The translations under genes were made by a program, and so were the position numbers. The notes under the pieces are model-generated. The model was not told the origin of the DNA. It did no database searches and saw nothing but the letters and a program-made list of their open reading frames with translations. This document shows, one piece after another, positions 1 to 64,000 of a DNA stretch of 64,000 nucleotides. Positions within the stretch are counted from its first letter, which is position 1. Each line of letters starts with the position of its first letter. This stretch comes from Myxococcota bacterium (GTDB lineage Bacteria; Myxococcota_A; UBA796; JAJRTE01): the NCBI GenBank assembly GCA_024278455.1, contig JAJRTE010000237.1:2955-66954 (forward strand), given 5' to 3'.

Positions 1-468
1 GGCCCGATGGTGGTGGCTCGAGACATCGCCCATGCCAAGCTCAAGGAACGGTTGGACGCCGGGGAAGGCCTGCCGCAGTATGTCAAGGACCACATCATCT
101 ACTACGCCGGGCCGGCCAAGACGCCCAAGGGCATGGCCTCCGGAGCGTTCGGCCCCACCACCGCGGGCCGGATGGACCCATACGTGGGCCTCTTCATGCA
201 GCACGGCGGCGGCTACGTCTCGCTGGCCAAGGGCAACCGCAGCCAGATGGTCACAGACGCCTGCAAGCAGCACGGTGGGTTCTACCTCGGCTCCATCGGC
301 GGACCAGCCGCACGGCTCGCCCAGGACTGCATCACCAAGGTGGAGGTCCTCGAGTACCCCGAACTCGGCATGGAGGCCATCTGGCGCATCGAGGTCAAGA
401 ACTTCCCGGCGTTCATCCTGGTGGACGACAAGGGCAACGACTTCTTCGCCTCGTTGAAAAAACGGTAG
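1..468 (+). CDS. fumA: Class I Fe-S fumarate hydratase, C-terminal part (5' end outside window)
   Basis: [48 protein letters not shown] are typical of the class I fumarase C-terminal domain. Confidence 0.92.
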
Positions 469-542
469 GCAACCCCGGGCAGGGGAACCCCTTGCCGAAG
501 GCGAAGACCGGACCGCTGCAACGCCAGAAATCGCTTGCCCCG

Positions 543-571
543 TTGACATGTCCGCGCTGCCCAAGTATGGT
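543..571 (+). promoter_or_regulatory. sigma70-type promoter for NSS transporter
   Basis: TTGACA (543-548), 17-nt spacer, TATGGT (566-571), about 45 nt upstream of ATG 617. Confidence 0.7.
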
Positions 572-616
572 GACTGGCGTTGAAATCGGCACGAGTTTCC
601 TGGCTTGGAGGCGGCG

Positions 617-2017
617 ATGGGTGAACAGGTCTCCTCTCGAGGCACGTGGAGCGGGCGACTGGGGTTCGTACTGGCAGCGGCCGGAAGCGCCGTGGGGCTC
701 GGCAACCTCTGGAAGTTTCCGTACATCACCTACGAGAATGGCGGGGGCGCTTTCGTACTGGTCTACCTGGCGGCCATCGTGATGGTCGGCTTGCCGGTCA
801 TGATGGCGGAGGTCCTGCTCGGCCGGCGCACCCAGCGAAATCCGGTGGGCGCCTTCCGTATCCTCAGCCAAGGGAAGCGCGGCCACCGCCTGTGGCCCGG
901 CGTCGGCGTGCTCGGCGTGATTTCCGGGTTCGTGATCCTCTCCTACTACAGTGTCGTCGCCGGATGGACCGTGCGCTACATCGGGCTCGCCATCAGTGGG
1001 CGGCTCGAGGCCATGGCGGTCCACCCCGAAGCGTTGCAGACCTTCTTCAGCGGATTCCTCGGCAGCGGCGCTCAGCAGGTGCTCTATCACACCATCTTCA
1101 TGGGCGCGACCGTGGGCATCGTCATCCTGGGTGTACAAAAAGGCATAGAACGCGCGACCAAGGTGCTGATGCCCCTGCTGTTTCTGATCCTGATAGCCCT
1201 CGTGGCCTACTCGGTCACCACCCCGGGCTTTGGCGAAGCCCTCACCTTCCTCTTCCGACCCAACTTCAGTCAACTCTCCAGGGGCGCCGTGCTCGAAGCA
1301 CTGGGCCACAGCTTCTTCACCCTGAGCCTGGGCATGGGCGCCATGTTGACCTACGGCAGCTACATGAAGCGGGACAACTCCATCCAGAAGGCGGCCATCC
1401 TCATCACGTTTCTCGACACGCTGATCGCGCTGATGGCCTGTGTCGTGATGTTTTCGGTCATCAAGAGCTTCGATTTCGAGGTAACCAAGAGCGCGGTCAT
1501 CCTGTTCACAACGCTGCCGACCGTGTTTGCCAAGCTGCCGGGCGGGAGCCTGGTCAGCGCCCTCTTCTACCTGCTGGTCGCCTTCGCCGCACTGACCAGC
1601 ACCATCAGCCTGCTCGAAGTCGTCTCGAGCTACGCGATCGACGAACTGGGCTGGGGGCGGCGGCGCGCGTCTCTGACCATGGGCGGTGCGATCTGGCTGT
1701 TCGGCGCGTTGAGTGCGGTCAGTCTTGGCGCCAACGATACCCTGTCGAGTATCAACGTCATCGGGCGCTCATCGACGGCAGGGGTTTTCGGCACGTTGGA
1801 CTATCTCGCCAGCAACTGGTTCCTGCCGGTGGGCGGGTTTTTCATCGCCCTTTTCACCGGGTGGGCGATGAACCCCAGGGAGTCCCGTGAGACGCTCGAG
1901 GAGGGCCATGGCCCGATGCGCGCCTACTCGTTCTGGCATTTCCTCATCCGTTTCGCCGCGCCACTGGCCATTGGCGCCATCATCGTGAGTGTCATCCTGG
2001 GCGTGGAGTACAACTGA
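617..2017 (+). CDS. Sodium-dependent transporter, NSS/SNF (LeuT-like) family
   Basis: GFVLAAAGSAVGLGNLWKFPY, GGGAFVLVYL, FFTLSLGMG; many TM helices; start at MGEQVSS. Confidence 0.93.
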   Translation: MGEQVSSRGTWSGRLGFVLAAAGSAVGLGNLWKFPYITYENGGGAFVLVYLAAIVMVGLPVMMAEVLLGRRTQRNPVGAFRILSQGKRGHRLWPGVGVLGVISGFVILSYYSVVAGWTVRYIGLAISGRLEAMAVHPEALQTFFSGFLGSGAQQVLYHTIFMGATVGIVILGVQKGIERATKVLMPLLFLILIALVAYSVTTPGFGEALTFLFRPNFSQLSRGAVLEALGHSFFTLSLGMGAMLTYGSYMKRDNSIQKAAILITFLDTLIALMACVVMFSVIKSFDFEVTKSAVILFTTLPTVFAKLPGGSLVSALFYLLVAFAALTSTISLLEVVSSYAIDELGWGRRRASLTMGGAIWLFGALSAVSLGANDTLSSINVIGRSSTAGVFGTLDYLASNWFLPVGGFFIALFTGWAMNPRESRETLEEGHGPMRAYSFWHFLIRFAAPLAIGAIIVSVILGVEYN

Positions 2018-2028
2018 CCAGCGGCAGG

Positions 2029-2050
2029 GTCGCCGTCGGAAGCCGGCGAC
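2029..2050. terminator. GC hairpin between convergent genes (possible bidirectional terminator)
   Basis: GTCGCCG-8nt-CGGCGAC inverted repeat between stops at 2017 and 2069; no U-tract. Confidence 0.4.
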
Positions 2051-2068
2051 ACCGGAACTCGAGGCGTA

Positions 2069-3910
2069 TCAGAGGCAGATGTCGAGGGCCGACCGGTCGT
2101 CACTCAAGATCTGGACCGCGAGCCACCGGTTGCGCGACAGGATCTGGTAGACGAAGAACCGCGCCGTCTCGAGCTTGGCAGCGTAGAACTTCGCGCGCTC
2201 GTTATCCTCGAAGAATCGAGCGATTTCGGCCGGATCGGCGGGAATATCGAACGCTTCCAGGGCCTTCTGGGCGCGAACCGCCTGGTCGAGGAGGAGCCAT
2301 CCGACGGTGACGTTTCCGAACAGGGTCAAGTAGGGCGATGCACCGAGCGCCGCGTGCCGGACGTCGGCTCGAGCCAGTTTGCCCAGGTGTTTCGTCACGG
2401 TGACGAGTTCTTCCTGGGCGAGCTTGAGTTGGGCCACCTCCTGTGCGACCGCGGCGTGTGCCGCGTGGCGTGCGATCCAGGTCCCGAGGTCGTTCATGAA
2501 GGATTCGAACAGCTTTCCGCCGCTGCCGAACACCTTGCGCATGAGCAGGTCGATGGCCTGGATGCCGTTGGTGCCTTCGTAGATCGGGGCGATACGGGCG
2601 TCGCGGAGCGCCTGTTCGGCGGGGTAGTCCCTGCAATAGCCGGCGCCCCCGTAGACCTGGACCGCGACCGAGCAGGCCTCGACGCCGGAATCGGATCCCC
2701 ACGCCTTGCAGACGGGGGTGAGCAGGGCGTTGCGTCCATCGTGATAGGCCCGTTGGTGCTCATCCTCGGCCATGATGGCCAGGTCCTGCTGGATCGAAGT
2801 GTAATAGAGGAGCGCGCGTCCTCCTTCGGCCAGCGCGCGGACGGTCATCAGCATCCGCCGGACATCGGGGTGGTTATCGATGGTGACCTTTTCGCCGGTC
2901 ATGGACTTGCCCTTGCCGATGTCCGACCCCTGGATGCGTTCGGACGCATACTGCCGGGCGTTCGTGTACATGGCCGCGGCGAGCGCCTGTCCCTGGAGTC
3001 CCACGACGATACGCTCCTCGTTCATCATGTGGAACATGCAGGCGATGCCTCGGTTTTCCTCTCCGACGAGGTACCCGGTGCAGTTGTCGTTGTCTCCGAA
3101 ATTGAGGACCGTGGTGCACGAGCCGTGGATGCCCATCTTCTCCTCTATCTTCGAGCAGAATATGTCGTTGGGCACCGTGGCCTCACCGGCATCGTCGAAC
3201 CGGAACTTGGGGACGAGGAACAAGGAGAGCCCCTTGACACCGGCCGGCGCGTCCGGGAGACGGGCCAGGACCAGGTGGACATGGTTCTCGGCCAACTGGT
3301 GGTCACCGGCGGTGATGAAGGTCTTGGTGCCCTGGATCTTGTAGGTTCCGTCGCCCACGGGCGTGGCTCGAGTCATGCTAGCGCCGACGTCGGTCCCGGC
3401 GCCTGCCTCGGTGAGGCACATCGTGCCCTGCCATTCGCCGGTGATGAGCCTGGGCACGTACTTCTCCTGCAGCTCGGGAGACCCGTGCCTCAGCAACAGG
3501 TTGGCCGCCGCGCGACTCAGGCCCATGTAGGTCTGGAATGCCGGATTGGCAGCGATCATCATCTCGTCGATGGCCGTGGAGAGCACCTTGGGAAGACCCT
3601 GGCCGCCCTGGTCGACCGGCGCCACGAGCCCCACCCATCCCTGTTCGATCATCGCCTGCCAGACGTCGGCGAAGACTTCGGGGATAGTCACCTTGCCATC
3701 GTCCCAGCGGCACCCCACGGTGTCGCTCGCCGAGTTGGTCGGTGCCAGGATCTCCCGGGCGAAGTCCGCACCGGCCTCGAGGACCATGCGCACATCGTCG
3801 GCGGTGACATCTTGGTAGGCGGCACGCCCGAGCAGGGACTCGACATCGAGATGCTCGAACAGGACGAATTCCATGTCCCTCAGGTCCGGTTTGTAGCTGC
3901 TGGATTCCAT
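2069..3910 (-). CDS. Acyl-CoA dehydrogenase (long FadE-like type)
   Basis: MCLTEAGAGTD, GTKTFIT, EEKMGIHGS, IYEGTNGIQAIDL; start MESSSYKPDLRDMEF with AGGAG RBS. Confidence 0.92.
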   Translation of the reverse strand: MESSSYKPDLRDMEFVLFEHLDVESLLGRAAYQDVTADDVRMVLEAGADFAREILAPTNSASDTVGCRWDDGKVTIPEVFADVWQAMIEQGWVGLVAPVDQGGQGLPKVLSTAIDEMMIAANPAFQTYMGLSRAAANLLLRHGSPELQEKYVPRLITGEWQGTMCLTEAGAGTDVGASMTRATPVGDGTYKIQGTKTFITAGDHQLAENHVHLVLARLPDAPAGVKGLSLFLVPKFRFDDAGEATVPNDIFCSKIEEKMGIHGSCTTVLNFGDNDNCTGYLVGEENRGIACMFHMMNEERIVVGLQGQALAAAMYTNARQYASERIQGSDIGKGKSMTGEKVTIDNHPDVRRMLMTVRALAEGGRALLYYTSIQQDLAIMAEDEHQRAYHDGRNALLTPVCKAWGSDSGVEACSVAVQVYGGAGYCRDYPAEQALRDARIAPIYEGTNGIQAIDLLMRKVFGSGGKLFESFMNDLGTWIARHAAHAAVAQEVAQLKLAQEELVTVTKHLGKLARADVRHAALGASPYLTLFGNVTVGWLLLDQAVRAQKALEAFDIPADPAEIARFFEDNERAKFYAAKLETARFFVYQILSRNRWLAVQILSDDRSALDICL

Positions 3911-4173
3911 GAAGCGCTCCTTCCTCGAGTTGGATTTGGGATGTTGTCGCGGCCGGCAGTGACCACCGGGGCGAGCCGATCGAGCATACCACCAAAGGGC
4001 GGCGAAAACCACATCGCGGAAGAGCAGGAGGGGCGGCAAAGGTCGACAGCCGCGACAGGCGGTTCAGGTACCGGTGCCCGGCCCTACCGTCGTGGAGGCT
4101 TGTGTTCTGGCCAAACCTGGTCTACCTTTACCACGGTGATGAGCAGAGCGTGACACGTGGAGTCGATGGGCCG

Positions 4174-5328
4174 ATGGCTGCAACAGGTCGAAAAGGACCC
4201 GGCGTGAGCGTCTTGATCGTCGACGACGACCCGACGCTTGCACGCTGCCTTGCCCGGAGCCTCGAGCATGCGGGCTACGAAACCATCGTGGCCGGTAGTG
4301 GCATTTCGGGGCTCGACGCCCTGGCCCGCAACGACATCGGCGTGGTGATTTCCGACCAGGCCATGCCGGGCATGGATGGACTGACGTTCCTGGTCGAGGC
4401 CAGGCGCATGAAGCCGGAGGTGGTCCGGATCATGTTGACCGCCCACGGTGGATTCGAGCACGCTCGAGATGCCATCAACCGGTCCCAGATTTTCGGCTAT
4501 CTCACCAAGCCCTGCTCCCTCACCGACCTCCGCGACATGGTGGCGGATGCCTTCTCCCGGTTCGACCGGGAAAGGGAGAATCGATTCCTCCGGGAAGAGT
4601 GGGAGCGGCGCAATCGCCGGTTCGAGCGCCTGGTCTCGGAACTACGCCACACGATCGAGGCCCAGTCCCAGGAAATCGAGGACATGTTCCGGGAAGGGGT
4701 CATGACCCTTGCCCTGGTCGCCGAAGCGCGCGACGACGTGACCGGCAACCACGTCCGGCGTATCGCGCGCCTCGTGCGTGCGCTGTGCGCGGAACTCGCC
4801 ATGGACCGCGAACAGGTGGAACGAGTGGCCTACTCGAGCATGATGCACGATGTCGGCAAGATTCATATTCCGGACGCTATCCTCAAGAAGCCCGGCCCCC
4901 TCCAGCCCAGGGAATGGCGCATCATGAAGTCCCATACCGTGGCCGGAGAACGCCTCCTCGGCGCACCCCGGTTCGAAGTCGCCCGAAGAATCGCCCGTAG
5001 TCATCACGAGCGGTGGGACGGGTCGGGCTATCCCGACGGTTTGCGCGGGTCGGCGATTCCCCTGGAAGCTCGCATCGTCGCCGTGGGGGACGTGTTCGAC
5101 GCCCTGACGCATGACCGCCCCTACAAACCGGCGTGGCCCGTGCACAAGGCGCTCGAGGAAATGGCCGCGCAGACGGAAAAGGCCTTTGATCCGGACGTGC
5201 TGCGCGCCTTTATCCGCCTGGTCGATTCCGGCTTCGTTCGGGCGCGTGACCGGCACGATGGACAGGCTTCGGCCCGCGTGCCCGGCGCGGGTTCGCCCTC
5301 TCCGCCCGATAGGCCGGCTCCCACTTGA
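4174..5328 (+). CDS. Response regulator with HD-GYP c-di-GMP phosphodiesterase domain (RpfG-like)
   Basis: REC motifs (LIVDDD, ISDQAMPGMDG, LTKP) followed by MHDVGK and HHERWDGSGYPDGL. Confidence 0.92.
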   Translation: MAATGRKGPGVSVLIVDDDPTLARCLARSLEHAGYETIVAGSGISGLDALARNDIGVVISDQAMPGMDGLTFLVEARRMKPEVVRIMLTAHGGFEHARDAINRSQIFGYLTKPCSLTDLRDMVADAFSRFDRERENRFLREEWERRNRRFERLVSELRHTIEAQSQEIEDMFREGVMTLALVAEARDDVTGNHVRRIARLVRALCAELAMDREQVERVAYSSMMHDVGKIHIPDAILKKPGPLQPREWRIMKSHTVAGERLLGAPRFEVARRIARSHHERWDGSGYPDGLRGSAIPLEARIVAVGDVFDALTHDRPYKPAWPVHKALEEMAAQTEKAFDPDVLRAFIRLVDSGFVRARDRHDGQASARVPGAGSPSPPDRPAPT

Positions 5329-5473
5329 CCGGCACGCGCCGGCAGAGGGCACCCGGCCATGTCCCCGCCTCGCCTCCACGGGCCGTCTCGTACCGCGTCC
5401 ACGGATTCCAATCCTTGACGGCAACAGCATCCGAGTGATAATAGAAGACGAACACGACATCCAGGAGGGATTC

Positions 5474-6121
5474 ATGGGTGGGTGCGGACGCAATGCAAGG
5501 GTGGTGCAGATCGTTTTGTGTGGGATGCTCGGCTGTGTCATGAGCGGCTGCGAGAAGGAAGACGTGGCACCCAGGACGCACGGCCCCGGTGCGGGCTGGA
5601 ACGATGGGCCGGTCCAGGAGGAACCCGCCCCTCCGGTCGATGCGGACAGACCGGAGACACAGGACGGCGCGGAGCAGAAGGCGCACCTGTCGGGTGACGA
5701 GACCAACGTGCCGCCCCCTGAGGATGGTGACATCCCGCTCGGCGGCGTGCCGCTTCCCGAGGGAACGGCTGGCGTCAAGGTCAGCGGCACCGTCGTCTAC
5801 AGCGACTACAAGACCGGCCTGATCCAGATCGACGTGAGCGACAAGGGGATGTTCGGCGGAGGCAGTCGGGCGGCGCGCCCCAAGATCATCTCCCTGTACC
5901 GAATGGACAAGCCGGGCGCCTTCGAGATGGAAGTGGCCGCGAACTCCGGGGAAATCTGGATCTCGGCCTACAACGACGCGGACCGGAACGGCAAGCCGAC
6001 CCGGGGGGAACCTCGAGGAAACGCCACGGGCAATCCCTACAAGGTCGGAACGGAAAACATCACGGGAGTGGAGATCATTCTCGCGCCAGAGAAGATCCCG
6101 CCTCCACCTGGGGCTGGGTAG
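5474..6121 (+). CDS. Putative lipoprotein of unknown function
   Basis: AGGAGG RBS; hydrophobic stretch ending VMSG-C; Pro/acidic linker; C-terminal beta-rich domain with DADRNG. Confidence 0.65.
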   Translation: MGGCGRNARVVQIVLCGMLGCVMSGCEKEDVAPRTHGPGAGWNDGPVQEEPAPPVDADRPETQDGAEQKAHLSGDETNVPPPEDGDIPLGGVPLPEGTAGVKVSGTVVYSDYKTGLIQIDVSDKGMFGGGSRAARPKIISLYRMDKPGAFEMEVAANSGEIWISAYNDADRNGKPTRGEPRGNATGNPYKVGTENITGVEIILAPEKIPPPPGAG

Positions 6122-6367
6122 TATCGGGCCACCCATCCGACGCGGCCGAGTCGACCTGCCACGCGCTATCGAGGACATCCGAATGTAGCAGCAAACGGTT
6201 ACGCGGCGCGACACGCCTTCGGAGACCGGGGCCCCTCCCGGCCTGGTGCCGGTACCGGCGCCAGAAATCGATTCCCTGACCCGACAGCCTCGTGGGCTGG
6301 CGTCTCGAGTACCCGGCACCCCTGACTTGCCGCCGGGACCCGCGGCGCACATGCCGATGGCGTGACC

Positions 6368-7486
6368 ATGGACAAGGAAAAACGGAAGTACCTCGAATTC
6401 TGGCGGGAGGAGCGCAACGGCGCGTTCCTCTACGCAAGCCTCGCGGAGATGGAGCCGGACCGGCACATAGCCGAGATCTATCGCCGCATGGCCGAAGTGG
6501 AGAGTCGGCACGCCCGCCGGTGGGCGGAGAAGTATCGGGCGGAGGGGGGAGAACTCCCCCATTTCAGACCCGCCATGCGTACCCGCGTGCTGCTTTTCCT
6601 GGCCCGACGCCTCGGCATCGCCACGGTCCTGCCATCGATCCGCTCCATCGAGGGTGATGGCCAGTCCACCTACCAGGTTCGGGGGGACGCCCGCGACCTC
6701 GCGGCCGACGAGGCGTCCCATGCACGAGTCCTCGACGCGATCGCCTACGTGCGGCAGGGCGGCATCTCTGGTGGCACCGTGGCGCGACTCGAGGGACGCC
6801 ACCGGCTTTCCGGCGGCAATGCCCTGCGTGCCGCAGTGCTCGGCGCCAACGACGGCCTGGTTTCCAACCTGTGTCTCGTCATGGGGGTTGCTGGCGCCGA
6901 CATGGGCGGATCGTCCATCCTGTTGACCGGACTGGCAGGCCTGCTCGCCGGTGCCTGCTCCATGGCTCTTGGCGAATGGCTTTCGGTCCAGAGTTCCCGT
7001 GAGTCCTACCAGAGACAGCTCGACATCGAGGAAGAGGAGATCCGCACCGCGCCCCAGGAAGAGGCAGAGGAGCTGGCGCTTATCTACCAGGCTCGAGGCC
7101 TCGACCCCGAGACGGCGCATACCGTCGCCGCCCGGATCATGGCCGACCACGAGACAGCGCTGGACACGTTGGCTCGAGAGGAACTCGGCATCGACCCGGA
7201 CGACCTTGGGGGTTCTCCCTGGGTGGCAGCGTTCACCTCCTTCTGCCTGTTCGCGCTGGGCGCAGCGCTTCCGGTTCTCCCTTTCTTCGTCCTGGAGGGC
7301 ACCGCAGCCATCGCCGGGTCCGCTGCCCTTGGCATCCTCGGGCTCGCACTGCTCGGCGCAGGGGCGACCCTGTTCACCGGACGTTCCATCTGGTTTTCCG
7401 CGGCCCGGCAGGTCACCATCGGCCTGGGCGCAGCGGTGGTCACGTTCGGGGCCGGTCACCTGCTCGGGGTCAACCTCGCCGGCTGA
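6368..7486 (+). CDS. VIT1/CCC1 family metal transporter with N-terminal rubrerythrin/ferritin-like domain
   Basis: N-terminal E..E...Y...E..H pattern; LRAAVLGANDGLVSN, AGACSMALGEWLSV. Confidence 0.9.
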   Translation: MDKEKRKYLEFWREERNGAFLYASLAEMEPDRHIAEIYRRMAEVESRHARRWAEKYRAEGGELPHFRPAMRTRVLLFLARRLGIATVLPSIRSIEGDGQSTYQVRGDARDLAADEASHARVLDAIAYVRQGGISGGTVARLEGRHRLSGGNALRAAVLGANDGLVSNLCLVMGVAGADMGGSSILLTGLAGLLAGACSMALGEWLSVQSSRESYQRQLDIEEEEIRTAPQEEAEELALIYQARGLDPETAHTVAARIMADHETALDTLAREELGIDPDDLGGSPWVAAFTSFCLFALGAALPVLPFFVLEGTAAIAGSAALGILGLALLGAGATLFTGRSIWFSAARQVTIGLGAAVVTFGAGHLLGVNLAG

Positions 7487-7522
7487 CATTCCGGGATTGC
7501 ACGGGAATTGTAATATTCCATA

Positions 7523-7551
7523 TTTACTGTTCCCCACCACTGCGGTATGAT
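7523..7551 (+). promoter_or_regulatory. sigma70-type promoter
   Basis: TTTACT-17nt-TATGAT in an AT-rich gap, 39 nt upstream of ATG 7590. Confidence 0.55.
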
Positions 7552-7589
7552 AAAATCGGGCGGCGGCATGGGTAAGCAAGCCGAGGTGG

Positions 7590-8669
7590 ATGGTGAAGGC
7601 GCGAGTGGTGGTGGGGATATTCGTCGGGGCTGTTTCCATGACCCTGGCGTTCTGGGGCGTTCCTTTTCGGGTTTTTATCGCCGCGTTCGAGAAGCTCGAC
7701 CCGACATACCTGCTCCCAATCGCGATCCTGTTCTATCTTCAAGAAGTCATCAGGTCGCTGCGCCAACTCGTGTTCATGCGACCCCTCGCCCCCCGGATGC
7801 GTCTCTACAGCAGCGTGTCGATCTTTTTCATCTCGTTCCTCTGTATCCACCTGTTCCCGGCGCGACTCGGCGAGGTCGTGCGACCGTACCTCCTGTCTCG
7901 ACGCGAACACGTGCCGCTCAGTGCCTGCACGGGCGTCGTCGTGGCGGAGCGCGCGATCGATGGCCTGGCCGCGGTCCTGATGTTCGTGGCCATGCTTCTG
8001 TGGGTTGATCTGCCGGAAAACCTGGTCATCGGCGATCATGCCATCCACCTGGCCACGGTGGCCCGGATAGCAGGATTGACCATGGATCCTGGCGTGTTGG
8101 CTGCCGTTCTGGTCATGACATTCGCCCCCGGCCTGTTGCCCGGGTTGCTCGACAGGCTTCTCGAGGCCACTGCCCAGCGGCTTCACTCGACGTGGCTGGA
8201 CCGCCGGCGCGCGTGCATCACCGGCGCGATCCAGGCATTCGCGCTCGGCTTCAGCGGGTTGCGCCGTTCGCGATCGGTCGCCATCGTGGCCGGCTTAACT
8301 GTTCTGAGCTGGAGTCTCACCGCGTGCATGTACTGGCTATTGGCGTGTGGATTCGGTATCGACGGCCTGGTGGGGATCGGCGAGTCCTTCGGCGTCATGG
8401 TGATCACCCTCTGGGCGGCCGTGCTGCCGGCTCCGCCAGCGATGGCCGGGGTCCAGGAAGCGTTCGGACGGGGTGCGCTGGCCCTTTTCGGCGTCTCGGG
8501 ACCCGGATGGGCAGGGATCGGACTCGCCTATGCCGTGGTCATCCACTGGGGACAGGTGCTGCTTCAGGCACTCGGGGCATGGATCTTCATCACGAGGGAT
8601 GGTGTGTCGTTGAAGTCGTTGTCCCCTGTCCAGGGCTCCCTCGACTGCTCCCGTCTCGCCGATCCATGA
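7590..8669 (+). CDS. Lysylphosphatidylglycerol synthase TM/flippase-like (UPF0104) membrane protein
   Basis: FPARLGEVVRPY, VVAERAIDG, PAPPAMAGVQE; multi-TM. Confidence 0.8.
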   Translation: MVKARVVVGIFVGAVSMTLAFWGVPFRVFIAAFEKLDPTYLLPIAILFYLQEVIRSLRQLVFMRPLAPRMRLYSSVSIFFISFLCIHLFPARLGEVVRPYLLSRREHVPLSACTGVVVAERAIDGLAAVLMFVAMLLWVDLPENLVIGDHAIHLATVARIAGLTMDPGVLAAVLVMTFAPGLLPGLLDRLLEATAQRLHSTWLDRRRACITGAIQAFALGFSGLRRSRSVAIVAGLTVLSWSLTACMYWLLACGFGIDGLVGIGESFGVMVITLWAAVLPAPPAMAGVQEAFGRGALALFGVSGPGWAGIGLAYAVVIHWGQVLLQALGAWIFITRDGVSLKSLSPVQGSLDCSRLADP

Positions 8670-9939
8670 CGGCTCGCTCAGGAATCCCCACGGGACGCCC
8701 CCCACCTCGAGTCCGCAGCGCTTCTCGCGTCGCCGCTGCCGCCGCACCGAACGTGACCACACTGCTGGCGACCACCAAGAGCACGTGGGCCGCGTGCAGA
8801 TCTCCCGGAGAAACCTCCTCGACCACCTTCGCGAGACCCGAGCCGGCATCGATGTGGCCGGAGCGGGTCAGGTGCTGGAGCCCGAACACCACGTTGACCA
8901 GCCATGGAGCCACGTTCAGACCAACGAACCACACGCGGGCACCCGAGCCCAGCGCGAGGAGCCAGCAGTAGACCGGCAGCAAGTAGTATTCCGGGTTGAT
9001 GTGGTAAAATAGGAGGTTGACCCACAGGAGCAGCGCTGCGAACGTTGCCGCCATCCTCGACGACATCTCCCGCTCCTCGAGGTGCGGGAACACCCTGCCG
9101 GCCTTGCGCAAGACCATGACCACGGCAACCGCCGCCAGCAGGGTCGATATCCACGCGGCGTGGACCGGCGGGAACCCCCCACGCACCATCAACAGTGCCC
9201 ACAGGTTGACACCGAAATCCGGCCGGGGGATGAACCCGGCCAAGGGCAGCGGCTCCCCTCGAGCCAAGGCACCCATGCAGACCATCGCGTAGACAAGCAC
9301 CGCCGGTGTCCCGGCGTGGAGCAGCCGGTGCGGCAAGCGCGGGCGGGGCAGCCCCCACACCAGCGCCAGAAGCGGGACGACGAAGAATAGCTTGGCCGCC
9401 ACCACGGCCAGCGAGCAGGCCACGAGGGCGCCCCGGTACCGCCGGACAGCCACCAGGTACAGCACCAGCATGAGCCAGCAGGTGGAGATGGCTTCGTCCT
9501 GCGCCATCACGGCGGTTGTCAACCACCCCATGGGCATGAGGATGAGCGTCAGGCCGAGCGTTCGAGGATGGTCGCGTTCCGGAAGGATCGTGCAGAACGT
9601 GAGGCACAGAAGGAACGCTGCTGCGCCCTCGTACAGTATGCCCGTCAGGCGCATGACATAGAATGCCGTTCCGAAACGGGAAAGTGGAAGGGCGACAAGA
9701 GCTTCGAGCAACGGAAGAAGAGGAGGATGCTGCCCGAACCGGGCCGTGTGGCCGAGCAGGAGTCGTAACGGATCCCGGGCCATCTCCCAGTGCCCGGCCA
9801 CGTCACTTGTGAATTCCTCGGCGCGCGTCCACCATCCGAGCGCCATGAGGAGCAGGAGTCGAGCCGCCACCAGGGCGAGACCCACACCGGCGCAAAACCT
9901 CACCTTGCCTGCTGGTACGTGTCCCGCCCCGGCGTTCAA
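8590..9939 (-). CDS. Polytopic membrane protein, probable GT-C fold glycosyltransferase (GT87-like)
   Basis: About 10 TM helices; N-terminal loop EEFTSD..., HPPLLP, QDEAI, AKLFF; TTG start overlaps the upstream TGA (TTGA). Confidence 0.6.
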   Translation of the reverse strand: MNAGAGHVPAGKVRFCAGVGLALVAARLLLLMALGWWTRAEEFTSDVAGHWEMARDPLRLLLGHTARFGQHPPLLPLLEALVALPLSRFGTAFYVMRLTGILYEGAAAFLLCLTFCTILPERDHPRTLGLTLILMPMGWLTTAVMAQDEAISTCWLMLVLYLVAVRRYRGALVACSLAVVAAKLFFVVPLLALVWGLPRPRLPHRLLHAGTPAVLVYAMVCMGALARGEPLPLAGFIPRPDFGVNLWALLMVRGGFPPVHAAWISTLLAAVAVVMVLRKAGRVFPHLEEREMSSRMAATFAALLLWVNLLFYHINPEYYLLPVYCWLLALGSGARVWFVGLNVAPWLVNVVFGLQHLTRSGHIDAGSGLAKVVEEVSPGDLHAAHVLLVVASSVVTFGAAAAATREALRTRGGGRPVGIPERAVMDRRDGSSRGSPGQGTTTSTTHHPS

Positions 9940-11678
9940 TGGGTCGGCTCGGTTTCTCCGGCGGCCACGTACACCGGAGCGATGTCAACAGGAATACCCG
10001 CGATCCTCTCGATGGTCGCCCCGATCTCGGGCGTCGCCTTGCCGTAGCCGGCAATGAGTTTCGCGGCTCGAGCATAGTCGCCCGTCGCTTCGATCATGAG
10101 CAGCTCTCGCGCCAGGGATTCCACCGCGCCCGGCATCTTTTCGACGTCCACCCGGTAGCGCCCCTCCCCTACGGGCACGATGGCCCCCTTCTCACGGTAC
10201 CAGTTCCACTGAATGGCAACACCACCTCCGTGCGCCTCGGTCAGACCGAATCGCATGCTCCGGAACATCATGCCCGCGTCCGTCACGAAGAGGTGCTCCG
10301 GTGTGAATGACCCGACCAGGCCCCGATCCATCGCGAACAGGAGGTTCCAGACGCCGAGAACATCGGCCTTGCACTCTTCGATCGTGGAGTAGAGTTCCTT
10401 GAGAAGGATCCGGCTTTCGACACGCGTGCCGTCCGGCTGAGCGATCATGCCGGGGCCGAGCCCATGAGACAACTCGTGGAACAAGATGTGGGTGAAAAAA
10501 GCCTCGAACGACAAGAACGCCTGCTGGTCCGAATCCACTACGAGCTTGGCAATGGGCAGTCCCACCTGGTAGTACTTGGCTTCCATGACGTTCTTCAGCA
10601 ACACCTTCTTGGACCCCTTCGCTTCCCGGACCCGTTCGTCATTGGGCAGGTTGAACGCAGCGGTCTGGACACCGTGGCGAGCGTCTCCGGCCGTGTAGAT
10701 TACCTGGACCACCTTGATCGGAGACTCGGTTCCCCGATCCAGGTTCTTGTGTTCGTCCGGCATTGGCAAGTTCCGTTCCATCTCCGGCAGGTAGTCGCCG
10801 AGTGTCTTCAACTCCTCGCTGGCTTCCCGATCGACGACGGTAACGAACGCCTCGAAGGCTGCCTTGTAGTTGAACAACCTGTCCTGGTATACTTCGTAGG
10901 GTCCAATCACCACCTCGATGGCGGAGTCCAGGTCCATCCATGCCAGGTCGCTCTCGTAGTAGTCGTCGGAGAGGAATGCCGCGGCCCGCTTCTCGAGATA
11001 GGTCCGGAGAGATCCGTTGCCGGCGAGCGCTGCCGCTTCCCGGAGCGCGGCGGCCGCTGCCTCGAGGTCTTCGGCATAGTAGGTGGAGTAGGGAATCGCC
11101 ATCAACCTGTCGCCGTCTCGCCGCACCACGGTAAACAACCCGCACAGACTGTCCTTGTCCCCGGGATGGACCTCGAGCCACTGTTCGAGCGCTTCCCGTG
11201 TCAAGTCGGGTGGATAGAAGCCCGAACCGAGCGGGAGGGCTCCCTGCTCGCCGAACGGGGCGACAAAAGGCTCGAAATCCCGGAGCGAGTCCCACCTTCC
11301 CTTCATGATGTCGAACAGCTCGAGCGCCCGGGCATATTCGGGCGAAGTCTCCGCCAGCGACACGAGCTTCTCACGGGTGGCGGGGTTTTCTTCCGATACC
11401 TGCCGGAGGTATATCGCATCGATGTGCCGGGCCGCCTCGATCAGCTTCTCCACGACGGCCTTGTCCTGCTCCGCCAGGAGCGACCGGTCATAGTCGATCA
11501 CGGTGTAGGGCAGCCTGTCCAGTCGTTGGGGAATGTCGGGAGCGAGAGCCAGGGGAGCTTCGTGCTCCTGGTCCGGTAAACGCTGGGTGGCTTCTGGGTT
11601 CGAGGCGACCGTGCGGCACCCGGCGGGAGCCGACAGCGACAGCGCAATGGCCAGTGCGAGATGGTGAAACGATTTCAT
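9936..11678 (-). CDS. Peptidase M49 (dipeptidyl peptidase III-like) lipoprotein
   Basis: IGPYEVYQD, FNLPNDERV, HELSHGLG, IEECKAD; lipobox-like PAG-C; GGAGG RBS. Confidence 0.85.
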   Translation of the reverse strand: MKSFHHLALAIALSLSAPAGCRTVASNPEATQRLPDQEHEAPLALAPDIPQRLDRLPYTVIDYDRSLLAEQDKAVVEKLIEAARHIDAIYLRQVSEENPATREKLVSLAETSPEYARALELFDIMKGRWDSLRDFEPFVAPFGEQGALPLGSGFYPPDLTREALEQWLEVHPGDKDSLCGLFTVVRRDGDRLMAIPYSTYYAEDLEAAAAALREAAALAGNGSLRTYLEKRAAAFLSDDYYESDLAWMDLDSAIEVVIGPYEVYQDRLFNYKAAFEAFVTVVDREASEELKTLGDYLPEMERNLPMPDEHKNLDRGTESPIKVVQVIYTAGDARHGVQTAAFNLPNDERVREAKGSKKVLLKNVMEAKYYQVGLPIAKLVVDSDQQAFLSFEAFFTHILFHELSHGLGPGMIAQPDGTRVESRILLKELYSTIEECKADVLGVWNLLFAMDRGLVGSFTPEHLFVTDAGMMFRSMRFGLTEAHGGGVAIQWNWYREKGAIVPVGEGRYRVDVEKMPGAVESLARELLMIEATGDYARAAKLIAGYGKATPEIGATIERIAGIPVDIAPVYVAAGETEPTH

Positions 11679-11911
11679 CCTTCCTCCTCGAGTCATGATG
11701 GTGGGAGATGCATCCCTGGCAAGGCGGGATGACTATAGCCCAGGCGCTCCCCGGGCGCAACGAGGGCTCGGCTTGCCGCGCCTGTTTGGAGGGCCGGCAT
11801 GCTGCCGGGTGGTCAGTACGGGGTCGAGCGAGCGTGGGAACAGAGGCCTTGTTCGCGTGTCAGCGGCAGGACGAAAGGTTTCGGGACGGCGCTGGTGCCG
11901 CTCGAGCGTTT

Positions 11912-12583
11912 CTAGTTGCAGGAATGCAGGCCGTAGGCCTCGGCAGTATCGCGCCAGGCGTCGATGGGGAACGTGCCCGCGTCGGCATCGGATTCGGGCA
12001 CCGTGTACTCACGGTTGGACACCTCGAACAGGCCCTCGGTATCGTCCTCGAAGTTCGTGCAACCGTTCCAGTCGGGGTCCTGGTCGTTCATGTAGTCCTT
12101 CTCGCCTTCGGCCCAGGCGTCGTCCGGGTTGCTCGTTGTTTTGGCGAACTTGAAGATTATACCTGCCCCGGCGGGGAGTTCCAGCGTGATGCTGTAGGTG
12201 CCGTCTCCGTTGTCGGTCATGGCCATCGCCGGGTCGTTCGGGTCCCAGCCGTTCATGTCCCCCACGATGAAGACCTGCTCGCCCTCCTTGACCTCGTTCA
12301 GGTTGGTATCAGGGTTGTTGTCCGCATCGATGTTGAGGTCTACGGTGAAGGTGACATTGACCATGACCGGTTCCGGAGTCGGGGTGGGGGGCGGAGGCTC
12401 CGGAGTCGGGGTTGCGGGAACCGCGGTCGGGGAGGCTTCAGGGGTCGGTGTTTCAACGGTCGGCGTTGGCGATGTCTCCTCCCCCTCGTCACTGGAACAG
12501 CCGGCGATCAGGGTGACGCCCAGGGCCAGGGACAGGGCCGCCAGCAAGCTCAGCCATGAATAGTTCTTCAACAAGTCTCTCAT
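11912..12583 (-). CDS. Lipoprotein with Thr/Pro linker and CBM20/CBM48-like carbohydrate-binding domain
   Basis: LIAG-C lipobox; TPTP-rich linker; VTFTVD...VFIVGDMNGWDP...MTDNGDGTYSITLEL..FKF. Confidence 0.75.
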   Translation of the reverse strand: MRDLLKNYSWLSLLAALSLALGVTLIAGCSSDEGEETSPTPTVETPTPEASPTAVPATPTPEPPPPTPTPEPVMVNVTFTVDLNIDADNNPDTNLNEVKEGEQVFIVGDMNGWDPNDPAMAMTDNGDGTYSITLELPAGAGIIFKFAKTTSNPDDAWAEGEKDYMNDQDPDWNGCTNFEDDTEGLFEVSNREYTVPESDADAGTFPIDAWRDTAEAYGLHSCN

Positions 12584-12683
12584 TACGCTCCTCCTTTGAT
12601 ACATGGGTCACAATGATACCCATCTCGACGTTCATGTAGCCCTTTTTCTACTACCCGGTGATTCGGGACCTCGTTCAATACGG

Positions 12684-12705
12684 GGCAATCATAAGCCAGA
12701 TTGCC
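12684..12705. promoter_or_regulatory. Inverted repeat (operator or hairpin) in an AT-rich intergenic gap
   Basis: GGCAATC-8nt-GATTGCC. Confidence 0.35.
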
Positions 12706-12733
12706 ATTCAGCACAATAGACTATTTCAAGAAA

Positions 12734-14284
12734 TCACTCCGGGGCGACAACAATGGCACCCTGGTCCGCACCGCCGCACAGGCCGGCGGTGGCTCGGGTC
12801 ACCAGGGGGTGGCGGAGCCATTGGTCGTAGGTGCACTGGCCGGCGAGTTCCACGAGGTCGTTTTCCTCGTCCACGACCGACACCGAGAGCGGATGCTCCT
12901 GGGCTTCGGGGATGCCGTCGCCGTTCAGGTCCGTGTCCCATGTGATCGTGCCATTGCACCCCTCGAAAGACGAATGACAGTTGTTCTTGTCCTTGTTGGT
13001 GGTCTCGTTGGTGACGTAGTCGTCCCGCCACACGATGCCATCCCCGTTGAGATCGACGATCTCCAGAATGCGCTGATTGCCGGGCCATTCCTCGGTGCTC
13101 GTCCAGTTCTGCCCATAGGAGCCATAGGTGTACTTGTACCCGATACGCAACCCCTCCGGAAAGAGAAACACGATGGTGTAGATGCCATCCTCGGGAACGA
13201 TATCGCCATGGGTCCCGTCATCGTACATCGGGATGGTGTTGGGCGTCCAGTCGCCCATCATGGCATCGAACGCCACGTCCTGGATAGGCGAATCTTCATG
13301 CGTCCCCCCGGTGAAGTAGAGGCTGTCGCCTTCGTCGCAGTTGATCCACTGACCCGAGCAGGCGTTCTCGGCCTGGATACAGGTTCCATCCTCCATGTGC
13401 GCGGTGAACACGGTCACCAGGTAGGGATGGGTCCCGCCTTCGCTGTCGGTGTAGACGTCGAGAGGCACGCCGGTCAGGATCGCCTGTTGCTGCTGGCCGG
13501 CCAGGGCGATGGCGGCTTCGTCGAACAGGGCCGGATCGGTGTCGGGGCTGCCGTCCGCGTCGAAATCCACCGCAACGCTGGCGAGAAAATCGCTCTGCAA
13601 CAGGTGTGGCCCGGTGGAAACCAGGGGAAACATCGCCGGCCCTTCCACGGTCTCGTCGCCGGCAGCCACTACGGCGGAGACCATCGAAGCAAACGCCGCG
13701 ACGTCGCTCGCCGGGTCCTCGAGTGCCTCGAGCAGGTTGTCCGCGGCAAGGGCCAGTTCATCGGTGCTGAACGTCTGGAGCATGTAGGAGTAGGGGGCGA
13801 CCGCCGGGTTGTCGATACTATCTCCCCGGAATGCCCCCAGGGCGTCGATGACCAGGGCCACGGCCGTGGAATCGGCGTCCATCTCGAGGAGCACCCCGGT
13901 ATCCAGGTCGTCCTGGGTGAGGCACGCGACGACCGCCTTGAGCACGATGTTGCCGGCGGTTGCGGTGATGCGCAGGGTCCCGCTGGTGAGTTGCGTCGCA
14001 TCTTCGGCGGTCAGCAGATAGGCGCCCGGCGTCGCTGTCGCGGCCTGGGTCACCGGAATCTCCTCGCCGTACGCGTCGTAGAGATGGAACACCGGTTCCA
14101 CCGTGAACGTGCCTGTGGCCGTGACGGTGATGGCTCCGGGCACCGACACCACTGGCGGCGCGGTCGGGGTCGGAGTCGGATCCTTGTTGAGCGCGTCCAC
14201 CAGCCCGGCTTCGAACAGACAGCCGCCGGCGCCGGTTGCGAAGCACAACGAGCCAAGTCCCATGATCAGTGCGTGGCGTCTCAT
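12734..14284 (-). CDS. Lipoprotein with choice-of-anchor-X-like Ig/CBM domain and DxDxDG motifs
   Basis: GAGG-C lipobox; PTPTPT linker; MYDDGTHGD..EDGIYT motif; DFDADG and two DLNGDG. Confidence 0.7.
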   Translation of the reverse strand: MRRHALIMGLGSLCFATGAGGCLFEAGLVDALNKDPTPTPTAPPVVSVPGAITVTATGTFTVEPVFHLYDAYGEEIPVTQAATATPGAYLLTAEDATQLTSGTLRITATAGNIVLKAVVACLTQDDLDTGVLLEMDADSTAVALVIDALGAFRGDSIDNPAVAPYSYMLQTFSTDELALAADNLLEALEDPASDVAAFASMVSAVVAAGDETVEGPAMFPLVSTGPHLLQSDFLASVAVDFDADGSPDTDPALFDEAAIALAGQQQQAILTGVPLDVYTDSEGGTHPYLVTVFTAHMEDGTCIQAENACSGQWINCDEGDSLYFTGGTHEDSPIQDVAFDAMMGDWTPNTIPMYDDGTHGDIVPEDGIYTIVFLFPEGLRIGYKYTYGSYGQNWTSTEEWPGNQRILEIVDLNGDGIVWRDDYVTNETTNKDKNNCHSSFEGCNGTITWDTDLNGDGIPEAQEHPLSVSVVDEENDLVELAGQCTYDQWLRHPLVTRATAGLCGGADQGAIVVAPE

Positions 14285-14322
14285 CGTCTTGCTCCTTCTC
14301 CCGGCTACAGGTCGCCCTCATG

Positions 14323-16335
14323 CTACCACGAGGTTTCGAAGGTGGCCTTGGTTCGAATCCGGTTCCAGCCGTGATACGCGGCGGTGTTGGTGAGGGGGTG
14401 GGGGATCAGGTCGCCGAACGTGAATTCGGGGAGTTCGCCCCAGTCGCCCCGCTCCTGGTCCTTGACCAACCACTCGGCGAGGTAGGTGAACTTCACGCCG
14501 CCGAAGTTGTATTCGAACCCCACGTAAAGCCTGTTTTTTCGGGTGAGATACTCGTAATAGCCGTTCGCCAGGCTCGCGGTCAGGGGCGAGCGGTCCTTCT
14601 CCCGCCAGTAGTTGATCTCGTCGCCGAGGAATCCGGTCAGTTCGTCTGTCAACTGGTACCCGGTCCGGACGTCGAGCTGGTAGATATCGCCGGCATAGTC
14701 ATCGTTGGCCAAGGTGACATCGCGCAGGTCGCGGTCCCGGATGAACTTGGCCTTGGTGTTCCACTCGATTCCGCGGCCCACATCGATCAAGGTGTTGAAC
14801 CACAGTGCCATGATCTGGGTTCTCCGGTCCTGGTTCTCCTGGTAGACGGCCCGGAAATCACGGCCACGATCTCCCACGTTGGCGTAGTCGTAGAAGTCGG
14901 TGTCCGTGAAGCCGTCCGGGTAGAGAAACCCCGGGTAGACGTGATCGATGTCCCTCCCCTGCATGTTCGTGTTGTAGGTCAGGTAGGTGAATTCCCCCTT
15001 CAGCTCGCTCATCCCCAGAAACTGGCTGGCCACCAGGGTGACGCCGTTCCATCCGATGCAGGATTCGAACCAGGGTTCGTCGAAATCATGGAATTCATTT
15101 GCGATGTTCAGGGTGGGCAACTGGCCGCCGGAGACGAATCCGTCGGTGAGCAGGACGTCGGCCTCGCGGCGGGCACCCAGGATGGCGTTGTAGTGTTGGC
15201 CGATGTTGAAGTATTCGGCGGTCAGGCTGAGTCCGACGCCGAACGGATCGGTCACGTCGGCCTTGAAGATCCCGGCCAGACCCCGAACCGGCAGCAGGTT
15301 CCCGTCCGCACCGGTCTCGCCCCACACCACGGGGAAGAAGCCCTGGAAGTTCTCCACGCCGTTGGTAGCATACATCGGGTTGATGAGAGACCAGGACCAG
15401 GCGCCGATCCCGTACAGCCGTACAAAATCGATGTTGGCGTTTGCCTCGAGCGTGCCGTTGGCCATTCTGAATCGGGGGGCGGTGTCCACGGCGTAGTCCG
15501 ATACGCCGTCCGGGACCAGGGTGTTGGGTGCGTCCGGGTCGTAGAGGTTGAACTCGCGGTCGATGAGATAGGACCCGATGGCGGTCACCCGGAGTTCATC
15601 GATGGGACGACTCGTCAACTTCAAGCCGTAGGCCCAGTCCTGGGTGATGAAAGGATTGTCCAAGGCCGGGTCGCCGTTGCCGAGATTCCAGCCAATGCTG
15701 CCCCACTCCTTGGACGGCGCGGTCACGACAGCCACGTACTTCACAGGTACTGCGTCGAATCCACCCCACACGAAAAAGCCTCGAGCGTTGTCCCGGTCGA
15801 TATAGCGCACCTTGCCTATGGTCCAAGCGTTGAACATGCCAAGGTCGCTCGAGCCGGCACGGATGACCTGGACCGTGCGGATCGGAGGGTCCCGCACCTC
15901 GATCCAGAAGCCTCGAAGCTTCATGTACGAAGCGTGGTTCATGCCGAGGCTCTCCCCGGACGTATCCCCCGGAAAAGGTACGGGACTCCCCGTTTCCGTC
16001 AGCTTGAGGTCGCCGTTCTCCCACCAGTCGTGCCAGTCGGCTCCCCAGCGGCTCTTGAGCCGCGCCCCGGCGGTGACGTGGTCGCTGACTCGAGCCCGGA
16101 TTCCCAACTCGAACTCGCTGGCCTGACCGTTCGACCCGGTGAAGTTGTCCTTCCAGAATGGGTGGCCCAGCCACTGGGAACCCTGGCTGTCATCGTTGGC
16201 ATACAGGATCTTGGTATAGATCTTGCCATCCAACTCGAAATTGGCTATGTCCGCGTTCACGTTCCGTGGGCAGCAAAGAACAAGGACCAAGAGCAAGGCG
16301 CCGAACGGTCGCCACGTCCAGGGGTGATGTTTCAT
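14323..16335 (-). CDS. Putative outer-membrane beta-barrel (porin-like) protein
   Basis: Signal peptide (VNA-D); many alternating amphipathic strands rich in W/Y/F; C-terminal RTKATFETSW. Confidence 0.65.
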   Translation of the reverse strand: MKHHPWTWRPFGALLLVLVLCCPRNVNADIANFELDGKIYTKILYANDDSQGSQWLGHPFWKDNFTGSNGQASEFELGIRARVSDHVTAGARLKSRWGADWHDWWENGDLKLTETGSPVPFPGDTSGESLGMNHASYMKLRGFWIEVRDPPIRTVQVIRAGSSDLGMFNAWTIGKVRYIDRDNARGFFVWGGFDAVPVKYVAVVTAPSKEWGSIGWNLGNGDPALDNPFITQDWAYGLKLTSRPIDELRVTAIGSYLIDREFNLYDPDAPNTLVPDGVSDYAVDTAPRFRMANGTLEANANIDFVRLYGIGAWSWSLINPMYATNGVENFQGFFPVVWGETGADGNLLPVRGLAGIFKADVTDPFGVGLSLTAEYFNIGQHYNAILGARREADVLLTDGFVSGGQLPTLNIANEFHDFDEPWFESCIGWNGVTLVASQFLGMSELKGEFTYLTYNTNMQGRDIDHVYPGFLYPDGFTDTDFYDYANVGDRGRDFRAVYQENQDRRTQIMALWFNTLIDVGRGIEWNTKAKFIRDRDLRDVTLANDDYAGDIYQLDVRTGYQLTDELTGFLGDEINYWREKDRSPLTASLANGYYEYLTRKNRLYVGFEYNFGGVKFTYLAEWLVKDQERGDWGELPEFTFGDLIPHPLTNTAAYHGWNRIRTKATFETSW

Positions 16336-16422
16336 TTTGAGTCCCCAATCCCCATGGCTGTTGGGGTCCGGAAGCGTACGTCCCGGGAACCGGTAGCAGG
16401 CAACGCCTTCTGTCGGGCTACA

Positions 16423-16451
16423 ACGCTAGGGTATTCAACGGGTTTTGTCAA
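16423..16451 (-). promoter_or_regulatory. sigma70-type promoter for the barrel/lipoprotein genes
   Basis: Minus strand TTGACA (16451-16446), 17 nt, TAGCGT (16428-16423). Confidence 0.65.
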
Positions 16452-16617
16452 GACCAATCCGCCGCCCCGCACGGGCCCGGCAAACCGCGCCCAGCCGGTC
16501 CGAAGCACGAGCCGGCGCCCCACGTCCCCGCCGGGCGCCGGGCCTGTCGAGCAGGTGGCTTCAGCGCTGCGCGGGCGCCGGCGCGTGAACGGCACAATGG
16601 CTCTCCGCACAAAACCC

Positions 16618-16646
16618 TTGGACGCGGCAGGTGCCCGTGATATGCT
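16618..16646 (+). promoter_or_regulatory. sigma70-type promoter with extended -10
   Basis: TTGGAC-17nt-TATGCT with TG at the extended -10 position; about 60 nt upstream of ATG 16707. Confidence 0.55.
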
Positions 16647-16706
16647 CGACGCGGGCTTCGAAAAGGCCATTCGTGACAATCCCGATTTTCCAGGAAACAA
16701 CGTGAC

Positions 16707-18020
16707 ATGGGCAGAAAGCGCAGGGATACCAGGTCCGCCAGGTTCGTCACACGCACCCTCATGGACATTCTCGCCGGCAAGACGTCCCTCGGTGACCGTC
16801 GAGCCGATCTCGAGCGCCACGGCTGCCCCGTGGATGAGGCTGCCGAAAACCTTCTGCGGAGGCTGACATCGCTTCTCCACGCGCCCGACGCGGCACTCGT
16901 GAACGCCCTGGAACAGGCTCCGCCCCTGATCGTCGAATCCGTCATCGGGCTCCTGTGCCGGCGCAAACAGGTCTCGGCACTGGCGATGCTCAAGGGGCAC
17001 CTTTCGAGCCGCCCGCTCGAGAAGGCACTGGCCAAGGCGCTGTACCAGCTCTCGAGCCAGGGTATCACCGCCGCGGAAGAGGTGCTGGAACCGGCACGAG
17101 AACGGCGTCCTGCCCTCACACCCAGGAGCACCGAAGACCCGGAGGCCTGGGTGACACCACGGTATGAAGAGGGCGTGTTCGCCATGAGCTTGTTCCTGCC
17201 CTTCCCGGGAAAGGCCACGATGTGCGTTGCCACCATTGCCGATCGGCAGGGTGTCACCGAAATTCGGTTCGATGACGAAACGGCACGGGCAATGCGCCGC
17301 CAACTCAAGGCCCGCACGGACGAAGATGGGCGGCCCATCGTGGTGCACCCCATACCGGTCTCGCATGCCTTGTTCCTCATCGACGAGGCTGCGGCAACGA
17401 ACAAGATCAAGGGCATACCGTTGCCGTTCGGCGTCGAACGGGTGCGCCGGGACGTGAAACACCATTGGAACATCGAGCCGCAGCAGGCAAGGCTGGAGAG
17501 GCGGGAGGGGATAGAACCGATCACCGGCCACAGCGTGGGCGCTCTGGGCCCGCTCCTGTCGCAGCCACCGGTGCTCTCCTGGACAATCGATGCCGGGCAC
17601 CTCGTTCCCGTCGTACAAGAAATCTTCGAAGACGCCGATTCTCCCATCATTGTCGACGACCAGGTCAAGAAAGCGAGGAGAGATCGCGCCATCGACGCCG
17701 CGGTGGAAGCCTACTACACGCCAGAACGGCGCCATCGATATGCTCGCCGTCTCGAGGAACTCGCGCTGGCGCTCGACGCCGACGGGAAACGAGACATCGC
17801 CGAACTGGCCTGGGGATGTGCGTTGGCCCTGGCCCAGGCGGACACACCACCGACGGCCATCCCGTTCGCATTGTACCATTATCAGATCAACCTCCTGACC
17901 ATCGTGAACGCCGTCATGTCCGAAGTCCAGCAAGGAGCGGATAGGGGAATCGAGGAGGCGGGCGAGAGGTTCGACGTTCCCCCGGAAAAGCCGGATGGGC
18001 CGAGGATCATCGTGCCATGA
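16707..18020 (+). CDS. Hypothetical cytoplasmic protein
   Basis: 437-aa ORF with host-like codon usage and its own promoter; ATGA overlap with next gene; no recognised motif. Confidence 0.7.
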   Translation: MGRKRRDTRSARFVTRTLMDILAGKTSLGDRRADLERHGCPVDEAAENLLRRLTSLLHAPDAALVNALEQAPPLIVESVIGLLCRRKQVSALAMLKGHLSSRPLEKALAKALYQLSSQGITAAEEVLEPARERRPALTPRSTEDPEAWVTPRYEEGVFAMSLFLPFPGKATMCVATIADRQGVTEIRFDDETARAMRRQLKARTDEDGRPIVVHPIPVSHALFLIDEAAATNKIKGIPLPFGVERVRRDVKHHWNIEPQQARLERREGIEPITGHSVGALGPLLSQPPVLSWTIDAGHLVPVVQEIFEDADSPIIVDDQVKKARRDRAIDAAVEAYYTPERRHRYARRLEELALALDADGKRDIAELAWGCALALAQADTPPTAIPFALYHYQINLLTIVNAVMSEVQQGADRGIEEAGERFDVPPEKPDGPRIIVP

Positions 18021-18940
18021 GTATCTCTACCCTCCCCTCCCGGCGTTCAACGCCGGGCGTCATCGCGATGCACCTCCTGCTGCTGCCGGCCATGGCGTCC
18101 GTTTCGTCCCTGGAAGCGGGTCAGAATGAGCGAGAGGAGCCGACGCTCTGTTTCGAGGAAGTCGGTGGAAACCTGGTGTCGGTCCCCTGCCCGTCGGCAC
18201 AGGCCCCGGCGACATCTTCCCCTGGATCTCGAGCCGGCGTGCCCGCCATGGAAAGCCCGGCTGGCGCGCCAAGAGGCCCGGCCACTCGAGACGTGGTGGC
18301 CCGCATCGCTGGTCCCGGCGATGAATCGGCTGCCCTCGATCTGTTCGAGTCCCTGGTCGCTCAAGGGGCGGACATCGTGCCGGCCCTCGTCACCGTGTTT
18401 CACGATGGGAAATCTCCCTATGAACAGCGCTGGGTCGCGGGGCGCGCTCTCGGCAGGATTCCCTGCGAGGCCTCCCTGAACGCCTTGACAAGGGGGCTCT
18501 CCGACAAGGCATCACTCGTGCGCATGGCCGCTGCGGCCGGCCTCAAGGACCTGGGCTCGCGTTCCGCCGTTCCCTTCCTCGTGGACGCGCTCGACGACGA
18601 GGCAGCGATGGTGCGCGCGGCAGTGCTCGACGCCATCGGCGAACTGGGTACACAACGAGAAGTCCAGGTGGTCGCGCAAGAACTCACGTCGCCGCACAAC
18701 TTCGTCAAGGGAAACGGTATCTTCGTGCGGGCACATGCCGTGCGGGCGCTGCAAAACCTGGGTGACACCAGCGCCGTGCCGGCCTTGATATCCGTGGCGG
18801 ACGACCCGGACCCGGCGACTCGAGAGGCGGCTCGAGACGCCTTGCTGAAACTGACCGGTCGGACGACCGTGCCGCCGGGCGAGGGGACCGTGGGGGAACG
18901 CTGGCGCCGGTGGTGGGAAGTGCAGGGCCACGAGAAGTAG
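18017..18940 (+). CDS. HEAT/PBS-lyase repeat protein, possibly exported
   Basis: Repeats VRMAAAAGL, VRAAVLDAIGELG, VRAHAVRALQNLG, TREAARDAL. Confidence 0.8.
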   Translation: MSISTLPSRRSTPGVIAMHLLLLPAMASVSSLEAGQNEREEPTLCFEEVGGNLVSVPCPSAQAPATSSPGSRAGVPAMESPAGAPRGPATRDVVARIAGPGDESAALDLFESLVAQGADIVPALVTVFHDGKSPYEQRWVAGRALGRIPCEASLNALTRGLSDKASLVRMAAAAGLKDLGSRSAVPFLVDALDDEAAMVRAAVLDAIGELGTQREVQVVAQELTSPHNFVKGNGIFVRAHAVRALQNLGDTSAVPALISVADDPDPATREAARDALLKLTGRTTVPPGEGTVGERWRRWWEVQGHEK

Positions 18941-18980
18941 CCTGAAGTTCCCCTGGCCCCCGGGCAAGCTTTCCCCGTAG

Positions 18981-19052
18981 TACCGGGCCAAACTGGCCAT
19001 TCCGCCCACTGCGGTCTTGCCTACACCCTGATACCGGCCAGCAACTCCAGCG
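18981..19052. repeat. 72-bp imperfect direct repeat, left copy
   Basis: Ungapped match to 24863-24934 at 61/72 nt. Confidence 0.9.
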
Positions 19053-19073
19053 TTTTCTCAAGCCGTGAATCTT

Positions 19074-22000
19074 CTACTGTCGAACGCGCGTTTCGCTGTC
19101 GGCAAAAAAGCCGTCGAAGAGCATTTCAGCAGGCTTTCGAATCTCCGGGGCCACCGCCGCGAGGGTTTCTCGCGACCGCAGGTGAGCAGCCAACAACGCC
19201 TCGCGAAGCGGTACCCAACGCTCTCTCAGCCCAACGCTCTCGAGCAGCTTCCGGGCATCGTCTGCATGACGCTTTTGCACTGCGAAGGTGAAGAACTGGA
19301 GGACATTCGGCCAGGCGGCCTCCAGTTCTCCAGGCGTACATTTCTTCAGGAAACGGCGTGCGTGATAGGAGGCGTCCTCCCACGCATCCTGCCGGACGAA
19401 GATTGTCGCCAAGAGAAGCGTCGCGTCCAGGTCATCAGGATCGTATGTCACCGCCTTCTGTGCCAACTGCTCCGCCTCGACAAGATCCAGGCTGTGCGAG
19501 TGAATGAGGCGCGCGAGTTCTTTGGCAACTTCCGCGTCCCTCGGATCCAGCACCAGGGCCTGCCTGAGCAGCTTCTCTGCGTCGCGCGCCCTCCCCGTGC
19601 GGTCAAAGAGCAGGGCCAGCGCCAGACGACTCCTTGTGTTCTTGTCGTCGAGCGCCATCGCCCTACGATATGCGGCCTCAGCATCCACATCCAGTCCATC
19701 GTCCTCGAGCTGTTCCCCAAGCATGGTCCATGATTCCGCGTCATCCGGCACCCGCTCGAGCGCCTTGTTGAGTGCCTCCCTCGCCTCTACCGGACGGCCG
19801 TCACGATCCAGCAACCTGGAGAGCACATACCAACTCCCGGAGACATCCCCATCCTCCCTCGCCACCTTGATCGCTTCGCGAACGGCTTGCTCTGCCTCAG
19901 ACAGCTCATCCAGGCGAAAAAGCGCCCCAACGAGGCCGATCCAGCCGTCGATGTCGGAGGGTTCGAGCTGCACAGCCTTCTGAAAGGCCTTCTTGGCCTC
20001 CGAATAGTGCTCCAACTCGTTCCTCAGTTCACCGTAGGCCGTCCAGAAAAAGGCATCCTCGGGCTCGAGTTCCAAGGCTTTCAGCAGGGGAGCCACTGCC
20101 TCCGGAGCCCGGTCCAACTGCTCCAAGACCTCACTCAGGCTCAACCAGGCGAACGCATCCTCCGCTTCGAGCGCTGTGGCCTTGCGAATGGTCGACTCTG
20201 CTTCGGCCAACCGGCCCTGAGCGATCTGCACATCGGTCAGCGCCACCAAGGGGACGCTTCTTGTCGGCGCCAACTGCACGGCCTGGCGCGCCGCTTTTTC
20301 TGCCTCGTCGAGTTCGTCGAGCCGTATGAGGGAGCGAGAGAGGCTTGTCCACACGAAAACATCTTTGGGGGCAATAGCCAACGCCCGACGATAGGAGTCT
20401 ACGGATTCCTTGTACCGTTCCCTGCCCTGCAGGACATCGCCCAACCCCTTCCACGCCTTGACTGAATCCTGGTCAAGCACAATCGCGTGACGATATGATG
20501 CCTCAGCCTCCTCGAGTTGGTCTTGCATGAACTGAGACGATCCGAGATCGACCCACGCCGACGCGCTGTCCGGTTTCAGTTCCACGACTTTTTGATAGGC
20601 TTGTTCCGCCTCCTCGTCCTTGTCTTGAAGAAAAAGCACATCTCCGAGGGCGTTCCAGACGCTGGCGGAATCCGGGGCCAACTCGGTCAGCCGACGATAC
20701 ACGAGCGCTGATTCCTCCCATTTGCCCCAACCGTCCAGCACGTTTGCCAACCTCTCCAACAGGATTCGATCATCTGGGAATGTGTAACTCACAGAGCGGA
20801 TGATGGCAAGGGCCTCCCGCTCCCTTCCTATGGTCATGAGTATGGCGGCGACGAACATCTGGAGGTATGCCAACAAGCGCCTGCGAGTTCCCGTCAGCGC
20901 GCCCATAGTCGAGAAGGGATCGCCCTCGAACCCGAGACGTTCCCAAACTGCCCTGAAAAGCCGTTCGGCTTCCGGATCGCGCGCCATCGCCTGATGGATT
21001 GCTTTCCTGGCACCGCGAAAATCACCTCTGGCAAGAAGCACTATCCCTCGACCACACCATTGGACGGAGGTTTCAGGTTCGTGGCTCAAGCCTTCCTCAA
21101 AGTCGACGTCCGACAACTGAGATGCCACTTCAGCGCTGAACTCAAAGACTCCCTGGCTCACCTGCCGCACAATATCAAACAGATTTCCGTCCACATCATT
21201 GGTGCCAAACGCCTGGTCAGTCCTGAAGAAGACCCGCAACACCCTTCGAGCAAACTCAAGGAACTGCTCGTCCACATCGTTGATGTCGAATTCCCGCGCA
21301 GCCCCGGCGAAGTCCGATCTGAGCAGAAGGACTCCAGCACGGGCCAGTTGCAGACAGACGGTCGCGACGCTGTCGATCTGCGCGGCGTCCTCCTTAGAAG
21401 GCCCGTTGTACCCTTCGACAAGGAACGCACAGAGATTCTTGATGAGCCTGAGGATGAACTCAGGGTCTGCCTTCAGACATTGGTCAAGCTCCACGGAAAG
21501 CTCGAGAAAAGTAGCGGCCTTGGGCAGATTCACGAGGCGAGCGATCAGTTCCAACTCAGGATTCCCATAGGCCGAGGCGGCGGCGCAAGCCCCTTCGAGG
21601 TCCTCCAGGTTCACCATGAAGCCCTCGCCTACCGCTCTGAACGCTTGCTCTGCAACAGGTGCGGTGACAAGTCCCGATAGCGCCGCCTTTGCTTGGCTCA
21701 ACTCAGCTGTGAGTTCAGAGAGGGCTTCAGGCGTCAGCTTATCAAGCTCCGACGCGATCTGCTCCTTCTCCTCCAGGGTTTTTCCCGGGTGCCCACAGAG
21801 CGTCGCTCCGAATTCTTCGGCTGTGGTTGCATTCCACGAGATCGGGGCCGCCACCACCTTTTGATGGATCTCTTTCAAGCGCTGAACACGCTCGGCAAGT
21901 TCGAGCAGTTCGGGCTCTTCGGCTGGATCCAGCAGCTCCTTCATCCGCCGGCGGAGTGGACGGTCTTCGGCCAAGGCCATCACGGCGTCATGCTCGAGGG

Positions 22001-23360
22001 TCCGGCGAAGCCGACGATCCTCCACCGTTTGGGCCAAAGCCAGGCTGTATTCGGCACGGCGCAGCCGGCTCAGGCGGTCACGCCTGAAGGGAGTCTTGAG
22101 CTGCTGAGTTGCCCGATGTCTTAGCTCTTCAGGAGCGCTGACCAGGCGGAGGAACTCTACCAACCAAATGAGCCGCCGACGCATCCTTCGACTGGCTCGC
22201 ATCAGGTACCAAATATTGAAAAAGCGCTCCGAAAGCTGGTAACCGGATTTCTTCAAACGCTTGCGGGTCTCGAGGTCGAAGGCGCGCACACGCTCCACAA
22301 TGCCCAACTTCATCAGCCGGTCGATCTGGGAGGAGACCACACGATTGTCCATACGCAACCTGGCGGCGAGATCTCCGGCGTTTATCGGATGCCAATGAAT
22401 GGCCATAGCATCCACCACCTGCTGAGCTTTGGGGGCGAGGGCCTCAAGCCGAGCTTTGTAGAGCGGGGTCGCTTGGTCCAGGAGGCTCTCGAGGTAGGTG
22501 CGCACATCCCCCTGCTCACCTTGGGCAAGCACGCTGTACAAGAGTACGAGGGTGCGGGGGTTGCCGCCTGAAAGGGTATAAATGGGGCGGATTCGCTCAG
22601 GGGACGTCTCGAGGAGTTTGATCACATAGGGGTTCCGGCTTCGTTCAGCGAGACGCTTCAGGCAGGCCATCATCTCCTCATCCGACAGACCTCCCAACTG
22701 GTGGATCTGGAAGAAATCGTAAAAGGGGGCGTCATATTTCCGGGTCGCTTCCGTCTGAAAGATACTCGATCCGATGATGAGGATGTTCGGCTCTTCGGAC
22801 AGGAGTTCTCGAAGCGCCCACTGGTCGGCTGAGAGACGTTCCAGGATCAAGTGAAAATTGTCGAGCAAGAGAACCAGACCGCGCTTTTCGTTCTGGGCCC
22901 AGGTCAGCAGCAGCTCCAGCGAACGTGTCGCGAGCGTATCCTCCGGCAGTCGAAGCAGCGCCTCTACCGCCTGGTCCAAGGCATGAGCGGCCTCCGGGCG
23001 GCCGTTGGCCTCGAGCGTATCGCCCAAAGAATCCAGGCAGTTGAGCCAGAGGTCCGAGAGCCTCGAGACATTGTACTGTTCCTCGGGAAAGGTGAGGGGC
23101 AGCCAACGTTCTGCGAGTTCAGGGTCATCCTCGATGGAGAAGCAAAGACGCCGCAGGAGCGTGGTCTTGCCCATGCCGCGTTGGCCCACCAGGAGATGAT
23201 GCTGAGGGGCCTGCCCCGGAGCTTCCCGGCGAAGATCCTCCAACAGACGATCATGCAAAGGGATGCGTGCGACGAAATCGTGGATCAGTTCGTCACGACT
23301 GAGCAGTTTTGGGTTGTAGATCGACACCCCCTTGAGGGGCTCTTCCAAAGGATCATGCAT
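19074..23360 (-). CDS. Large STAND-type P-loop ATPase with winged-HTH and TPR array (1428 aa)
   Basis: Walker A GQRGMGKT, Walker B LLLDN, SGGNPR, wHTH segment (INAGDLAARL..VSSQIDRLMKLGIV), more than 10 TPRs (e.g. AWVDLG..EEAEASYRHAI.LD); ATG overlaps the upstream stop by 8 nt. Confidence 0.85.
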   Translation of the reverse strand: MHDPLEEPLKGVSIYNPKLLSRDELIHDFVARIPLHDRLLEDLRREAPGQAPQHHLLVGQRGMGKTTLLRRLCFSIEDDPELAERWLPLTFPEEQYNVSRLSDLWLNCLDSLGDTLEANGRPEAAHALDQAVEALLRLPEDTLATRSLELLLTWAQNEKRGLVLLLDNFHLILERLSADQWALRELLSEEPNILIIGSSIFQTEATRKYDAPFYDFFQIHQLGGLSDEEMMACLKRLAERSRNPYVIKLLETSPERIRPIYTLSGGNPRTLVLLYSVLAQGEQGDVRTYLESLLDQATPLYKARLEALAPKAQQVVDAMAIHWHPINAGDLAARLRMDNRVVSSQIDRLMKLGIVERVRAFDLETRKRLKKSGYQLSERFFNIWYLMRASRRMRRRLIWLVEFLRLVSAPEELRHRATQQLKTPFRRDRLSRLRRAEYSLALAQTVEDRRLRRTLEHDAVMALAEDRPLRRRMKELLDPAEEPELLELAERVQRLKEIHQKVVAAPISWNATTAEEFGATLCGHPGKTLEEKEQIASELDKLTPEALSELTAELSQAKAALSGLVTAPVAEQAFRAVGEGFMVNLEDLEGACAAASAYGNPELELIARLVNLPKAATFLELSVELDQCLKADPEFILRLIKNLCAFLVEGYNGPSKEDAAQIDSVATVCLQLARAGVLLLRSDFAGAAREFDINDVDEQFLEFARRVLRVFFRTDQAFGTNDVDGNLFDIVRQVSQGVFEFSAEVASQLSDVDFEEGLSHEPETSVQWCGRGIVLLARGDFRGARKAIHQAMARDPEAERLFRAVWERLGFEGDPFSTMGALTGTRRRLLAYLQMFVAAILMTIGREREALAIIRSVSYTFPDDRILLERLANVLDGWGKWEESALVYRRLTELAPDSASVWNALGDVLFLQDKDEEAEQAYQKVVELKPDSASAWVDLGSSQFMQDQLEEAEASYRHAIVLDQDSVKAWKGLGDVLQGRERYKESVDSYRRALAIAPKDVFVWTSLSRSLIRLDELDEAEKAARQAVQLAPTRSVPLVALTDVQIAQGRLAEAESTIRKATALEAEDAFAWLSLSEVLEQLDRAPEAVAPLLKALELEPEDAFFWTAYGELRNELEHYSEAKKAFQKAVQLEPSDIDGWIGLVGALFRLDELSEAEQAVREAIKVAREDGDVSGSWYVLSRLLDRDGRPVEAREALNKALERVPDDAESWTMLGEQLEDDGLDVDAEAAYRRAMALDDKNTRSRLALALLFDRTGRARDAEKLLRQALVLDPRDAEVAKELARLIHSHSLDLVEAEQLAQKAVTYDPDDLDATLLLATIFVRQDAWEDASYHARRFLKKCTPGELEAAWPNVLQFFTFAVQKRHADDARKLLESVGLRERWVPLREALLAAHLRSRETLAAVAPEIRKPAEMLFDGFFADSETRVRQ

Positions 23361-24561
23361 CTTCACACCTCAGCCAGTAGGCACGCAGCAAGGGGGAACG
23401 AAATCTGTATACGCCGCCGAGCCGAGTCAAGTATCCATCCATCTCGAGCATTCGCAGCAGGAAGGAGAGTTCCTCTTCTCGAACTTCATGGTCCTGAATG
23501 TAGCGGCCAGGCCTCTCCAGGAGGAGACTCTGCGGCACCCCGGCATCAGAGTGTGCGACTGTGGAGAGCAGATCTCGAGCCCACAACGCCTGGGGACGTT
23601 CGAGTTGCTTGTTGAGACGCTGCCTCCAGTAGTCAAAGTAGGTCGCCGCAGAAGGCTGAAGCAGAGACTCAAACGCCTCATCGACGCGGGCGGAGGTGAT
23701 TGTCGATCTTGATTGTGCGGCGTAGTCCCTGAGCCGGCTGAAAATCAATTGGAGGAAATAGGGTGAGGACCACTCGAGACGTTCGACCACCCTGGCTCGC
23801 GCTTCCGATGGGAAATCCAGATCGTAACTCCTGGCCAGAGCCCTCAAGAATCTATCGGCCGTGTCCGCCCCAAATGGGCCGAGTCCAATCAGGAACAGAT
23901 CATTGATGGTGTCGCCCATGTTGTAGCGAGCCGCGATGGTGTCCAGCCCCACGGAACCCGCCAGGATCCAGCGGAAATTGTCGGCCCCGTCCCAGCCCTG
24001 CCGAATCTCCCGGAACCAGTTGAGGAAATTGCGGGCCCGACTGGCCGTATCATCCTGTCGCAGGAGTTCCATGATGAAAATCGGCAGTTCGTCGATCATG
24101 AATAGCCACCGTCCGGGCAACCGGGACAGGCTCTCCACCAGCGCTAGACCGAGCTGCTGCCACGCACCTCCACCGGTGGCGTGATCGAATTCAAAAGAGA
24201 GGCCGTAGCCCGACATTTTCTTGGGAACGAACCTCTTTACCCATTGCGCCAGATCACTCTCCAACAGCTTTCTCACCTGTGACCGCGCCGCTTCGATCGC
24301 CGAGACTCGTTTGAAGAGGCGTTCCAGGAATTCGATCTCCGTCGTGGCGCTCGAAACCGTAAGCATGGCTGCGCCGAAATCGTGCTTTTCTGCTTGGTCT
24401 TCCAAACGTCTCAAGAGCGAAGTCTTGCCGAGACGACGCGGCGCGAGGAGCAAGATACTATCGGTTTCCAGGTGTCACCAGAGCCGAGTTTGTTCGTCGT
24501 CCCGATTGAAGAAATCCCCGCCAAGGGCAGGTCCTCCGGTTCTGTTTCTTGGGTTGGACAT
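23353..24561 (-). pseudogene. Small STAND-type ATPase with wHTH (402 codons), interrupted by in-frame TGA at codon 29
   Basis: AGGAGGAAAG RBS, ATG 24561; MSNPRNRTGGPALGGDFFNRDDEQTRLW*HLETDSILLLAPRRLGKTS; Walker B FMIDE; TGA at 24477-24475. Confidence 0.8.
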
Positions 24562-24690
24562 CTTTCCTCCTCTTTTCCGGTCTCAATCATCCACGGAGTC
24601 CGGCGAACGACCGGGGTCAATATCAAGCCGAAGCTTCTCCCTCACAAGCAGAGGACGAGGGACGGCCGAGGCGCGGCCGCCAGTAGCCAC

Positions 24691-24770
24691 ACCAAGCAGT
24701 GCGTACTTCATTCTTGCCGTACACCATGATAGCCGTACACCAATTGTGCCGTACACCAATTGTGCCGTAC
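24691..24770. repeat. Five tandem 16-bp repeats, consensus ACCAATTGTGCCGTAC
   Basis: GTAC recurs every 16 nt (24703, 24719, 24735, 24751, 24767); two copies identical, three degenerate. Confidence 0.92.
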
Positions 24771-24787
24771 ATCATTTTTGAAGTCAA
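24759..24787 (-). promoter_or_regulatory. sigma70-type promoter for the ATPase pair; -10 lies inside the tandem repeat
   Basis: Minus strand TTGACT (24787-24782), 17 nt, CACAAT (24764-24759). Confidence 0.55.
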
Positions 24788-24862
24788 GCAGCAACAGGCC
24801 TGGAAAAAAACAAACCCGGCTCCGGCTCTCCGGTCCCACTGGACAAAACTCCTTGAAGGAGA

Positions 24863-24934
24863 TACCGGGCAAGAAGGGCCATTCCGCACGCCGCCGTCTT
24901 GCCTACGCCCTGATACCGACCAGCAACTCCATCG
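24863..24934. repeat. 72-bp imperfect direct repeat, right copy
   Basis: Shares GGCCATTCCGC, GTCTTGCCTAC, CCCTGATACCG and CCAGCAACTCCA blocks with 18981-19052. Confidence 0.9.
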
Positions 24935-25093
24935 CTGGTTGCTGTCTCGACGAGATCAGGCGCTCGAAGCCGAGTTGCTTCAACTCTTGTGTGGCTTGGC
25001 TGGGCAAGGCGTGTGGGATGGGCGTAGGGCAGTGAACGTCAGACCAAATACCGGCTCCACTCGGGACGCCCGGGCCACTCGTCCGGGACGCCA

Positions 25094-25663
25094 TCAAAAC
25101 TCGATCCCGGCACGGGCCATCAACCCGGTATCGAAGTAGTGGCGGACCGGGGTCATCTCGGTGATGAGGTCTGCCCGGTCGAGAATCGACGCTGGCGCCC
25201 GCCTGCCTGTCATCACCAATTCGAACGGCCTTCCCGCGTGCTCGTACCGATTCAGGAGGTCCAGCACCTGTTTTTCCTCGAGCAGGTGGAATGGCACGGC
25301 GGAGAGTATCTCGTCGAGCACGAGCAGTCGATGACGAGGTTTGGCGATCAACTCGCGCGCGATGGCCAGCCCTCGCTGGCCCTCGGCCACATCTTCGGGC
25401 GACATCCCGAAACGAAACTTCCCACCGGGCATCATGCGTTCACACCCGGTGGGAAACAGGTCGAACCCCTCGAGCGTGCGCAAAATCCGTCGTTCGCCGT
25501 AGTGTTCCTCGCCATGGTACCCCTTGTCGAATTGCACCATGGCCACCTTGAACCCGGCACCCAGTGCGCGGATGGCCAACCCGACGGCGCAGGTCGTCTT
25601 TCCCTTTCCATCGCCGGTGTAGACCTGGATCCGCCACCGCGATGAACTCTCGGCTCCGCCCAT
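25094..25663 (-). CDS. btuR: Cob(I)yrinic acid a,c-diamide adenosyltransferase (CobA/CobO/BtuR)
   Basis: IQVYTGDGKGKTT, LLVLDEI, ELVMTGR, RAGIEF. Confidence 0.93.
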   Translation of the reverse strand: MGGAESSSRWRIQVYTGDGKGKTTCAVGLAIRALGAGFKVAMVQFDKGYHGEEHYGERRILRTLEGFDLFPTGCERMMPGGKFRFGMSPEDVAEGQRGLAIARELIAKPRHRLLVLDEILSAVPFHLLEEKQVLDLLNRYEHAGRPFELVMTGRRAPASILDRADLITEMTPVRHYFDTGLMARAGIEF

Positions 25664-25933
25664 CGAGCCCCCTTGCTTCGTCACACCCATACCTCCATGC
25701 TGCGAATCGTCTGCGCCAGGCGCCGAGACCACCACGGGACACCGTGGGGCGCCATCGCGTTCGAGAGGCGTCATCGATCACCCCCTCACACGCTCCGCGA
25801 CGGAATCGGGATCAGGACCCGAGCGTAGCATGTGGCGGGGTACCCACTTGGATCTCTACCACGATCCCGGAAGGAGATCCATTGGATAGAGAGGAGCCCG
25901 GAGCGCACGATGTCCCTCGTGGGAGTGGCCGAA

Positions 25934-25949
25934 TGGCACGATTGCTGCT
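25934..25949 (+). promoter_or_regulatory. sigma54 promoter
   Basis: TGGCACG-ATTG-CTGCT with GG-N10-GC spacing, about 100 nt upstream of ATG 26049. Confidence 0.65.
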
Positions 25950-26048
25950 ACCTTGTTGATATCGGCCGCCGGCAGGAGCAGCCGTCCTCGAGCACGGGCT
26001 CCGGGCGTCATCCTTGGCCGAAAACGGTGGGAAGGATCGGGAAGGGAG

Positions 26049-26888
26049 ATGAACTGTCCGTACTGTCACCACGAACTTCAACCGCTCATCGTTTCCGGCC
26101 GCCACACCGGTTCATTCCAGTGCGAACACTGCACCGGCACGTGGCTGCAATACCAGACGTTCAGCGGCCTGCTGCTGGGAGGAACGTCAGACAGCGTGAC
26201 ACCGGCGTCCCCCGGCGTGCCGGCGCGACCTCCCACCGGAGGCCTGCCACACATCGCTCCCGGGCCCGACCCCCTCCCGCAGGCGAGGAGTGTGCCGGCG
26301 GGCGGACATCCGGGCCCCGGTTCCTCTCGAGCGCGGACACGCCGGAGATTCACCCCGCCATGGAAGAAGAAGCAACGAACGCGGGCGGCGGAAGTCACGT
26401 CGGATTGGGACATCTGCACCTATTGCGGCAGATCGCACCCCGGCAGCGGCCCGACCTGCGTGCACTGCAACGTCGAGCGCATGACCTGCCCGGTCTGTGG
26501 TCGATTCATGGTCGGCGTGCGGAAGCACGGCGTCCTGGTAGACCTGTGCCTCTCCTGCCGGGGACTGTGGTTCGAGAAGGGGAGAATCGAGAAGCTGATC
26601 GAGCGGCTATCGAGCGGCGACTCCCCCCGCCAGCAGCTCGCGGGGGGGAATGGCCGGCCGCCATCGCTGCTGCACCAGCTTGCGGACTTCCTCGAGGACA
26701 CGGAGCCGGCCCGCCACGGGCTGGGAGGACGAGACTCGAGCGTGGTATCGACCCTGACTTCCGCCTTCGGAGCCGGCCTGACGGGCAGCAAGCGCCTCCT
26801 CTACGATGTCCTCGTGCTGCTCGGTGATCTCCAGTCCCCGCCTGGCAAACCGGACTCGACCGGCAACGGTCGGCCCGGGCCGAAGTAG
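26049..26888 (+). CDS. Multi-zinc-ribbon (zf-TFIIB-like) protein
   Basis: Six CxxC pairs (CPYC, CEHC, CTYC, CVHC, CPVC, CLSC); VDLCLSCRGLWFEKG. Confidence 0.8.
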   Translation: MNCPYCHHELQPLIVSGRHTGSFQCEHCTGTWLQYQTFSGLLLGGTSDSVTPASPGVPARPPTGGLPHIAPGPDPLPQARSVPAGGHPGPGSSRARTRRRFTPPWKKKQRTRAAEVTSDWDICTYCGRSHPGSGPTCVHCNVERMTCPVCGRFMVGVRKHGVLVDLCLSCRGLWFEKGRIEKLIERLSSGDSPRQQLAGGNGRPPSLLHQLADFLEDTEPARHGLGGRDSSVVSTLTSAFGAGLTGSKRLLYDVLVLLGDLQSPPGKPDSTGNGRPGPK

Positions 26889-26900
26889 CCTGGGCTCGAG

Positions 26901-27143
26901 TCAGATCCTGTCCTGGTTCTGGCCGTCTATCCCGTCGTAGAAGCTATCCCCACCAGCGGAAGCGTCCGGGTCTTCCTCGATGGGGTAGTGGCGGGCCAAC
27001 GGTCCGGGCATGGCGGCGTCAGGGGGACGATACGAGCGCTTCGTCGCCAGCGGTGACGTGGTCGTTTCCGGATGCTCGTCGCGCGGCTCGCGGATTGTCG
27101 TGATAGAAGAACCTGTCGGAACCTGTTCCTTATGGATCAACAT
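26901..27143 (-). CDS. Small hypothetical protein (80 aa)
   Basis: AAGGGG 8 nt before ATG; fills an otherwise empty gap; no motif. Confidence 0.35.
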   Translation of the reverse strand: MLIHKEQVPTGSSITTIREPRDEHPETTTSPLATKRSYRPPDAAMPGPLARHYPIEEDPDASAGGDSFYDGIDGQNQDRI

Positions 27144-27308
27144 GTCGAGAACCCCTTGTCATGTCGTCGTTGATGGATCTTGTTGCCAACGGGCGAAGAA
27201 AATATAGCTGGCGTGCAAGTAGAGTGCCACAGGAAACGACCCGCCGAACGAAAGAAGGCTCCAACAGTCCCGGCGTGCTCAAATCCCGGTGGAATGGTCA
27301 GCGGGAGA

Positions 27309-27677
27309 TCACGGGCGTGTCTCGGTGTCCACGCCGGGGTAGGCGAGGAAACCCTGCTCGCGAAGACTTCGGACGAACGTGCCCAGACGTTCTTCAGCAG
27401 GCTCGATGCGGTCGCCGAACGTCTCGCGCAAGGTGGAAACGATGTCGCCGACCGTGCGCGTTCCATCCAGTTGCTTCCAGGAAAACGTCCCGATCTCGTC
27501 GAGACGCACCCGCCGGGCGGCGCCGGCGTAGGACAGCCACGATGCGACCCATCGCCAGCCGCGCCCCGAAGGAGGCGGGCGAAGCAGGACCACGTGACCG
27601 TCTTCTTCCTCCCACTCGGCTACGGGAACGGGGGATAGCTCGAGCAGGTTGACATTCTTCAACCGTCGTTTCGGCAT
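27309..27677 (-). CDS. PqqD/RRE-family protein
   Basis: LDEIGTFSWKQLDG.RTVGDIV..L...F....E.A.ERL..F...L pattern. Confidence 0.8.
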   Translation of the reverse strand: MPKRRLKNVNLLELSPVPVAEWEEEDGHVVLLRPPPSGRGWRWVASWLSYAGAARRVRLDEIGTFSWKQLDGTRTVGDIVSTLRETFGDRIEPAEERLGTFVRSLREQGFLAYPGVDTETRP

Positions 27678-27696
27678 GACAGGCTCGCGCGTTGGC

Positions 27697-29679
27697 CTAT
27701 TGCCTGGCGAGTCGCTTGAACGGCAACCAGGCGAGCAGGTAGATCAGGATTGGATAGACCAGGAGACTCCAGAGGAAATGCGGCGAAACGGCGTTGGCAA
27801 GGGACGCCCTCAACCCCTTGAGCCACTCGGATTGTTCGGAACCGAGCACGAAGAAGGCGATGATGACCGCCATGAGCGCCTGGCCGGCGATTAACCCGGA
27901 GGAGAGCAAGATACCCGAATTCTCGGCTGCGACGCGCTGCTCTTCACTCAACCGCTGCCTCTTCGCCCGGACGTCGAAGATCCACCGGATCACCCCCCCC
28001 ACGAAGATGGCCGCCGTCGACTCGAACGGCAGGTACATCCCAACAGCAATCAACATGGGAGACGGCGACTTGATCAGGATCAGGCCCAGGGCGAAGAACA
28101 TGCCGACGATCACCAGGGGCCACGCCATCTGGCCGCCGACGATTCCCTGGGCCATCAGGGCCATGAGGCCCGCCTGGGGCGCCGGAAGTTCGGTAGACCC
28201 GATGTGGTAGACACGGTCCAGGGCAGCCAGCGGGAAAGCCAGCACCGACGCCGCCACGACGACGCCGATGATCTCCCCGATCTCCATCTTCCACTGCGTG
28301 CCCCCCAGGATGTGCCCGACCTTCAAGTCTTGCATCATGTCGCCCGCGATCCCCGCCGCACAACAGACGATACCCGCCACACCGAGCACCGCGGCAACGC
28401 CGTCGATACCGGTCACCCCGATCATGACCATCAGGACGGCCGATATCAGCAGGGCACTCAACGTCAGACCCGAGATGGGATTGTTGGAACTGCCTATCAG
28501 ACCCACCAGGTAGCCCGCGACGGCAGCGAAGAGGAATCCCAGGATGATCATCACCACGGTCAACAGCAACGCTCCGCCCGTGGACTCGGAAAAGTAGCGG
28601 TAGAGGAAGAAGACGGGAATAGCCATCAACCCGATAGCAAGAAACACCTTCTTGAAGTTCAGATCGATCTCGGTCCGATCCGTTTCACCGTCTCCACCCT
28701 TGGCCGCTCCGATGTCCTTCAGAGCGTTGCGGATACCATCCACGAGCGGTCCGCGAAGGTTGTACAGCGTGTAGAAGGCGGCCACGATCATGGTCCCGAC
28801 GGCCAACGGCCGAATCTGCTTGCTCCACACGGCCATCGCCAGGTCGACGGAATCCTGCCCTTCGGCCAGCAGAGCGGGCAACGCGGGGTTCAGGAACATG
28901 GCGAGGGGCACCAGGAGCAACCACCCCAGGACAGCGCCCGCGAACAGTACCGCGGACACCCGGGTCCCGACGATGAATCCCACACCCATGAGAGCAGGGG
29001 AGGCAGCAGGCGTCTCCAGGAACAGCCCGCCCGAATACTTCAGGGTGGTCTCCTTCGCCCGGTCGGTGAAGAACGTGATGGCCGACGACCCCAGGTTCAC
29101 GAACTTGTGCGCGCTTTCCTGGACGAGATAGACCCCGTACTGGTTCTTGAACAACTCCCAGAGACCCGCGAACCCCATGGCGCCGAACACGAGCGACGCT
29201 CCTGTCTGCCCTCCCTGGCCGGCCTTGACGATCTCCGCGGCCGCCACACTCTCCGGGAAAGGCAGGTCCGCATCGACCACAAGAGTCCGCCGGAGCACGA
29301 TCACGAACAACACCCCGAGCACGCCGCCGATCGTCATGATGGCCGTGCTCTCCAGGTAGTGCAGGTTCTCCCACGCCCCCGCGATGACGAATGCGGGAAG
29401 CGTGAAGATCGCGCCCGCCACCAACGCCTCCCCGACCGACGCCGTGGTTCGTGCGATGTTCTCCTCGAGGATAGTCCCCTTGAGCCCCCTCAAGGCCGCC
29501 ATGGCAACGACGGCGGCCGGAAACGTCGCGGCAACGGTCAGACCGGCCTTCATGCCAAGGTAGGCATTGGCCGCACCCAGCACTGCGGCCATGACGACGC
29601 CCAGCAACACTGCCTTGACCGTCAGCTCCGCCATGTTCGAGGATGCCGGTACGTAGGGCGTATGCGGTCTCTTCTCCAT
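27697..29679 (-). CDS. OPT family oligopeptide transporter
   Basis: ANAYLGMKAGLT, FPESVAAAEI, GSSNNPISG, MMQDLKVG, LPAPQA. Confidence 0.92.
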   Translation of the reverse strand: MEKRPHTPYVPASSNMAELTVKAVLLGVVMAAVLGAANAYLGMKAGLTVAATFPAAVVAMAALRGLKGTILEENIARTTASVGEALVAGAIFTLPAFVIAGAWENLHYLESTAIMTIGGVLGVLFVIVLRRTLVVDADLPFPESVAAAEIVKAGQGGQTGASLVFGAMGFAGLWELFKNQYGVYLVQESAHKFVNLGSSAITFFTDRAKETTLKYSGGLFLETPAASPALMGVGFIVGTRVSAVLFAGAVLGWLLLVPLAMFLNPALPALLAEGQDSVDLAMAVWSKQIRPLAVGTMIVAAFYTLYNLRGPLVDGIRNALKDIGAAKGGDGETDRTEIDLNFKKVFLAIGLMAIPVFFLYRYFSESTGGALLLTVVMIILGFLFAAVAGYLVGLIGSSNNPISGLTLSALLISAVLMVMIGVTGIDGVAAVLGVAGIVCCAAGIAGDMMQDLKVGHILGGTQWKMEIGEIIGVVVAASVLAFPLAALDRVYHIGSTELPAPQAGLMALMAQGIVGGQMAWPLVIVGMFFALGLILIKSPSPMLIAVGMYLPFESTAAIFVGGVIRWIFDVRAKRQRLSEEQRVAAENSGILLSSGLIAGQALMAVIIAFFVLGSEQSEWLKGLRASLANAVSPHFLWSLLVYPILIYLLAWLPFKRLARQ

Positions 29680-29998
29680 GTTCTCCCCCGGACACAAGAG
29701 GTTGCGCCATCGATGACAGAGGCACTCTATCACCGGATCCTGCAATGGGCAAGGGCAACTTGCCGTGAGCGCTCCCGTACCCCTTCCAGCCCCGGGCCTG
29801 CATGGGATCCGGCCGCACGTCCGTTGCGCTCCTTGCGGACTTCTGCCACACATTCCCTTCGTCGTGGGGTCGTTCGCCCCAACGCCCGAGATCGATGTTT
29901 CCTCCCCACCGCGGCGGTGACGGGTCCATCTCGTCGCCACCACAGTCGAACCGGGGAATCGCGGCCCGGTGGTTCGTTCTCGAGCGGCGTCCGGGCTC

Positions 29999-30014
29999 TG
30001 GCACAGGCCTTGCA
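29999..30014 (+). promoter_or_regulatory. sigma54 promoter for htrA
   Basis: TGGCACA-GGCC-TTGCA, near consensus. Confidence 0.75.
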
Positions 30015-30146
30015 TATTCCACGGGGCGGACAGCAGGTTTGCACAGACTTCGGTTCAGTCCGCTGCCGGCGCTCCGCACGGTGCCGCCGGGAGTCGCTCA
30101 CTGGTAACCTCGGAGATTCATCCTACAGTTTCAAGGGGATCAGACC

Positions 30147-31655
30147 ATGATGGCAAGACACGGAAACAACAAACGAAGGGGAGTCGTTATCGCCGGCCTT
30201 CTCGTCGGCCTCATCGCCGGCGTGGCGATTGCTCAGTTCGCAAGACCCAACCTCGCTCCGGCCGCGGCGACAGTGGCTTCGCCCGAGGCCAGGAAGGGTA
30301 TCGAAACCTTGCGGGAATTCAGTGACGCGTTCACAGCGGTCGCGGAATCCGCCAAGCCTGCCGTGGTCAGCATCGTCGTGGAGAAGAGACGGCAGGGCTG
30401 GTCCCGCGGGCCGGCACCGGCACGCGGCCAGAGCGGACCACAGGTCAATCCCTTCGAAGGCACGCCTTTCGAGTTCTTCTTCTTTGGCCCGCACGACTTC
30501 TCCTCTCGCCAACCTCCCACTGTCAAGGGTGGCGGCAGCGGCATGATCGTGCGGCCTGACGGCATGATCCTCACCTGCAACCACGTGGTCGATGGCGCCG
30601 ACAAGATAACCGTGTACCTGTCGGATGGGCGTGAGTTCCCTGCGACGATCAAGGGCACGGACCCCAAGACGGACCTGGCGGTCATCGCCGTGGATGCCAA
30701 GAACCTGCCCACCGTGACCCTCGGAGACTCGGACAAGACGCGCGTCGGGGAGTGGGTCGTCGCCATGGGCAGCCCCTACGGCTTCGACTACACGGTCACC
30801 GCAGGCATCGTCAGCGCCAAGGGAAGGCGCGTGACCGGGGGGGAGAAGTACGAGGATTTCATCCAGACAGACGCATCGATCAATCCCGGCAATTCCGGCG
30901 GCCCACTCCTCAACCTCGACGGGGAGGTGATCGGCATCAACACCATGATCGCTGGAATCGGTACCGGCATCGGCTTCGCCGTCCCCTCGAGCCTCGCGAA
31001 GACCGTCGTCGACCAGCTCGTGTCCACCGGCAAGGTCGTCCGCCCCTGGATCGGGGTCGGTATCCAGCCGATCACAGAGGAAATGGTCTCCTTCCTCAAG
31101 CTCGACGAACGCAAGGGCGCCCTCGTCAGCCAGGTCTACAGCGGCAGCCCGGCGGAGAAAGCGGGTCTCGAGGTCGGCGATGTCATCATCCGGGTCGACG
31201 ACACCGGCATCGACGATCCGGACACGCTGGTGCGAACCGTACTCCGCCACGAAGTGGGTGACGACCTGAAGCTCCTCGTGGTCCGAAACGGGAAGGAGAA
31301 GCGCCTCGAGGTCAAGACCGGGGTCATGCCCGACGAGCCTTCGGGTTCCGGCGTGGCCGGCACCGGGAAGGTCCCCGCGTTCGGAGTCGAAGTCCAGGAC
31401 CTGACTTCCGAAATGGCCGGAGCGATGGGCATCGGGACCGAGGGCGGTGTCGTGGTGACCGGTGTGACGCCCGGTTCTCCAGCCGATCAGTCGGGCATCC
31501 AACGGGGTGATGTCATTCTCGAGGTCAACCGGCAACCGGTGGAGTCTGTTTCGAGCTTCCTCGAGGCAGCCAGCAAGGCGACCGGCGACACGGCACTGCT
31601 GCTGATTGGTCGAGACGGCCGTACCTTCTTCGTTCAGTTGCGTATCAGCCATTGA
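30147..31655 (+). CDS. htrA: HtrA/DegP-type serine protease with two PDZ domains
   Basis: GSGMIV..DG.ILTCNHV, TDLAVI, IQTDASINPGNSGGPL. Confidence 0.95.
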   Translation: MMARHGNNKRRGVVIAGLLVGLIAGVAIAQFARPNLAPAAATVASPEARKGIETLREFSDAFTAVAESAKPAVVSIVVEKRRQGWSRGPAPARGQSGPQVNPFEGTPFEFFFFGPHDFSSRQPPTVKGGGSGMIVRPDGMILTCNHVVDGADKITVYLSDGREFPATIKGTDPKTDLAVIAVDAKNLPTVTLGDSDKTRVGEWVVAMGSPYGFDYTVTAGIVSAKGRRVTGGEKYEDFIQTDASINPGNSGGPLLNLDGEVIGINTMIAGIGTGIGFAVPSSLAKTVVDQLVSTGKVVRPWIGVGIQPITEEMVSFLKLDERKGALVSQVYSGSPAEKAGLEVGDVIIRVDDTGIDDPDTLVRTVLRHEVGDDLKLLVVRNGKEKRLEVKTGVMPDEPSGSGVAGTGKVPAFGVEVQDLTSEMAGAMGIGTEGGVVVTGVTPGSPADQSGIQRGDVILEVNRQPVESVSSFLEAASKATGDTALLLIGRDGRTFFVQLRISH

Positions 31656-31793
31656 TCCGCACCGATTCCGCACGCATCGTCCGTCCTGCCGTCCTCCCTG
31701 GTTCTACCTCCCGCCTCGACTCCGTCGGCCAGCACCGACAATCGACAACATGCGCACGCCGTCGTCCCCAAGAGAACTGTCGCATTCACCGAG

Positions 31794-33119
31794 CTACGCC
31801 TCCTTCAACTTACGGTAGAGCGTCCGCTCGCTTATCCCGAGGACGGCTGCGGTGGATTGACGGTTTCCTCCCATGGCAGCCAGCACTTCCAGGATGTACT
31901 CCTCCTCCACTTCCCTGAGAGGGCGAAACCGGCTGGGAGTCCCCGGCCGCATCGATCGGATCTCGGGGGGGAGGTGCTCGACGCCAATCGTACCCTCGTC
32001 CGCGAGAATGACCGCACGCTCAACGGCATGGAGAAGCTCCCGGACGTTCCCGGGCCAGGCGTAGGTGGCAAGCGCCTGTTTGACCTGCGGCGAGAATCGG
32101 GTTGCCCTGCCGTAGCGGACATTGCACCGGTCGAGAAAGTGTTGTGCCAGAACGAGCACGTCCTCCCGCCGGTCTCTCAAGGGGGGGACTTCCATGCGAA
32201 CGGTGCTCAGGCGATAGTAGAGATCGGTCCGGAAAAACCCTTTCTTCATCAACTCCTCGAGGTTGCGGTTGGTGGCGGCGACGATGCGTACATCGACCTG
32301 GATCTCCTTGGTGCCACCGACCTGCCTGAATCGACCGGTCTCCAGCACGCGCAGGAGCTTCACCTGGGTCGCGAGACTCACATCGCCGATCTCGTCCAGG
32401 AAAAGTGTCCCGCCGTCCGCAACCTCAAACAGGCCGTGCTTGTGTTGAACGGCTCCGGTATAGGCGCCCCTGACGTGCCCGAACAGTTCACTGTGCAGCA
32501 GTTCTTCCTGCAACGCGGCGCAGCACACGACGACGAAAGGTTGTCGCGCCCGCCGGCTCCGGTTGTGGAGCAGTCTGGCGATAACGTCCTTGCCCACCCC
32601 GGTCTCCCCGGTCACCAGGACGGAAGCGTCCGTCACCGCCACTCGATCGACCACGGACTTCAGGTTACGAAACGCCTCGCTGACGCCGATGACTTCGCCC
32701 TCGACACTTGGTGGGGCGAACCCGTCCGTGAGTATGGCGTTGCGAGCGACCAGCCCCCTGCGCTCCAGTGCGCGGTTCAAGGTCACTTCCAGCTCGTCGG
32801 TGGAACACGGCTTCCGAATGTAGTCGAACGCGCCCAGCCGCATCGCCTCGATCGCCGTGTCGATCGTGCCGTGACCGGTGAGCACCACGACTTCCGTCGA
32901 CGGCTGCTCCTCCTGAACGATTCGGAGGAGATCCAATCCCGAGCCATCGGGAAGCCGGAGGTCGAACAGTCCCACCGCGACTTCTTGCTCGGTGATCTTC
33001 CGGCGAGCTTCCTTCACGCTTGCCGCGTCCGCGACATGGAAGCCTCGAGCCGAAAGTTCGACGCGCAGGAGTCGCCGCAAGGTGGCGTCATCGTCGACCA
33101 CGAGAATCAGATTGGACAT
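31794..33119 (-). CDS. sigma54-dependent response regulator (NtrC family bEBP)
   Basis: REC domain; GETGVGK; ELFGHVRGAYTGA; FLDEIGD; WPGNVREL; Fis-type HTH. Confidence 0.95.
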   Translation of the reverse strand: MSNLILVVDDDATLRRLLRVELSARGFHVADAASVKEARRKITEQEVAVGLFDLRLPDGSGLDLLRIVQEEQPSTEVVVLTGHGTIDTAIEAMRLGAFDYIRKPCSTDELEVTLNRALERRGLVARNAILTDGFAPPSVEGEVIGVSEAFRNLKSVVDRVAVTDASVLVTGETGVGKDVIARLLHNRSRRARQPFVVVCCAALQEELLHSELFGHVRGAYTGAVQHKHGLFEVADGGTLFLDEIGDVSLATQVKLLRVLETGRFRQVGGTKEIQVDVRIVAATNRNLEELMKKGFFRTDLYYRLSTVRMEVPPLRDRREDVLVLAQHFLDRCNVRYGRATRFSPQVKQALATYAWPGNVRELLHAVERAVILADEGTIGVEHLPPEIRSMRPGTPSRFRPLREVEEEYILEVLAAMGGNRQSTAAVLGISERTLYRKLKEA

Positions 33120-35022
33120 TGTCGGCCATCCCTTCGCGCTCCGGCATGCCGGAGAACGTGACGGTGAAGGTTGTCCCGCGACCCGCTTGGCTCTTCACCT
33201 CGATATCGCCTCCCCACCGTCTCGCGAGGTTGAGAGAGACGAACAGCCCGAGGCCGGTTCCCCGTTTCTTGCGGGTAAAAAAGGGCTCAAAGATGGATGC
33301 GACATCTTCCTGCGAAATACCACACCCGTCGTCCTGCACGATGATCGCCGGGGCCGGGGCCGTGGCAAACGATATCTCCACCCGCCCGCCAGGCTGGCAC
33401 GCCTCGATGGCGTTCATCACGAGGTTCAACAGCACTTGGAGCACGGCGGCGGCGTTTGCAAGGACCGAGGAGGCAGGAGGGCACCCGGCCACGTCGACGC
33501 GGATGCCGGATGCCTCGGCCTTGTGCCTGGACAACCGAACCGCTGTCGAGACGCATTGCTCCAGGGACACCGCCTCGAGACTGAAAGCCTCCCCCCTGGC
33601 GAGTTGGAGGAACTGGTGCGTGATGCCCCCGCACCGCTGAACCTGGGTGGCAGCGATGTCGGCCAACTCCACCATGGTGGTTCGGTCCGGTCCGCTCCCC
33701 ATCGATCCAGACTTCAGCAGCCGTCGTATCCCGTCGATGCACGTACCGATCGACGCCAGCGGCGTGTTGACCTCGTGTGAGAAGCCGGATGCCAGCATGC
33801 CCAACGAGACGAGGCGCTGGTACTCTGCCATCCGTGCTTCTGCACTCCTACGCTCCGTAATGTCCCGCCACACCTCCACCACATGCGTCACGGTCCCATC
33901 GTCCGAAAGCACTGGTGAGGCCAGCACTTCCTCCTGCCGTGTCGAACCGTCGGCAAGGACTCGAGTCCTCAACGCGACCTGCGCGGCGCCGGAGTCGAAG
34001 CAGGCGAGCGCCGGACACGATGCGCCACGTGCCTCACCCGAACACCGCCCATCCCCGTCGTGATCGGCATAGCACTTTCGTCCGGTCAACTCATGCCTGT
34101 CAACGCCGAACCGCTTCAAGAATGCATCATTGGCGGCCACGATCTTCCTTTCGGGATCCAGAACCACCATGCCATCGTCAACGCTGTTGAGTACACGGTT
34201 CAAACTCGCCCGCTGCTGGCGAAGCTGCGCAAGTGCGCTGCACAACGAGTCCGCCATGGTGTTGAACTGGTTCTCGAGGCGGGTCAGCGAGTCGTTGCCT
34301 TCCACCGGTACGCGACTCTCCAGGTCGCCGCTGGCCAGTGAACAGGTGGCGGCTTCGAAACGATACAGGCGCTTGAGCAAGAGGTTCCGAACCACGTAGC
34401 CCATCCCCATCAGCAATAGAAGGCCCACAACGCTCGTGGCCACACCAAGCACGACGATCGTCCGCCTGATCGCACGCATGGTACCGCCGAGCGATGCATC
34501 GACGACGACCAATCCATTGATCCGGTGCGACGGATCGTGGCACCCGTGACACGCAGGACGGTTCAGCACGGGAAGCACGCACCTGAGCACGTCTCCCGTT
34601 CCCGTCTCCAGAACCGTGGTTCGCGTTCTGGCCTCCGGCGGTTTCGAGTGGCACACACGACACGTCGGGGAGTCCTGGGAGAAGTGGGACCCCTGTATCT
34701 CCGGGTCCGAACTGAAGTTCACCTCTCCCTCGCGGTTGAGAATCATCACGCGCTCGAACGACTTCTCCCGTGCGAAATTATCCACCAGTTCCCGCATCAT
34801 CCGGTAGTCCTTTTCCAGCATCTGACGCTCGAGCGCCTGGCTGATCAACGCGGTTTCGACGACGAAGTGTTCGCGGGACTTGTCGATGAGCAGGCTGAAG
34901 ACGAAGTTCTGGACGAGGAAGAAGCTGACTCCCTGGCACGCAATCACGATGGCCGCGCTTGCCAGGCCGAGTTTCCAACTCAGCCGGTCGATCTTGGGGA
35001 GCTTCATTCGCGGTCTCGTCAT
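33088..35022 (-). CDS. Sensor histidine kinase: periplasmic domain with two CxxCH, HAMP, PAS, HisKA/HATPase
   Basis: Two TMs flanking CRVCH and CHGCH; SHEVNTPL; QVLLNLVMNA; DDGCGI; GTGLGL. Confidence 0.92.
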   Translation of the reverse strand: MTRPRMKLPKIDRLSWKLGLASAAIVIACQGVSFFLVQNFVFSLLIDKSREHFVVETALISQALERQMLEKDYRMMRELVDNFAREKSFERVMILNREGEVNFSSDPEIQGSHFSQDSPTCRVCHSKPPEARTRTTVLETGTGDVLRCVLPVLNRPACHGCHDPSHRINGLVVVDASLGGTMRAIRRTIVVLGVATSVVGLLLLMGMGYVVRNLLLKRLYRFEAATCSLASGDLESRVPVEGNDSLTRLENQFNTMADSLCSALAQLRQQRASLNRVLNSVDDGMVVLDPERKIVAANDAFLKRFGVDRHELTGRKCYADHDGDGRCSGEARGASCPALACFDSGAAQVALRTRVLADGSTRQEEVLASPVLSDDGTVTHVVEVWRDITERRSAEARMAEYQRLVSLGMLASGFSHEVNTPLASIGTCIDGIRRLLKSGSMGSGPDRTTMVELADIAATQVQRCGGITHQFLQLARGEAFSLEAVSLEQCVSTAVRLSRHKAEASGIRVDVAGCPPASSVLANAAAVLQVLLNLVMNAIEACQPGGRVEISFATAPAPAIIVQDDGCGISQEDVASIFEPFFTRKKRGTGLGLFVSLNLARRWGGDIEVKSQAGRGTTFTVTFSGMPEREGMADNVQSDSRGRR

Positions 35023-35298
35023 GCCGGAGGCTCATGGTGTGCACGCCCGAACGGCCCCGGCAAGTGTCGCTCTCCCGGTTACGGGCGACACGCGCTGGAG
35101 GGGCAAGCCCGCCTGTCGCCATTCGCTGTCCGGGAGGACATGTCGGCGGAACGCCTGGCTCGACGAATCTCCCCCCGGCTCACGGCCGTCATGCGCTGTG
35201 GCCCGCGCTACGCGCGATGTGAACGCATAGTGCTCTCCGCGGACGACGCTCCCCCGCCCCCCGCAGCCGGACCTGGCGGCACGAAGATGCTGGAGCGC

Positions 35299-36546
35299 TC
35301 ACCCCTCGGCTTCCACCGTCCGGCGGGACGGCCCGCCAAGGTGCGTATCCTTGTGGAACTCCCCCTGCGTAATCCTGAGAGCGACCTTGGCCATGAAGGT
35401 GAACAGGAGGAACCCGACGCCGAAAACCCCGACGGCTACCATCACTTCCACCCGGCTAGGTGAATACTCGTAGATCTCGCCCAGGACCGAGGGTGTGAAA
35501 CCGGGCACGACCAGGGCGATCCCTTTTTCGATGTAGACGCCTCCATATATCATTATCGCACCAAGGTTCAACGTAACAAGGTTCTTGCGCGTCGCCGGCA
35601 CCAGGAAGAGAACGAAAGCTCCGACGCTGAGCACAATCGACAGCCAGGCATAGGGAACCAGCCGGTTGTGCTCTCCTATTCCAGTGAAGAGGTACTCCGT
35701 GAAGAGGAGGTGGTGCGTGCCGGAGTAGTACTCTCTGAATACCTCGGCACCGAAAAGGAAAAGGTTGATGAACATCGCGTAGGCCATCAACTCGGCAATC
35801 TTCCAGATCGCATCCATCTTGAGGTCCAACCCACCGTATTTCCTCAAGAACTGCAAGAGAATGATCATGATGGCCGGCCCGGAGCAGAACGCCGACGCCA
35901 GGAATCGAGGGGCGAGAATGGCCGAATTCCAATAGGGACGGGCGGGCAGCCCGTTGTACAAGAAGGCAGTCACCGTGTGGATGGCTACCGCGGCAGGAAT
36001 GGAGAACAGCACGAGCGGTGTCACGAAAGCGCGGTGGTACGCCTTCCTGGAGAACCCACAATAGAGGAGATGGGTGGCGATCACGAAGTTCAACACGCCG
36101 TACAGGGAGAGCACGAGCACGTCCCAGGCGAGCAGAGAACTCGGGAAGTTCAAGTTCCCGACAACCGGCACAAGGTGCAGGACACGATCGGGGCGCCCGA
36201 TGTCCACGGTGACGAAAAGCACGCACATGACGATGGCGCTGATCGCCAGGAGTTCGCCGAAGATGACTATTTCCTTTATTGGCTTCCACTGGTAGAGATA
36301 GGCCGGGATCACCAGGATGACGGCGGCGGCGGCAACGCCCACGAGAAACGTGAAGTTGCCGATGTAGAATCCCCAGGACACCGGGTCCCGCATGTGGGTC
36401 ACGATCAGTCCCCCGCTCGCCTGCTCGAGGTACCCGACCGTTCCGACGACGATGCACAAGACGAGGAAGCCTACCCAGGCCCAGTAGACCCGGTTCCCCT
36501 TCAAGACAATCTTGAGGCTCCCGAGATAGAATCGATAGAATTGCAT
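35299..36546 (-). CDS. NrfD/PsrC family quinone-interacting membrane subunit
   Basis: WGFYIGNFTFLVGVAAAAV, DIGRPDR, IHTVTAF, LAPRFLASAF. Confidence 0.88.
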   Translation of the reverse strand: MQFYRFYLGSLKIVLKGNRVYWAWVGFLVLCIVVGTVGYLEQASGGLIVTHMRDPVSWGFYIGNFTFLVGVAAAAVILVIPAYLYQWKPIKEIVIFGELLAISAIVMCVLFVTVDIGRPDRVLHLVPVVGNLNFPSSLLAWDVLVLSLYGVLNFVIATHLLYCGFSRKAYHRAFVTPLVLFSIPAAVAIHTVTAFLYNGLPARPYWNSAILAPRFLASAFCSGPAIMIILLQFLRKYGGLDLKMDAIWKIAELMAYAMFINLFLFGAEVFREYYSGTHHLLFTEYLFTGIGEHNRLVPYAWLSIVLSVGAFVLFLVPATRKNLVTLNLGAIMIYGGVYIEKGIALVVPGFTPSVLGEIYEYSPSRVEVMVAVGVFGVGFLLFTFMAKVALRITQGEFHKDTHLGGPSRRTVEAEG

Positions 36547-36553
36547 GGCGCCG

Positions 36554-37465
36554 TCAGATCCCGTAGAAGTAGTAGAATTTGGGCTGTGTGTTGATTTCTT
36601 CCTTCAGGATGAACACACGTTTGTTCCGAATCACGTAGTTGATTTCACTCTTCTCGTCCAGGATGTTCCCGAACTTCCGCGCGCCGACCGGGCATATCTC
36701 GACGCAGGCCGGGTAGCGCCCCCGGCGCACACGCTGTATGCAGAACGTGCACTTCTCCACGACGCCCTTGTATCGCGGCCTGTTCCCCAGGTAGTGCGTC
36801 TCCCGATTCATGTCCTCCTGGTCGACGTGCGGCGCCCCCCAGTTGAAATGACGAGCGCCGTATGGGCAGGCCGCCATGCAGTAGCGGCAGCCTATGCACC
36901 AGTCATAGTCCACGACGACTATCCCATCCGGCTCCTGCCAGGTCGCGCCGACGGGACAGACCGTCACACACTGCGGTCGCCGGCACTGCTGGCAGGCGAC
37001 CGGCATGTAGAAATGACCTTCCCGCGGGACCTGCTCCGGGCTGTAGTAGAGGTTCGAATCGTAGATGTCGACACCCTTGAGCTTCTCCAGTTCCAGCACG
37101 CTGATCCACTGGACGGCAGGATCTCTCGATGCGTTGTTCTCCCGGACACAAGCATACACGCACCTTCGGCAGCCGACGCAGCGCGACAGGTCCAGCGCAT
37201 AGGCGAACAGGACACCCTCTCGAGCTGGATCCGCTGAAACGGAAAAAGGCGAACCGTACTTCTCCGTGTAGTCGCGCTCGAGGCGTTCGAGGATGTCGCG
37301 CTTTTCGGCCCTGGAGAGTTCCTTGAAACGACGGTGGAAAAAGGCTTCGCGCGTCGTGACGTCACAACCCGCCAGTCCGCCACCCACCGCTGCGGCAAGG
37401 GCGCCTTTCAAGAACTGCCGGCGCGTCGCCTTGCGCCCACTCCGTCGCCGTGCGTCCGGTTTCAC
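36554..37465 (-). CDS. Tat-exported 4Fe-4S dicluster protein (NrfC/DsrO-like)
   Basis: TRRQFLK twin-arginine motif; CVGCRRC, CQQC...C, CIGCRYC, KCTFC; GTG start. Confidence 0.9.
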   Translation of the reverse strand: MKPDARRRSGRKATRRQFLKGALAAAVGGGLAGCDVTTREAFFHRRFKELSRAEKRDILERLERDYTEKYGSPFSVSADPAREGVLFAYALDLSRCVGCRRCVYACVRENNASRDPAVQWISVLELEKLKGVDIYDSNLYYSPEQVPREGHFYMPVACQQCRRPQCVTVCPVGATWQEPDGIVVVDYDWCIGCRYCMAACPYGARHFNWGAPHVDQEDMNRETHYLGNRPRYKGVVEKCTFCIQRVRRGRYPACVEICPVGARKFGNILDEKSEINYVIRNKRVFILKEEINTQPKFYYFYGI

Positions 37466-37487
37466 GCTTTCGTCTCCTGTCTATCCG

Positions 37488-38186
37488 TCAATGGATGTTC
37501 TCCGGGCGAGGGGGAGGAGGCTTGGGGGTCAGGGGCGGAAATCGCGGTGCGTGAGGATTGTGGCAATGGGCGCACAACAGGTATTCCTTGCGCCCATCCC
37601 ATCGCCCGGTGCGCTTCCCGTGCACCCCCGCCCGCCAATCCCTGAACTTCGGCCCGTGGCACTGACCGCACAACAGATAGGACTCCGTGAACGGGATCGT
37701 CTTCCCACTCGCCAGGCGGAGAACGTCCCGGTTCCCGGGGTTGTGGCAGTCGAAACACCACCGCTCACGAGGACCATGGTGCAGCACGATTTCCTCATGC
37801 TCGTCCTCGAGTTTTCTTGGCTTGGTGTCGACTTCCATGTCGCCGTGACAATCGGAGCAAGGGAATATGCCGTAGCTGAACGGGGGTGGCGGGACCGGGA
37901 ATTCCTCGATCTCCTCCGCCGTTCCGGCAGCCGCCCGTTGCCACTCCGGCACGACCGCCCCCACCTGTTCATGGCCCTGTTGCTCGCGGTCCCTGCCCGC
38001 TTCGGTCGCCAGGGACTCCGCGGGCCCCGTCCCCTCGGCCAGGGTAGGACGACAAGATGGACCCGACAGGAAAGCCAACCCCACCGCGACAGCGCACGCC
38101 AGGGGCGGCACCACTCCTCGCCCCGCCCAGGGACGCTGCCGGCACCAGGCTCCGGGTGTCCACCGCCGTTGAGAACCTACGGGCAT
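37488..38186 (-). CDS. Tetraheme cytochrome c, membrane-anchored
   Basis: CSDCH, CFDCH, CGQCH, CAHCH; AGGAGG RBS; N-terminal hydrophobic segment. Confidence 0.88.
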   Translation of the reverse strand: MPVGSQRRWTPGAWCRQRPWAGRGVVPPLACAVAVGLAFLSGPSCRPTLAEGTGPAESLATEAGRDREQQGHEQVGAVVPEWQRAAAGTAEEIEEFPVPPPPFSYGIFPCSDCHGDMEVDTKPRKLEDEHEEIVLHHGPRERWCFDCHNPGNRDVLRLASGKTIPFTESYLLCGQCHGPKFRDWRAGVHGKRTGRWDGRKEYLLCAHCHNPHAPRFPPLTPKPPPPRPENIH

Positions 38187-38202
38187 CTCGATGTGCCTCC
38201 TG

Positions 38203-38706
38203 TCACCTGCGCTCGTTGTCGTCGATCCACTGCTGGAGTCGCCTGACCAACAACCCCTCCATCACGGCCAGCCGACCAGCAATCACCCGGTTCAGGCTCC
38301 GGACAATCTTCAGGTGAAGCTCCGGCCGGGCGACGAAAAGGTCCTTGAGCTTCGCCTGGTCCAGCCTCAGCAGCGCGACGTTCGTCATCGCCTTGCCGCT
38401 CAAGGTGAGCTTGTGGGGTGGAACCAGGGCCGACCAGGCAATGAGGCTGCCCGCGCCCTTCTCGTCCAACGTCACTTCCCTCGAGTCCCCGTGCACAATG
38501 ACCGGCAGCGTCAAGGCCACCGTCCCCCGGGCGACCATCAACAGGGCATCGGCGGACTCTCCCAGACGAAAAAGCCGCGACCCAGCCTCCACCGTCTCGA
38601 GTTGCGTTATCGTGGCGAGTGCTTCAATCTCGGAAGGCTCGAGATCCCTGGCAAGTTCATTACGGCTCAACGCCACGACGAGGCCCAGATTGCCGGCCGT
38701 TTCCAT
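38203..38706 (-). CDS. Standalone cyclic-nucleotide-binding (Crp-like) domain protein
   Basis: LFRLGESADALLMVARGTV..., GSLIAWSAL; no HTH. Confidence 0.8.
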   Translation of the reverse strand: METAGNLGLVVALSRNELARDLEPSEIEALATITQLETVEAGSRLFRLGESADALLMVARGTVALTLPVIVHGDSREVTLDEKGAGSLIAWSALVPPHKLTLSGKAMTNVALLRLDQAKLKDLFVARPELHLKIVRSLNRVIAGRLAVMEGLLVRRLQQWIDDNERR

Positions 38707-38813
38707 TGTTCATCGCCTCTCGTGATACCCGTTGTTGACTGTCCTGTCACGAATATGCGCCCCGCGGGGGGGACGGCCACCGCCCTTCGCCGCCAGGCGG
38801 CACGTATTCCACA

Positions 38814-39140
38814 CTAATGGATGTGAAGCGTCACCTGGGACGGGCTCCGGGCGAAAAACTCCGCGGAACGCCGCCCACGCCGAAGGTCCGACTCGATGTA
38901 GGCCACCAGCTCTTCCGTGGAAACCGGGTGCGCCGGCAATCGAACGTCCGCACCATGCCAGCCGTCCGGTCCGTCGAACAGCAAGGCCGTTTGGCCGAAA
39001 TCGAGTGTCGGGGCAGGCGCCTCGACATCGCGATGCTGCGGTCCGAGGGGCTGTTCTTCCCGCATGGCAAAAGAAAGCGCGCCCACTGCACCGAAAAGGA
39101 CGTAAAGAATCGGGACAACGATGAGAATAGTCGAGAGCAT
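38814..39140 (-). CDS. Small membrane-anchored hypothetical protein
   Basis: AGGAG RBS; N-terminal TM helix; first gene of the minus-strand respiratory cluster. Confidence 0.55.
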   Translation of the reverse strand: MLSTILIVVPILYVLFGAVGALSFAMREEQPLGPQHRDVEAPAPTLDFGQTALLFDGPDGWHGADVRLPAHPVSTEELVAYIESDLRRGRRSAEFFARSPSQVTLHIH

Positions 39141-39198
39141 GTCATTTCTCCTCTTGCCTGCGCCATTCGCCGAAGGGTGACCGGTTCATCTTCGTTTT

Positions 39199-39214
39199 GT
39201 CAGGTTTCGTGCCA
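39199..39214 (-). promoter_or_regulatory. Possible sigma54 promoter for the respiratory cluster
   Basis: Perfect -24 TGGCACG, but the -12 reads CTGA instead of TTGC. Confidence 0.35.
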
Positions 39215-39281
39215 CCTGAAAAGCAACTCTGTAACGCAGTGCAATTGCAGCACAAACAGAACATCCAGCCCGGCAACGCGC

Positions 39282-39297
39282 TGGCGCGGGACATGCA
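39282..39297 (+). promoter_or_regulatory. Possible sigma54 promoter upstream of fadD
   Basis: TGGCGCG-GGAC-ATGCA, GG-N10-GC spacing. Confidence 0.5.
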
Positions 39298-39510
39298 ATA
39301 TTGTCAGCACCTACCAGGCCGAATCTGGTTTTTCTCTTCAAATGCCGTAGAGTAGCCCAGCCTGACACGCTGGACATCCTGGCAGCTTCAAGGCGCCGTC
39401 TTTGCGGTACCAACTACACTTTGCAAGACTCGAGGGTCACAAAGGCGCCATGTCTGCTATATTGGAAGACTCGAGCGCTGGAGGAACGGCGAGCACCACT
39501 GGAGGGGACC

Positions 39511-41307
39511 ATGACGTTCAAGGACTACGCAAACGTTTTTCAGATGCTTTCGGACACGGCCGAACGGTGGCCGAACCAGGCGGCCTACCGCTGGTTCACG
39601 CCATCCGGCGGCATGGAGTCCGTCACCTGGAAGGCATTCCGCGATGCCGCCCGGCAGGTCGGCAAGGCCCTGATGGCCCTCGACGTGCAAAAGGGCGACA
39701 AGGTCAACATCCTCAGCTATTCGTGCTACCAGTGGGTCCTCGCCGACATGGGTATCGTGAGCATCGGCGCCTGCACGGTCGGGATCTACCAGTCCAACCT
39801 GGCAAGAGACTGCCGCTACATCATCGACCACTCGGACGCCGTGGTGGTGTTCGCCGAGGACGATCACCAACTCGACAAACTGCTGAGCATAAGGGACGAC
39901 ATTCCGGACGTCCGCAAGGTGATCCTGTTCAAGGGGGAGCCGCAACAGGAAGACGACTGGGTCATGTCGTTCGACGCCTTCCTTGCCCTCGCCGACGACG
40001 TCGGCGACACCGCGTTCGAGGAACGTGCCGGGGCCGTTCGCCCGGAAGATCCGGCCGGTATCGTCTACACTTCGGGAACCACCGGTGTGCCCAAGGGCGC
40101 CGTGCTCACGCACGACAACATCACGTTCACCGCCCAGTCGGTCCAGGGATCCACCGACATCCGGGACGACGACGAGGTCTTTCTCTTCTTGCCCCTGGCC
40201 CATGTCTTCGCCCGCACCTGCGTCTACGCCACCCTACTGGCAGGCAGACCGACAACCTTCGCCCGCAGCATGGACACGATCATCGACGATATCGCCAAGG
40301 CCCGCCCGCACTGGTTCGCCAGCGTCCCGCGGATCTATGAAAAGGTCTACTCCAAGGTGGTCGGCGGCGCCGAAGCCAAGGGGGGCCTGACCCTGAAAAT
40401 CTTCGACTGGGCCAGGCACGTCGGGGCTCGAGTCAGCGACCACAAGCTCGCCAACAAGCCCCTCCCCCGCATCCTCGATCTCCAGTACCGCCTGGCCACC
40501 AGGCTCGTTTTCAGCAAGCTCCAGGCGGCGTTCGGGGGCAGGGTCCGGTGGTGCATCAGCGGCGGTGCGCCCCTCAACCCGGACATCGCACGGTTCTTCC
40601 ATGCCGCCGGCATCCTGATCCTCGAGGGAATCGGGATGACGGAGAACACATCGTTCACCAATCTTAATCGAATCGACAACTACCGGTTCGGGTGGGTCGG
40701 CCAACCAGGCCCGGGGATCGAGCAGAAAATCGCCGCCGACGGGGAAATCCTCTATCGCGGTCGCAACGTGATGAAGGAATACTACAAGATGCCCGAGGAG
40801 ACTGCCGAGACCATCGAGCCCGATGGCTGGCAGCACACCGGCGACCTGGGGGAGATCGACGACCAGGACTTCCTGCGGATCACCGGCCGCAAGAAGGACC
40901 TGATCATCACCGCGGGCGGAAAGAACATCGCGCCGGCCCGTATCGAAGGCGTCCTGGCGACGAGCAGGTATCTCAACCAGGTCTGCGTGATCGGGGACCG
41001 GCGCAAGTACCTCACCGCCCTCGTCACCCTGGACATGGACAACATCCAGCAGTTCGCATCCGAGAACCGCATCTCCTACCAGGACCCCTCGGAACTCGAG
41101 CAGAACGACCGCGTGCGTGCTCTCATCGACGCCGAAATCACGGAGAAGAACAAGGCGTTCGCGTCGTTCGAAACCATCAAGCGGTTCACCATCGTGCCTG
41201 AGTTCACCATCGAGAACGGCATGCTGACACCGACGCTCAAGGTGAAGCGGAACGTGGTGGCCGAGCGTTTCAAGGCACAGATCGACGCGATGTACCCGGC
41301 GAATTGA
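39511..41307 (+). CDS. fadD: Long-chain fatty acid-CoA ligase (AMP-dependent)
   Basis: YTSGTTGVPKG, LPLAHVFAR, EGIGMTE, WQHTGDLG, GRKKDLIITAGGKNIAP. Confidence 0.93.
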   Translation: MTFKDYANVFQMLSDTAERWPNQAAYRWFTPSGGMESVTWKAFRDAARQVGKALMALDVQKGDKVNILSYSCYQWVLADMGIVSIGACTVGIYQSNLARDCRYIIDHSDAVVVFAEDDHQLDKLLSIRDDIPDVRKVILFKGEPQQEDDWVMSFDAFLALADDVGDTAFEERAGAVRPEDPAGIVYTSGTTGVPKGAVLTHDNITFTAQSVQGSTDIRDDDEVFLFLPLAHVFARTCVYATLLAGRPTTFARSMDTIIDDIAKARPHWFASVPRIYEKVYSKVVGGAEAKGGLTLKIFDWARHVGARVSDHKLANKPLPRILDLQYRLATRLVFSKLQAAFGGRVRWCISGGAPLNPDIARFFHAAGILILEGIGMTENTSFTNLNRIDNYRFGWVGQPGPGIEQKIAADGEILYRGRNVMKEYYKMPEETAETIEPDGWQHTGDLGEIDDQDFLRITGRKKDLIITAGGKNIAPARIEGVLATSRYLNQVCVIGDRRKYLTALVTLDMDNIQQFASENRISYQDPSELEQNDRVRALIDAEITEKNKAFASFETIKRFTIVPEFTIENGMLTPTLKVKRNVVAERFKAQIDAMYPAN

Positions 41308-41411
41308 CCCCGGGGCCTCCCTGTGCCTCCGGCCCGGCCAGACCGGCGAAACCTGCTGGGCCAACGAGCAGCCTCTACCGACAGGTGGATTCTCTTCAGG
41401 AACGAACAACG

Positions 41412-44267
41412 ATGATGCACCTGGACCCCGTCTTGAATGCAAACAATCTCGAGTTCGTGGAACAGCAGTACGACCGGTACCTCGAGGACCCGGATGCCGT
41501 GGACCCATCCTGGCGCGCCTATTTCGACGACCAGGTTCCACCAGGAGAACGGCAACACTATCGTGGTGCCGAGCTGAAACCGCGCAGTATCTTCAACCCG
41601 GATCCTCCCACCCGGCCCTGCCCCGGCTGGGAAGCCCCGGAAGGTGCGACCACCTGCGCCCCGGTCTGCGGCCAGGCCTTGAGAGCGACCGTGCGGCTGT
41701 CCCGCGTCTTTCAACTGGTCAACAACTACCGGGTACGCGGTCACCTCCTCGCCGACCTCGACCCCCTGAAGCAGCGCGAGCGCAAGCCACCGCCGGAACT
41801 CGAATTGTCCTACTACGGCTTCACCGGCGCCGACCTCGAGGCCGTGGTCCCCAACGGCGGATTCCATGGACCGCCGGTGCTCAAGCTCAAGGAACTCGTG
41901 CAGGCCCTGCGCGCCACCTACTGCCGCCACATCGGCGTCGAATTCATGAACATCCAGGACCCGGTGCAGAAAAACTGGCTGCTCGAACGCATGGAACGCT
42001 CGCGCAATCGGCACAAGTTGTCACGGGATGAACAGGTTGCCATCCTTGGCAAACTCGTGGCCGCGGAGAGCCTCGAGCAGTTTCTCCACACCAAGTACGT
42101 GGGAACCAAGCGGTTCTCGCTCCAGGGCGCCGAATCGTTGATCCCGTTGCTCGACGTGCTGTTCGACCTGGCAGGGGCCCAAGGCATCGACGAGGTGGTG
42201 ATGGGCATGCCCCACCGGGGACGGCTCAACGTGGTGGTCAACCTGCTCGGCCAGGCACCTTCCAGGCTCTTCGCCCAGTTCGAGGACATCGATCCTTTCG
42301 CGACCCTCGGCTCAGGGGACGTCAAGTACCACCTGGGCTTTTGCACAAACAGCCACGTGACCCGGCACGGCCACCGCATGCACATCTCGCTGACCGCCAA
42401 TCCCAGCCACCTCGAGGCGGTCAATCCGGTGGTAGAGGGGCGGTGCCGGGCCAAGCAGGACAGGCGGGAGGATTTCGCGCGCGAACACATCATGCCGCTA
42501 CTCATCCACGGCGACGCCGCGTTCGCCGGGCAAGGACTGGTCGCCGAGACCCTCAACCTGGCGGGGCTCGAGGGCTATCGAACCGGGGGGACGATCCATG
42601 TCATCGTGAACAATCAAATCGGTTTCACCACCCCGCCATCCGCGTCGAGGTCCACCCCCTACTCCACCGATGTGGCGAGGATGATGCAGATCCCGATCTT
42701 CCATGTCAACGGCGAGGACCTCGAGTCCGTCGTCCAGGTGGCCGAGCTTGCCATGGCGTTCCGGCAGACGTTCAAGAAGGACGTGGTCATCGATCTCTTC
42801 TGCTGGCGCAAGTATGGTCACAACGAGATGGACGAGCCGAGTTTCACCCAGCCGCTGATGTACAAGCTCATCGACACCCATCCATCGGTGGCGCGCACCT
42901 GGTCTCGACAGATGGTGAAAGGGGGCTGGATCAGCCAGGCCGATGCCGACGATATCGTACTCGAGGAGCGGAAGAGGCTGGAAGGAGAATTCCTCAAGAT
43001 ACACGACCGCCCGGCCAGCACGCCCGACTATCGGCCGGTGCTCACCGGTCTCTGGGAGGGATACCGGGGCGGCCCGTGGTCGGCCGTACTCGAGGTCGAA
43101 ACCCGCGTGCACAGGGAGGTCCTCGACCAGATCGCCGCCCGACTCAGGCACCTCCCCGACGGATTCACGCCTCACCGCAAGATCCGGCGCCTGATAGCCC
43201 GGCGGGACCGGATGGCTCGAGGCGAACTGCCCATCGACTGGGGCATGGGCGAGATGTTCGCATTCGGCACATTGCTGTGGGAGGGCCGGGACGTCCGGCT
43301 GAGCGGCCAGGACTCGAGACGCGGTACGTTCAGCCATCGACACACGGTGTTCACCGACATCGACAACGGCCGGGAATACAGTCCGCTGGCCAACCTCAAG
43401 GACGGCCAGGGCCGGTTCTTCGCCCACGACAGCGCCCTGTCCGAGGCCGGCGTCCTGGGATTCGAGTTCGGGTACAGCATGAACGCCCCGTCCGCCCTGG
43501 TGATCTGGGAGGCCCAATTCGGCGATTTCGCCAACGGCGCACAGGTCATCATCGACCAGTTCATCGCTTCCAGCGAGGACAAATGGGGACGGCTCAGCGG
43601 CCTGGTCATGTTCTTGCCCCATGGCTACGAAGGCCAGGGCCCGGAACATTCCAGCGCGCGACTCGAGCGCTTCCTGCAACTATGTGCTCGAGACAACATG
43701 CAGGTGTGCGTCCCCACCACGCCTGCACAGCATTTCCACCTGCTCCGGCGCCAGGTGTTGCGCCCGTGGCGCAAGCCTCTGGTCGTTCTGACGCCCAAGA
43801 GTCTCCTGCGCCATCCACAGGCCGTGTCCAGCCTGGACGCATTCACGGGCGGGCGGTTCCGGCAGGTATGGGCCGACGCATCGAACGCCGACCCTGCGCA
43901 GGTGCGGCGGGTGCTGCTCTGCTCCGGCAAGTTCTTCTATGAACTCGAGGCGGAGCGGGAGAAGCGTGGAGAGACCGCGCTGCCCATCATCCGGCTTGAA
44001 CAGTTGTACCCGTTCCCGTGGGCCGAACTCCAGGAAACGCTTGCCAGGTACCCGCACCTCGAACAGATCTCCTGGTGTCAGGAGGAACCTCGCAACATGG
44101 GCGCCTGGGAGTTCGTTCGGGGCCGTTTCACTGACCTCGGCGACAACGCCATACCTCTCGACGTGTTCAGCCGGTCGGAGGCGGCCAGTCCTGCCACGGG
44201 GTCACACAGGGCACACGTCATCGAGCAACGGATGCTGCTGGACGACATCTTCGACAATCACGATTGA
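41412..44267 (+). CDS. sucA: 2-oxoglutarate dehydrogenase E1
   Basis: [55 protein letters not shown]. Confidence 0.97.
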
Positions 44268-44311
44268 GCGCTCGAGGCGCAAGGAAACATCCAACGGAGA
44301 CACGAGGAATC

Positions 44312-45700
44312 ATGGCCATCAATCTCACAGTTCCGCCTTTCGGCGAATCCGTCACCGAGGCGGTCATCGCGCGATGGTACGTCCGGGAAGGAGACATCGT
44401 CGCCAAAGATCAACCGGTTTGCGAAATCGAGAGCGACAAGGTCAACCAGGAACTGCCCTCCCCTGTCACGGGCCGGCTCGTCGCCATCCTGAAGCAGGCC
44501 GACGAACCGGTCTCGGTGGGCGAAGTCATCGGTCAAATCGAACCCGTGGAAGCGGTCGAAACGGGGACGGGCGGGGAATCGAGCGCAGAGGACGCCGACA
44601 CACCCGGTCACCAGGCGCCCCCGCCGCCCACGGGTCCTGCGGCGCGGCGACTGCTCGCCGAGCACGGAATCGAGCCTACCGAAGTCACGGCCACCGGGCC
44701 CTCCGGGCGGCTCACCAAGGGCGACGTGCTGGCCCACGTTGCGCACGAACAGGCGGAAACAGCAGCGGTGCGAACGGGCGGCGAGGAGGGCGCCACGGGG
44801 AGTGCGGTGTCGCCGGCCGCTTCGGGCACGGCAGCGGCGACAGGGACGCCGCGCACCACGCCTCGAGCCCTGGCGACCGGTGCCACGCGGTCCGGGAAAC
44901 CCACGCCGGACCCTGTCACGCCGGTGAGCGAACCGGCACCGCCTCGAGGGCTCACGTGGACACCTGCGGCACCATCTTCTGCCGGGCGTCGCGGGGCGGA
45001 AGGGCGCGAGGAGCATGTCAGGATGAGCCCCCTCCGCAAGAAGGTAGCCCAACGCCTGGTCGACGTGCAACGGAATGCCGCCATTCTGACCACGTTCAAC
45101 GAGGTGGACATGTCCGCCATCATGGCACTGCGCAAGAGGTACCAGGCTCGCTTCGTGGAGAAGTATGGTATCAAGCTGGGCTTCATGTCGTTCTTCGTGA
45201 AGGCGTGCATCGACGCGCTCAGGGCGTTCCCGGGCGTCAACGCGGAGATCCGGGACGACGAAATCGTGTACAAGCGATACTACGACATCGGCGTTGCGGT
45301 CGGTGGAGGCAAGGGGCTCGTGGTCCCGGTCGTGCGTGACGCGGATCGCATGGGTTTTGCCGAGGTGGAGCTTGCCATCGCCGCGCTCGCCGAGAAGGCC
45401 CGGAACAACAAGCTGAGCCTCGAGGAGCTTTCCGGCGGCACTTTCACCATCAGCAACGGGGGAATCTACGGTTCGCTCATGTCCACGCCCATCCTCAACC
45501 CGCCGCAGAGCGGTATCCTGGGCATGCACAAGATCGAAGATCGGCCCGTGGTCGTGGACGGGCAAATCGTGGTGCGCCCCATGATGTACCTGGCCCTTTC
45601 CTACGATCACCGTGTGATCGACGGTCGCGAAGCCGTGTCTTTCCTGGTCCGGGTCAAGGAGTGTATCGAGGGTCCGGAACGGATGCTTCTGGAAGTCTGA
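44312..45700 (+). CDS. sucB: Dihydrolipoamide succinyltransferase E2
   Basis: Lipoyl domain (ESDK), E3-binding [12 protein letters not shown]-like motif, [17 protein letters not shown]. Confidence 0.96.
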
Positions 45701-45753
45701 CACCCTCGGCGATCGGCTGCGCCGATATCGCCGTCCTCGTACTGGAGAATGAA

Positions 45754-47160
45754 ATGCGTGAGCAAACCGTTTTCGATCTGGTCATCATCGGTTCGGGACC
45801 TGGCGGCTACGTGGCCGCGATCCGGGCGGCTCAACTCGGTCTCAAGACCGCCTGTGTCGAGAAGGCCCGTTCCCTCGGCGGCACCTGCCTGAACGTGGGC
45901 TGTATCCCGAGCAAGGCCCTTCTCGAGTCTTCCGAGCACTACATTTCCGCGCGGAAGCACCTCAAGCAGCATGGCATTCGCGTGGAGGGCGTATCCATCG
46001 ACGTGGGGGCCATGATGGCGCGCAAGGATCGTGTCGTGAAGACGCTCACCTCCGGGATCGCCATGCTGTTCAAGAAAAATGGTGTGACCCAGGTCACCGG
46101 GACCGGCCGAGTCGTCGCGCCCGATGCCGTGGAGGTCACTGGCGGCGAAGAGACCACGCGTCTGCGCACCCGGCGTATCCTCATCGCCACCGGATCGACC
46201 GTGGCGGTGCCTCGAGGCTTCCGGCTCGACGGCAAGTACGTGGTCAGCTCGACCGAGGCCCTCGAGTTCGACGCGGTTCCCAAACGTCTCGTCATCATCG
46301 GTGCCGGTGTGATAGGGCTGGAGCTAGGATCGGTCTGGGCACGACTGGGCGCCAAAGTGACCCTGATCGAGCTGCTTCCCCGGATTCTCGCCGGCTTCGA
46401 CAGTGAACTGGCCACCACCGCGCAGAAGCTGTTCCAGCGGCAGGGCATGAAGTTCATCCTGGGCGCTCGAGTCGGTCGCGCCGAGATCGTGGGGCAGGAA
46501 GTGGAAGTCGGGTACGATGACAAGGATGGCAACGCCCGGAGCATCACCTGCGACCGCCTCCTGGTGAGCGTCGGGCGCCGGCCCTACACGGAAGGGCTGG
46601 GCTTGGAGGACCTGGGCATCGAGATGGACGGACATGGCAGGATTGCGGTCGATGCCAGTTACCAGACGTCGGTCCCGGGGATCTATGCCGTCGGCGACGT
46701 TATCGCCGGCCCCATGCTCGCCCACAAGGCCCAGGAAGAGGGCGTCGCCGCGGTGGAGATGATGGCCGGGCACGTGGCGAAGGTCGACTACGACGCCATT
46801 CCCGCCATCGCCTATACCCAGCCCGAAATCGCCACGGTCGGCGCGACCGAGGATGCGCTCAAGGAGCAAGGCGTGCCTTACGCCCGCGGCACCTTCCCCT
46901 TCCAGGCCAATGGCAGGGCCAAGGCCATGGGCCAGGCCGATGGCTGGGTCAAGGTGTTGGCAGACTCCAGGACCGACCGGATCCTGGGCGCTCACATCAT
47001 CGGGCCTCGAGCCGGAGACCTGATTGCCGAGCTGGCATTGGCCATCGCGTTCGAAGGCAGTTCCGAGGACGTGGCCCGCTCGTGCCACGCCCATCCCACG
47101 CTCGCGGAAGTGGTCAAGGAAGCGTGTCTCGCCGTGGAGGGCCAACCCATCCACATGTAG
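45754..47160 (+). CDS. lpdA: Dihydrolipoamide dehydrogenase E3
   Basis: GSGPGGYVAA, GGTCLNVGCIPSK, HAHPTLAE. Confidence 0.97.
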   Translation: MREQTVFDLVIIGSGPGGYVAAIRAAQLGLKTACVEKARSLGGTCLNVGCIPSKALLESSEHYISARKHLKQHGIRVEGVSIDVGAMMARKDRVVKTLTSGIAMLFKKNGVTQVTGTGRVVAPDAVEVTGGEETTRLRTRRILIATGSTVAVPRGFRLDGKYVVSSTEALEFDAVPKRLVIIGAGVIGLELGSVWARLGAKVTLIELLPRILAGFDSELATTAQKLFQRQGMKFILGARVGRAEIVGQEVEVGYDDKDGNARSITCDRLLVSVGRRPYTEGLGLEDLGIEMDGHGRIAVDASYQTSVPGIYAVGDVIAGPMLAHKAQEEGVAAVEMMAGHVAKVDYDAIPAIAYTQPEIATVGATEDALKEQGVPYARGTFPFQANGRAKAMGQADGWVKVLADSRTDRILGAHIIGPRAGDLIAELALAIAFEGSSEDVARSCHAHPTLAEVVKEACLAVEGQPIHM

Positions 47161-47182
47161 CGGGCGGCAGGAGTCGGCAGCG

Positions 47183-48994
47183 ATGATAACCATGGGCAGG
47201 AAGCGGTATGCCAGGCTCGCCACCGGCGCACTCGTGCCGGCCCTGCTCTTCCTGGCCGGCTCCAGGTGGACCGGGTGCGGCTGCGCCGGGGTCCCCGGGT
47301 GCGTGGGGCCCCCGTTCCACCTTTCGGGTCATCCTCCCAGGCTGCTCGTCAACCAGGTCGGCTACCGGCCCGCGCTCGCCAAGCGCGCGTTCGCCGTCGA
47401 CACGAAATGGAGGACGCGACGAGCGCCGTTCGAGTTGGTGACCGTCCCAAGCGGCCGTGTCGTCGCCGAGGTGCCTGGCGGCGCATGCGACAGGGACTCG
47501 GTGACACGAGACAGGGTGTGGCTCGCCGATTTCTCCTGGTTCGACCAGCCCGGAACCTACCGGCTCAGGCAAGGCGACCTCGAGTCGCACCCATTCCGAA
47601 TCGCCGGCGACGTGTTCCTGGGTACCATCGACCAGTTGCTGCGCGCCTACACGTACCAGCGCTGCGGTGTGGCACTCTCCGACCCCGGGACCGGGGCCGC
47701 CCACCCCCCATGCCACACCACGGAAGCCATCGTGGCTCGGGACGACCCCTTCCACCTCCGGGGCGATCGCATCCCGATTCGTGGAGGCTGGCACGACGCC
47801 GGCGACTATGGCCGGTACGCCAGCACCACGGCGGTCACCGCCGGGCGGCTGCTGTTTCTTGCCGAAGCGTTCCCAGACCTCCTACACGACCACCTCGGCA
47901 TCCCGGAAAGCGGCAACGGCGTTCCCGACATCCTGGACGAGGCCGCGGTGGGGATTCGATGGCTCCAGGCCATGCAACGGCCCGACGGAGCCGTCTACCG
48001 CAAGCTGGCCGGAGCACGCTGGCCCCGCGCGGGCCCGCCCCACGCCGACGATCAACCCCTGTTCGTCTACGGCATTTCGACCCACGAGACCGCCAAGACC
48101 GCTGCCGCCTGCGCCATGGCTGCCCGCGTCTATCTCGAGTGGGACCCCGAACTCGCTCGACGTTCCCTGGAATGCGCGTTGTCCGCCTGGAACTTCCTCG
48201 AGCAACACCCGGAAACTCGAGTGGCGCGCGCCCCGGATGACGACAGCGGTTCAGGGAGCTACATGACGTTCGACGATGCGGGAAGAACCCGGCCGCACGC
48301 CGACACTGGCGATCGGTTCTGGGCTGCTGCCGAACTTTTTGTAACCACCGGCGAAGACCGGTTCAGGGCCTGGATCGACACCCGCCTCGAGCAGATCGAC
48401 TACTCCCTGTTCGGCTGGCGCGACCCATCGGCGCAAGGCATGCTCGACCTGCTCCTGTCCCCTCGATCCCTTCCAGCCTGGCAGAAGACCATCCGGGACC
48501 GCCTGTTGGCCCGTGCCGGGTATCTCCTCGAGCAGGTCCATCGCAACGGCTACCGGGTCGCCACTACGGCGTTCGTGTGGGGTTCCAACCGGAACACCGC
48601 CGAAGACGGGGTGACCCTGGCCATGGCGTACCGCCTTACCGGACAGCAAGGCTACCTGGACGCCGCGGTCGACCAGGCAGACTACCTCCTCGGCAGAAAC
48701 CATTTCGACGTCTGTTTCGTCACCGGCGCGGGAAGCCGGCCGGTAGCGCACCTGGCCCACGCCTACGCCCGATGGGCTGGTATCGTACTGCCGGGATTCC
48801 TGGTGGGCGGCCCCAACACCGACGCCGAAGACGGGGTGGCTCCGGGGGGGCAAGGCCCCCTGAGCTGGGTGGACAGCGCCGACTCGTATGCCACCAACGA
48901 GAACGCCATCGACTACAACCCGCCCCTGGTGACCCTCCTCATGCTGCTGACCCGGCCCGTTGACGCCAGTGTGGGTCCGCCCGTTGGCGAGTGA
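47183..48994 (+). CDS. Glycoside hydrolase family 9 with N-terminal Ig-like domain, exported or lipoprotein
   Basis: VNQVGY, GGWHDAGDYG, DYLLGRN, NENAIDYN. Confidence 0.9.
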   Translation: MITMGRKRYARLATGALVPALLFLAGSRWTGCGCAGVPGCVGPPFHLSGHPPRLLVNQVGYRPALAKRAFAVDTKWRTRRAPFELVTVPSGRVVAEVPGGACDRDSVTRDRVWLADFSWFDQPGTYRLRQGDLESHPFRIAGDVFLGTIDQLLRAYTYQRCGVALSDPGTGAAHPPCHTTEAIVARDDPFHLRGDRIPIRGGWHDAGDYGRYASTTAVTAGRLLFLAEAFPDLLHDHLGIPESGNGVPDILDEAAVGIRWLQAMQRPDGAVYRKLAGARWPRAGPPHADDQPLFVYGISTHETAKTAAACAMAARVYLEWDPELARRSLECALSAWNFLEQHPETRVARAPDDDSGSGSYMTFDDAGRTRPHADTGDRFWAAAELFVTTGEDRFRAWIDTRLEQIDYSLFGWRDPSAQGMLDLLLSPRSLPAWQKTIRDRLLARAGYLLEQVHRNGYRVATTAFVWGSNRNTAEDGVTLAMAYRLTGQQGYLDAAVDQADYLLGRNHFDVCFVTGAGSRPVAHLAHAYARWAGIVLPGFLVGGPNTDAEDGVAPGGQGPLSWVDSADSYATNENAIDYNPPLVTLLMLLTRPVDASVGPPVGE

Positions 48995-49040
48995 GCATAC
49001 TTTCGCCCCTGCGTGGCGGTTCGCCGGCCCGCCGAACGGG

Positions 49041-49574
49041 TCATGCGAGGTTGTCTCGAGCGGGATAGTCCTGGTACCTGGCCAGCACCTGGACGACTTC
49101 GTGTTCGTCTCGAGCCTCCATGAGGGCCTGTGTGACTTCGGGAAACCCGAACGCCGTGCCGATGCTCCGGTACACATCGAGGTAGAATCGATCATCATAG
49201 GGCGGAGCGCACAGGCAGAAAAAGACGTGAACGGGCCGCCCGTCCGGGGCGTCGAAGTCTATCCCCCCAGGGGACCTCCCGAAACATAGCAGGAAACTCT
49301 TGGCCTGCTTGCTCCGGATGTGCGGTACGGCCAGACCCCTGCCCAGGGCAGTGCTTGCTTTCTTCTCACGGCTGACGAGATCGGCAAGCAGTTTCTTCTT
49401 GCTGCCTACTCTGCCGGTAGCGGCCAGGAGGCCGGTAAGAACCTCGAGAACCGCCACCTTGATGCGCCACGGGCCGGCGGAATCCTCGCCGGGACACACC
49501 TCGAGCCGCTCGTCCAGCATGCGGTCCAAATCCAGGCAGACCTGCTCGGGTTTGAGATATCTTGCCAGTTTCAT
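49041..49574 (-). CDS. ptsN: PTS EIIA (Ntr/fructose-type)
   Basis: REKKASTALGRGLAVPH, FDAPDGRPVH. Confidence 0.85.
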   Translation of the reverse strand: MKLARYLKPEQVCLDLDRMLDERLEVCPGEDSAGPWRIKVAVLEVLTGLLAATGRVGSKKKLLADLVSREKKASTALGRGLAVPHIRSKQAKSFLLCFGRSPGGIDFDAPDGRPVHVFFCLCAPPYDDRFYLDVYRSIGTAFGFPEVTQALMEARDEHEVVQVLARYQDYPARDNLA

Positions 49575-49933
49575 CGTTCCGCTTGCCCCTGCTTGTCCCA
49601 AGCCACGGTCACGCCCCCTTCCTGCCGTCGAGCCACAACACGGGGGTCGCCGACCCCTGTTCTCGTGCCATTCCAACTATCATAGGGCATCACGGCGGGG
49701 CGCTTCAACAGGGCAGGTGTTCCGCGGCGCGACATCCCAAGGTGCCGCCAGTCGCGAATCCGCCCCCTGGGACAGAGTAATCCCCGCATTTCGCGCGTCT
49801 CTCGCACACGAGCGAATCCAAGGAATCCGGCCGGTCAGTCCTTCCAGCACTGGACCGCGATTGGAGAGTAAGCCCCCCACGACAACCACATCCGCTACCC
49901 CTCTGTAGTCCTCCCGATGGTGGCCGGGTCGGT

Positions 49934-50890
49934 CTACGGCAAGCCTGGACGGGTTTCCACGGTGGCGGCCGTCACGGCCTCCGTGGTGTCGGGCATGTCA
50001 AGGCTAAACCACACCGGTTGGCGGAAACGGAAGTCGACAGGGCGCGGCTCGAACTCCCAGGCACGGACCGCACGGCGAACCGCGCGCCGGAACACCCGGT
50101 CCCCACTCAACCACCGAACCTGCTTGACGCGCCCGGACGCCGAGCATGACACCTCCACCATCACCACGCCCTCGATCTGCCTGCGCCTGGCGCGAGATGG
50201 GTAGGCCGGCGGCACGTAGTGCGTGCGACGGAGTTCCTTCAGGGAAGCAAAAGCCTGCACGCGTCGCGGCGGGGGAGGGACATCGGCCGCCACCACACCG
50301 GTACCCGGTGTTAGTCCGAGCAGGGACAGCAGCAGCCATTCGGCCACGGGCTCGAGATCCCGCTTGCGGGACACCACCAGGCTCTGACTGGCAAGCACGG
50401 CACCGGTGGCACCGTCACGCATGTCCAGCCGCACCATCAGGCCCCCGGATACGGACGCGATGATCCCCTTCACCAGGTAGGTCGCGCCGGTCTTCCGGCC
50501 GATGTCAGCCATGCACTCGGCGGTGAGACAGGACGACCGCTCCTCCCGCCCGGTTCGAGCGCGCACCTCTGCCCCGGCGAGCAGGCGGCACTGCTCACCA
50601 TCGACCGCCGCCTCCGCCAGCGCCGCCACCCTCCTGGTGATCGAACGGATGCGCGAGTGGGCGACTCGAGCAGATGGGACGTGGAAGTTCAGAATGGCAA
50701 TGGTGGCTGCGCCGGAATCTCCTGGTGCACCCGAAGGCGAACGAGATGGGCTCGAGGTCTCGTCCCCCGTTGTTGCAGGAGGGGAAGGGCCTGCTTCCAC
50801 CGGCCATGCCAGTGCCATGGACAACAGGATCGCAATCCACCCGGCCCATCCAACAAAGGCTGCGCTCGTAACATGTTCACCCCCGTCCAT
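49934..50890 (-). CDS. Exported protein with C-terminal TonB_C domain
   Basis: Signal/TM; C..AECMADIG.KTGA domain; YPSRARRRQIEGVV..., AVRAWEFEP. Confidence 0.75.
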   Translation of the reverse strand: MDGGEHVTSAAFVGWAGWIAILLSMALAWPVEAGPSPPATTGDETSSPSRSPSGAPGDSGAATIAILNFHVPSARVAHSRIRSITRRVAALAEAAVDGEQCRLLAGAEVRARTGREERSSCLTAECMADIGRKTGATYLVKGIIASVSGGLMVRLDMRDGATGAVLASQSLVVSRKRDLEPVAEWLLLSLLGLTPGTGVVAADVPPPPRRVQAFASLKELRRTHYVPPAYPSRARRRQIEGVVMVEVSCSASGRVKQVRWLSGDRVFRRAVRRAVRAWEFEPRPVDFRFRQPVWFSLDMPDTTEAVTAATVETRPGLP

Positions 50891-51199
50891 GATGTCCTCC
50901 CAAGGCGAATGGATGGATGTGCAGACGCGGGAACGGGCATGGTGCGAACCACGGACCGAGGCCGGCACGCGGGCCCGCGAACTCCGCTGGGGGTCCATGC
51001 CGGCGTTCACTACCACGACAGGAGATCACAGAAGCATTGCAGGCTGATGCGAGGAGGAGCGCTGTTCCCTGGAGCCTTGCACCCGGACACCGCCAGCATT
51101 CATCATATCTCGAGCGGGCGGGGTTTGCAAGCAGATAGTGGCACCATGTTCCAACTGAAAAAACACGATATTATGGTGATCGCACGGTGCACCCCGTGG

Positions 51200-52621
51200 T
51201 CACACGTCGTAGTAGAGCGCGATTTCGTAGGGGTGGGGCCTGGACTGCACCGGATAGTGCTCGGCTTCCAGTTTGTGACGGATCCAGTCCCTGATGAGAT
51301 CCTCGCCGAACACGCCCCCCTCGAGCAGGAACTCATGGTCGTTCTCGAGGGCGTCGCACGCCTCCTTCAGGCTCCCCGGCAGTCTCTTGAGACGCGCGCG
51401 CTGCTCTTCCGGCCAGGTGCCGAACTCGGAGTCGAAGGGGCCGTAACCGTGTTCTCGAGGATCGATGCGCTTCCGGATGCCGTCCAGGCCGGCCATGAGC
51501 TGCGCGGCCATGGCCAGGTACACGTTGCCCGTCGCGTCCGGAGACCTGAACTCGCACCTGGCCGACTCGGGCCGATCCGCGTACTTGGGAACCCGCACCG
51601 CGGCACTGCGGTTGCCCAGGGAGAAGAAAGCATGGACCGGGGCCTCAAAGCCAGGGACCAACCGCCTGTACGAGTTGGTACTGGGATTCGTCAGCGCCAG
51701 CAACGCCGGTGCATGGTGCAACAGGCCTCCTATGTAGTAAAGGCCGAGCGCGCTCAGCTTTCCGTAGCCGTCCGCGCTGTAGAACAGGTTTGCCCCACCC
51801 CTGAGCAGTTGCTGGTGGAAGTGCATGCCGCTCCCAGCCTCGCCGTGAAGCGGCTTGGGCATGTAGGTGACCGACTTCCCATGGCGGAACGCCGTCATCC
51901 TGGTCAAATACTTGACCATCTGGGTGGCGTCGGCCGCTTCGAGCAGGCCCATCATGCCGGTTTCGATCTCACACTGCCCCGGCCCCCCGACCTCATGATG
52001 ATGGTATTTGACCTCGATCCCCACCTCCTCGATCCGGCGCACCATCTCGGCTCGCAAGTTGAAAAGCTGGTCTCGAGGTGGAATCGCGTGGTACCCGCCG
52101 CGGCGCGGATTCAGGTGCCCGTGCCCCGATCCCACCGACCGCCAGTCGGCCTCGAGGCTGTCCAACTTGTAGGACGCACCCCGAACGCCGTTCTCGTAGG
52201 AGACGTCGTCGAACACGTAGAACTCGTATTCGGGACCCCATCGGCTCTGATCAGCGATACCGGTCAGCCGCAAGAACGTCTCCGCCTGGCGCGCGATGTT
52301 CCGGGGATCTCTTGGATACGGCTCCCGCGTGTCGGCCTCATACACGGAACAGATGAAACTCAACGTGGGATCGTTCCAGAACGGATCCCACACGCCAGTG
52401 GCAAGGTCCGGGATGAGAACCATGTCGCCCGACTTCACGGACCGGAGCCCGACCGATGACCCGTCGAATCCAACGCCTTCTTCCATCAGGGCCGGCACGA
52501 ACCGCGAACGGGAAAGCGTTACGTGATGCCAGCGGCCCCACAAATCCGTGAACTTCAGGTCCACCATCCCAACGTCACGGTCGTCAACACAAGCTCGAGC
52601 TTCGTCGAAAGAATCAAACAT
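51200..52621 (-). CDS. glnA: Glutamine synthetase type I
   Basis: FDGSSV, HHEVGGPGQCEI, TYMPKP..GEAGSGMHFH, RRLVPGFEAP, NRSAAVRVP. Confidence 0.96.
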   Translation of the reverse strand: MFDSFDEARACVDDRDVGMVDLKFTDLWGRWHHVTLSRSRFVPALMEEGVGFDGSSVGLRSVKSGDMVLIPDLATGVWDPFWNDPTLSFICSVYEADTREPYPRDPRNIARQAETFLRLTGIADQSRWGPEYEFYVFDDVSYENGVRGASYKLDSLEADWRSVGSGHGHLNPRRGGYHAIPPRDQLFNLRAEMVRRIEEVGIEVKYHHHEVGGPGQCEIETGMMGLLEAADATQMVKYLTRMTAFRHGKSVTYMPKPLHGEAGSGMHFHQQLLRGGANLFYSADGYGKLSALGLYYIGGLLHHAPALLALTNPSTNSYRRLVPGFEAPVHAFFSLGNRSAAVRVPKYADRPESARCEFRSPDATGNVYLAMAAQLMAGLDGIRKRIDPREHGYGPFDSEFGTWPEEQRARLKRLPGSLKEACDALENDHEFLLEGGVFGEDLIRDWIRHKLEAEHYPVQSRPHPYEIALYYDV

Positions 52622-52831
52622 TGCCACTCCTGGATCCCCCGGGGGGGAAAGGCTGTCCGGCCCGTAGAACACAACGGTTGATACTACACTCCATCGGTTC
52701 GAACTCGCCACCGAAAACGGCCGGCGAACCACCGCTCCGCCAACGAAGACCGAGATCACGCAAAACCACTCCTGTCATCGGTCCCCGCCCGCGCTCGTCC
52801 ACAGCCCCCCCCGGCTCGAGACGACAGAACG

Positions 52832-54523
52832 TCACCGCACGGAAAGAAACGGCCCGAGCACCAACGCATCGAGCCCGGCCTCCTGGTACCCTCGCACCGC
52901 GTCCGCGGCAGTGGCCACGATGGGCTCCTCGTGCATGTTGAACGACGTGTTGACCACCGTTCCGACACCGGTCATCCGCTTGTAGGCGACCAGGATGCGA
53001 TGGAAGGCCGGGTTGTCTTGCACACGCACGAGCTGCGGTCGAGCAGTGCCGTCCACGTGGACCACACCCGGACAACGGCGCGCCATCCAGGGCGTGCACG
53101 AGAAGCAGATGGTCATGAACCGCGCGGCCTCCTCGGCACCGGCAAGCTCCAGATAGCACTCGCGAGCGTCCTCGGCCAGGGTGGCGGGAGCGAACGGCAT
53201 GAACTCCGTGCGGTGCAGGCGCCGGTTCAGCCAGTCGTTGACGGACGGATCGTCCGCTCGATACAAGATCGACCGGTTGCCCAGTGCTCGCGGCCCCCAT
53301 TCGAGCCGCCCGGCGGCTCGAGCCACCACCTTTCCCTCGACCAGCAGCCGGGCGACCCGGGCCTCGAGGTCTCGAGGACGCTGGTACGCCAAACCGCCGC
53401 CCGCCAGGGCGGCTTTCGCCTCGTCCTCCGGGATGTCTGGACCGAGATAGGCGGTCGGCATCGCCCCCGGAGGCGAAGCCGCCACCTTCATCGCGGCCCC
53501 CGCTGCCAGGCCACCGTCGGACATGTGCGGGTAGACGAAAACGGAACCGACAGACGGTAGTTCGTGGATCCGCTGGTTCAACTTGACGTTGGCGAACAGG
53601 CCGCCCGCCAGGGCAACGTCGCGCAGCCCCGTCCGGTGCACCCAGTAGGATACGAACGCACCCACCTGGGCCTCGAGATTGCGCTGCGCGGCAGCGGCGA
53701 TCTCGTCCCGGGTGTACCTGCCCAATTCGCGGTAGAAACGGTCGCCGACATGGTCTGGCAACACATAGTTATGAAGGGAGAATCCCGGTCCGTCGAAACG
53801 CAGCGCATCCTCGCACAGGCATACCAGTTCACGAGGGGCTTCGGCGTAGGCGGCCAGCCCGGTGATCTTGCCCTCGTGCCGCAGCGGCTTGAATCCGAGA
53901 AACTCAGTGATCCTCGAGTAGTACGTGTTGATGGACGATAGCCCGCTCTGCCGGTAGACCGGATCGAGTCGCCCGCCCCGACACCCGTGCACGGCCACCG
54001 ACGTGCCGTCACCCATGGCGTCGATCGTGACGACGAGAGCAGGATCGAACGGTGCGGACAACCCGGCGCTGGCGGCATGGGCCAGGTGATGGTCGACGAA
54101 GACGATTGGCGCACGCAGGCCGACTCGAGTCAGCTCGCGTCTCAGGACGGGCCAGGATGCGAACTTCTCCACCCACTCCAGGCCGAACCGCCTGATCAGG
54201 ACCTGGTACACGATGTACAGGTGCAGGAGGTAGCTGAACTGGGACGCGCCGGCCTTGAGGTGCCGGTGCCACCTCCGCGCGGCCCGCAACGCCGCGGCAG
54301 GGGTGTACGCGGTGCCCACGGCGACGCAGGCGATGTCTCGAGGACGGACTCCGCCCAGGCGCAGTACCTCGGCAATGGACAACGCCGGGAAGGCTCCCGA
54401 GTGCTTGGTGCGATTCAACCGCTCCTCGCTGACCGCTGCGACAACTACGCCGTCCACGACGAGCGCGGCACCGGCGTCATGGTTATCGGCAATGCCGAGC
54501 ACGATTCGAGGGGGCTTGCTCAT
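52832..54523 (-). CDS. Carbamoyltransferase (NodU/CmcH family)
   Basis: HDAGAAL, EERLNRTKH, DHHLAHA, EWGPRALGNRS, HVDGTARPQ, NTSFNMHEEP. Confidence 0.93.
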   Translation of the reverse strand: MSKPPRIVLGIADNHDAGAALVVDGVVVAAVSEERLNRTKHSGAFPALSIAEVLRLGGVRPRDIACVAVGTAYTPAAALRAARRWHRHLKAGASQFSYLLHLYIVYQVLIRRFGLEWVEKFASWPVLRRELTRVGLRAPIVFVDHHLAHAASAGLSAPFDPALVVTIDAMGDGTSVAVHGCRGGRLDPVYRQSGLSSINTYYSRITEFLGFKPLRHEGKITGLAAYAEAPRELVCLCEDALRFDGPGFSLHNYVLPDHVGDRFYRELGRYTRDEIAAAAQRNLEAQVGAFVSYWVHRTGLRDVALAGGLFANVKLNQRIHELPSVGSVFVYPHMSDGGLAAGAAMKVAASPPGAMPTAYLGPDIPEDEAKAALAGGGLAYQRPRDLEARVARLLVEGKVVARAAGRLEWGPRALGNRSILYRADDPSVNDWLNRRLHRTEFMPFAPATLAEDARECYLELAGAEEAARFMTICFSCTPWMARRCPGVVHVDGTARPQLVRVQDNPAFHRILVAYKRMTGVGTVVNTSFNMHEEPIVATAADAVRGYQEAGLDALVLGPFLSVR

Positions 54524-56193
54524 GGGTACGAATGCTCCATCTCACCTGGTTGCCGGGGGGACCCCGCCATGATGACGCTGCTGGTGTTGGTTGCCTCGCC
54601 CCCCGATATTCTTGCGCCTCCCCGCGACAGCGGGCGATCCGGCCGCAGCAACAACCGGACCAGCTCGAAGGCTCCTTCGCCGGCTCGTCGAACCAGCGAG
54701 CCAGCCGTCCCGGCGCCCCCTCCGTCCTCCCCCGTCCCATCGGGCAGGAACATCTGCCACGCAGTCCGCGCGTAGCGCTCGAGTTCTTCCCGGGACTTCA
54801 CCCGGAGCACCGCCCGGGCGACGTGGTGCGGGCGGAAATAGAAACGGAGATAGGCCTCCCGCGTGAGCGCGGTCACCTCCTCCTCGGTGAGCGCCGTCCC
54901 GGGCCTCGACATGGGTTCATCGACGCTTTCGTCCAGAACGAATGCCCGCCAGAAGTCGTGCCCGGCCTCGGAAAGATACATGTCGTACAGTTCGGTCGCC
55001 GGCATGGGGGTGACTTTGGAAAACTGCGCATAGTCCAGGTCCAACCGGATCGCGAAACGGATGGTCTGCTCCACCGTCTCGAACGTTTCGCCGGGGCTCC
55101 CGATCATGAAGTAGCCGAAAGTGTCGATCCCCGCTCTGCGTGTCTCGTCGAGTACCTGCCGGATCTGCTCGAGGTCGCTGTGCTTTCTCAGGGTCGCAAG
55201 GATGCCGGTATTCCCGGACTCGATCCCGTAGTAGATCCGCATGCACCCGGCTCGAGCCATCGCCCGCAACATCTCGCGATCCACGCAGTCGGGACGGCTC
55301 CTCGCCGACCAGGCAATGTCCAGCTTGCGCTTCCGGATTTCGTCGCACACGGCCAGAACACGGGCCTTGTCGATAGTGAATGAGGAATCGAAAAAGTCGA
55401 ACTCGCAAACCCCGTGCTCGCGGTGGCCGACCTCCAGCTCCGCGGCGACGTTGGCGGCGGAACGGCCCCGGAACGGCTTGGACCCCTGTTCGCAAAAGAT
55501 GCAGCGGTAGGGACACCCCCGGCTGGTGATGATGGGAGAAAAATTGCGATACCTGGACACGAACGAGTAGTACAGGCCGTTGTCGATGAGGTGCCGGGCA
55601 GGAAACGGCGCCGCGTCGATGTTCTGCAACAACGGCGCCGCCGCGGTGACCCGGACGCGACCCTCCCCATCGCGATACACGACACCGGGTACACCACGCG
55701 GCTCCTCGCCTCGAGACAGGGCGACAAGTAGCGGCACCAGCGTGGTCTCCGCCTCCCCGGTCACTCCGTAGTCGATGGCACGATGGGCGAGCGTCTCGAG
55801 AGGGTAGATGCCCAGGTGAACCCCACCCACGATGACCGGCACGTCACATTCGGCCTTGATGGCCTCGATCCACCTCAGCACCTGGTGAAACAGGTAGGTC
55901 GTGATGGTGTACCCCACGAAATGGGGCCGGAAACGACGCACGCGCGATCGAGTCTGCGCCAAGGTCAGGCCCTCGGCATGAGCGTCCAGGAACAAGACCG
56001 AACAACCCGCCTCCTCGAGCGTCCCGGCGACGTACAACAGGCTGAGGTTGGGAAACAGGCCGTAGTTTTCCTTGACGACCTTGATGCCAGGCTCGTTCTT
56101 GACCGGGCCGTAGGGGGGATAGACGAGTGCGACACGAAGCCCGGAGAGGGGCTTTGTACCATCGAGAAGATAGTTCGTGTATCTATCCCGCAT
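54520..56193 (-). CDS. B12-binding radical SAM protein (class B methyltransferase-like)
   Basis: N-terminal cobalamin-binding domain (GGVH), TSRGCPYRCIFC, YGIESG, FMIGSPGET; ATGA overlap with next gene. Confidence 0.92.
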   Translation of the reverse strand: MRDRYTNYLLDGTKPLSGLRVALVYPPYGPVKNEPGIKVVKENYGLFPNLSLLYVAGTLEEAGCSVLFLDAHAEGLTLAQTRSRVRRFRPHFVGYTITTYLFHQVLRWIEAIKAECDVPVIVGGVHLGIYPLETLAHRAIDYGVTGEAETTLVPLLVALSRGEEPRGVPGVVYRDGEGRVRVTAAAPLLQNIDAAPFPARHLIDNGLYYSFVSRYRNFSPIITSRGCPYRCIFCEQGSKPFRGRSAANVAAELEVGHREHGVCEFDFFDSSFTIDKARVLAVCDEIRKRKLDIAWSARSRPDCVDREMLRAMARAGCMRIYYGIESGNTGILATLRKHSDLEQIRQVLDETRRAGIDTFGYFMIGSPGETFETVEQTIRFAIRLDLDYAQFSKVTPMPATELYDMYLSEAGHDFWRAFVLDESVDEPMSRPGTALTEEEVTALTREAYLRFYFRPHHVARAVLRVKSREELERYARTAWQMFLPDGTGEDGGGAGTAGSLVRRAGEGAFELVRLLLRPDRPLSRGGARISGGEATNTSSVIMAGSPRQPGEMEHSYP

Positions 56194-56279
56194 CGTCTCC
56201 GCTCCGCAACCGCGTCTTCACACGACACGCAACGGCCAGGCCGGCGACTCGATCGACTGGGTGGCAAGGCAGGCCGGGC

Positions 56280-57845
56280 TCAACGCTCCCGGATCATCTG
56301 GTAGACCAGGTCCATGAACCCCACGGCCCCCTTGGCCTTCTTGGACCAGCTCGAGTGGTTCATGAGCCGGGCGGCGTGAATCAACGTTCGATACATCTTG
56401 TGGCTGTAGGGCTGCCAGAACGGGCTCCACTTCATCGTGGGGATGGTCTCCTCGTTCACGTGGTAGCCGATACAGAGGTCGCGGAGCCCGTCGTCGGAGT
56501 GGACCCGGCCGACACCGCTTTTCTTCACCCCCTGCCATGGTGTCTCGGGGCATCCGTGCGTGATGAGGGTCTCGTTGATCATGACCGTGCCGGCCTCGAG
56601 GCGCTCGGCGACACGGCGCATCTCCCTGGGGTCTCTGCCATAGACATAGGCGTTCAGTCCGTAGATGGACCGGTTCGCCCGCTCGATGGCCTCCTCGACC
56701 GTCTGGACCTTCATGATGGGCAATGTGGGTCCAAAGGTCTCCTCCTCGACGCACTCCATCTCGTCATTGACATCCACCAGGACGGTGGGCAGGTAGAACT
56801 GTCCGGGCCCCTCGAGCCGCTTGGCGCCGGTGAGGGCTCGAGCACCTGATGAGAGGGCGGCCTCGACCTGGCTTTCGACGACGCGCAACTGCTCGGGGTC
56901 GGTCATGGGTCCCATGTCCACCCCGTCCTCGAGGGGATTGCCGACCTTCATCTTCGAGACCTTCTCGGTGACGCGACGCACGACTTCATCGTAGAGACTC
57001 TCGTGGACGTAGGCTCGCTCGATGGAGGCGCAAACCTGTCCGGCGTTGCAGAACGCGCCCCAGACCAGGGATCCGGTCACGACGTCCAGGTCCGCGTCGG
57101 GCAGCACGATGGCCGGGTCCTTGCCGCCGAGTTCCATGGAGCAGGGGATCAACAGCCTGCCGCACAGTTCGGACACCTTGACGCCTACGGCCGTGGATCC
57201 GGTGAAATTGACGTAGTTCACCCCCATCTTGATCATTTCGGACGCGACCCGCCCGGGGCAAGGCAAGACCTGGAACACGTCCGGGTCCAGCCCGGCCTCG
57301 TCGAACAATTCGCGCCCCTTCATGGCGATGAGCGGGGTCAGGCTGGCAGGCTTGAGCACCACGGCGTTCCCGGCGAGCAAGGCCATTACCACTTCGCCGA
57401 ACGGAATCGTGAACGGGAAGTTCCACGGCGAAATGATCAGCAAGACGCCTCGAGGCCGATAGTGGATGTAGCTGCGCCTGTGCTTGAGGAGGTGCATGTC
57501 GATCTTGCGCGGCTTGAGAATCTCCTTGGCTCGAGACGAGAAGTAGCTGGCCAGGTCGGCGATGGCGAAGACCTCGGTGACGAAGGATTCTTCGAGCACC
57601 TTGCCGTTCTCCTGGGAGAGCAGCTCGCACACCTCCTCCGCCCGGTCCAGCAGCACATCCCTGAACCGCTTGATGACGCGCACGCGTTCGTCGATGCCAC
57701 GGGCCTCCCAGTGGCGCTGGGCGGCTCGAGCACGCTCGATGGCCTCCCGCGCCTCCTCGACGGTGTGGGATTTCACCTCGCCGATCTTCTCTCCGGTAGC
57801 GGGATTAAAGCTTTCGATCACCTGTCTTTTGGGCTTGGCACTCAT
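56280..57845 (-). CDS. Aldehyde dehydrogenase
   Basis: ISPWNFP, FTGSTAVG, MELGGKD, GQVCAS, EETFGP. Confidence 0.95.
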   Translation of the reverse strand: MSAKPKRQVIESFNPATGEKIGEVKSHTVEEAREAIERARAAQRHWEARGIDERVRVIKRFRDVLLDRAEEVCELLSQENGKVLEESFVTEVFAIADLASYFSSRAKEILKPRKIDMHLLKHRRSYIHYRPRGVLLIISPWNFPFTIPFGEVVMALLAGNAVVLKPASLTPLIAMKGRELFDEAGLDPDVFQVLPCPGRVASEMIKMGVNYVNFTGSTAVGVKVSELCGRLLIPCSMELGGKDPAIVLPDADLDVVTGSLVWGAFCNAGQVCASIERAYVHESLYDEVVRRVTEKVSKMKVGNPLEDGVDMGPMTDPEQLRVVESQVEAALSSGARALTGAKRLEGPGQFYLPTVLVDVNDEMECVEEETFGPTLPIMKVQTVEEAIERANRSIYGLNAYVYGRDPREMRRVAERLEAGTVMINETLITHGCPETPWQGVKKSGVGRVHSDDGLRDLCIGYHVNEETIPTMKWSPFWQPYSHKMYRTLIHAARLMNHSSWSKKAKGAVGFMDLVYQMIRER

Positions 57846-57943
57846 GTCAACCTCCTATCACAGGGTTGGTCCCGGCGTTGTCGGCTCGAGCCAGCGTGGG
57901 TGCTCTGGTTCTGAGTCATGTCGGGGAGCGAGCCCGGGCGAGG

Positions 57944-58957
57944 CTAGGCCAGCCCGAGTTGCGCCACCTGTTCCTCGTCGAGCCCGAGGAAATGGGCGAT
58001 TTCGTGTTGCAGCGTGATCCGGATTTCCTCCACGAGTTCTTCCCTGGTGCCGACCCCTCGTTGCAAGTTTCTCCTGTACAACACGATCTCCGACGGAACG
58101 TTGGTCCAGGGGTCGCCTATCTGTTCGGGTAACGACCGCCCCCTGAACAGGCCCCAGAGGCTCGGCGTCATGGGTGGGTTCTCGGCCCGCAGGTCGTGAT
58201 CGGAGGGTATCTCATCCACCGATATCGGGACGTTGGCGAGGTAGTCCCTCAACCGTTCGGGCAACGACTCCAGCACCTCCTCCACCAGGGTCTCGAACGC
58301 GGAAATGGGAAGGTCCAGGGGCTCGGGATACAGGTCCGGAGCCAACGCTCGAGCCCGCTCGAACGCACGCCTGGCACCCACTTCGTCCCCACCGCGCTCG
58401 AGGATCAGCCCGACGAAGAAATGGGCGTCCGCGTTATTCTCATCGAGTTCCAGGGCGGTCTCGAGGGACTTCAGCGCTTCGTCGATTTCCAGGCGTTCGT
58501 AATGGCTCACGCCAAGCCCGACCAGGGCATCCACCTCTTCCGGGTCCAAGGCCAGGACTTCTTCATAAGCACGGACGGCATCCTCGAACGCCCCCATGTC
58601 GTGCAAGGCGTCGGCGACGAGCAGCCACCGCGCGGGATCCTCCTGGGGCCGCTCGAAAAGAGGATCGCACAATTCCAACGTGCGTTCCGGATGTCCCACG
58701 CCGAGGTAGGCCTCGGCCAGAAGGCAGCGCGCTTCCTCGTTGTCCGGTGCCCGCTCGAGCACCTCCGTCTCGACCTCCTTCAACTTCTCCACATCCCCGG
58801 TCTCGGTCGCCATCACTGCCTGGTACAGCCTGACATCGATGTTGTCCGGTTCCATCTCGAGGACTCGAGCACACAAGGTCTCGGCGTTCTCACGGTCACC
58901 TTCGTCTATTGCAGCCTCGATCCTGTCGAGGAGTTTTTCAACCGTTCCATCACTCAT
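57944..58957 (-). CDS. TPR protein with C-terminal zincin-like (Zincin_1) metallopeptidase domain
   Basis: About 6 TPRs, then IVLYRRNL...TLQHEIAHFLG. Confidence 0.87.
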   Translation of the reverse strand: MSDGTVEKLLDRIEAAIDEGDRENAETLCARVLEMEPDNIDVRLYQAVMATETGDVEKLKEVETEVLERAPDNEEARCLLAEAYLGVGHPERTLELCDPLFERPQEDPARWLLVADALHDMGAFEDAVRAYEEVLALDPEEVDALVGLGVSHYERLEIDEALKSLETALELDENNADAHFFVGLILERGGDEVGARRAFERARALAPDLYPEPLDLPISAFETLVEEVLESLPERLRDYLANVPISVDEIPSDHDLRAENPPMTPSLWGLFRGRSLPEQIGDPWTNVPSEIVLYRRNLQRGVGTREELVEEIRITLQHEIAHFLGLDEEQVAQLGLA

Positions 58958-59077
58958 GCAGGGCATGCCTCCCAAAGTTGCGATACCTGGACGCCAGCCA
59001 TGTGGCCGGGCCGACCTGGAAACGATACTCCAATTGCGGTGAGCAGGAAAGCGAAATCGGTGTCCATGATCTGGATA

Positions 59078-60820
59078 TCAGGGAGGAGGGCGAGGTTCCT
59101 GCCAGGGCCGGAGGCCATGGACGTGAACACGGGCACCGGTGGATAGCGCCAACGTCGCCACGCGCTCCCATTTGTGCGCCTGGACCTCGAGCACGCTCAG
59201 GATAGGCAACGCCTCGAGGGCGTCCAGCGCATGGCGCTCGGCCATGACGCGACGAATGGATTCCGTTGTGGGGAACGTCCGGCGCGACGCCGTGACATAG
59301 ACGAAGGCATCCATCAGGCGGAGATTCTCGTAGAAGCCTTCCGGGTTCTGGATCAGCCCGTTGACGATGGCATGGGGGAATGCACAACGAACGAAAAAGG
59401 TGAGGTACCCCTCGAAAAACAGCGAATCCTCGCTGAACGTGCCGACGCGGAACACCGGCGTGGCGCGACGAACGTTCCCCAGGGCATCGAGGATCCCGGG
59501 GATCCTGAAGTCCTCGTCGATAGGCGGTTGGGCCTGGACATACTTCGGAGCCACCCACGGCGGGGGGATGGGCGAACGCCCGAAAAGGACACCCAGATCC
59601 ACCAGCCGCGGCGTCCCCCCAACAGGTATGACGAACCGCTCGGCAACGGGACTGGTGCCGAACGAGAGTACCTGGTACTGTACCGCGCCGAGGCAAAGGG
59701 CGACACCGATGGCCAGGCTCCGCCTCCACCCCTGCCGCAGGGACATCAGCCCGGAGGCACCCAACAACGCCAACGCGGGGAGAATGGGAATCGTGTAGTA
59801 GATCTGCTTCTTCTGGATGAACGTGAACACGACAAGGGGGGCGATCAGCCACACCCACAGAAGCGACCGGCGCCGATCGCTGCGGAACGCGGCAAGAACC
59901 ACACCGAGACAGAGCACCAGCCCGAGACCGAATCCTACCTGGCCGTCCAGCAGGGTGAGAGGGTAGAACGCCAAGGTCGTCAAGGCGAGAGGGTCCCGTA
60001 TCTCGCTATGGGCCCCCGTGTCCTGAATCTCCCCGGCCATGACCTGGGAAAAGACCTCCTCCCGGTGATACTGGAAAAAGTTCACATAGTAGTAGCCGCA
60101 CACAAGCAATGCCAGCAGGACAGCAAGACCGGCGTTTCGCCACACAATACGCGGCCGGCCCGACAGATGATGCGGCCTCGAGGCCAGGCCTGCCACCAGC
60201 ACCCAGGCGGCGGGAAACGCGAGAAAAAAAGCCCCTGACAACCGGTCGACCAGCATGGTCAGGCCTGCGCAGACCCCGAACAGAAGACTGCGGCCGGTGC
60301 GGGAAAACCGGCGGCTCGAGTCCAGGAGCACCATCGAGCAGGCGACCATGGCGGTGAGGGGAACGTTGGGCTCGAAGTGCCGCAAGTTACCGAAAATCGA
60401 CGGAAAGAAGCACAACAACACAGCGGCCAGCAGCCCCGTGCCCCAGGTGTCCAGCCGGGCACCTAGCAGGTACACCGAAACCAGCAGCAACGCCAGGTAG
60501 AGGAGGTTGGCACCCACGAAAGCGTCGCGCGACACCCCGGCGGCCAGGAACGGGAACGCGGTGAGATACTGCAGGGGCGGCCAGTACTGCTCGAACAGCA
60601 GGTTGTGCAGCACCGTCCACGAACGCTCCTGCCAGGCGACCCACAACTCGAGCGCGTTTCCAAGGTGAAAGATCTCGTTCTGGTAGCCGTTGGGAAGGGT
60701 GTTCCGGTCGAGCCACCGCCACATACCCAGGGCATGGGCGACGAACACACCCGCCAGCACGATGGGGACGAGCCAACGGGAGGCTCTCGAGGCGGCCAAC
60801 AGGTGGTCCGTGGGTTTCAC
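59078..60820 (-). CDS. GT39/ArnT-PMT-like membrane glycosyltransferase
   Basis: Multi-TM; EIFH, YWPPLQY, FEPNVPL, KKQIYYTIPILP; start codon uncertain (GTG). Confidence 0.75.
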   Translation of the reverse strand: MKPTDHLLAASRASRWLVPIVLAGVFVAHALGMWRWLDRNTLPNGYQNEIFHLGNALELWVAWQERSWTVLHNLLFEQYWPPLQYLTAFPFLAAGVSRDAFVGANLLYLALLLVSVYLLGARLDTWGTGLLAAVLLCFFPSIFGNLRHFEPNVPLTAMVACSMVLLDSSRRFSRTGRSLLFGVCAGLTMLVDRLSGAFFLAFPAAWVLVAGLASRPHHLSGRPRIVWRNAGLAVLLALLVCGYYYVNFFQYHREEVFSQVMAGEIQDTGAHSEIRDPLALTTLAFYPLTLLDGQVGFGLGLVLCLGVVLAAFRSDRRRSLLWVWLIAPLVVFTFIQKKQIYYTIPILPALALLGASGLMSLRQGWRRSLAIGVALCLGAVQYQVLSFGTSPVAERFVIPVGGTPRLVDLGVLFGRSPIPPPWVAPKYVQAQPPIDEDFRIPGILDALGNVRRATPVFRVGTFSEDSLFFEGYLTFFVRCAFPHAIVNGLIQNPEGFYENLRLMDAFVYVTASRRTFPTTESIRRVMAERHALDALEALPILSVLEVQAHKWERVATLALSTGARVHVHGLRPWQEPRPPP

Positions 60821-60943
60821 GTTCGCGTCCCCATCCAGGTTTGCGGCGGCGCCCGGAGACGGCCGCGGGCGCGGTCCCCCCCTGGCCGCACGTCTCTCCA
60901 CCCCGGCCGCAGCGCTGACACCGGCCCACTCCGGGAGTCGTTC

Positions 60944-63151
60944 TCAGGACCCGTTCACCGGGCGATCCGCACCGATCGCGCCCACGAGCACCTCTTTCAA
61001 CGCCCGGTCGCGCAGGCGTCGCCGCAAGGCCTCCATGTCCGGGTACATGACCCGGTCCTCGTCGTAGCGCCGCAGGCCCAGCCCCTCCAGGGTGTCGATC
61101 ATGCGCCGAATCGGCTTCCCCGGCAACAGGGGCTCACGAAACTTCAGACCCTGGTACGCGGCCAGGAGTTCGATCGCGATGATGTATTCAAGGTGCTCGA
61201 GGACCTTGACGGCCTTGCGCGCGGCGATGGTGCCCATGCTCACGTGGTCCTCGGTGTTGGCACAGGTCGGAATGGAATCCACGCTGGCCGGATGGCTGAG
61301 GACCTTGCTCTCGGACACCAGGGCAGCGGCAGTGTACTGGGGAATCATGAAACCGCTGTTCAACCCGCTCGAGTCGATGAGAAAACCGGGCAGCCCGGCC
61401 GAGTGGTTTTCGTCGACGAGATGCGCAATGCGCCGCTCCGAGATGTTCCCGACTTCGGCCAGGGCGATGCACAGGTAGTCCATCCCGATGGCAATCGGTT
61501 CCCCGTGGAAGTTGCCCCCGCCGATCGTGTTGTCCCGGCACGCCTGGATCCGCTCCGCGCTCGCCTCGAGCCACGCTCGATACCCGTCGAGAGACATCCC
61601 GTCCCATCCCCCGGGCGGCTCCGGCGGAAACAGGAGCGGGTTGTCGCTTGCGGAATTGATCTCCACCTCGACGACCTCGGCCACGTGCCACAGGGCCCGG
61701 TAGGCACAGGCGAGCACCTGGGGAAAACAGCGGAACGAGTAGTCGTCCTGGACAAGGGGCTCGGTCGGGACCACTCGGTCGAGTTGTTCCACCACGTTGA
61801 CCAGCGCGGACTTGATCTTGGGCGTCGCCTCGCCGTCGGGAAACGTGAACTGCCCCACCGACTGGAGCAGGGCCACGGCATCCTGCCGCACCCGCCTGAG
61901 GAGGCGGTTGAACAACGCGATCTGCTCCCGCGCCGGCAGCGTCGCCCATTCGGCCAGACGGCTGTCATCCACATCCCCGCTCGCAGGGTCCACGGGGACC
62001 AATCGGGACAACCGGCCCGCCAGGCGGGACATCTCCCGCCGCAACTCGAGCACCGTCGCCGGTATCGCTTGCCCGGCATGCTCGAGTTCGCTCTCAAGGT
62101 CCGACAGGTGCTCCTGCGCGTCCCGCAGGTGTATCCGCCCGGCACGGTACAGGTGCGCGGTGTTCAGGTACGGCAGTTCGAGGATCCGGCTCTCCTTGCA
62201 CCACGCCCTGATCCGCCGCGCCGTCTCGGCCTGGTAGGACTGGTTCCGCGCGGCATGGATCTCCGGCCGATAGGCGTCGAGCACGCCGCGCGCGGCCTCG
62301 AGGCTCATGGCGGCGGCGACTTCGGCGAAACCCAGATCGAAGCTGGCGTCGTAGATCACCAGGCACGCGATGGCGGTCATGAACTGCGTGCCGTTGTTGA
62401 GTGCGAGCCCTTCCTTCTCCTTGAGTTCGATGGGCCGGAAGGCCCACCCTTCCCGCCGCGCCACTTCTTCGAACGACCGCGCGCCACCCTCTTCTCGTGA
62501 CACGTCGCCCCACGCCGGACCATCCCCGCCGCCGCCCGACCCCGCGAGGCGGGGGAAGGACACGAAATCGCTCGCCCGTGGCTCCTCGACCGGAAGGAGA
62601 GGATCGCGCCGGGACGCCCGCGGATAGTATCGTGCTCCGGGGTCTCCCATCACGAACAACGCCAAATGCGACAGCGGTGCCAGGTCTCCACTGGCGCCGA
62701 CCGACCCTTTCTCCGGAACGTAGGGGTAGATGTCGTCGTTCAGCATGGCCACCAGCCGCTCGAGCACCTCGACGCGAACGCCCGAGTAGCCCAGGCAAAG
62801 TGTGTTGAGCCTCAACAAGAGAGCGGCACGCACCACCTCCTCGGGAAACGGCGCACCGACTCCACAGGCATGGCTGCGAATCAGGTTCCGCTGCAACGCC
62901 TCCGCCTGCTCCGGCTCGATGAACTTGTCGCGAAGCTTGCCGAACCCGGTGGTCAACCCGTAGACCTTCTCCCGGTGGGCGAGCAGCACATCGACCATCA
63001 CCCGGCACCGCCCCACCCGGGCCAGGGCCTCGCCCGCGACCCTGACACGCCGGCGAAAACGGGCGACTGCTACCACCTGTTCGATGGTCAGGCTCCGCCC
63101 GTCGATGACAAGCTCCTCGCTGCTCTCGAACGCACAGGCAAACCGCTGCAT
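60944..63151 (-). CDS. hutH: Histidine ammonia-lyase (MIO family), 735 aa with large insertions
   Basis: VYGLTTGFG, LIRSHACG, GASGDLAPL, KEGLALNNGTQ, QDDYSFRC, GGNFHG, EDHVSM. Confidence 0.85.
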   Translation of the reverse strand: MQRFACAFESSEELVIDGRSLTIEQVVAVARFRRRVRVAGEALARVGRCRVMVDVLLAHREKVYGLTTGFGKLRDKFIEPEQAEALQRNLIRSHACGVGAPFPEEVVRAALLLRLNTLCLGYSGVRVEVLERLVAMLNDDIYPYVPEKGSVGASGDLAPLSHLALFVMGDPGARYYPRASRRDPLLPVEEPRASDFVSFPRLAGSGGGGDGPAWGDVSREEGGARSFEEVARREGWAFRPIELKEKEGLALNNGTQFMTAIACLVIYDASFDLGFAEVAAAMSLEAARGVLDAYRPEIHAARNQSYQAETARRIRAWCKESRILELPYLNTAHLYRAGRIHLRDAQEHLSDLESELEHAGQAIPATVLELRREMSRLAGRLSRLVPVDPASGDVDDSRLAEWATLPAREQIALFNRLLRRVRQDAVALLQSVGQFTFPDGEATPKIKSALVNVVEQLDRVVPTEPLVQDDYSFRCFPQVLACAYRALWHVAEVVEVEINSASDNPLLFPPEPPGGWDGMSLDGYRAWLEASAERIQACRDNTIGGGNFHGEPIAIGMDYLCIALAEVGNISERRIAHLVDENHSAGLPGFLIDSSGLNSGFMIPQYTAAALVSESKVLSHPASVDSIPTCANTEDHVSMGTIAARKAVKVLEHLEYIIAIELLAAYQGLKFREPLLPGKPIRRMIDTLEGLGLRRYDEDRVMYPDMEALRRRLRDRALKEVLVGAIGADRPVNGS

Positions 63152-63155
63152 GATA

Positions 63156-64000
63156 CTATTGCTTCCTCTTCCCCCCGGCCGATTCGCCGGAATCCCTTTC
63201 CCTGCCGGCGAGAACAGAGGCGGCCTGCTCCAGGCTCCCGGTCCACGTCCAGCCCGACGAGCGTTCGACCACGGACACCATCTCGCCGGTGCTCCCTTCG
63301 ACGACGATTTCGACTCCGGCGGACGCCGGCCGGGTACCTGTGGCACGGTCGCGCGCTGCTGCTCCTCCCCCCGCCCTCGCGGGGCACCAGACGACCGGGA
63401 GCTGTACCTGGCTACGCAGCCTGTCTGCCACGGTCAACGCCGCCAGGTCCAGGGCCGGATCGGCGCCCACGATCCGGATCCCCCTCGCATCGCTCGCGGG
63501 CCCGTGTCCCACGACCTCGAGCACGCGCTCCAGGCCAAAGGCGAACCCCACGGCGCTAAACAGGTTCTCAGGCGGTGCGCCAGGGTCCCGGGCGTCTGCG
63601 GCGCCAGCGGTCGCCACTGCCCGGTCGTAGATCCACCGGTAGAGCCGGTCGTACCGGCCCCCGCCGCAGAACCGCACCAGGTCGCCACCGGCGGCGGCGA
63701 ACCATTCGAACGTCACTCCCGTATAGTAGCCGATGGGCCGGCCTGACACGGGAGTCAGCTCCACGGACACCTCACGCCGCGACCGGACCTGCCCGGCCAG
63801 CCAGACCATGTCGTCCAGCATCGCCTCGAGATCGCCCTGGAGCGGCACCAGCGCCTCGAGTTCCTGTCCGAACGTGCCCGGGTCCGGGTCGAGTTCGGCC
63901 AGTGCCAGGAGCCGGCGGGATGTGCGGGAATCGATACCCCAGGCCTCCCGCCATGCGCGCTCGAGGCGGCTTGCAAGGTCCTCGAGGAGCCGGGTGCGCA
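63156..64000 (-). CDS. HisRS-fold protein (HisS or HisZ), C-terminal part; 5' end outside window
   Basis: RPIGYYTGVTFE, GGGRYD, GFAFGLERV; frame is open to the window edge. Confidence 0.75.
   Translation of the reverse strand, partial: RTRLLEDLASRLERAWREAWGIDSRTSRRLLALAELDPDPGTFGQELEALVPLQGDLEAMLDDMVWLAGQVRSRREVSVELTPVSGRPIGYYTGVTFEWFAAAGGDLVRFCGGGRYDRLYRWIYDRAVATAGAADARDPGAPPENLFSAVGFAFGLERVLEVVGHGPASDARGIRIVGADPALDLAALTVADRLRSQVQLPVVWCPARAGGGAAARDRATGTRPASAGVEIVVEGSTGEMVSVVERSSGWTWTGSLEQAASVLAGRERDSGESAGGKRKQ

Follow-up and report, generated by a model that had tools for sequence, protein, structure and literature searches.

CTCGAG in a bacterial genome of probable Myxococcota affiliation: a possible HIP-like palindrome under weak DNA-level pressure

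CTCGAG sites in the window

The window, the whole 64,000-nt stretch of DNA analysed here, contains exactly 185 copies of the palindrome CTCGAG (2.9/kb), close to the hand count of about 180 given in an earlier note on this DNA. Phases and spacers in the window were assigned by our own gene calls. Of these copies, 98 are written in frame as CTC-GAG, 47 as xCT-CGA-G and 18 as xxC-TCG-AGx, while the remaining 22 are intergenic (2.7/kb over 8 kb of non-coding sequence), which agrees with the earlier observation that the word occurs in all three codon phases and between genes. Representative sites (window coordinates; no strand assigned) are:

17..22, GCT-CGA-G, out-of-frame site in rare codons, sequence TGGCTCGAGACAT
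636..641, TCT-CGA-G site, sequence CCTCTCGAGGCAC
4463..4468, site just beyond a called gene that ends at 4461 (own gene calls)
7092..7097, GCT-CGA-G site, sequence AGGCTCGAGGCCT
44862..44948, two intergenic sites (44862 and 44943) in a 1.4-kb gap between called genes 41385-44264 and 45661-47157
63516..63986, five sites (63516, 63825, 63855, 63960 and 63981) past the last gene called in the window

Four example sites of the earlier note were recovered within one base (17, 636, 4463 and 7092), whereas none exists at 7152, the nearest being at 7173. The site at 4463, which had been read as a coding GCT-CGA-G, was correctly placed but falls just outside the gene by our calls.

The GC content of the window is 63.7% rather than the roughly 66% estimated earlier, and the zero-order expectation is 21.6 copies, matching the earlier figure of about 22; the resulting excess of 8.6x likewise reproduces the claimed 8-fold. 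Expected counts were 31.1 under a dinucleotide null (5.9x), 73.5 under a third-order Markov null (2.5x) and 132.9 under a fourth-order one (1.39x). An amino-acid-preserving codon shuffle of the window alone gave 42 copies against 157 observed (3.7x). The control words GTCGAC, CTCGAC and GTCGAG occur 25, 52 and 36 times, respectively, and the outer-base odds ratio of CTCGAG in the window is 3.67.

Genome-wide excess under strict null models

The genome assembly (7.03 Mb, 315 contigs, largest 121 kb, 94% complete) harbors 19,006 copies, or 2.7/kb (2,700 per Mb). Of the 4,096 hexamers, CTCGAG has the highest count, the highest zero-order ratio of observed to expected (7.9) and the highest codon-shuffle ratio, the runners-up in the last ranking being words that overlap it. 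Ratios under the higher-order and codon-preserving nulls that the earlier note had proposed as a check stay well above 1: 2.54x for the third-order and 1.37x for the fourth-order Markov model, and 3.3x for a genome-wide shuffle preserving amino acids and per-gene codon usage (16,337 observed versus 4,980 expected). Nor is the excess confined to in-frame CTC-GAG. By phase, it amounts to 2.4x for CTC-GAG, 4.0x for xxC-TCG-AGx and 19x for xCT-CGA-G, thus being strongest out of frame, and the 4,137 xCT-CGA-G sites against 216 expected bear out the earlier remark that the word is often written through rare codons. The related words GTCGAC, CTCGAC and GTCGAG, in contrast, have genome-wide codon-shuffle ratios of 0.75, 1.10 and 1.19. 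Short spacers across the genome (240 kb) carry 2.17 CTCGAG/kb, which is 5.3x the second-order and 2.65x the third-order Markov expectation. Density is level across gene starts and stops, with no positional pattern; along the genome the sites are over-dispersed rather than evenly spaced (index of dispersion 2.35), and recently acquired or defence islands hold few of them.

The pressure leaves an imprint on coding sequence. CTC-GAG encodes 60% of the Leu-Glu pairs in the genome, xCT-CGA-G is used by 25% of [S/P/T/A]-Arg-[V/A/D/E/G] triplets, about 14% of x-Ser-[Ser/Arg] triplets contain CTCGAG, and one fifth of all CGA codons fall within such sites. Leu-Glu pairs themselves occur at 1.42x their expected frequency, compared with 1.0–1.2x in relatives. 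The case shows how weak pressure on DNA words can reshape codon choice and even dipeptide frequencies, with Leu-Glu up and Glu-Leu down.

Ordinary composition, in which richness in TCGA together with a preference for CTC in Leu and GAG in Glu codons yields the excess, accounts for most of the zero-order figure, as a caveat in the earlier note had anticipated. Four other members of the phylum hold 1.8–2.65 CTCGAG/kb and reach 5–8x under the zero-order model, yet only ~1.1x and ~1.0x under third- and fourth-order Markov models and 1.4–1.9 in the codon shuffle; a Thermoanaerobaculia locus holds 3.8/kb with an outer-base odds ratio of 1.1. More generally, GC-rich bacteria of the same phylum and of unrelated groups show 5–8-fold zero-order ratios and 2–3.8 sites/kb without any higher-order excess. 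An 8-fold zero-order value is therefore not unusual in itself, contrary to the earlier reading. Composition leaves the ratios under the strict nulls and the thousands of rare-codon sites standing, and spacers are enriched as much as genes. As a full explanation it is refuted by the codon shuffle, the hexamer ranking, the spacers and the outer-base odds ratio, and we consider it highly improbable. The zero-order model overstates the effect, and the lineage-specific part of the excess is ~2.3–3.3-fold under strict nulls.

The unit is the complete palindrome

Bases flanking CTCGAG are uninformative, and the palindromic symmetry ends at 6 bp. Within it, the outer bases, five positions apart, depend on each other, with odds ratios of 3.2 (this genome) and 3.1 (its congener), compared with 0.65–1.12 in seven other genomes of the phylum and a median of 0.9 (maximum 1.34) in 30 loci from many phyla. 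This ratio tells real CTCGAG cases from composition, whereas zero-order counts mislead in GC-rich bacteria. CTCGA shows no enrichment when the next base is not G, no single one-base neighbour of CTCGAG is specifically drained, and the alternative Leu-Glu codon pairs are all drained alike.

A by-product of restriction-site avoidance would also act through synonymous choice, with forbidden GAGCTC, CAGCTG, CATATG and other words pushing codons towards CTCGAG. GAGCTC (170 sites) and CAGCTG (86 sites) are indeed nearly absent from the genome, as they are from the congener, and Glu-Leu is rewritten as GAA-CTC or GAG-TTG. However, stripping all avoided words from codon-shuffled genes produced only 850–875 CTCGAG against 2,719 observed; the even draining of the Leu-Glu alternatives and the enrichment of spacers also speak against avoidance, and the contig of an unassigned relative (L196) is 5.35x enriched without avoiding GAGCTC. 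Since removing words from shuffled genes does not create the excess, this explanation is refuted, and we regard its chances as close to nil.

A neutral mutation bias that depends on sequence context and originates in the machinery of replication or repair, without site-specific recognition, would fit the uniformity of the pressure across coding phases and spacers; it would also fit the finding that, even where the amino acids match, half of the CTCGAG sites do not keep their position from one species of the genus to the other. Known context effects, however, reach one or two neighbouring bases and would enrich half-sites, whereas only the complete palindrome is enriched here, with dependence across five positions, and sister lineages are neutral or depleted. 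We judge such a bias distinctly unlikely.

The directional force has the DNA as its target and not proteins, codons or RNA. Wherever the full 6-bp palindrome can be written, the force favours it, and its strength per potential site is weak and approximately uniform (log-odds ~1–1.8).

Relatives and site persistence

The single congener available (~71% DNA identity) shares the phase profile (3.30x overall; 2.1, 17 and 5.1 by phase), as does L196. Sister genome G002 is neutral, contig L199 of another relative is depleted, and four further relatives also avoid the word strongly. Close relatives with shared gene order are thus enriched (this genome, the congener and L196), neutral (G002) or depleted (L199), a natural comparison through which the gene responsible might be found.

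Between the genome and its congener, synonymous positions approach saturation. Near this saturation, gene-stratified odds ratios for the persistence of CTCGAG sites were 1.7, 2.8 and 3.9 for the three phases, whereas 383 codon pairs, among which xCT-CGA pairs rank first and third, had a median of 1.45; a longer lifetime of CTCGAG is expected under any directional force.

Proposed mechanism and known systems

The cause of HIP1 accumulation in cyanobacterial genomes has been open for some thirty years. In cyanobacteria, HIP1 (GCGATCGC) and alternative HIPs, among them the hexamer GGCGCC in Calothrix PCC 7103 (Elhai 2015, PMC4390886; Xu, Lawrence and Durand 2018, PMC5861425), occur at densities of the order of 1,000–2,000 sites per Mb (Elhai 2015, PMC4390886) and are over-represented 15–300-fold (Xu et al. 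2018, PMC5861425). In both cases, the word with the greatest over-representation in the genome is a bare palindrome. It occurs in every reading frame as well as in non-coding DNA rather than reflecting a peptide or codon effect, and it is lineage-specific and patchy among relatives; CTCGAG sites may also share with HIP sites a longer persistence than that of control words. Densities are also alike (1,000–2,700 sites per Mb), a likeness that is not diagnostic, as ordinary GC-rich genomes match it for CTCGAG. The differences lie in phylum (here probably Myxococcota), in length (6 versus 8 bp) and in strength (8x zero-order and 2.3–3.3x under strict nulls, versus 15–300x). For HIP1, a periodic chromosomal distribution with periods of 10–90 kb has been reported.

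We hypothesize that CTCGAG is a HIP-like palindrome in a few related lineages, held under weak, uniform DNA-level pressure that is probably protein-mediated; we give this reading a probability of about 0.55. The behaviour of a highly iterated palindrome, suspected in the earlier note, is apparent in its standing as top hexamer, its presence in all phases and in spacers, the bare hexameric unit and the restriction to few related lineages. It would be a second such word, in a phylum unrelated to cyanobacteria, and apparently an unreported, weaker cousin of HIP1. Because the whole symmetric word is favoured rather than half-sites or one-base neighbours, a protein that reads CTCGAG as a symmetric dimer is the most probable agent of the force. 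A solitary DNA methyltransferase would be the likeliest candidate, and the sites may then persist because a dense mark is weakly selected or because repair or conversion is biased.

A binding-site array for a nucleoid, segregation or uptake protein, independent of methylation, would equally require the complete symmetric word; site density is within the range of HIPs and uptake sequences, and HIP1 has been suggested to contribute to nucleoid structure (PMC5861425). Against this, a 6-bp word offers little specificity because relatives already hold ~1 site/kb, the sites are over-dispersed without pattern around genes, and no candidate protein was identified. We consider such an array unlikely, although less so than mutation bias.

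The earlier note also raised a repair-driven cause. In Escherichia coli, CCWGG is reportedly enriched through Vsr, likewise a phase-independent, DNA-level drive towards a methyltransferase target. Very-short-patch repair linked to an m5C methyltransferase, converting near-sites to CTCGAG, would explain such a drive and longer-lived sites, and the Leu-Glu codon pair depleted most is CTTGAG (0.27), a single transition from CTCGAG. The complementary neighbour CTCAAG, however, is not depleted (1.35). The E. coli system needs both an m5C methyltransferase and Vsr, whereas searches of the 94%-complete genome for C5 methyltransferases (PF00145) and Vsr (PF03852) gave no match while controls matched. 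The congener has one of each, which are consequently not common to both species, and most CTCGAG methylation on record for solitary systems is m6A. With neither enzyme found in the assembly, whose incompleteness may hide some genes, and no specifically drained one-base neighbour, a Vsr-type drive is quite improbable.

CTCGAG is also the XhoI/PaeR7I site. The avoidance seen in four relatives and L199 looks like that of nuclease-exposed DNA, whereas the word is enriched 2.3–3.3-fold in this genome; the XhoI nuclease family (PF04555) had no match in seven genomes, nor in the control genomes. Solitary methyltransferases that modify this very word as CTCG(m6A)G have been documented by SMRT sequencing in Meiothermus, Marinithermus, Halomicrobium and Nocardia, among them M.Mru1279II (Meiothermus ruber), M.Mch9957IV, M.Mhy14884I and M.Hka19301II (Blow et al. 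2016, PMC4752239). These are Type II N6-adenine enzymes without a listed nuclease partner. In Nocardia, an orphan CTCGAG methyltransferase goes with site clusters at the origin, in non-coding DNA between dnaA and dnaN (Blow et al. 2016, PMC4752239). Replication control of that type, with the methyltransferase marking an origin cluster, would predict a local feature, whereas the excess here is genome-wide; dnaA is missing from this 94%-complete assembly, and the congener, which lacks an origin cluster, has one CTCGAG between the presumed dnaN and dnaA and none in 3.7 kb from within dnaA into its upstream region. We rate this explanation very improbable.

Candidate enzymes

Solitary methyltransferases are present here as in HIP1 genomes, each of which is expected to encode an enzyme recognising the palindrome or its core; those found here are candidates only. 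The genome encodes two of the gamma class of N6-adenine enzymes, with congener versions 54% and 72% identical; the family of one of the two is common in Meiothermus and Thermaceae. The TaqI-like candidate lies in the same gene order in L196 (enriched), G002 (neutral) and L199 (depleted), and its tree does not follow the CTCGAG trait. The family of the second candidate occurs with its putative nuclease partner on four contigs, which show no consistent CTCGAG avoidance (23 versus 38.5 expected). Neither candidate tracks the trait across relatives. A link between methylation and the excess is a plausible hypothesis.

A more speculative proposal, which we think unlikely to hold in this form, is that a transferable determinant drives or selects CTCGAG accumulation in any host genome. 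If true, it would account for the excess in this lineage and in the unrelated Deinococcota as well as for the patchiness among close relatives, and HIP-like palindromes would generally follow from solitary methyltransferases. The most promising lead is the solitary N6-adenine methyltransferase of the Eco57I_C type, which is 72% identical between the two species of the genus, has its closest relatives in other phyla and has lost a 235-residue partner found elsewhere. It is 51% identical to a solitary copy in a CTCGAG-rich Meiothermus, and a Meiothermus sp. contig carries 46 CTCGAG against 4.15 expected.

Abundance of CTCGAG in genes and spacers

CTCGAG occurs 185 times in the window by exact count (GC 63.7%, zero-order expectation 21.6), so the abundance claimed for it in an earlier note on this DNA holds; the example sites of that note had coordinates good to within one base, except that there is no site at 7152. 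Across the studied assembly (7.03 Mb in 315 contigs, the window sitting in contig C202), 19,006 sites (2.7/kb) make it the first of all hexamers by count, with the highest zero-order observed/expected ratio of any (7.9). Higher-order Markov models, named in the earlier note as a check, leave the genome-wide ratio above 1 (2.54x third-order, 1.37x fourth-order). Counted on both strands, the 16 words of the form NTCGAN are led by CTCGAG with 38,012 occurrences, and the runner-up has 10,607.

Our self-trained codon model yielded 4,314 gene calls. Within every gene, synonymous codons were then permuted so that neither the encoded protein nor the codon usage of that gene changed. The word, which had been seen in the window in all three codon phases, was in excess in each of them.

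CTCGAG in genes of the studied genome under the codon shuffle (context: observed, expected, ratio)
All phases: 16,337, 4,980, 3.3x
CTC-GAG: 10,037, 4,226, 2.4x
xCT-CGA-G: 4,137, 216, 19x
xxC-TCG-AGx: 2,163, 538, 4.0x

The words that the earlier note had set beside it, GTCGAC, CTCGAC and GTCGAG, reached only 0.75, 1.10 and 1.19, and among all 4,096 hexamers CTCGAG was the sole top outlier by this ratio, the next ranks being words that overlap it. Leu-Glu pairs were spelled CTC-GAG in 60% of cases, where codon frequencies predict 24%; the xCT-CGA-G spelling was used in 25% of [S/P/T/A]-Arg-[V/A/D/E/G] triplets, and 21% of all CGA codons lay within CTCGAG sites. Leu-Glu pairs themselves were more frequent than expected in the studied genome (1.42x) and in its congener (1.29x), above G002, the nearest genome from outside their family (1.20x), and a further relative, G003 (1.00x), which amounts to a small imprint on proteins. 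Amino-acid conservation at CTCGAG sites resembled that at control words.

The word was also said to occur between genes, and it does: the 8 kb of non-coding sequence in the window carry 22 sites, and short spacers genome-wide (n = 1,742, 40–300 nt long, 240 kb in total) carry 2.17/kb, which is 5.3x, 2.65x and 1.29x the second-, third- and fourth-order Markov expectations. The density profile was flat around both gene starts and gene stops, and a positional role there was rejected.

Specificity for the bare palindrome

Positions outside the six bases carried almost no information, and CCTCGAGG and GCTCGAGC occurred at the frequency predicted by independent flanking bases. CTCGAG is thus not a piece of a longer repeat or hairpin; it is a palindrome without extension. 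One-base neighbours showed no enrichment (CTCGA followed by A 0.73, by C 1.11, by T 1.32). We measured the dependence between the first C and the last G around the TCGA core as an odds ratio.

Outer-base odds ratio (C...G versus other combinations around TCGA)
Studied genome: 3.2
Spacers of the studied genome: 2.8
Window: 3.67
Congener: 3.1
Seven other genomes of the phylum: 0.65–1.12
Thirty loci from many phyla: median 0.9, maximum 1.34

Mutational context effects are not known to extend beyond adjacent bases, so such an outer-base dependence is not expected from them; it would fit a protein that reads a symmetric word. Together, the Markov models, the codon shuffle, the spacers and this odds ratio rule out an artefact of composition or codon usage.

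Distribution among relatives

In a survey of 401 genomes of the phylum, the studied genome ranked first in raw CTCGAG density, and ~25 others had at least 2 sites/kb. Four dense genomes that we sampled (G224, G323, G140 and G305; 1.75–2.65/kb) reached a zero-order excess of 5–8x, with Markov ratios of ~1.1x (third-order) and ~1.0x (fourth-order), codon-shuffle ratios of 1.4–1.9 and only a handful of out-of-frame sites. Since these relatives come so close to the ~8-fold excess estimated in the earlier note, most of that figure is generic, a product of Leu-Glu codons and of a richness in TCGA. The count was right and the excess is real, but it is smaller than the zero-order impression: the portion particular to the studied lineage is about 2.3–3.3-fold.

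This lineage-specific excess is shared by the congener, the sole other species of the genus (and of the family) among the genomes compared. There we counted 15,723 sites, and the codon shuffle gave 3.30 overall and 2.1, 17 and 5.1 by phase. The two species are distant (~71% DNA identity; four-fold codon identity 0.406 versus 0.352 by chance). SucA (2-oxoglutarate dehydrogenase E1) of the studied genome finds its best matches, in Kofleriaceae and Polyangiaceae, at just 52% identity, so that Myxococcota is its probable phylum. G002, which belongs to the same order, is neutral, at 1.00 under the fourth-order Markov model and 0.93 for the outer-base odds ratio. Two unassigned metagenome contigs that share a conserved gene trio with the studied genome have opposite status: L196 (Logan SRR12897917) is enriched in all three phases (36 sites in 14.4 kb, 5.35x), and L199 (L199/L200, Logan SRR14092371/2) is depleted, with 1 site in 14.4 kb. 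With enriched, neutral and depleted members, the trait is patchy among close relatives.

Elsewhere in the survey, avoidance of CTCGAG with retention of GAGCTC marked several lineages, namely genus g9 (117–984 versus 5,700–7,500), family f44 (~1,400–1,600 versus 9,700–10,500) and genus g60 (~840–1,420 versus 3,900–6,300); genome G021 showed the reverse, with 5,095 CTCGAG and 14 GAGCTC. These counts suggest XhoI-like and SacI-like restriction pressures scattered across the phylum.

Strength and persistence of the pressure

Taking G002 as the baseline for the share of eligible contexts written CTCGAG, the log-odds shift was ~1.3 in frame, 1.8 in xCT-CGA-G and 1.0 in xxC-TCG-AGx: the pressure is weak and about equally strong in each context. 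Persistence was measured at contexts whose amino acids are conserved between the studied genome and the congener. The probability of a site in the congener, given a site versus no site in the studied genome, was 0.52 versus 0.36 in frame, 0.50 versus 0.27 in xCT-CGA-G and 0.36 versus 0.08 in xxC-TCG-AGx. Gene-stratified odds ratios for site sharing (1.7, 2.8 and 3.9 by phase) exceeded the median of 1.45 for 383 ordinary codon pairs, among which persistence ranking placed CCT-CGA first and GCT-CGA third; CTCGAG sites hence outlast ordinary synonymous states, even though about half of them are still lost or gained between the two species. Longer persistence is predicted by selection and by biased conversion alike.

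The excess is old within the genus and patchy among relatives; it acts on DNA and concerns only the complete palindrome. We infer that its most likely source would be a directional force on DNA, exerted by a protein and linked to a solitary methyltransferase, which would work by selection or by biased conversion.

Avoided palindromes and repair enzymes

Several palindromes are nearly eliminated from the studied genome: GAGCTC (170 sites, observed/expected 0.07), CAGCTG (86, 0.04) and CATATG (20, 0.03), with CCTAGG (0.01), CGTACG (0.15) and ACGCGT (0.24) also low. The window has no GAGCTC, one CAGCTG and three CTGCAG. The congener has lost GAGCTC and CAGCTG in the same way; G002 instead lacks GTCGAC, CTGCAG and CAGCTG (each ~0.03). 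Glu-Leu pairs fall below expectation (0.89 and 0.81). Simulation ruled out that the CTCGAG excess is a by-product of such avoidance: removing GAGCTC, CAGCTG, CATATG, CCTAGG, CGTACG, ACGCGT, CTAG and TTAA from shuffled genes left CTCGAG unchanged at 850–875, against 2,719 observed, and L196 is enriched though GAGCTC is not avoided there.

The earlier note had proposed a HIP-like process driven by methylation or repair (HIP, highly iterated palindrome, after HIP1 of cyanobacteria), or a chromosomal DNA-binding site. The statistics are indeed HIP-like; Vsr-type repair is unlikely. C5 methyltransferase and Vsr had no match in the studied genome (94% complete), while control genomes matched for both families, and a Vsr/m5C drive was rejected on this ground. 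The XhoI, SacI and PvuII nuclease families had no match either, but they had none in the control genomes, which makes these negatives uninformative.

Solitary methyltransferases

The studied genome encodes at least 6 gamma-class and ~10 beta-class N6/N4 methyltransferase homologues. Two of the gamma-class enzymes are solitary and have conserved counterparts in the congener.

Methyltransferase loci
C269:62645-64240, minus strand: TaqI-like N6-adenine methyltransferase, 532 residues; best solved relative M.TaqI (E = 8e-7)
C269:59119-73682 in the studied genome, C3 in the congener, C333 (L175) in G002, and L196 and L199: conserved gene trio
C179:22215-23873, plus strand: Eco57I_C-type methyltransferase, ~553 residues, with the M.Eco57I C-terminal domain

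The TaqI-like enzyme weakly matches the TaqI_C specificity domain. Its gene is flanked on one side by that of a secreted repeat protein of 3,036 residues and on the other by that of a disordered protein, and this gene order is kept in the congener (54% identity), G002, L196 and L199. Because it is present in all three trait states and its tree is discordant with the trait, it is a poor candidate for the determinant, unless its specificity differs between lineages. In the trio as a whole, this methyltransferase accompanies a giant secreted protein (2,800–3,100 residues, Ig-like repeats) and a large protein that is disordered; among 5.8 billion proteins the enzyme has very few relatives.

The Eco57I_C-type enzyme is 72–74% identical to the congener copy, more than the proteome average, and 43–48% identical to that of G002. 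Its family is very large, retains ~50% identity across phyla and bears only generic names in protein databases and plasmids. On four contigs (L204, L206, L207 and L208, 10001-12430 each), the gene overlaps by 4 nt with the next one, which encodes a conserved protein of 232–238 residues that is 60–88% identical across Acidobacteria-like and Planctomycetes contigs and has no Pfam or NCBIfam match. This partner is probably a nuclease, and the two genes probably form a widespread, uncatalogued type II restriction-modification pair. Since the studied genome has no homologue of this partner, the copy there is solitary. The four partner-bearing contigs have no avoided palindrome in common that would indicate the family's target; CTCGAG occurs on them 23 times versus 38.5 expected. 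The family is frequent in Meiothermus and Thermaceae. On a Meiothermus sp. contig (L203; JBBINI010000011.1, 73773-93598), a solitary copy with 51% identity lies six genes from dnaA, and the 19.8 kb contain 46 evenly spread CTCGAG versus 4.15 expected from dinucleotide shuffles, with an outer-base odds ratio of 2.4.

Comparison with known systems

SMRT sequencing has shown CTCG(m6A)G methylation by type II enzymes without a listed nuclease in Meiothermus ruber (99.5% of sites), M. chliarophilus, Marinithermus hydrothermalis and Halomicrobium katesii, and in Nocardia an orphan CTCGAG methyltransferase goes together with sites clustered in the dnaA–dnaN interval (Blow et al. 2016, PMC4752239). 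We detected no dnaA in the studied assembly, which is 94% complete. The congener does have the gene: a single CTCGAG lies between the presumed dnaN and dnaA, and a stretch of 3.7 kb that starts inside dnaA and extends upstream is free of sites, so the Nocardia-type origin cluster is not seen there.

HIP1 reaches 1,000–2,000 sites per Mb, alternative HIPs include a hexamer, and every HIP genome has a matching methyltransferase (Elhai 2015, PMC4390886); HIP1 is 15–300-fold over-represented, conserved between genomes and periodic (Xu et al. 2018, PMC5861425). The CTCGAG excess is weaker and falls short of the HIP1 fold-excess. We file it as a HIP-like palindrome of a known, unexplained kind. We found no paper on CTCGAG over-representation in bacteria, and a CTCGAG motif of the honey bee (PMC3903499) is unrelated to the bacterial case.

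Site-poor regions

Counts of CTCGAG per 5 kb are over-dispersed, with an index of dispersion of 2.35. The 38 intervals with the fewest sites, which make up 3% of the genome, contain 22% of GAGCTC and 35% of CAGCTG and take in islands bearing methyltransferases. One 30-kb defence island outside the window (C94:5000-35000; BREX-like and SIR2/HerA) encodes a BrxC-like ATPase (1,382 residues), a 1,017-residue methyltransferase, a SIR2-like and HerA-like pair, an SNF2 helicase and a PglZ-like protein. It has 4 CTCGAG versus 19.9 expected from its own codons, no GAGCTC, CAGCTG or CATATG, and the longest CTCGAG-free stretch of the genome (9.2 kb). Within the window, at 19077-24366, an ATPase of 1,430 residues (AAA_16 followed in the domain list by many TPR repeats) adjoins a 337-residue gene on the same strand.

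Follow-up and report, generated by a model that had tools for sequence, protein, structure and literature searches.

A three-gene Myxococcota locus as a candidate TonB-independent, Sus-like module for alpha-glucan capture and maltodextrin uptake

Organization of the locus

The window, a 64,000-nucleotide stretch of DNA from a Myxococcota bacterium, contains three genes on the minus strand, here designated A, B and C (Table 1), at the place given by the original prediction. Neither a hydrolase nor a TonB-dependent receptor was found within the three-gene module from its ORFs and Pfam profiles, again as had been predicted. Gene C had been read as encoding 230 aa; however, AGGAGG lies 6 nt before the ATG at 12583, and the start is most likely at this codon, giving a protein of 223 aa.

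Table 1. Features of the locus (positions counted from the first letter of the window)
Feature	Positions	Strand	Description	Basis or remark
Gene A	14323-16335	minus	670-aa secreted protein, predicted OM beta-barrel of unannotated family; signal peptide residues 1-28	ORF
Gene B	12734-14284	minus	516-aa lipoprotein; RBS GGAGAAGGAG	ORF
Gene C	11912-12583	minus	lipoprotein, most likely 223 aa	
Putative sigma-70-type promoter	16423-16451	minus	TTGACA 16451-16446, 17-nt spacer, TAGCGT 16428-16423	read from sequence
CBM20-like domain of B	12845-13456	minus	residues 277-480, including choice-of-anchor-X motif PMYDDGTHGDIVPEDGIYT (NF041940)	
Loop L3 of A	15787-15846	minus	residues 164-183, DLGMFNAWTIGKVRYIDRDN	most conserved segment of the family
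Loop L7 of A	15052-15201	minus	residues 379-428, ...GARREADVLLTDGF...PTLNIANEFHDFDEPWFESCIG	conserved, aromatic and acidic
Loop L8 of A	14827-14973	minus	residues 455-503; 9 aromatic and 10 acidic residues	conserved

One good sigma-70 promoter had been proposed for the module, which holds in part. The -35 element is perfect, but the -10 element is weak, and since it agrees with the consensus at only 3/6 positions, the promoter was not listed by a consensus promoter scan. It was nevertheless retained as putative because the block forms a conserved island (TTGACA-17-TACGGT) in the otherwise divergent upstream DNA of a same-genus locus (L009).

The A-B-C trio is the sole synteny common to the window and its same-genus and same-order relatives. 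The neighboring genes, an M49-like peptidase downstream (9936-11696) and a 437-aa gene and a HEAT gene upstream, were rejected as parts of the module, since their synteny is lost even in the same-genus relative.

The barrel and the two lipoproteins

The signal peptide of A is cleaved at ...NVNA↓DIANFE, so that the mature protein begins at D29, and the last residue is W. An AlphaFold2 model built with 40 homologues (pLDDT 75.9, pTM 0.77) has 22 strands by DSSP, periplasmic turns of 2-7 residues and no N-terminal domain. Strand 1 of the model begins at residue 33, 4-5 residues past the cleavage site, which leaves no room for a plug; likewise, no TonB box was found, there being no extension before the first strand in the model to hold one. 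The protein gave no match to Plug (PF07715), TonB_dep_Rec or any other Pfam or NCBIfam profile, and none in a PDB sequence search. When 40 barrel homologues were run against Pfam, a few members showed weak matches to DUF2490, Porin_4 and OmpA_membrane and nothing more. Foldseek with the model retrieved exclusively outer-membrane (OM) barrels (337 matches at E up to 0.001), including maltoporin, AlgE, TonB-dependent transporters, SlpA and OmpM, with the top TM-score for MtrB (0.39-0.40). The signal peptide, even strand number, short periplasmic turns and C-terminal aromatic residue are those of OM beta-barrels in general. According to the model, A is thus a plug-less 22-strand OM barrel of a new family. 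This agrees with the earlier description of a 670-aa predicted barrel with no obvious plug or TonB box, and modelling it as a barrel was one of the checks then proposed. The term porin, also used then, is loose for a new 22-strand family when classical porins have 16-18 strands.

Two known identities were considered for A and rejected. Assignment as a TonB-dependent transporter of the SusC type agrees with the 22 modelled strands, but plug, TonB box and profile match are all missing. Assignment as LamB is contradicted by the lack of any Pfam match for A, by the 22 modelled strands and by the host genome, which gave no match to LamB (PF02264) over its whole length, while an E. coli control was positive.

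The extracellular loops of A are more conserved than its strands. Mean column identity is 0.89 for L3, 0.83 for L7, 0.77 for L8 and 0.76 for L1, compared with 0.58 for the strands; taken together, these four loops contain 22 aromatic residues and 24 acidic ones. L3 is 20 residues long in 40/40 barrel sequences, and most loop lengths are nearly constant across the family; in the window's barrel, L11 is longer, L7 and L8 are slightly shorter and the others are equal. The motifs of L3 and L7 are kept in a remote subfamily that is only 32% identical. Parts of L7 and L8 are modelled at pLDDT <50.

The product of gene B was predicted to be a lipoprotein, and its Cys22 is invariant in 39/39 homologues (consensus G-C-G-L-E), although the lipobox, AGG↓C, is non-canonical. 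The linker NKDPTPTPTAPP then follows. The AlphaFold2 model (pLDDT 80.6, pTM 0.79) places after Cys22 and the Pro/Thr linker an Ig-like beta domain (52-134), a helical domain (137-272) and a CBM20-like sandwich (277-480). The segment MYDDGTHGDIVPEDGIYT, singled out in the original prediction as part of a domain, matches NCBIfam choice_anch_X (E 1.4e-8), and the three DxDxDG-type loops noted with it (DFDADG and two DLNGDG) can be read in the sequence. A GH57 enzyme of a related locus (L003) likewise has the choice-of-anchor-X motif at its C-terminus. B gave no match to Pfam CBM_20 (PF00686), its one profile match being choice_anch_X on a 27-residue motif (NCBIfam), and its profile gave no match among PDB sequences. 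Foldseek with residues 277-480, however, matched the CBM20 domains of STBD1 (8x8k, TMt 0.66) and GDE5 (2z0b, TMt 0.69), with beta-amylase and CGTase E domains and CBM41 as further matches. The module also aligned with that of C in hhalign (95.5%, E 1.6e-8), and W346, Y368 and K384 of B are aligned residues. Fold and alignment together indicate that B carries a CBM20-fold module homologous to that of C, for which starch binding is predicted.

Gene C encodes a lipoprotein with the lipobox LIAG↓C, an acidic and Pro/Thr-rich linker of ~45 residues and then VFIVGDMNGW...DNGDGTYS. The CBM20/48-like assignment made from the letters is borne out by Pfam CBM_20, which scores 27.0 bits and so exceeds its gathering threshold of 23.3. 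Among PDB sequences, HMMER matched C best to the CBM20 of Aspergillus niger glucoamylase (1ac0), pairing W with W, K with K, a second W with W and NREYTV with NREYTV. W120, Y133, K, W164 and N197 of C (230-aa numbering) pair with W543, W563, K578, W590 and N595 of the glucoamylase SBD, and the aligned W/W/K/N are what we take to be its site-1 binding residues. C is therefore a lipoprotein with a CBM20-type module, and its binding to starch is predicted on this alignment. Only 7 homologues of C were found, all from the same small clade, and a C-like protein of another locus (L005) showed a weak SusF_SusE match (E 0.012).

Lol-sorted lipoproteins face the periplasm by default. After lipobox cleavage C starts with C-S-S-D-E, which resembles CS(D/E)2, the export signal of SusG in Bacteroides (PMC6222051). 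Such an acidic motif is present in C, yet in only ~15-45% of the lipoproteins of the loci, and it was rejected as proof of surface exposure and kept as a weak lead.

Distribution and genomic context of the barrel family

More than 568 homologues of the barrel were found, and a search of 1.84 billion representatives gave 226 clusters at 50% identity (E up to 0.001). It was found in ~16% of the sampled Myxococcota genomes and in 3/182 genomes of the window's own class, usually as a single copy per genome. The genomes that carry it come from soil, sediment, groundwater and freshwater. Every source labels the proteins as hypothetical, and full-text literature searches returned no description of the family.

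Context was counted over 80 species-representative barrel loci. The B family is present in 57-58 of them and begins at most 63 nt after the barrel gene in all 57 with a measurable gap; throughout Myxococcota the two genes go together as a fixed pair. A Glucodextran_C partner occurs in 70/80 loci, and some barrels carry this domain at their N-terminal, periplasmic end, joined via a Pro/Ala linker. No SusC- or SusD-like protein was found in the module or in the related loci examined.

Genes for alpha-glucan hydrolases (GH13, GH57, pullulanase) and/or a MalK-type ABC importer lie within 10 kb of the barrel in 33/80 loci, where chance would give roughly 2%, assuming ~6 GH13 loci in 7 Mb. This context recurs in several deep barrel clades, including sisters of the window's clade. 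In 3/3 representative loci, GH13 genes, in some cases together with GH57, flank the order Glucodextran_C-barrel-B-lipoprotein, and one of these loci has an SBP-MalK-permease set downstream. The relatives' loci contain lipoprotein amylases and pullulanases, the latter with CBM48 and PUD domains, the linked GH57 is a lipoprotein, and nearly all accessory proteins are lipoproteins. The linked ABC systems include a periplasmic solute-binding protein (SBP) and an ATPase of the MalK type that carries a TOBE/OB_MalK tail.

In the remote subfamily, B is absent and most of 20 loci follow the order GH13-MalK-SBP-permease-permease-Glucodextran_C-barrel; all longer loci show the GH13/MalK/SBP/permease context. 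The expectation that homologous barrels would sit beside GH13/GH57 and Mal genes was thus borne out, both in the 33 loci and in this subfamily. On the other hand, a derived 17-member barrel clade has neither B nor sugar genes and is surrounded by HSP70, DnaJ, FHA and kinase genes, so that the family is not bound to alpha-glucan everywhere.

In the host genome, GH13 enzymes are encoded on contigs C90, C285, C15 and C124, away from the trio, and a MalK-SBP-permease operon lies on contig C74; hydrolases and ABC transporter had been expected elsewhere. Glucodextran_C (PF09985) gave no match in this genome, which is 94% complete. Since the domain is found in 70/80 loci, the window's clade may work differently from the majority. 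For this clade, a role of Glucodextran_C as obligatory plug or gate is untenable, given the lack of PF09985 and loop lengths that are mostly those of the family.

Proposed function and comparison with known systems

From sequence and structural models, the trio is probably a TonB-independent, Sus-like module for alpha-glucan capture with a maltodextrin channel, and the interpretation as a porin-based Sus analogue for alpha-glucans is supported. The three genes would form a self-contained OM module that captures starch, glycogen or maltodextrin and takes up the fragments. C, on its ~45-residue linker, would catch the polymer away from the membrane, while B would play a SusD/E-like part at the mouth of the barrel or on it, concentrating oligosaccharides there. 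The unusually well conserved extracellular loops L3, L7 and L8, with their aromatic and acidic residues, may fold into the wide lumen and form a specific TonB-independent diffusion path, like the greasy slide of maltoporin. Fragments could be made by lipoprotein or secreted GH13 enzymes from other contigs (C90, C15) and, once in the periplasm, taken up by the importer of contig C74. We infer that sugar passes through the barrel, that B and C face outward and that both bind alpha-glucan.

An alternative is that A serves chiefly as a docking or export hub, carrying B to the surface and holding it there in an MtrB-MtrC- or Slam-like manner while sugars cross the OM otherwise; in other lineages, A would carry Glucodextran_C proteins and lipoprotein amylases too. 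The preponderance of lipoproteins among the accessory proteins, the obligate adjacency of A and B and the rank of MtrB among the Foldseek matches are in its favor, as is the fact that, to our knowledge, Myxococcota have no known route for exporting lipoproteins to the surface. However, the remote subfamily without B directly follows MalK-SBP-permease genes in one operon, which speaks more for a transport step than for an anchor. Subfamilies with and without B also have the most conserved loops in common, and the host genome offers no LamB-type alternative. Docking and transport are, moreover, compatible, as SusC both binds SusD and transports. Docking as the chief role is thus considered unlikely.

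It is less likely still that A is a general structural or general-diffusion OM protein, perhaps tethered to the wall by an 'SLH-like' Glucodextran_C as in OmpM/SlpA, with its proximity to sugar genes due to operon history. The clade in the FHA/HSP70/DnaJ/kinase context, without B or glycoside hydrolases, would agree with this, together with the Glucodextran_C fusions at the periplasmic N-terminus, the SlpA and OmpM matches and the usual single copy. Nevertheless, the occurrence in only 16% of the genomes of the phylum, and in 3/182 of the window's own class, is patchier than a core envelope protein would allow, loops more conserved than strands are the reverse of general porins, the host is devoid of Glucodextran_C, and the GH/ABC context is repeated across deep branches. 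Finally, the trio might export or anchor a self-made alpha-glucan (capsule or extracellular polysaccharide), with A acting as a pore for secretion like AlgE, while B and C would keep the polymer at the surface. AlgE is among the Foldseek matches, GH13 includes glucan-forming enzymes and CBM-bearing lipoproteins could hold a glucan coat. This export reading is very improbable and was rejected, because the SBP and the MalK tail mark the linked ABC systems as importers and the linked lipoprotein GH57 and pullulanases are degradative; in addition, the loci showed neither glycosyltransferase nor Wza/Wzc-type genes.

Returning to the uptake module, the barrel and B could, more tentatively, represent an unrecognised class of TonB-independent OM glycan transporter and a Sus-like strategy invented independently in Myxococcota, with these two proteins as the minimal core; we regard this wider claim as plausible but doubtful. 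If true, the class would combine a plug-less barrel of TonB-dependent transporter size, a lumen whose shape is set by invariant loops of aromatic and acidic character and a mouth served by a CBM20-fold lipoprotein, and the window's clade, lacking Glucodextran_C, would show barrel and B as the minimal working core. A 2026 review of bacterial glycoside transporters gives only two OM routes for maltodextrins, passive LamB-type porins and TonB-driven SusC/MalA-type receptors (PMC13543919). A third would be a large barrel that lacks a plug and has starch-binding lipoproteins of its own, and the Sus principle, in which capture at the surface is combined with a dedicated channel, would have arisen independently outside Bacteroidota and without TonB energy. 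This would bear on the use of storage glucans, bacterial glycogen among them, as food by the abundant predators and degraders of the Myxococcota, and it would supply names for three orphan protein families.

Regarding known systems, MtrB-MtrC of Shewanella resembles the module in that a large barrel, the best Foldseek match by TM-score, is encoded with a lipoprotein partner. MtrB, however, has 26 strands, sheathes a periplasmic cytochrome for electron transfer and has no sequence relationship to A. The CBM20 domains of glucoamylase (1ac0), STBD1 (8x8k) and the CGTase E domain share site-1 residues with C, which exceeds the Pfam cut-off, and the fold and aligned W, Y and K with B. In contrast to these domains, the modules of B and C each sit on a lipoprotein that has no catalytic domain, and the copy in B is too divergent for Pfam, has extra DxDxDG loops and lies inside a three-domain protein. 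MalA of Caulobacter and other TonB-dependent transporters share the 22 strands and the proposed uptake of oligosaccharides too large for general porins, but A is without their defining plug and TonB box.

The E. coli system of LamB with MalE-MalFGK2 is, as proposed for the trio, a TonB-independent maltodextrin OM channel that feeds an SBP-dependent ABC importer, which is paralleled by the remote-subfamily barrel in one operon with MalK, SBP and permeases; for A, too, specificity is proposed to lie in aromatic-rich loops that point inward. LamB differs as an 18-strand trimeric porin (PF02264) with no sequence similarity to the 22-strand A and no dedicated lipoprotein partners. Compared with Sus of B. 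thetaiotaomicron (SusC/D/E/F/G) and other Bacteroidota PULs, A has no plug, TonB box or sequence relationship to SusC, B is built of Ig, helical and CBM20-like domains where SusD is TPR-like, and the inner-membrane step in the relatives is a MalEFGK-type ABC importer, in a different phylum, Myxococcota. What the two have in common is a 22-strand OM barrel gene beside lipoproteins with starch-binding modules, lipoprotein amylases and pullulanases in the relatives' loci, and, in C, a start resembling the SusG export signal (PMC6222051).

Gene layout and putative promoters

Genes A (outer-membrane barrel), B (lipoprotein) and C (small CBM20 lipoprotein) are co-directional ORFs on the minus strand and form a cassette. 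A and B are separated by 38 nt, and the ribosome-binding site of B is GGAGAAGGAG. Since a perfect AGGAGG lies 6 nt 5' of ATG 12583, the product of C is probably 223 aa long, the length also given in the protein database; residue numbers of C refer to the 230-aa ORF.

The element TTGACA-17-TAGCGT is a plausible high-GC sigma-70-type promoter of A. Its −10 hexamer agrees with the consensus at 3/6 positions, and the element was not listed in a consensus promoter scan. In the same-genus locus L009, TTGACA-17-TACGGT is retained within a block of identity amid otherwise diverged upstream DNA. The B–C spacer (150 nt) is relatively AT-rich and holds TTGTGC-17-TATGAT, so gene C might have a separate weak promoter of its own; the consensus scan made no call for this element.

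The module is flanked downstream by an M49-like peptidase gene and upstream, on the opposite strand, by genes for a 437-aa protein and a HEAT-repeat protein. None of these genes lies beside the module in any relative, the same genus included. The peptidase, a dipeptidyl-peptidase III-like zinc enzyme of 586 aa, has a lipoprotein-type N-terminus (LSLSAPAGC) and a HELSH motif.

Features of the module, its surroundings and other contigs (window positions unless a contig or locus is named)
Feature	Location	Strand	Remarks
Gene A	14323-16335	minus	ORF, 670 aa
Loop L11 of A	14326-14442		residues 632-654
Gene B	12734-14284	minus	ORF, 516 aa
Gene C	11912-12604	minus	ORF, 230 aa; probable ATG 12583, 223 aa
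Putative promoter of A	16451-16446 (TTGACA)		upstream of A; 17-nt spacer, TAGCGT
B–C spacer	12584-12733
M49-like peptidase	9936-11696	minus	directly downstream of module
GH13 lipoprotein	contig C90		similar linker
MopE-type lipoprotein	C90:59622-63035
MopE-type lipoprotein	L005:8351-11736
Secreted GH13-PKD protein	contig C15
Other GH13 genes	contigs C285, C124, C66
MalK-SBP-permease operon	contig C74

Barrel A and lipoproteins B and C

Sequence searches with barrel A gave no match in Pfam, NCBIfam or PDB. Its AlphaFold2 model, built with 40 homologues (pLDDT 75.9, pTM 0.77), has 22 strands, periplasmic turns of 2–7 residues and long extracellular loops, and the C-terminal residue is W. Strand 1 starts at residue 33, right after the signal peptide (...NVNA/D), which leaves no space for either a plug or a TonB box. 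In a Foldseek search of PDB, all hits were outer-membrane barrels (MOMP, SlpA, TBDTs, maltoporin, AlgE, FimD and MtrB), and since all TM-scores were at or below 0.39–0.40, barrel A has no close structural relative. The product of A is modelled as an outer-membrane barrel that lacks a plug, and its family is unannotated.

The conservation pattern of the family is unusual, with extracellular loops exceeding the strands (L3 0.89, L7 0.83, L8 0.77 and L1 0.76 vs. 0.58). These four loops contain many aromatic and acidic residues, most loops are near-constant in length across the family, and the conserved ones may line or fill the lumen. Loop L11, the last extracellular loop, has the lowest conservation in the protein (0.18). 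It comprises 16–30 residues in the clade without a Glucodextran_C partner, to which the window belongs, vs. 3–10 in the remaining family, and this longer loop is the main difference between the barrels of the window's clade and the rest.

Lipoprotein C has the lipobox LIAG/C, followed by a linker of about 45 residues that is acidic at first and Pro/Thr-rich afterwards. Its domain matches Pfam CBM_20 with 27.0 bits (cut-off 23.3 bits) and, below threshold, X25, CBM26 and AMPK-CBM. The top PDB sequence match is the starch-binding domain of Aspergillus niger glucoamylase, with its two site-1 tryptophans, its lysine and the NREYTV motif all aligned. The post-Cys sequence C-S-S-D-E resembles the Bacteroides export signal CS(D/E)2 (PMC6222051). 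Since an acidic post-Cys motif is inconsistent across the lipoproteins of related loci, surface exposure is putative.

Lipoprotein B has an invariant Cys in 39/39 homologues (consensus G-C-G-L-E), and its AlphaFold2 model (pLDDT 80.6, pTM 0.79) shows an Ig-like domain, a helical domain and a beta-sandwich. By Foldseek, the sandwich matches the CBM20 of STBD1 (with maltotetraose), GDE5, beta-amylase and the CGTase E domain, as well as CBM41. The B-family profile matches the CBM20 of C with 95.5% probability and, more weakly, the glucoamylase domain (46%), where W346/Y368/K384 are paired with W543/W563/K578. The three DxDxDG loops reported in the original prediction are present in B, and the DDGTHGD..DGIYT motif pointed out there is the NCBIfam 'choice-of-anchor X'; a GH57 enzyme encoded in a related locus carries it C-terminally too. 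Sequence and structure comparisons thus point to both B and C as lipoproteins with starch-binding-type modules.

Gene context across the family

Gene A has more than 568 homologues, which all come from Myxococcota-type MAGs and bear the label hypothetical; an exhaustive profile search over 1.84 billion representatives (E up to 0.001) gave 226 clusters at 50% identity. The family occurs in 64/401 sampled genomes of the phylum, usually in single copy, and in 3/182 genomes of the window's own class (the window's genome, a congener and one genome of the same order). Several contigs with a Myxococcota-type locus (L009, L070, L073, L078, L080, L082, L038) are labelled as Gammaproteobacteria, Enterobacteriaceae, Thermohalobaculum or Bdellovibrio MAGs, and some of these labels are probably wrong.

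All three representative loci have the order Glucodextran_C protein–barrel–B homologue–further lipoprotein, flanked by GH13 enzymes and, in two of them, also by GH57 enzymes; one of the three (L001/L002) also carries a downstream SBP-MalK-permease set. Neighbourhoods were counted in the 80 best-matching species-representative loci (L009–L088), none from a cultured carrier. B follows the barrel in 58 of them, starting within 63 nt of the barrel stop in 57/57 loci with a measurable gap, and the A–B pairing is fixed. GH13, GH57 or pullulanase and/or ABC importer genes lie within 10 kb in 33/80 loci, the chance expectation being that about 2% of random 20-kb windows hold a GH13 locus (about six GH13 loci in the window's 7-Mb genome).

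The Glucodextran_C (PF09985) protein, of 275–290 aa, stands immediately upstream of the barrel in L001, L003, L008 and 70/80 of the counted loci, with a gap of at most 50 nt in 51/62 measurable cases. Some genomes encode it as an N-terminal fusion to the barrel, joined via a Pro/Ala linker (P0017, P0089, about 950 aa), and extra copies are found downstream or on GH13 enzymes. It is a candidate periplasmic tether, gate or glucan binder.

Loci with GH/ABC neighbours are spread over several deep clades of the barrel tree, among them the sisters of the window's clade (L011, L075; SH-aLRT 95). In a remote subfamily (L089–L134), the L3 and L7 motifs are retained at only 32% identity to the barrel of the window. 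This subfamily gave 20 metagenomic loci of 6 kb or longer, most of which show the order GH13–MalK–SBP–permease–permease–Glucodextran_C–barrel, some operons end with a second Glucodextran_C after the barrel, and B-type lipoproteins are absent from these loci. This order independently supports the assignment of the barrel to maltodextrin import. A derived 17-member clade (including L047, L054, L059, L064, L066, L073, L074, L080, L082, L083 and L085) retains neither B nor any sugar gene; its fixed order is FHA–HSP70–DnaJ–Glucodextran_C–barrel, then T4 gp19-like tail-tube protein–amidohydrolase–TPR/PEGA–Ser/Thr kinase.

The arrangement barrel–B–small CBM20 lipoprotein was found only in the window, L009 (84% identity), L010 (60%) and the metagenomic twins L005–L007, and the loci of this clade have neither a Glucodextran_C gene nor adjacent enzymes. 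No match to Glucodextran_C and no LamB were found anywhere in the window's genome (94% complete). The absence of Glucodextran_C from this clade speaks against an obligatory role for it as a plug of the barrel. Large lipoproteins with MopE copper-binding motifs and beta-helix/PMP repeats adjoin the GH13 lipoprotein gene on C90 and are found some 4 kb away from A-B-C in an 85%-identical relative (L005); the two placements may be coincidental.

Proposed uptake model and known systems

The barrel fold, the absence of a plug, the CBM20-type modules on B and C, the A–B pairing and the alpha-glucan hydrolase/importer context of the family are computed results. With these, A-B-C is rather likely to combine Sus-like capture of alpha-glucan with a passive uptake path feeding an importer. 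C, on its long tether, would capture the polymer, and B would gather chains or oligosaccharides at the mouth of the barrel; the conserved loops, aromatic and acidic, would provide a specific passive route through the barrel, and a periplasmic SBP with a MalFGK-like importer would finish uptake. The observation behind the original prediction was confirmed, and its interpretation as a porin-based Sus analogue is supported by fold, modules and family gene context. Its expectation that genes for the hydrolases and the ABC transporter would lie elsewhere proved correct, since such genes are on other contigs of the genome (table).

That the barrel chiefly anchors or exports lipoproteins, as MtrB holds MtrC, is unlikely. 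A general or wall-tethered envelope protein is doubtful to a greater degree: the 17-member clade, in its HSP70/DnaJ/FHA/kinase context without B or GH, speaks for it, whereas the patchy distribution and the conserved loops speak against it. Export of alpha-glucan is very improbable, since the linked importers are SBP-dependent and the linked enzymes degradative.

A 2026 review of bacterial glycoside transporters gives only SusC-type and maltoporin routes across the outer membrane (PMC13543919), and literature searches in full text turned up no account of this barrel family. From sequence and model, the module belongs to neither the Sus nor the LamB family. Barrel A has no plug or TonB box and the module no SusD, whereas a dedicated barrel paired with glycan-binding lipoproteins at the surface would be Sus-like. 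Barrel A also differs from LamB, with no PF02264 match and 22 vs. 18 strands, but a TonB-independent channel feeding an ABC importer would resemble LamB-MalEFGK.

Follow-up and report, generated by a model that had tools for sequence, protein, structure and literature searches.

The window, that is, the whole stretch of 64,000 nucleotides analyzed here, has a GC content of 64% and carries a 5.9-kb unit between cobO and a HEAT-repeat gene. This unit, to which we refer as the cassette, contains two ATPase genes only, is flanked by 72-bp direct repeats, and has a GC content below that of its flanks. The start of the large ATPase gene overlaps the end of the small ATPase gene. The cassette comprises the following features:

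18981..19052, no strand assigned: downstream copy of the 72-bp direct repeat, 85% identical to the upstream copy
19074..23366, minus strand: large AAA_16 (STAND/ORC-like) ATPase with a long TPR array, 1430 aa, intact (from the ORF and profiles)
22233..22436, minus strand: MarR-like winged helix of the large ATPase, aa 311-378 (from a MarR/MarR_2 profile and the AlphaFold2 model)
23353..24561, minus strand: small AAA+ ATPase, about 402 codons, PF01637/AAA_22-like, with a C-terminal winged helix in the model
24863..24934, no strand assigned: upstream copy of the 72-bp direct repeat, 85% identical to the downstream copy

The profile matches of the small ATPase are weak (AAA_22, AAA_35, and PF01637-like), and family matches above the threshold were found for neither ATPase with PADLOC, NCBIfam, and PDB sequences. 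Profile searches also detected no recognizable effector domain in either of the two proteins. The reading frame of the small ATPase gene is broken by a TGA at 24477-24475; at this place, the window reads LW*HL and the homologues read LW[R/Q][R/H]L. The starts of the homologues precede the Walker A motif by 36-45 codons, mostly by 36-39, and in the window, an open TTG at 24453 is available for a restart. A recent origin of the stop is possible, as is an error of the assembly. With the small ATPase broken, a circuit that acts through an operator in front of these genes may be defunct here, which is a point against an operator reading of the upstream repeats.

In a genome of the same genus (G001), the HEAT-repeat gene and cobO are about 60 nt apart, and neither the cassette nor a 64-codon ORF nor the repeat is found at this junction. 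As the cassette is missing there, we regard it as an insertion, and the promoter and the repeat array consequently came in with it. The cassette was found in 17 of 401 genomes of the phylum, in 13 of 182 genomes of the class, and in 1 of 401 genomes of another phylum, and for such a mobile cassette, a portable and self-contained control region makes sense. The locus of the window itself is present in one assembly only (a cluster of one).

The repeat array is positioned between the terminator-like end of the cobO operon and the overlapping minus-strand gene pair. Read along the minus strand, the hexamer TTGACT (24787-24782) is followed 11 nt later by two GTACGGCACAATTGGT units (24770-24739), then by GTACGGCTATCATGGT, GTACGGCAAGAATGAA, and GTACGCACTGCTTGGT, with the last unit ending at 24691, and this is exactly the layout that the initial annotation had described. 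Tandem Repeats Finder called the array at a period of 16 with 3.9 copies (24715-24775) and also at a period of 32 (24702-24780). In the 7.03-Mb genome (315 contigs), there is no second GTACGGC pair at 16-bp spacing, nor did we find in it a second copy of the array, of the 5'UTR/leader, or of the terminator segment. The 16-bp repeats are thus real and no chance pattern.

The natural register of the repeats is a 16-bp dyad-like site, ACGGC-N6-GGTGT, rather than GTACGGC followed by N9. Parsed in this way, the array includes a sixth, more degenerate unit that overlaps the -35 hexamer and is listed here as site 0:

24782..24787, minus strand: -35 hexamer TTGACT, the last four bases of which overlap site 0; part of the sole promoter-like match in 24300-25200
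24759..24764, minus strand: -10 hexamer CACAAT, 17 nt from the -35 hexamer (from the sequence and a consensus scan)
24689..24784, minus strand: array of six abutting 16-bp sites (from the sequence, Tandem Repeats Finder, and the site parse)
24784-24769, minus strand: site 0, ACTTC.AAAAAT.GATGT
24768-24753, minus strand: site 1, ACGGC.ACAATT.GGTGT, identical to site 2
24752-24737, minus strand: site 2, ACGGC.ACAATT.GGTGT, identical to site 1
24736-24721, minus strand: site 3, ACGGC.TATCAT.GGTGT
24720-24705, minus strand: site 4, ACGGC.AAGAAT.GAAGT
24704-24689, minus strand: site 5, ACGCA.CTGCTT.GGTGT
24562..24688, minus strand: 5' leader of 127 nt, unusually long, read from the sequence
24571-24566, minus strand: RBS AGGAGG within the leader
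within 24804..24861, minus strand: terminator-like hairpin CTCCTTCAAGGAG with a T-rich tail, called by the scan
up to 24804, minus strand: second terminator-like element, a GC-rich segment followed by TTTGTTTTTTT (24814-24804), recognized by reading and not called by the scan

Within the array, differences from its consensus are found at 14 of 36 spacer positions and at 7 of 60 half-site positions when sites 0-5 are considered (Fisher p=0.004), and at 8 of 24 versus 2 of 40 positions in sites 1-4 alone. Five or six of the six spacer positions are A or T in sites 0-4, and three of six in site 5. Half-sites that are kept while spacers are free to change are the pattern expected under selection for protein contact at the half-sites. 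The units contain the -10-like hexamers CACAAT, TATCAT, and AAGAAT because these coincide with the A/T-rich spacers. In the whole genome, full sites with an A/T-rich spacer occur at this array only, and the element is thus local to the cassette. It is this spacer filter alone that isolates the array from the genome background, as ACGGC-N6-GGTGT without the filter occurs 56 times in comparison to 21-38 times for control patterns and is uninformative at high GC content.

A consensus scan of 24300-25200 gave a sole sigma70-like match, TTGACT-17-CACAAT, which agrees with the consensus at 9 of 12 positions (0.1 such matches are expected from shuffled sequences). In this predicted promoter, the -35 hexamer shares bases with site 0 and the -10 hexamer lies within site 1, being composed of the last base of the right half-site of site 1 and five bases of its spacer. 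The promoter that the initial annotation had proposed here is therefore plausible, being the only match of its type and having a similar layout at about 9 of 32 homologous loci, and the transcription start, which would be near 24752, is a prediction.

The leader between the array and the small ATPase gene contains a weaker promoter-like match, TTGTGA-17-GATATT. This site could drive expression apart from the array, which is a second point against the operator reading. The predicted RNA fold of the leader is of unremarkable stability (z=-1.16), and a search against Rfam at a permissive threshold gave sub-threshold chance matches only. On the other side of the array, the two terminator-like elements appear from their sequence to shield the promoter from the upstream cobO operon.

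Phased sites upstream of homologous gene pairs

We compared the control region with those of 32 loci that encode homologues of the small ATPase with 34-50% protein identity and belong to several phyla. The loci were drawn from genomes of the phylum and class of the window, from another phylum, and from public assemblies, which by their record names are of Acidobacteriota, Planctomycetota (Isosphaeraceae), Myxococcota, and a gammaproteobacterium. At almost every homologous locus, the large AAA_16/TPR gene is directly downstream, and a layout like that of the window is found upstream of the homologous gene pair in about 30 other genomes.

A model-free autocorrelation of the 160 nt upstream of the start codon at 22 loci identified lag 16 as the sole outlier (z=12.5 versus dinucleotide shuffles); the copy of the window is among these loci, but its array is outside the scored 160 nt. 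With 31 loci, the lag-16 sum was 583 in the proximal region, 390 in a control region 360-520 nt upstream, and 381 in coding sequence, and the other lags had sums near 400-440. A position weight matrix with the consensus GTTGTACAACAAattT detected 54 sites in 27 loci in comparison to 5.7 in shuffled sequences. In this search, in which non-overlap with at least 10 bp was the sole spacing rule, 28 of the 30 successive spacings in the 27 loci were exactly 16 bp, versus 0.015 in the shuffles. Position and phase are thus conserved at the homologous loci, and the natural controls are flat. The loci have 1-4 phased sites in the 160 nt upstream of the small ATPase gene, mostly 2-3, and their arrays stop 10-60 nt short of the start codon. 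The closest homologue, P0002 (50% identity), is encoded on a contig of 2.5 kb, the end of which is reached about 90 nt before the gene, with the operator region lying outside.

In about 9 of the 32 loci, a promoter of the form TTGACn-16..18-TAC(A/G)A(C/A/T) is found in the equivalent place, and TTGACn is at this place in L259, L264, L267, L268, L271, L278, and L290. The -10-like hexamer of these approximately nine loci (TACAAC, TACAGC, or TACAAA) straddles the junction of two sites, and judging from the sequences, the predicted promoter is here built into the putative operators.

The unit of the family is an abutting palindrome, ACAAC-N6-GTTGT with an A/T-rich N6. Typically, the first unit of an array has the right half only and the last unit has the left half only, and an example for the sequence of abutting units is CGC-ACAAC.AAATCT.GTTGT-ACAAC.AAATCC.GTTGT-GCGG in L271. 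In the register ACAAC-N6-GTTGT, the centers of the half-sites are 11 bp apart, which is the usual geometry of helix-turn-helix dimers. Both the array ends and this center spacing favor the register. The two half-sites of a pair vary jointly between loci, as seen with ACAGC/GCTGT (L278), ACGAC/GTCGT (L258), GATAC/GTATC (L260), GCAAC/GTTGC (L253 and L263), and ACTTT/GAAGT (L280). A column-shuffle symmetry test of the 10-bp core GTTGT|ACAAC gave a weak result, with the central pair alone being weakly significant, and the dyad register therefore rests on the array ends and the between-locus changes.

Searches by short motif were less productive. Scanning the genome contigs for GTACGGC-N9-GTACGGC gave single chance matches in high-GC genomes, as this pattern is too short. 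A three-unit scan of metagenomes gave unrelated tandem repeats of 8 or 16 bp, more than 120 in number, in which GTACGGC happened to be included; many of them were (GGTACGGC)n microsatellites, and none of these matches resembled the array or adjoined a homologous gene; these candidates were rejected.

A probable autoregulatory operator and the alternatives

We consider it probable that the repeats are a cassette-specific autoregulatory operator array that has been expanded at this locus; binding, the binder, repression, and the start are what we infer. An operator array was one of two options offered by the initial annotation, and it fits the comparative data, namely the lag-16 signal, the 28 of 30 exact spacings, the dyad form of the units, and the natural controls. 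Each 16-bp unit, with its two 5-bp half-sites around an A/T-rich 6-bp spacer, would be one dyad-type site. The six abutting sites would span from inside the -35 hexamer over the -10 hexamer and the predicted start to about +64, with sites 2-5 covering roughly +1 to +64. Winged-helix dimers would occupy these abutting dyads in 16-bp steps, which correspond to 1.5 turns and alternating faces of the DNA, and would cooperatively coat the -35, the -10, the start, and the early leader, so that the cassette would repress itself. The -10-like hexamers would then be a by-product of the site architecture and not alternative promoters.

The array of the window departs from the family in several aspects. 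Its units have low scores with the family matrix (6.2, 4.7, 0.2, and 2.5 bits), as the most conserved AA of ACAAC is GG in the window; the half-sites are ACGGC/GGTGT in comparison to ACAAC/GTTGT in the family. The inverted half-sites are symmetric at only 3 of 5 positions, whereas many sites of the family are symmetric at 5 of 5, and the -10 register is 5 nt off the family layout. There are six sites in the window and 1-4 in the homologues, and the two identical sites indicate a recent duplication. The nearest array by sequence is that of L278, GCTGTACAGCAAAAAT, which has 12 of 16 matches to GGTGTACGGCACAATT (counted by eye) and the terminal unit of which, GCTGTACGCAGTCGCC, resembles GAAGTACGCACTGCTT of the window. 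We regard the array of the window as homologous to the family operator mainly on the basis of its position, the exact period, the dyad form with A/T-rich spacers, and the gene context, and the apparent likeness to L278 adds some support. With its altered half-sites, site number, long leader, and stop codon, the copy of the window is a derived version of the family control region.

These departures could also mean that the array is a relic, i.e., a neutral tandem-duplication product of a decaying cassette that derives from an ancestral operator and is no longer bound or useful. The poor matrix scores and limited symmetry of the units, the shifted register relative to the -35 hexamer, the in-frame TGA in the small ATPase gene, and the 127-nt leader with its second promoter-like site between array and gene would all agree with such a decay. 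We nevertheless judge it unlikely, as four consecutive sites retain both half-sites despite diverged spacers, a sign of selection subsequent to the duplications. Moreover, the large ATPase ORF is intact over 1430 codons, and the stop in the small ATPase gene is perhaps recent or an assembly error, with the TTG restart being open.

If the array is indeed an autoregulatory operator, candidates for its binder are found in the cassette itself, in line with the suggestion of the initial annotation that the winged helices of the cassette could be responsible. Residues 311-347 of the large ATPase match MarR and MarR_2 with E-values of about 4e-5, just under the Pfam cut-off, and homologues show faint to weak HTH_20 or MarR_2 matches at the corresponding place. 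The AlphaFold2 model of residues 1-440 (pLDDT 78.7) has an AAA+ module that is followed by a winged helix with helices 312-323, 330-337, and 341-353 and a beta-hairpin wing, the recognition helix being that of aa 341-353 (NRVVSSQIDRLMK). The model of the small ATPase (pLDDT 87.2) likewise ends in a winged helix, with helices 324-336, 344-353, and 358-375 and a hairpin at 378-387. Based on these profiles and models, the MarR-like winged helix of the large ATPase is most likely the first candidate binder and the C-terminal winged helix of the small ATPase the second.

Residue 343 is the x in the motif N-x-V-S-S-Q at the start of the recognition helix of the large ATPase, where residues 341-346 are NRVVSS in the window and VNAVSS in a consensus homologue. 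When this residue is hydrophobic, G is found at half-site position 3/4 in 7 of 7 loci versus 5 of 24 others (p=3e-4), a covariation that was chosen post hoc, that fails correction over 12,291 tests, and that is uncorrected for phylogeny. S-T-Q variants go with ACTAC half-sites (4 of 4 versus 5 of 27), and the copy of the window, with x=V and ACGGC, fits the hydrophobic-343/G pattern. In an unbiased scan of both protein alignments, residue 343 ranked second among about 1070 columns, with unrelated columns scoring much like it. The covariation is thus suggestive, a lead for the winged helix of the large ATPase and not a finding.

The same models bring up the possibility that the array is an assembly platform, on which ORC/Cdc6-like ATPases load and oligomerize on the phased sites, with repression being secondary. 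The top Foldseek matches of the large ATPase model were 2qen, the archaeal Orc1/Cdc6-DNA structures 2qby and 2v1u, ORC subunits, and CED-4/Apaf-1, and the resemblance to DNA-bound archaeal Orc1/Cdc6 and to ORC subunits would suit a platform. In archaea, orc1/cdc6 genes are located beside ORB repeats of their own. Sites that abut and alternate between the faces of the DNA would also be in keeping with a continuous protein coat, and both ATPases are devoid of a recognizable effector domain. Yet simple autoregulation accounts for the position of the sites, which invariably overlie the promoter and leader of their own operon. The DNA adjoining the array has neither an A/T-rich unwinding element nor any other feature of an origin, and the genome has no further sites. 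A platform is compatible with all observations, from which it is indistinguishable from plain repression, and we consider it distinctly unlikely. A more elaborate form is a long shot of much the same order: the array might be the track for a nucleoprotein filament of paired ORC/Cdc6-like ATPases, one with a TPR sensor and the other a bare partner, in which ligand sensing would alter the ATP state and remodel or release the filament. The output of the cassette would consist in an action on DNA or in a surge of its own expression, as in an effectorless bacterial 'paired-NLR', and the six sites would set the threshold.

The other option of the initial annotation was a slippage switch, in which gain or loss of 16-bp units would swap the -10 hexamer that faces a fixed -35 hexamer and thereby toggle the ATPase pair. 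The underlying arithmetic is sound, as we could confirm on the sequence that loss of two units would place TATCAT 18 nt from the -35 hexamer. The array begins in the -35/-10 spacer and includes the -10 hexamer, so that unit loss could exchange -10 hexamers, the two adjacent identical units form a 32-bp perfect tandem that could misalign, and the six sites, compared with 1-4 in the homologues, indicate that the unit number has changed in the lineage of the window. However, the array does not fill the -35/-10 spacer, the length of which is independent of the unit number. Known contingency loci have long perfect tracts of 1-8-bp units, whereas the units here are 16 bp long and only two of the six are identical. 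Slippage also does not predict that half-sites are kept and spacers are free (p=0.004), the homologues have 2-3 non-identical sites at fixed phase, and A/T-rich spacers are family-wide, so that the -10-likeness needs no special cause. With one assembly covering the locus, there is no polymorphism on record, which would still allow for a length variant at low frequency. Unit length, non-identity of the units, the half-site/spacer pattern, and the family architecture thus disfavor the switch, and we regard it as very unlikely.

Still less credible is a host regulator, encoded outside the cassette, as the binder of the sites: although the winged helices of the cassette are candidate binders and their covariation with the half-sites loses significance upon correction, sites of this type accompany the cassette in distant phyla, the genome holds no other copy of the site, and the sites vary from locus to locus, as expected of a co-inherited partner.

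Known systems and what the array adds

As a kind of element, promoter-overlapping operators are well known, also in the form of phased arrays. Apparently undescribed are zero-gap arrays of 16-bp dyads that are conserved before an unnamed mobile pair of ORC/STAND-like ATPase genes, and apparently also a probable binder that, according to the profiles and models, is embedded in the ATPase itself. In a full-text search of the literature that covered the motif, the gene pair, and tandem operators, no description of the cassette or its operator turned up, and the cassette, which is widespread and mobile between phyla, has no named family match in Pfam, NCBIfam, PADLOC, and PDB sequence searches.

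The phased operator is a first testable handle on this cassette. An autoregulatory operator predicts the DNA-binding domain and also the key bases, which should be those of the half-sites and not of the spacers, and it singles out residue 343 of the large ATPase as a possible determinant of specificity. At this locus, operator architecture is a better explanation for the repeats than the phase switch that they resemble. The copy of the window, in which there are six sites, the half-sites are changed, and the partner gene is broken, provides a natural variant in which the tuning of such a circuit by site number and site sequence can be addressed.

Phase-variable promoters are known from poly-C, TA, and TAAA tracts at surface genes of Neisseria, Haemophilus, and Bordetella. 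The array has in common with them that repeats are at a promoter and that the unit number could in principle alter the -35/-10 geometry; it differs in that its units are 16 bp long, non-identical, outside the spacer, and patterned in their variation between half-sites and spacers.

Plasmid iterons and centromere-like arrays, such as RepA iterons, ParR-parC, TubR-tubC, and the omega heptads, also autoregulate their operons. As in these systems, tandem phase-locked repeats lie over the operon promoter on a mobile unit. Unlike them, the units of the array are dyads and not simple direct repeats, and the cassette has no Rep, ParA/ParM, or TubZ partner. There is also no sign of replication or partition.

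With the archaeal ORB and mini-ORB elements, the array shares the position of repeats just upstream of a gene for an ATPase that combines AAA+ and winged-helix domains, and the large ATPase model matches Orc1/Cdc6 (2qby and 2v1u) with about 15% identity in the structural alignment. In contrast to ORB, the array shows neither ORB sequence similarity nor an A/T-rich unwinding element, and the cassette is a chromosomal insertion without replicon features. The flanks of the array are a GC-rich leader and a terminator, which is not the context of a replication origin.

In Fur and DtxR/IdeR-type arrays, dimers bind adjacent or overlapping sites on opposite faces of the DNA. A similar geometry is conceivable here, as neighboring half-sites of adjacent sites are 5 bp apart, which would place successive dimers on alternating faces and could let them polymerize along the promoter. 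This likeness is one of geometry only, as the proteins and motifs are unrelated and no metal logic is apparent.

From the operators of MarR and other winged-helix dimers, the array differs in that its sites abut head to tail with zero gap in arrays of 2-6, and in that the winged helix is inside a 1430-aa AAA+/TPR ATPase and not in a small dedicated repressor. What the two would have in common are 16-bp dyad-like sites with half-site centers about one turn apart, a form that is clear in the family and of limited symmetry in the window, and the overlap of these sites with the -35, the -10, and the start of an operon that encodes a MarR-like winged helix.

Cassette borders and the empty site

The 5.9-kb two-ATPase cassette is bracketed by direct repeats:

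18981-19052 and 24863-24934: 72-bp direct repeats flanking the cassette, 85% identical to each other

A 64-codon ORF (24903-25097), which overlaps the stop of cobO, has its 3' end covered by the upstream copy. No integrase was found within the cassette bracketed by these repeats. In the same-genus genome G001, the HEAT-repeat gene and cobO are convergent, with about 60 nt between them (contig C61, ~24544-24637; locus L274). This locus lacks the cassette along with the 64-codon ORF and the 72-bp repeat, and is therefore an empty site.

Leader and reading frame of the small ATPase gene

The leader between the array of putative operators and the gene is unusually long (127 nt) and contains, downstream of the array, a second promoter-like match:

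24625-24653 (-): TTGTGA-17-GATATT, a weaker match (8/12), 86 nt upstream of the ATG

Transcription from this site, if it occurs, would not be subject to the putative operators. Within the gene, codon 29 is an in-frame TGA (24475-24477, minus strand; context ..RLW*HLETDSILLLAPRRLGKT..), and homologues have R or Q at this position. The TGA may reflect a nonsense mutation or an assembly error, or it may be read through, and the TTG at 24453, just ahead of the Walker A motif, could serve as a translation restart.

Repeats and neighbors at other loci

8-bp microsatellites, (GGTACGGC)n, are frequent in soil and sediment metagenome contigs (L132, L144, L163, L176, L202, L228, and others) and have no relation to the 16-bp array of the window. 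In several of these contigs the tract is followed by the same sequence, TGTCACCCTGAGGGAGCGGTAGCGACCGAGGGGGCC, which suggests a dispersed element.

Among the homologous cassettes, a hexanucleotide repeat, (GACTCG)n and variants of it, extends over >150 nt just upstream of the operator array of L264 (G163:C47), in the region about 110-300 nt ahead of the small ATPase start. In the gammaproteobacterial contig L273, a longer inverted repeat, CTACAGATAAATT...AATTTATCTGTAG, is also present in the operator region (70 nt upstream of the start), where it surrounds the phased ACTAC sites. At L289, a ParE/RelB toxin-antitoxin pair (1787-2331) lies directly upstream of the cassette and divergent from it, consistent with an island or defence-neighbourhood context.
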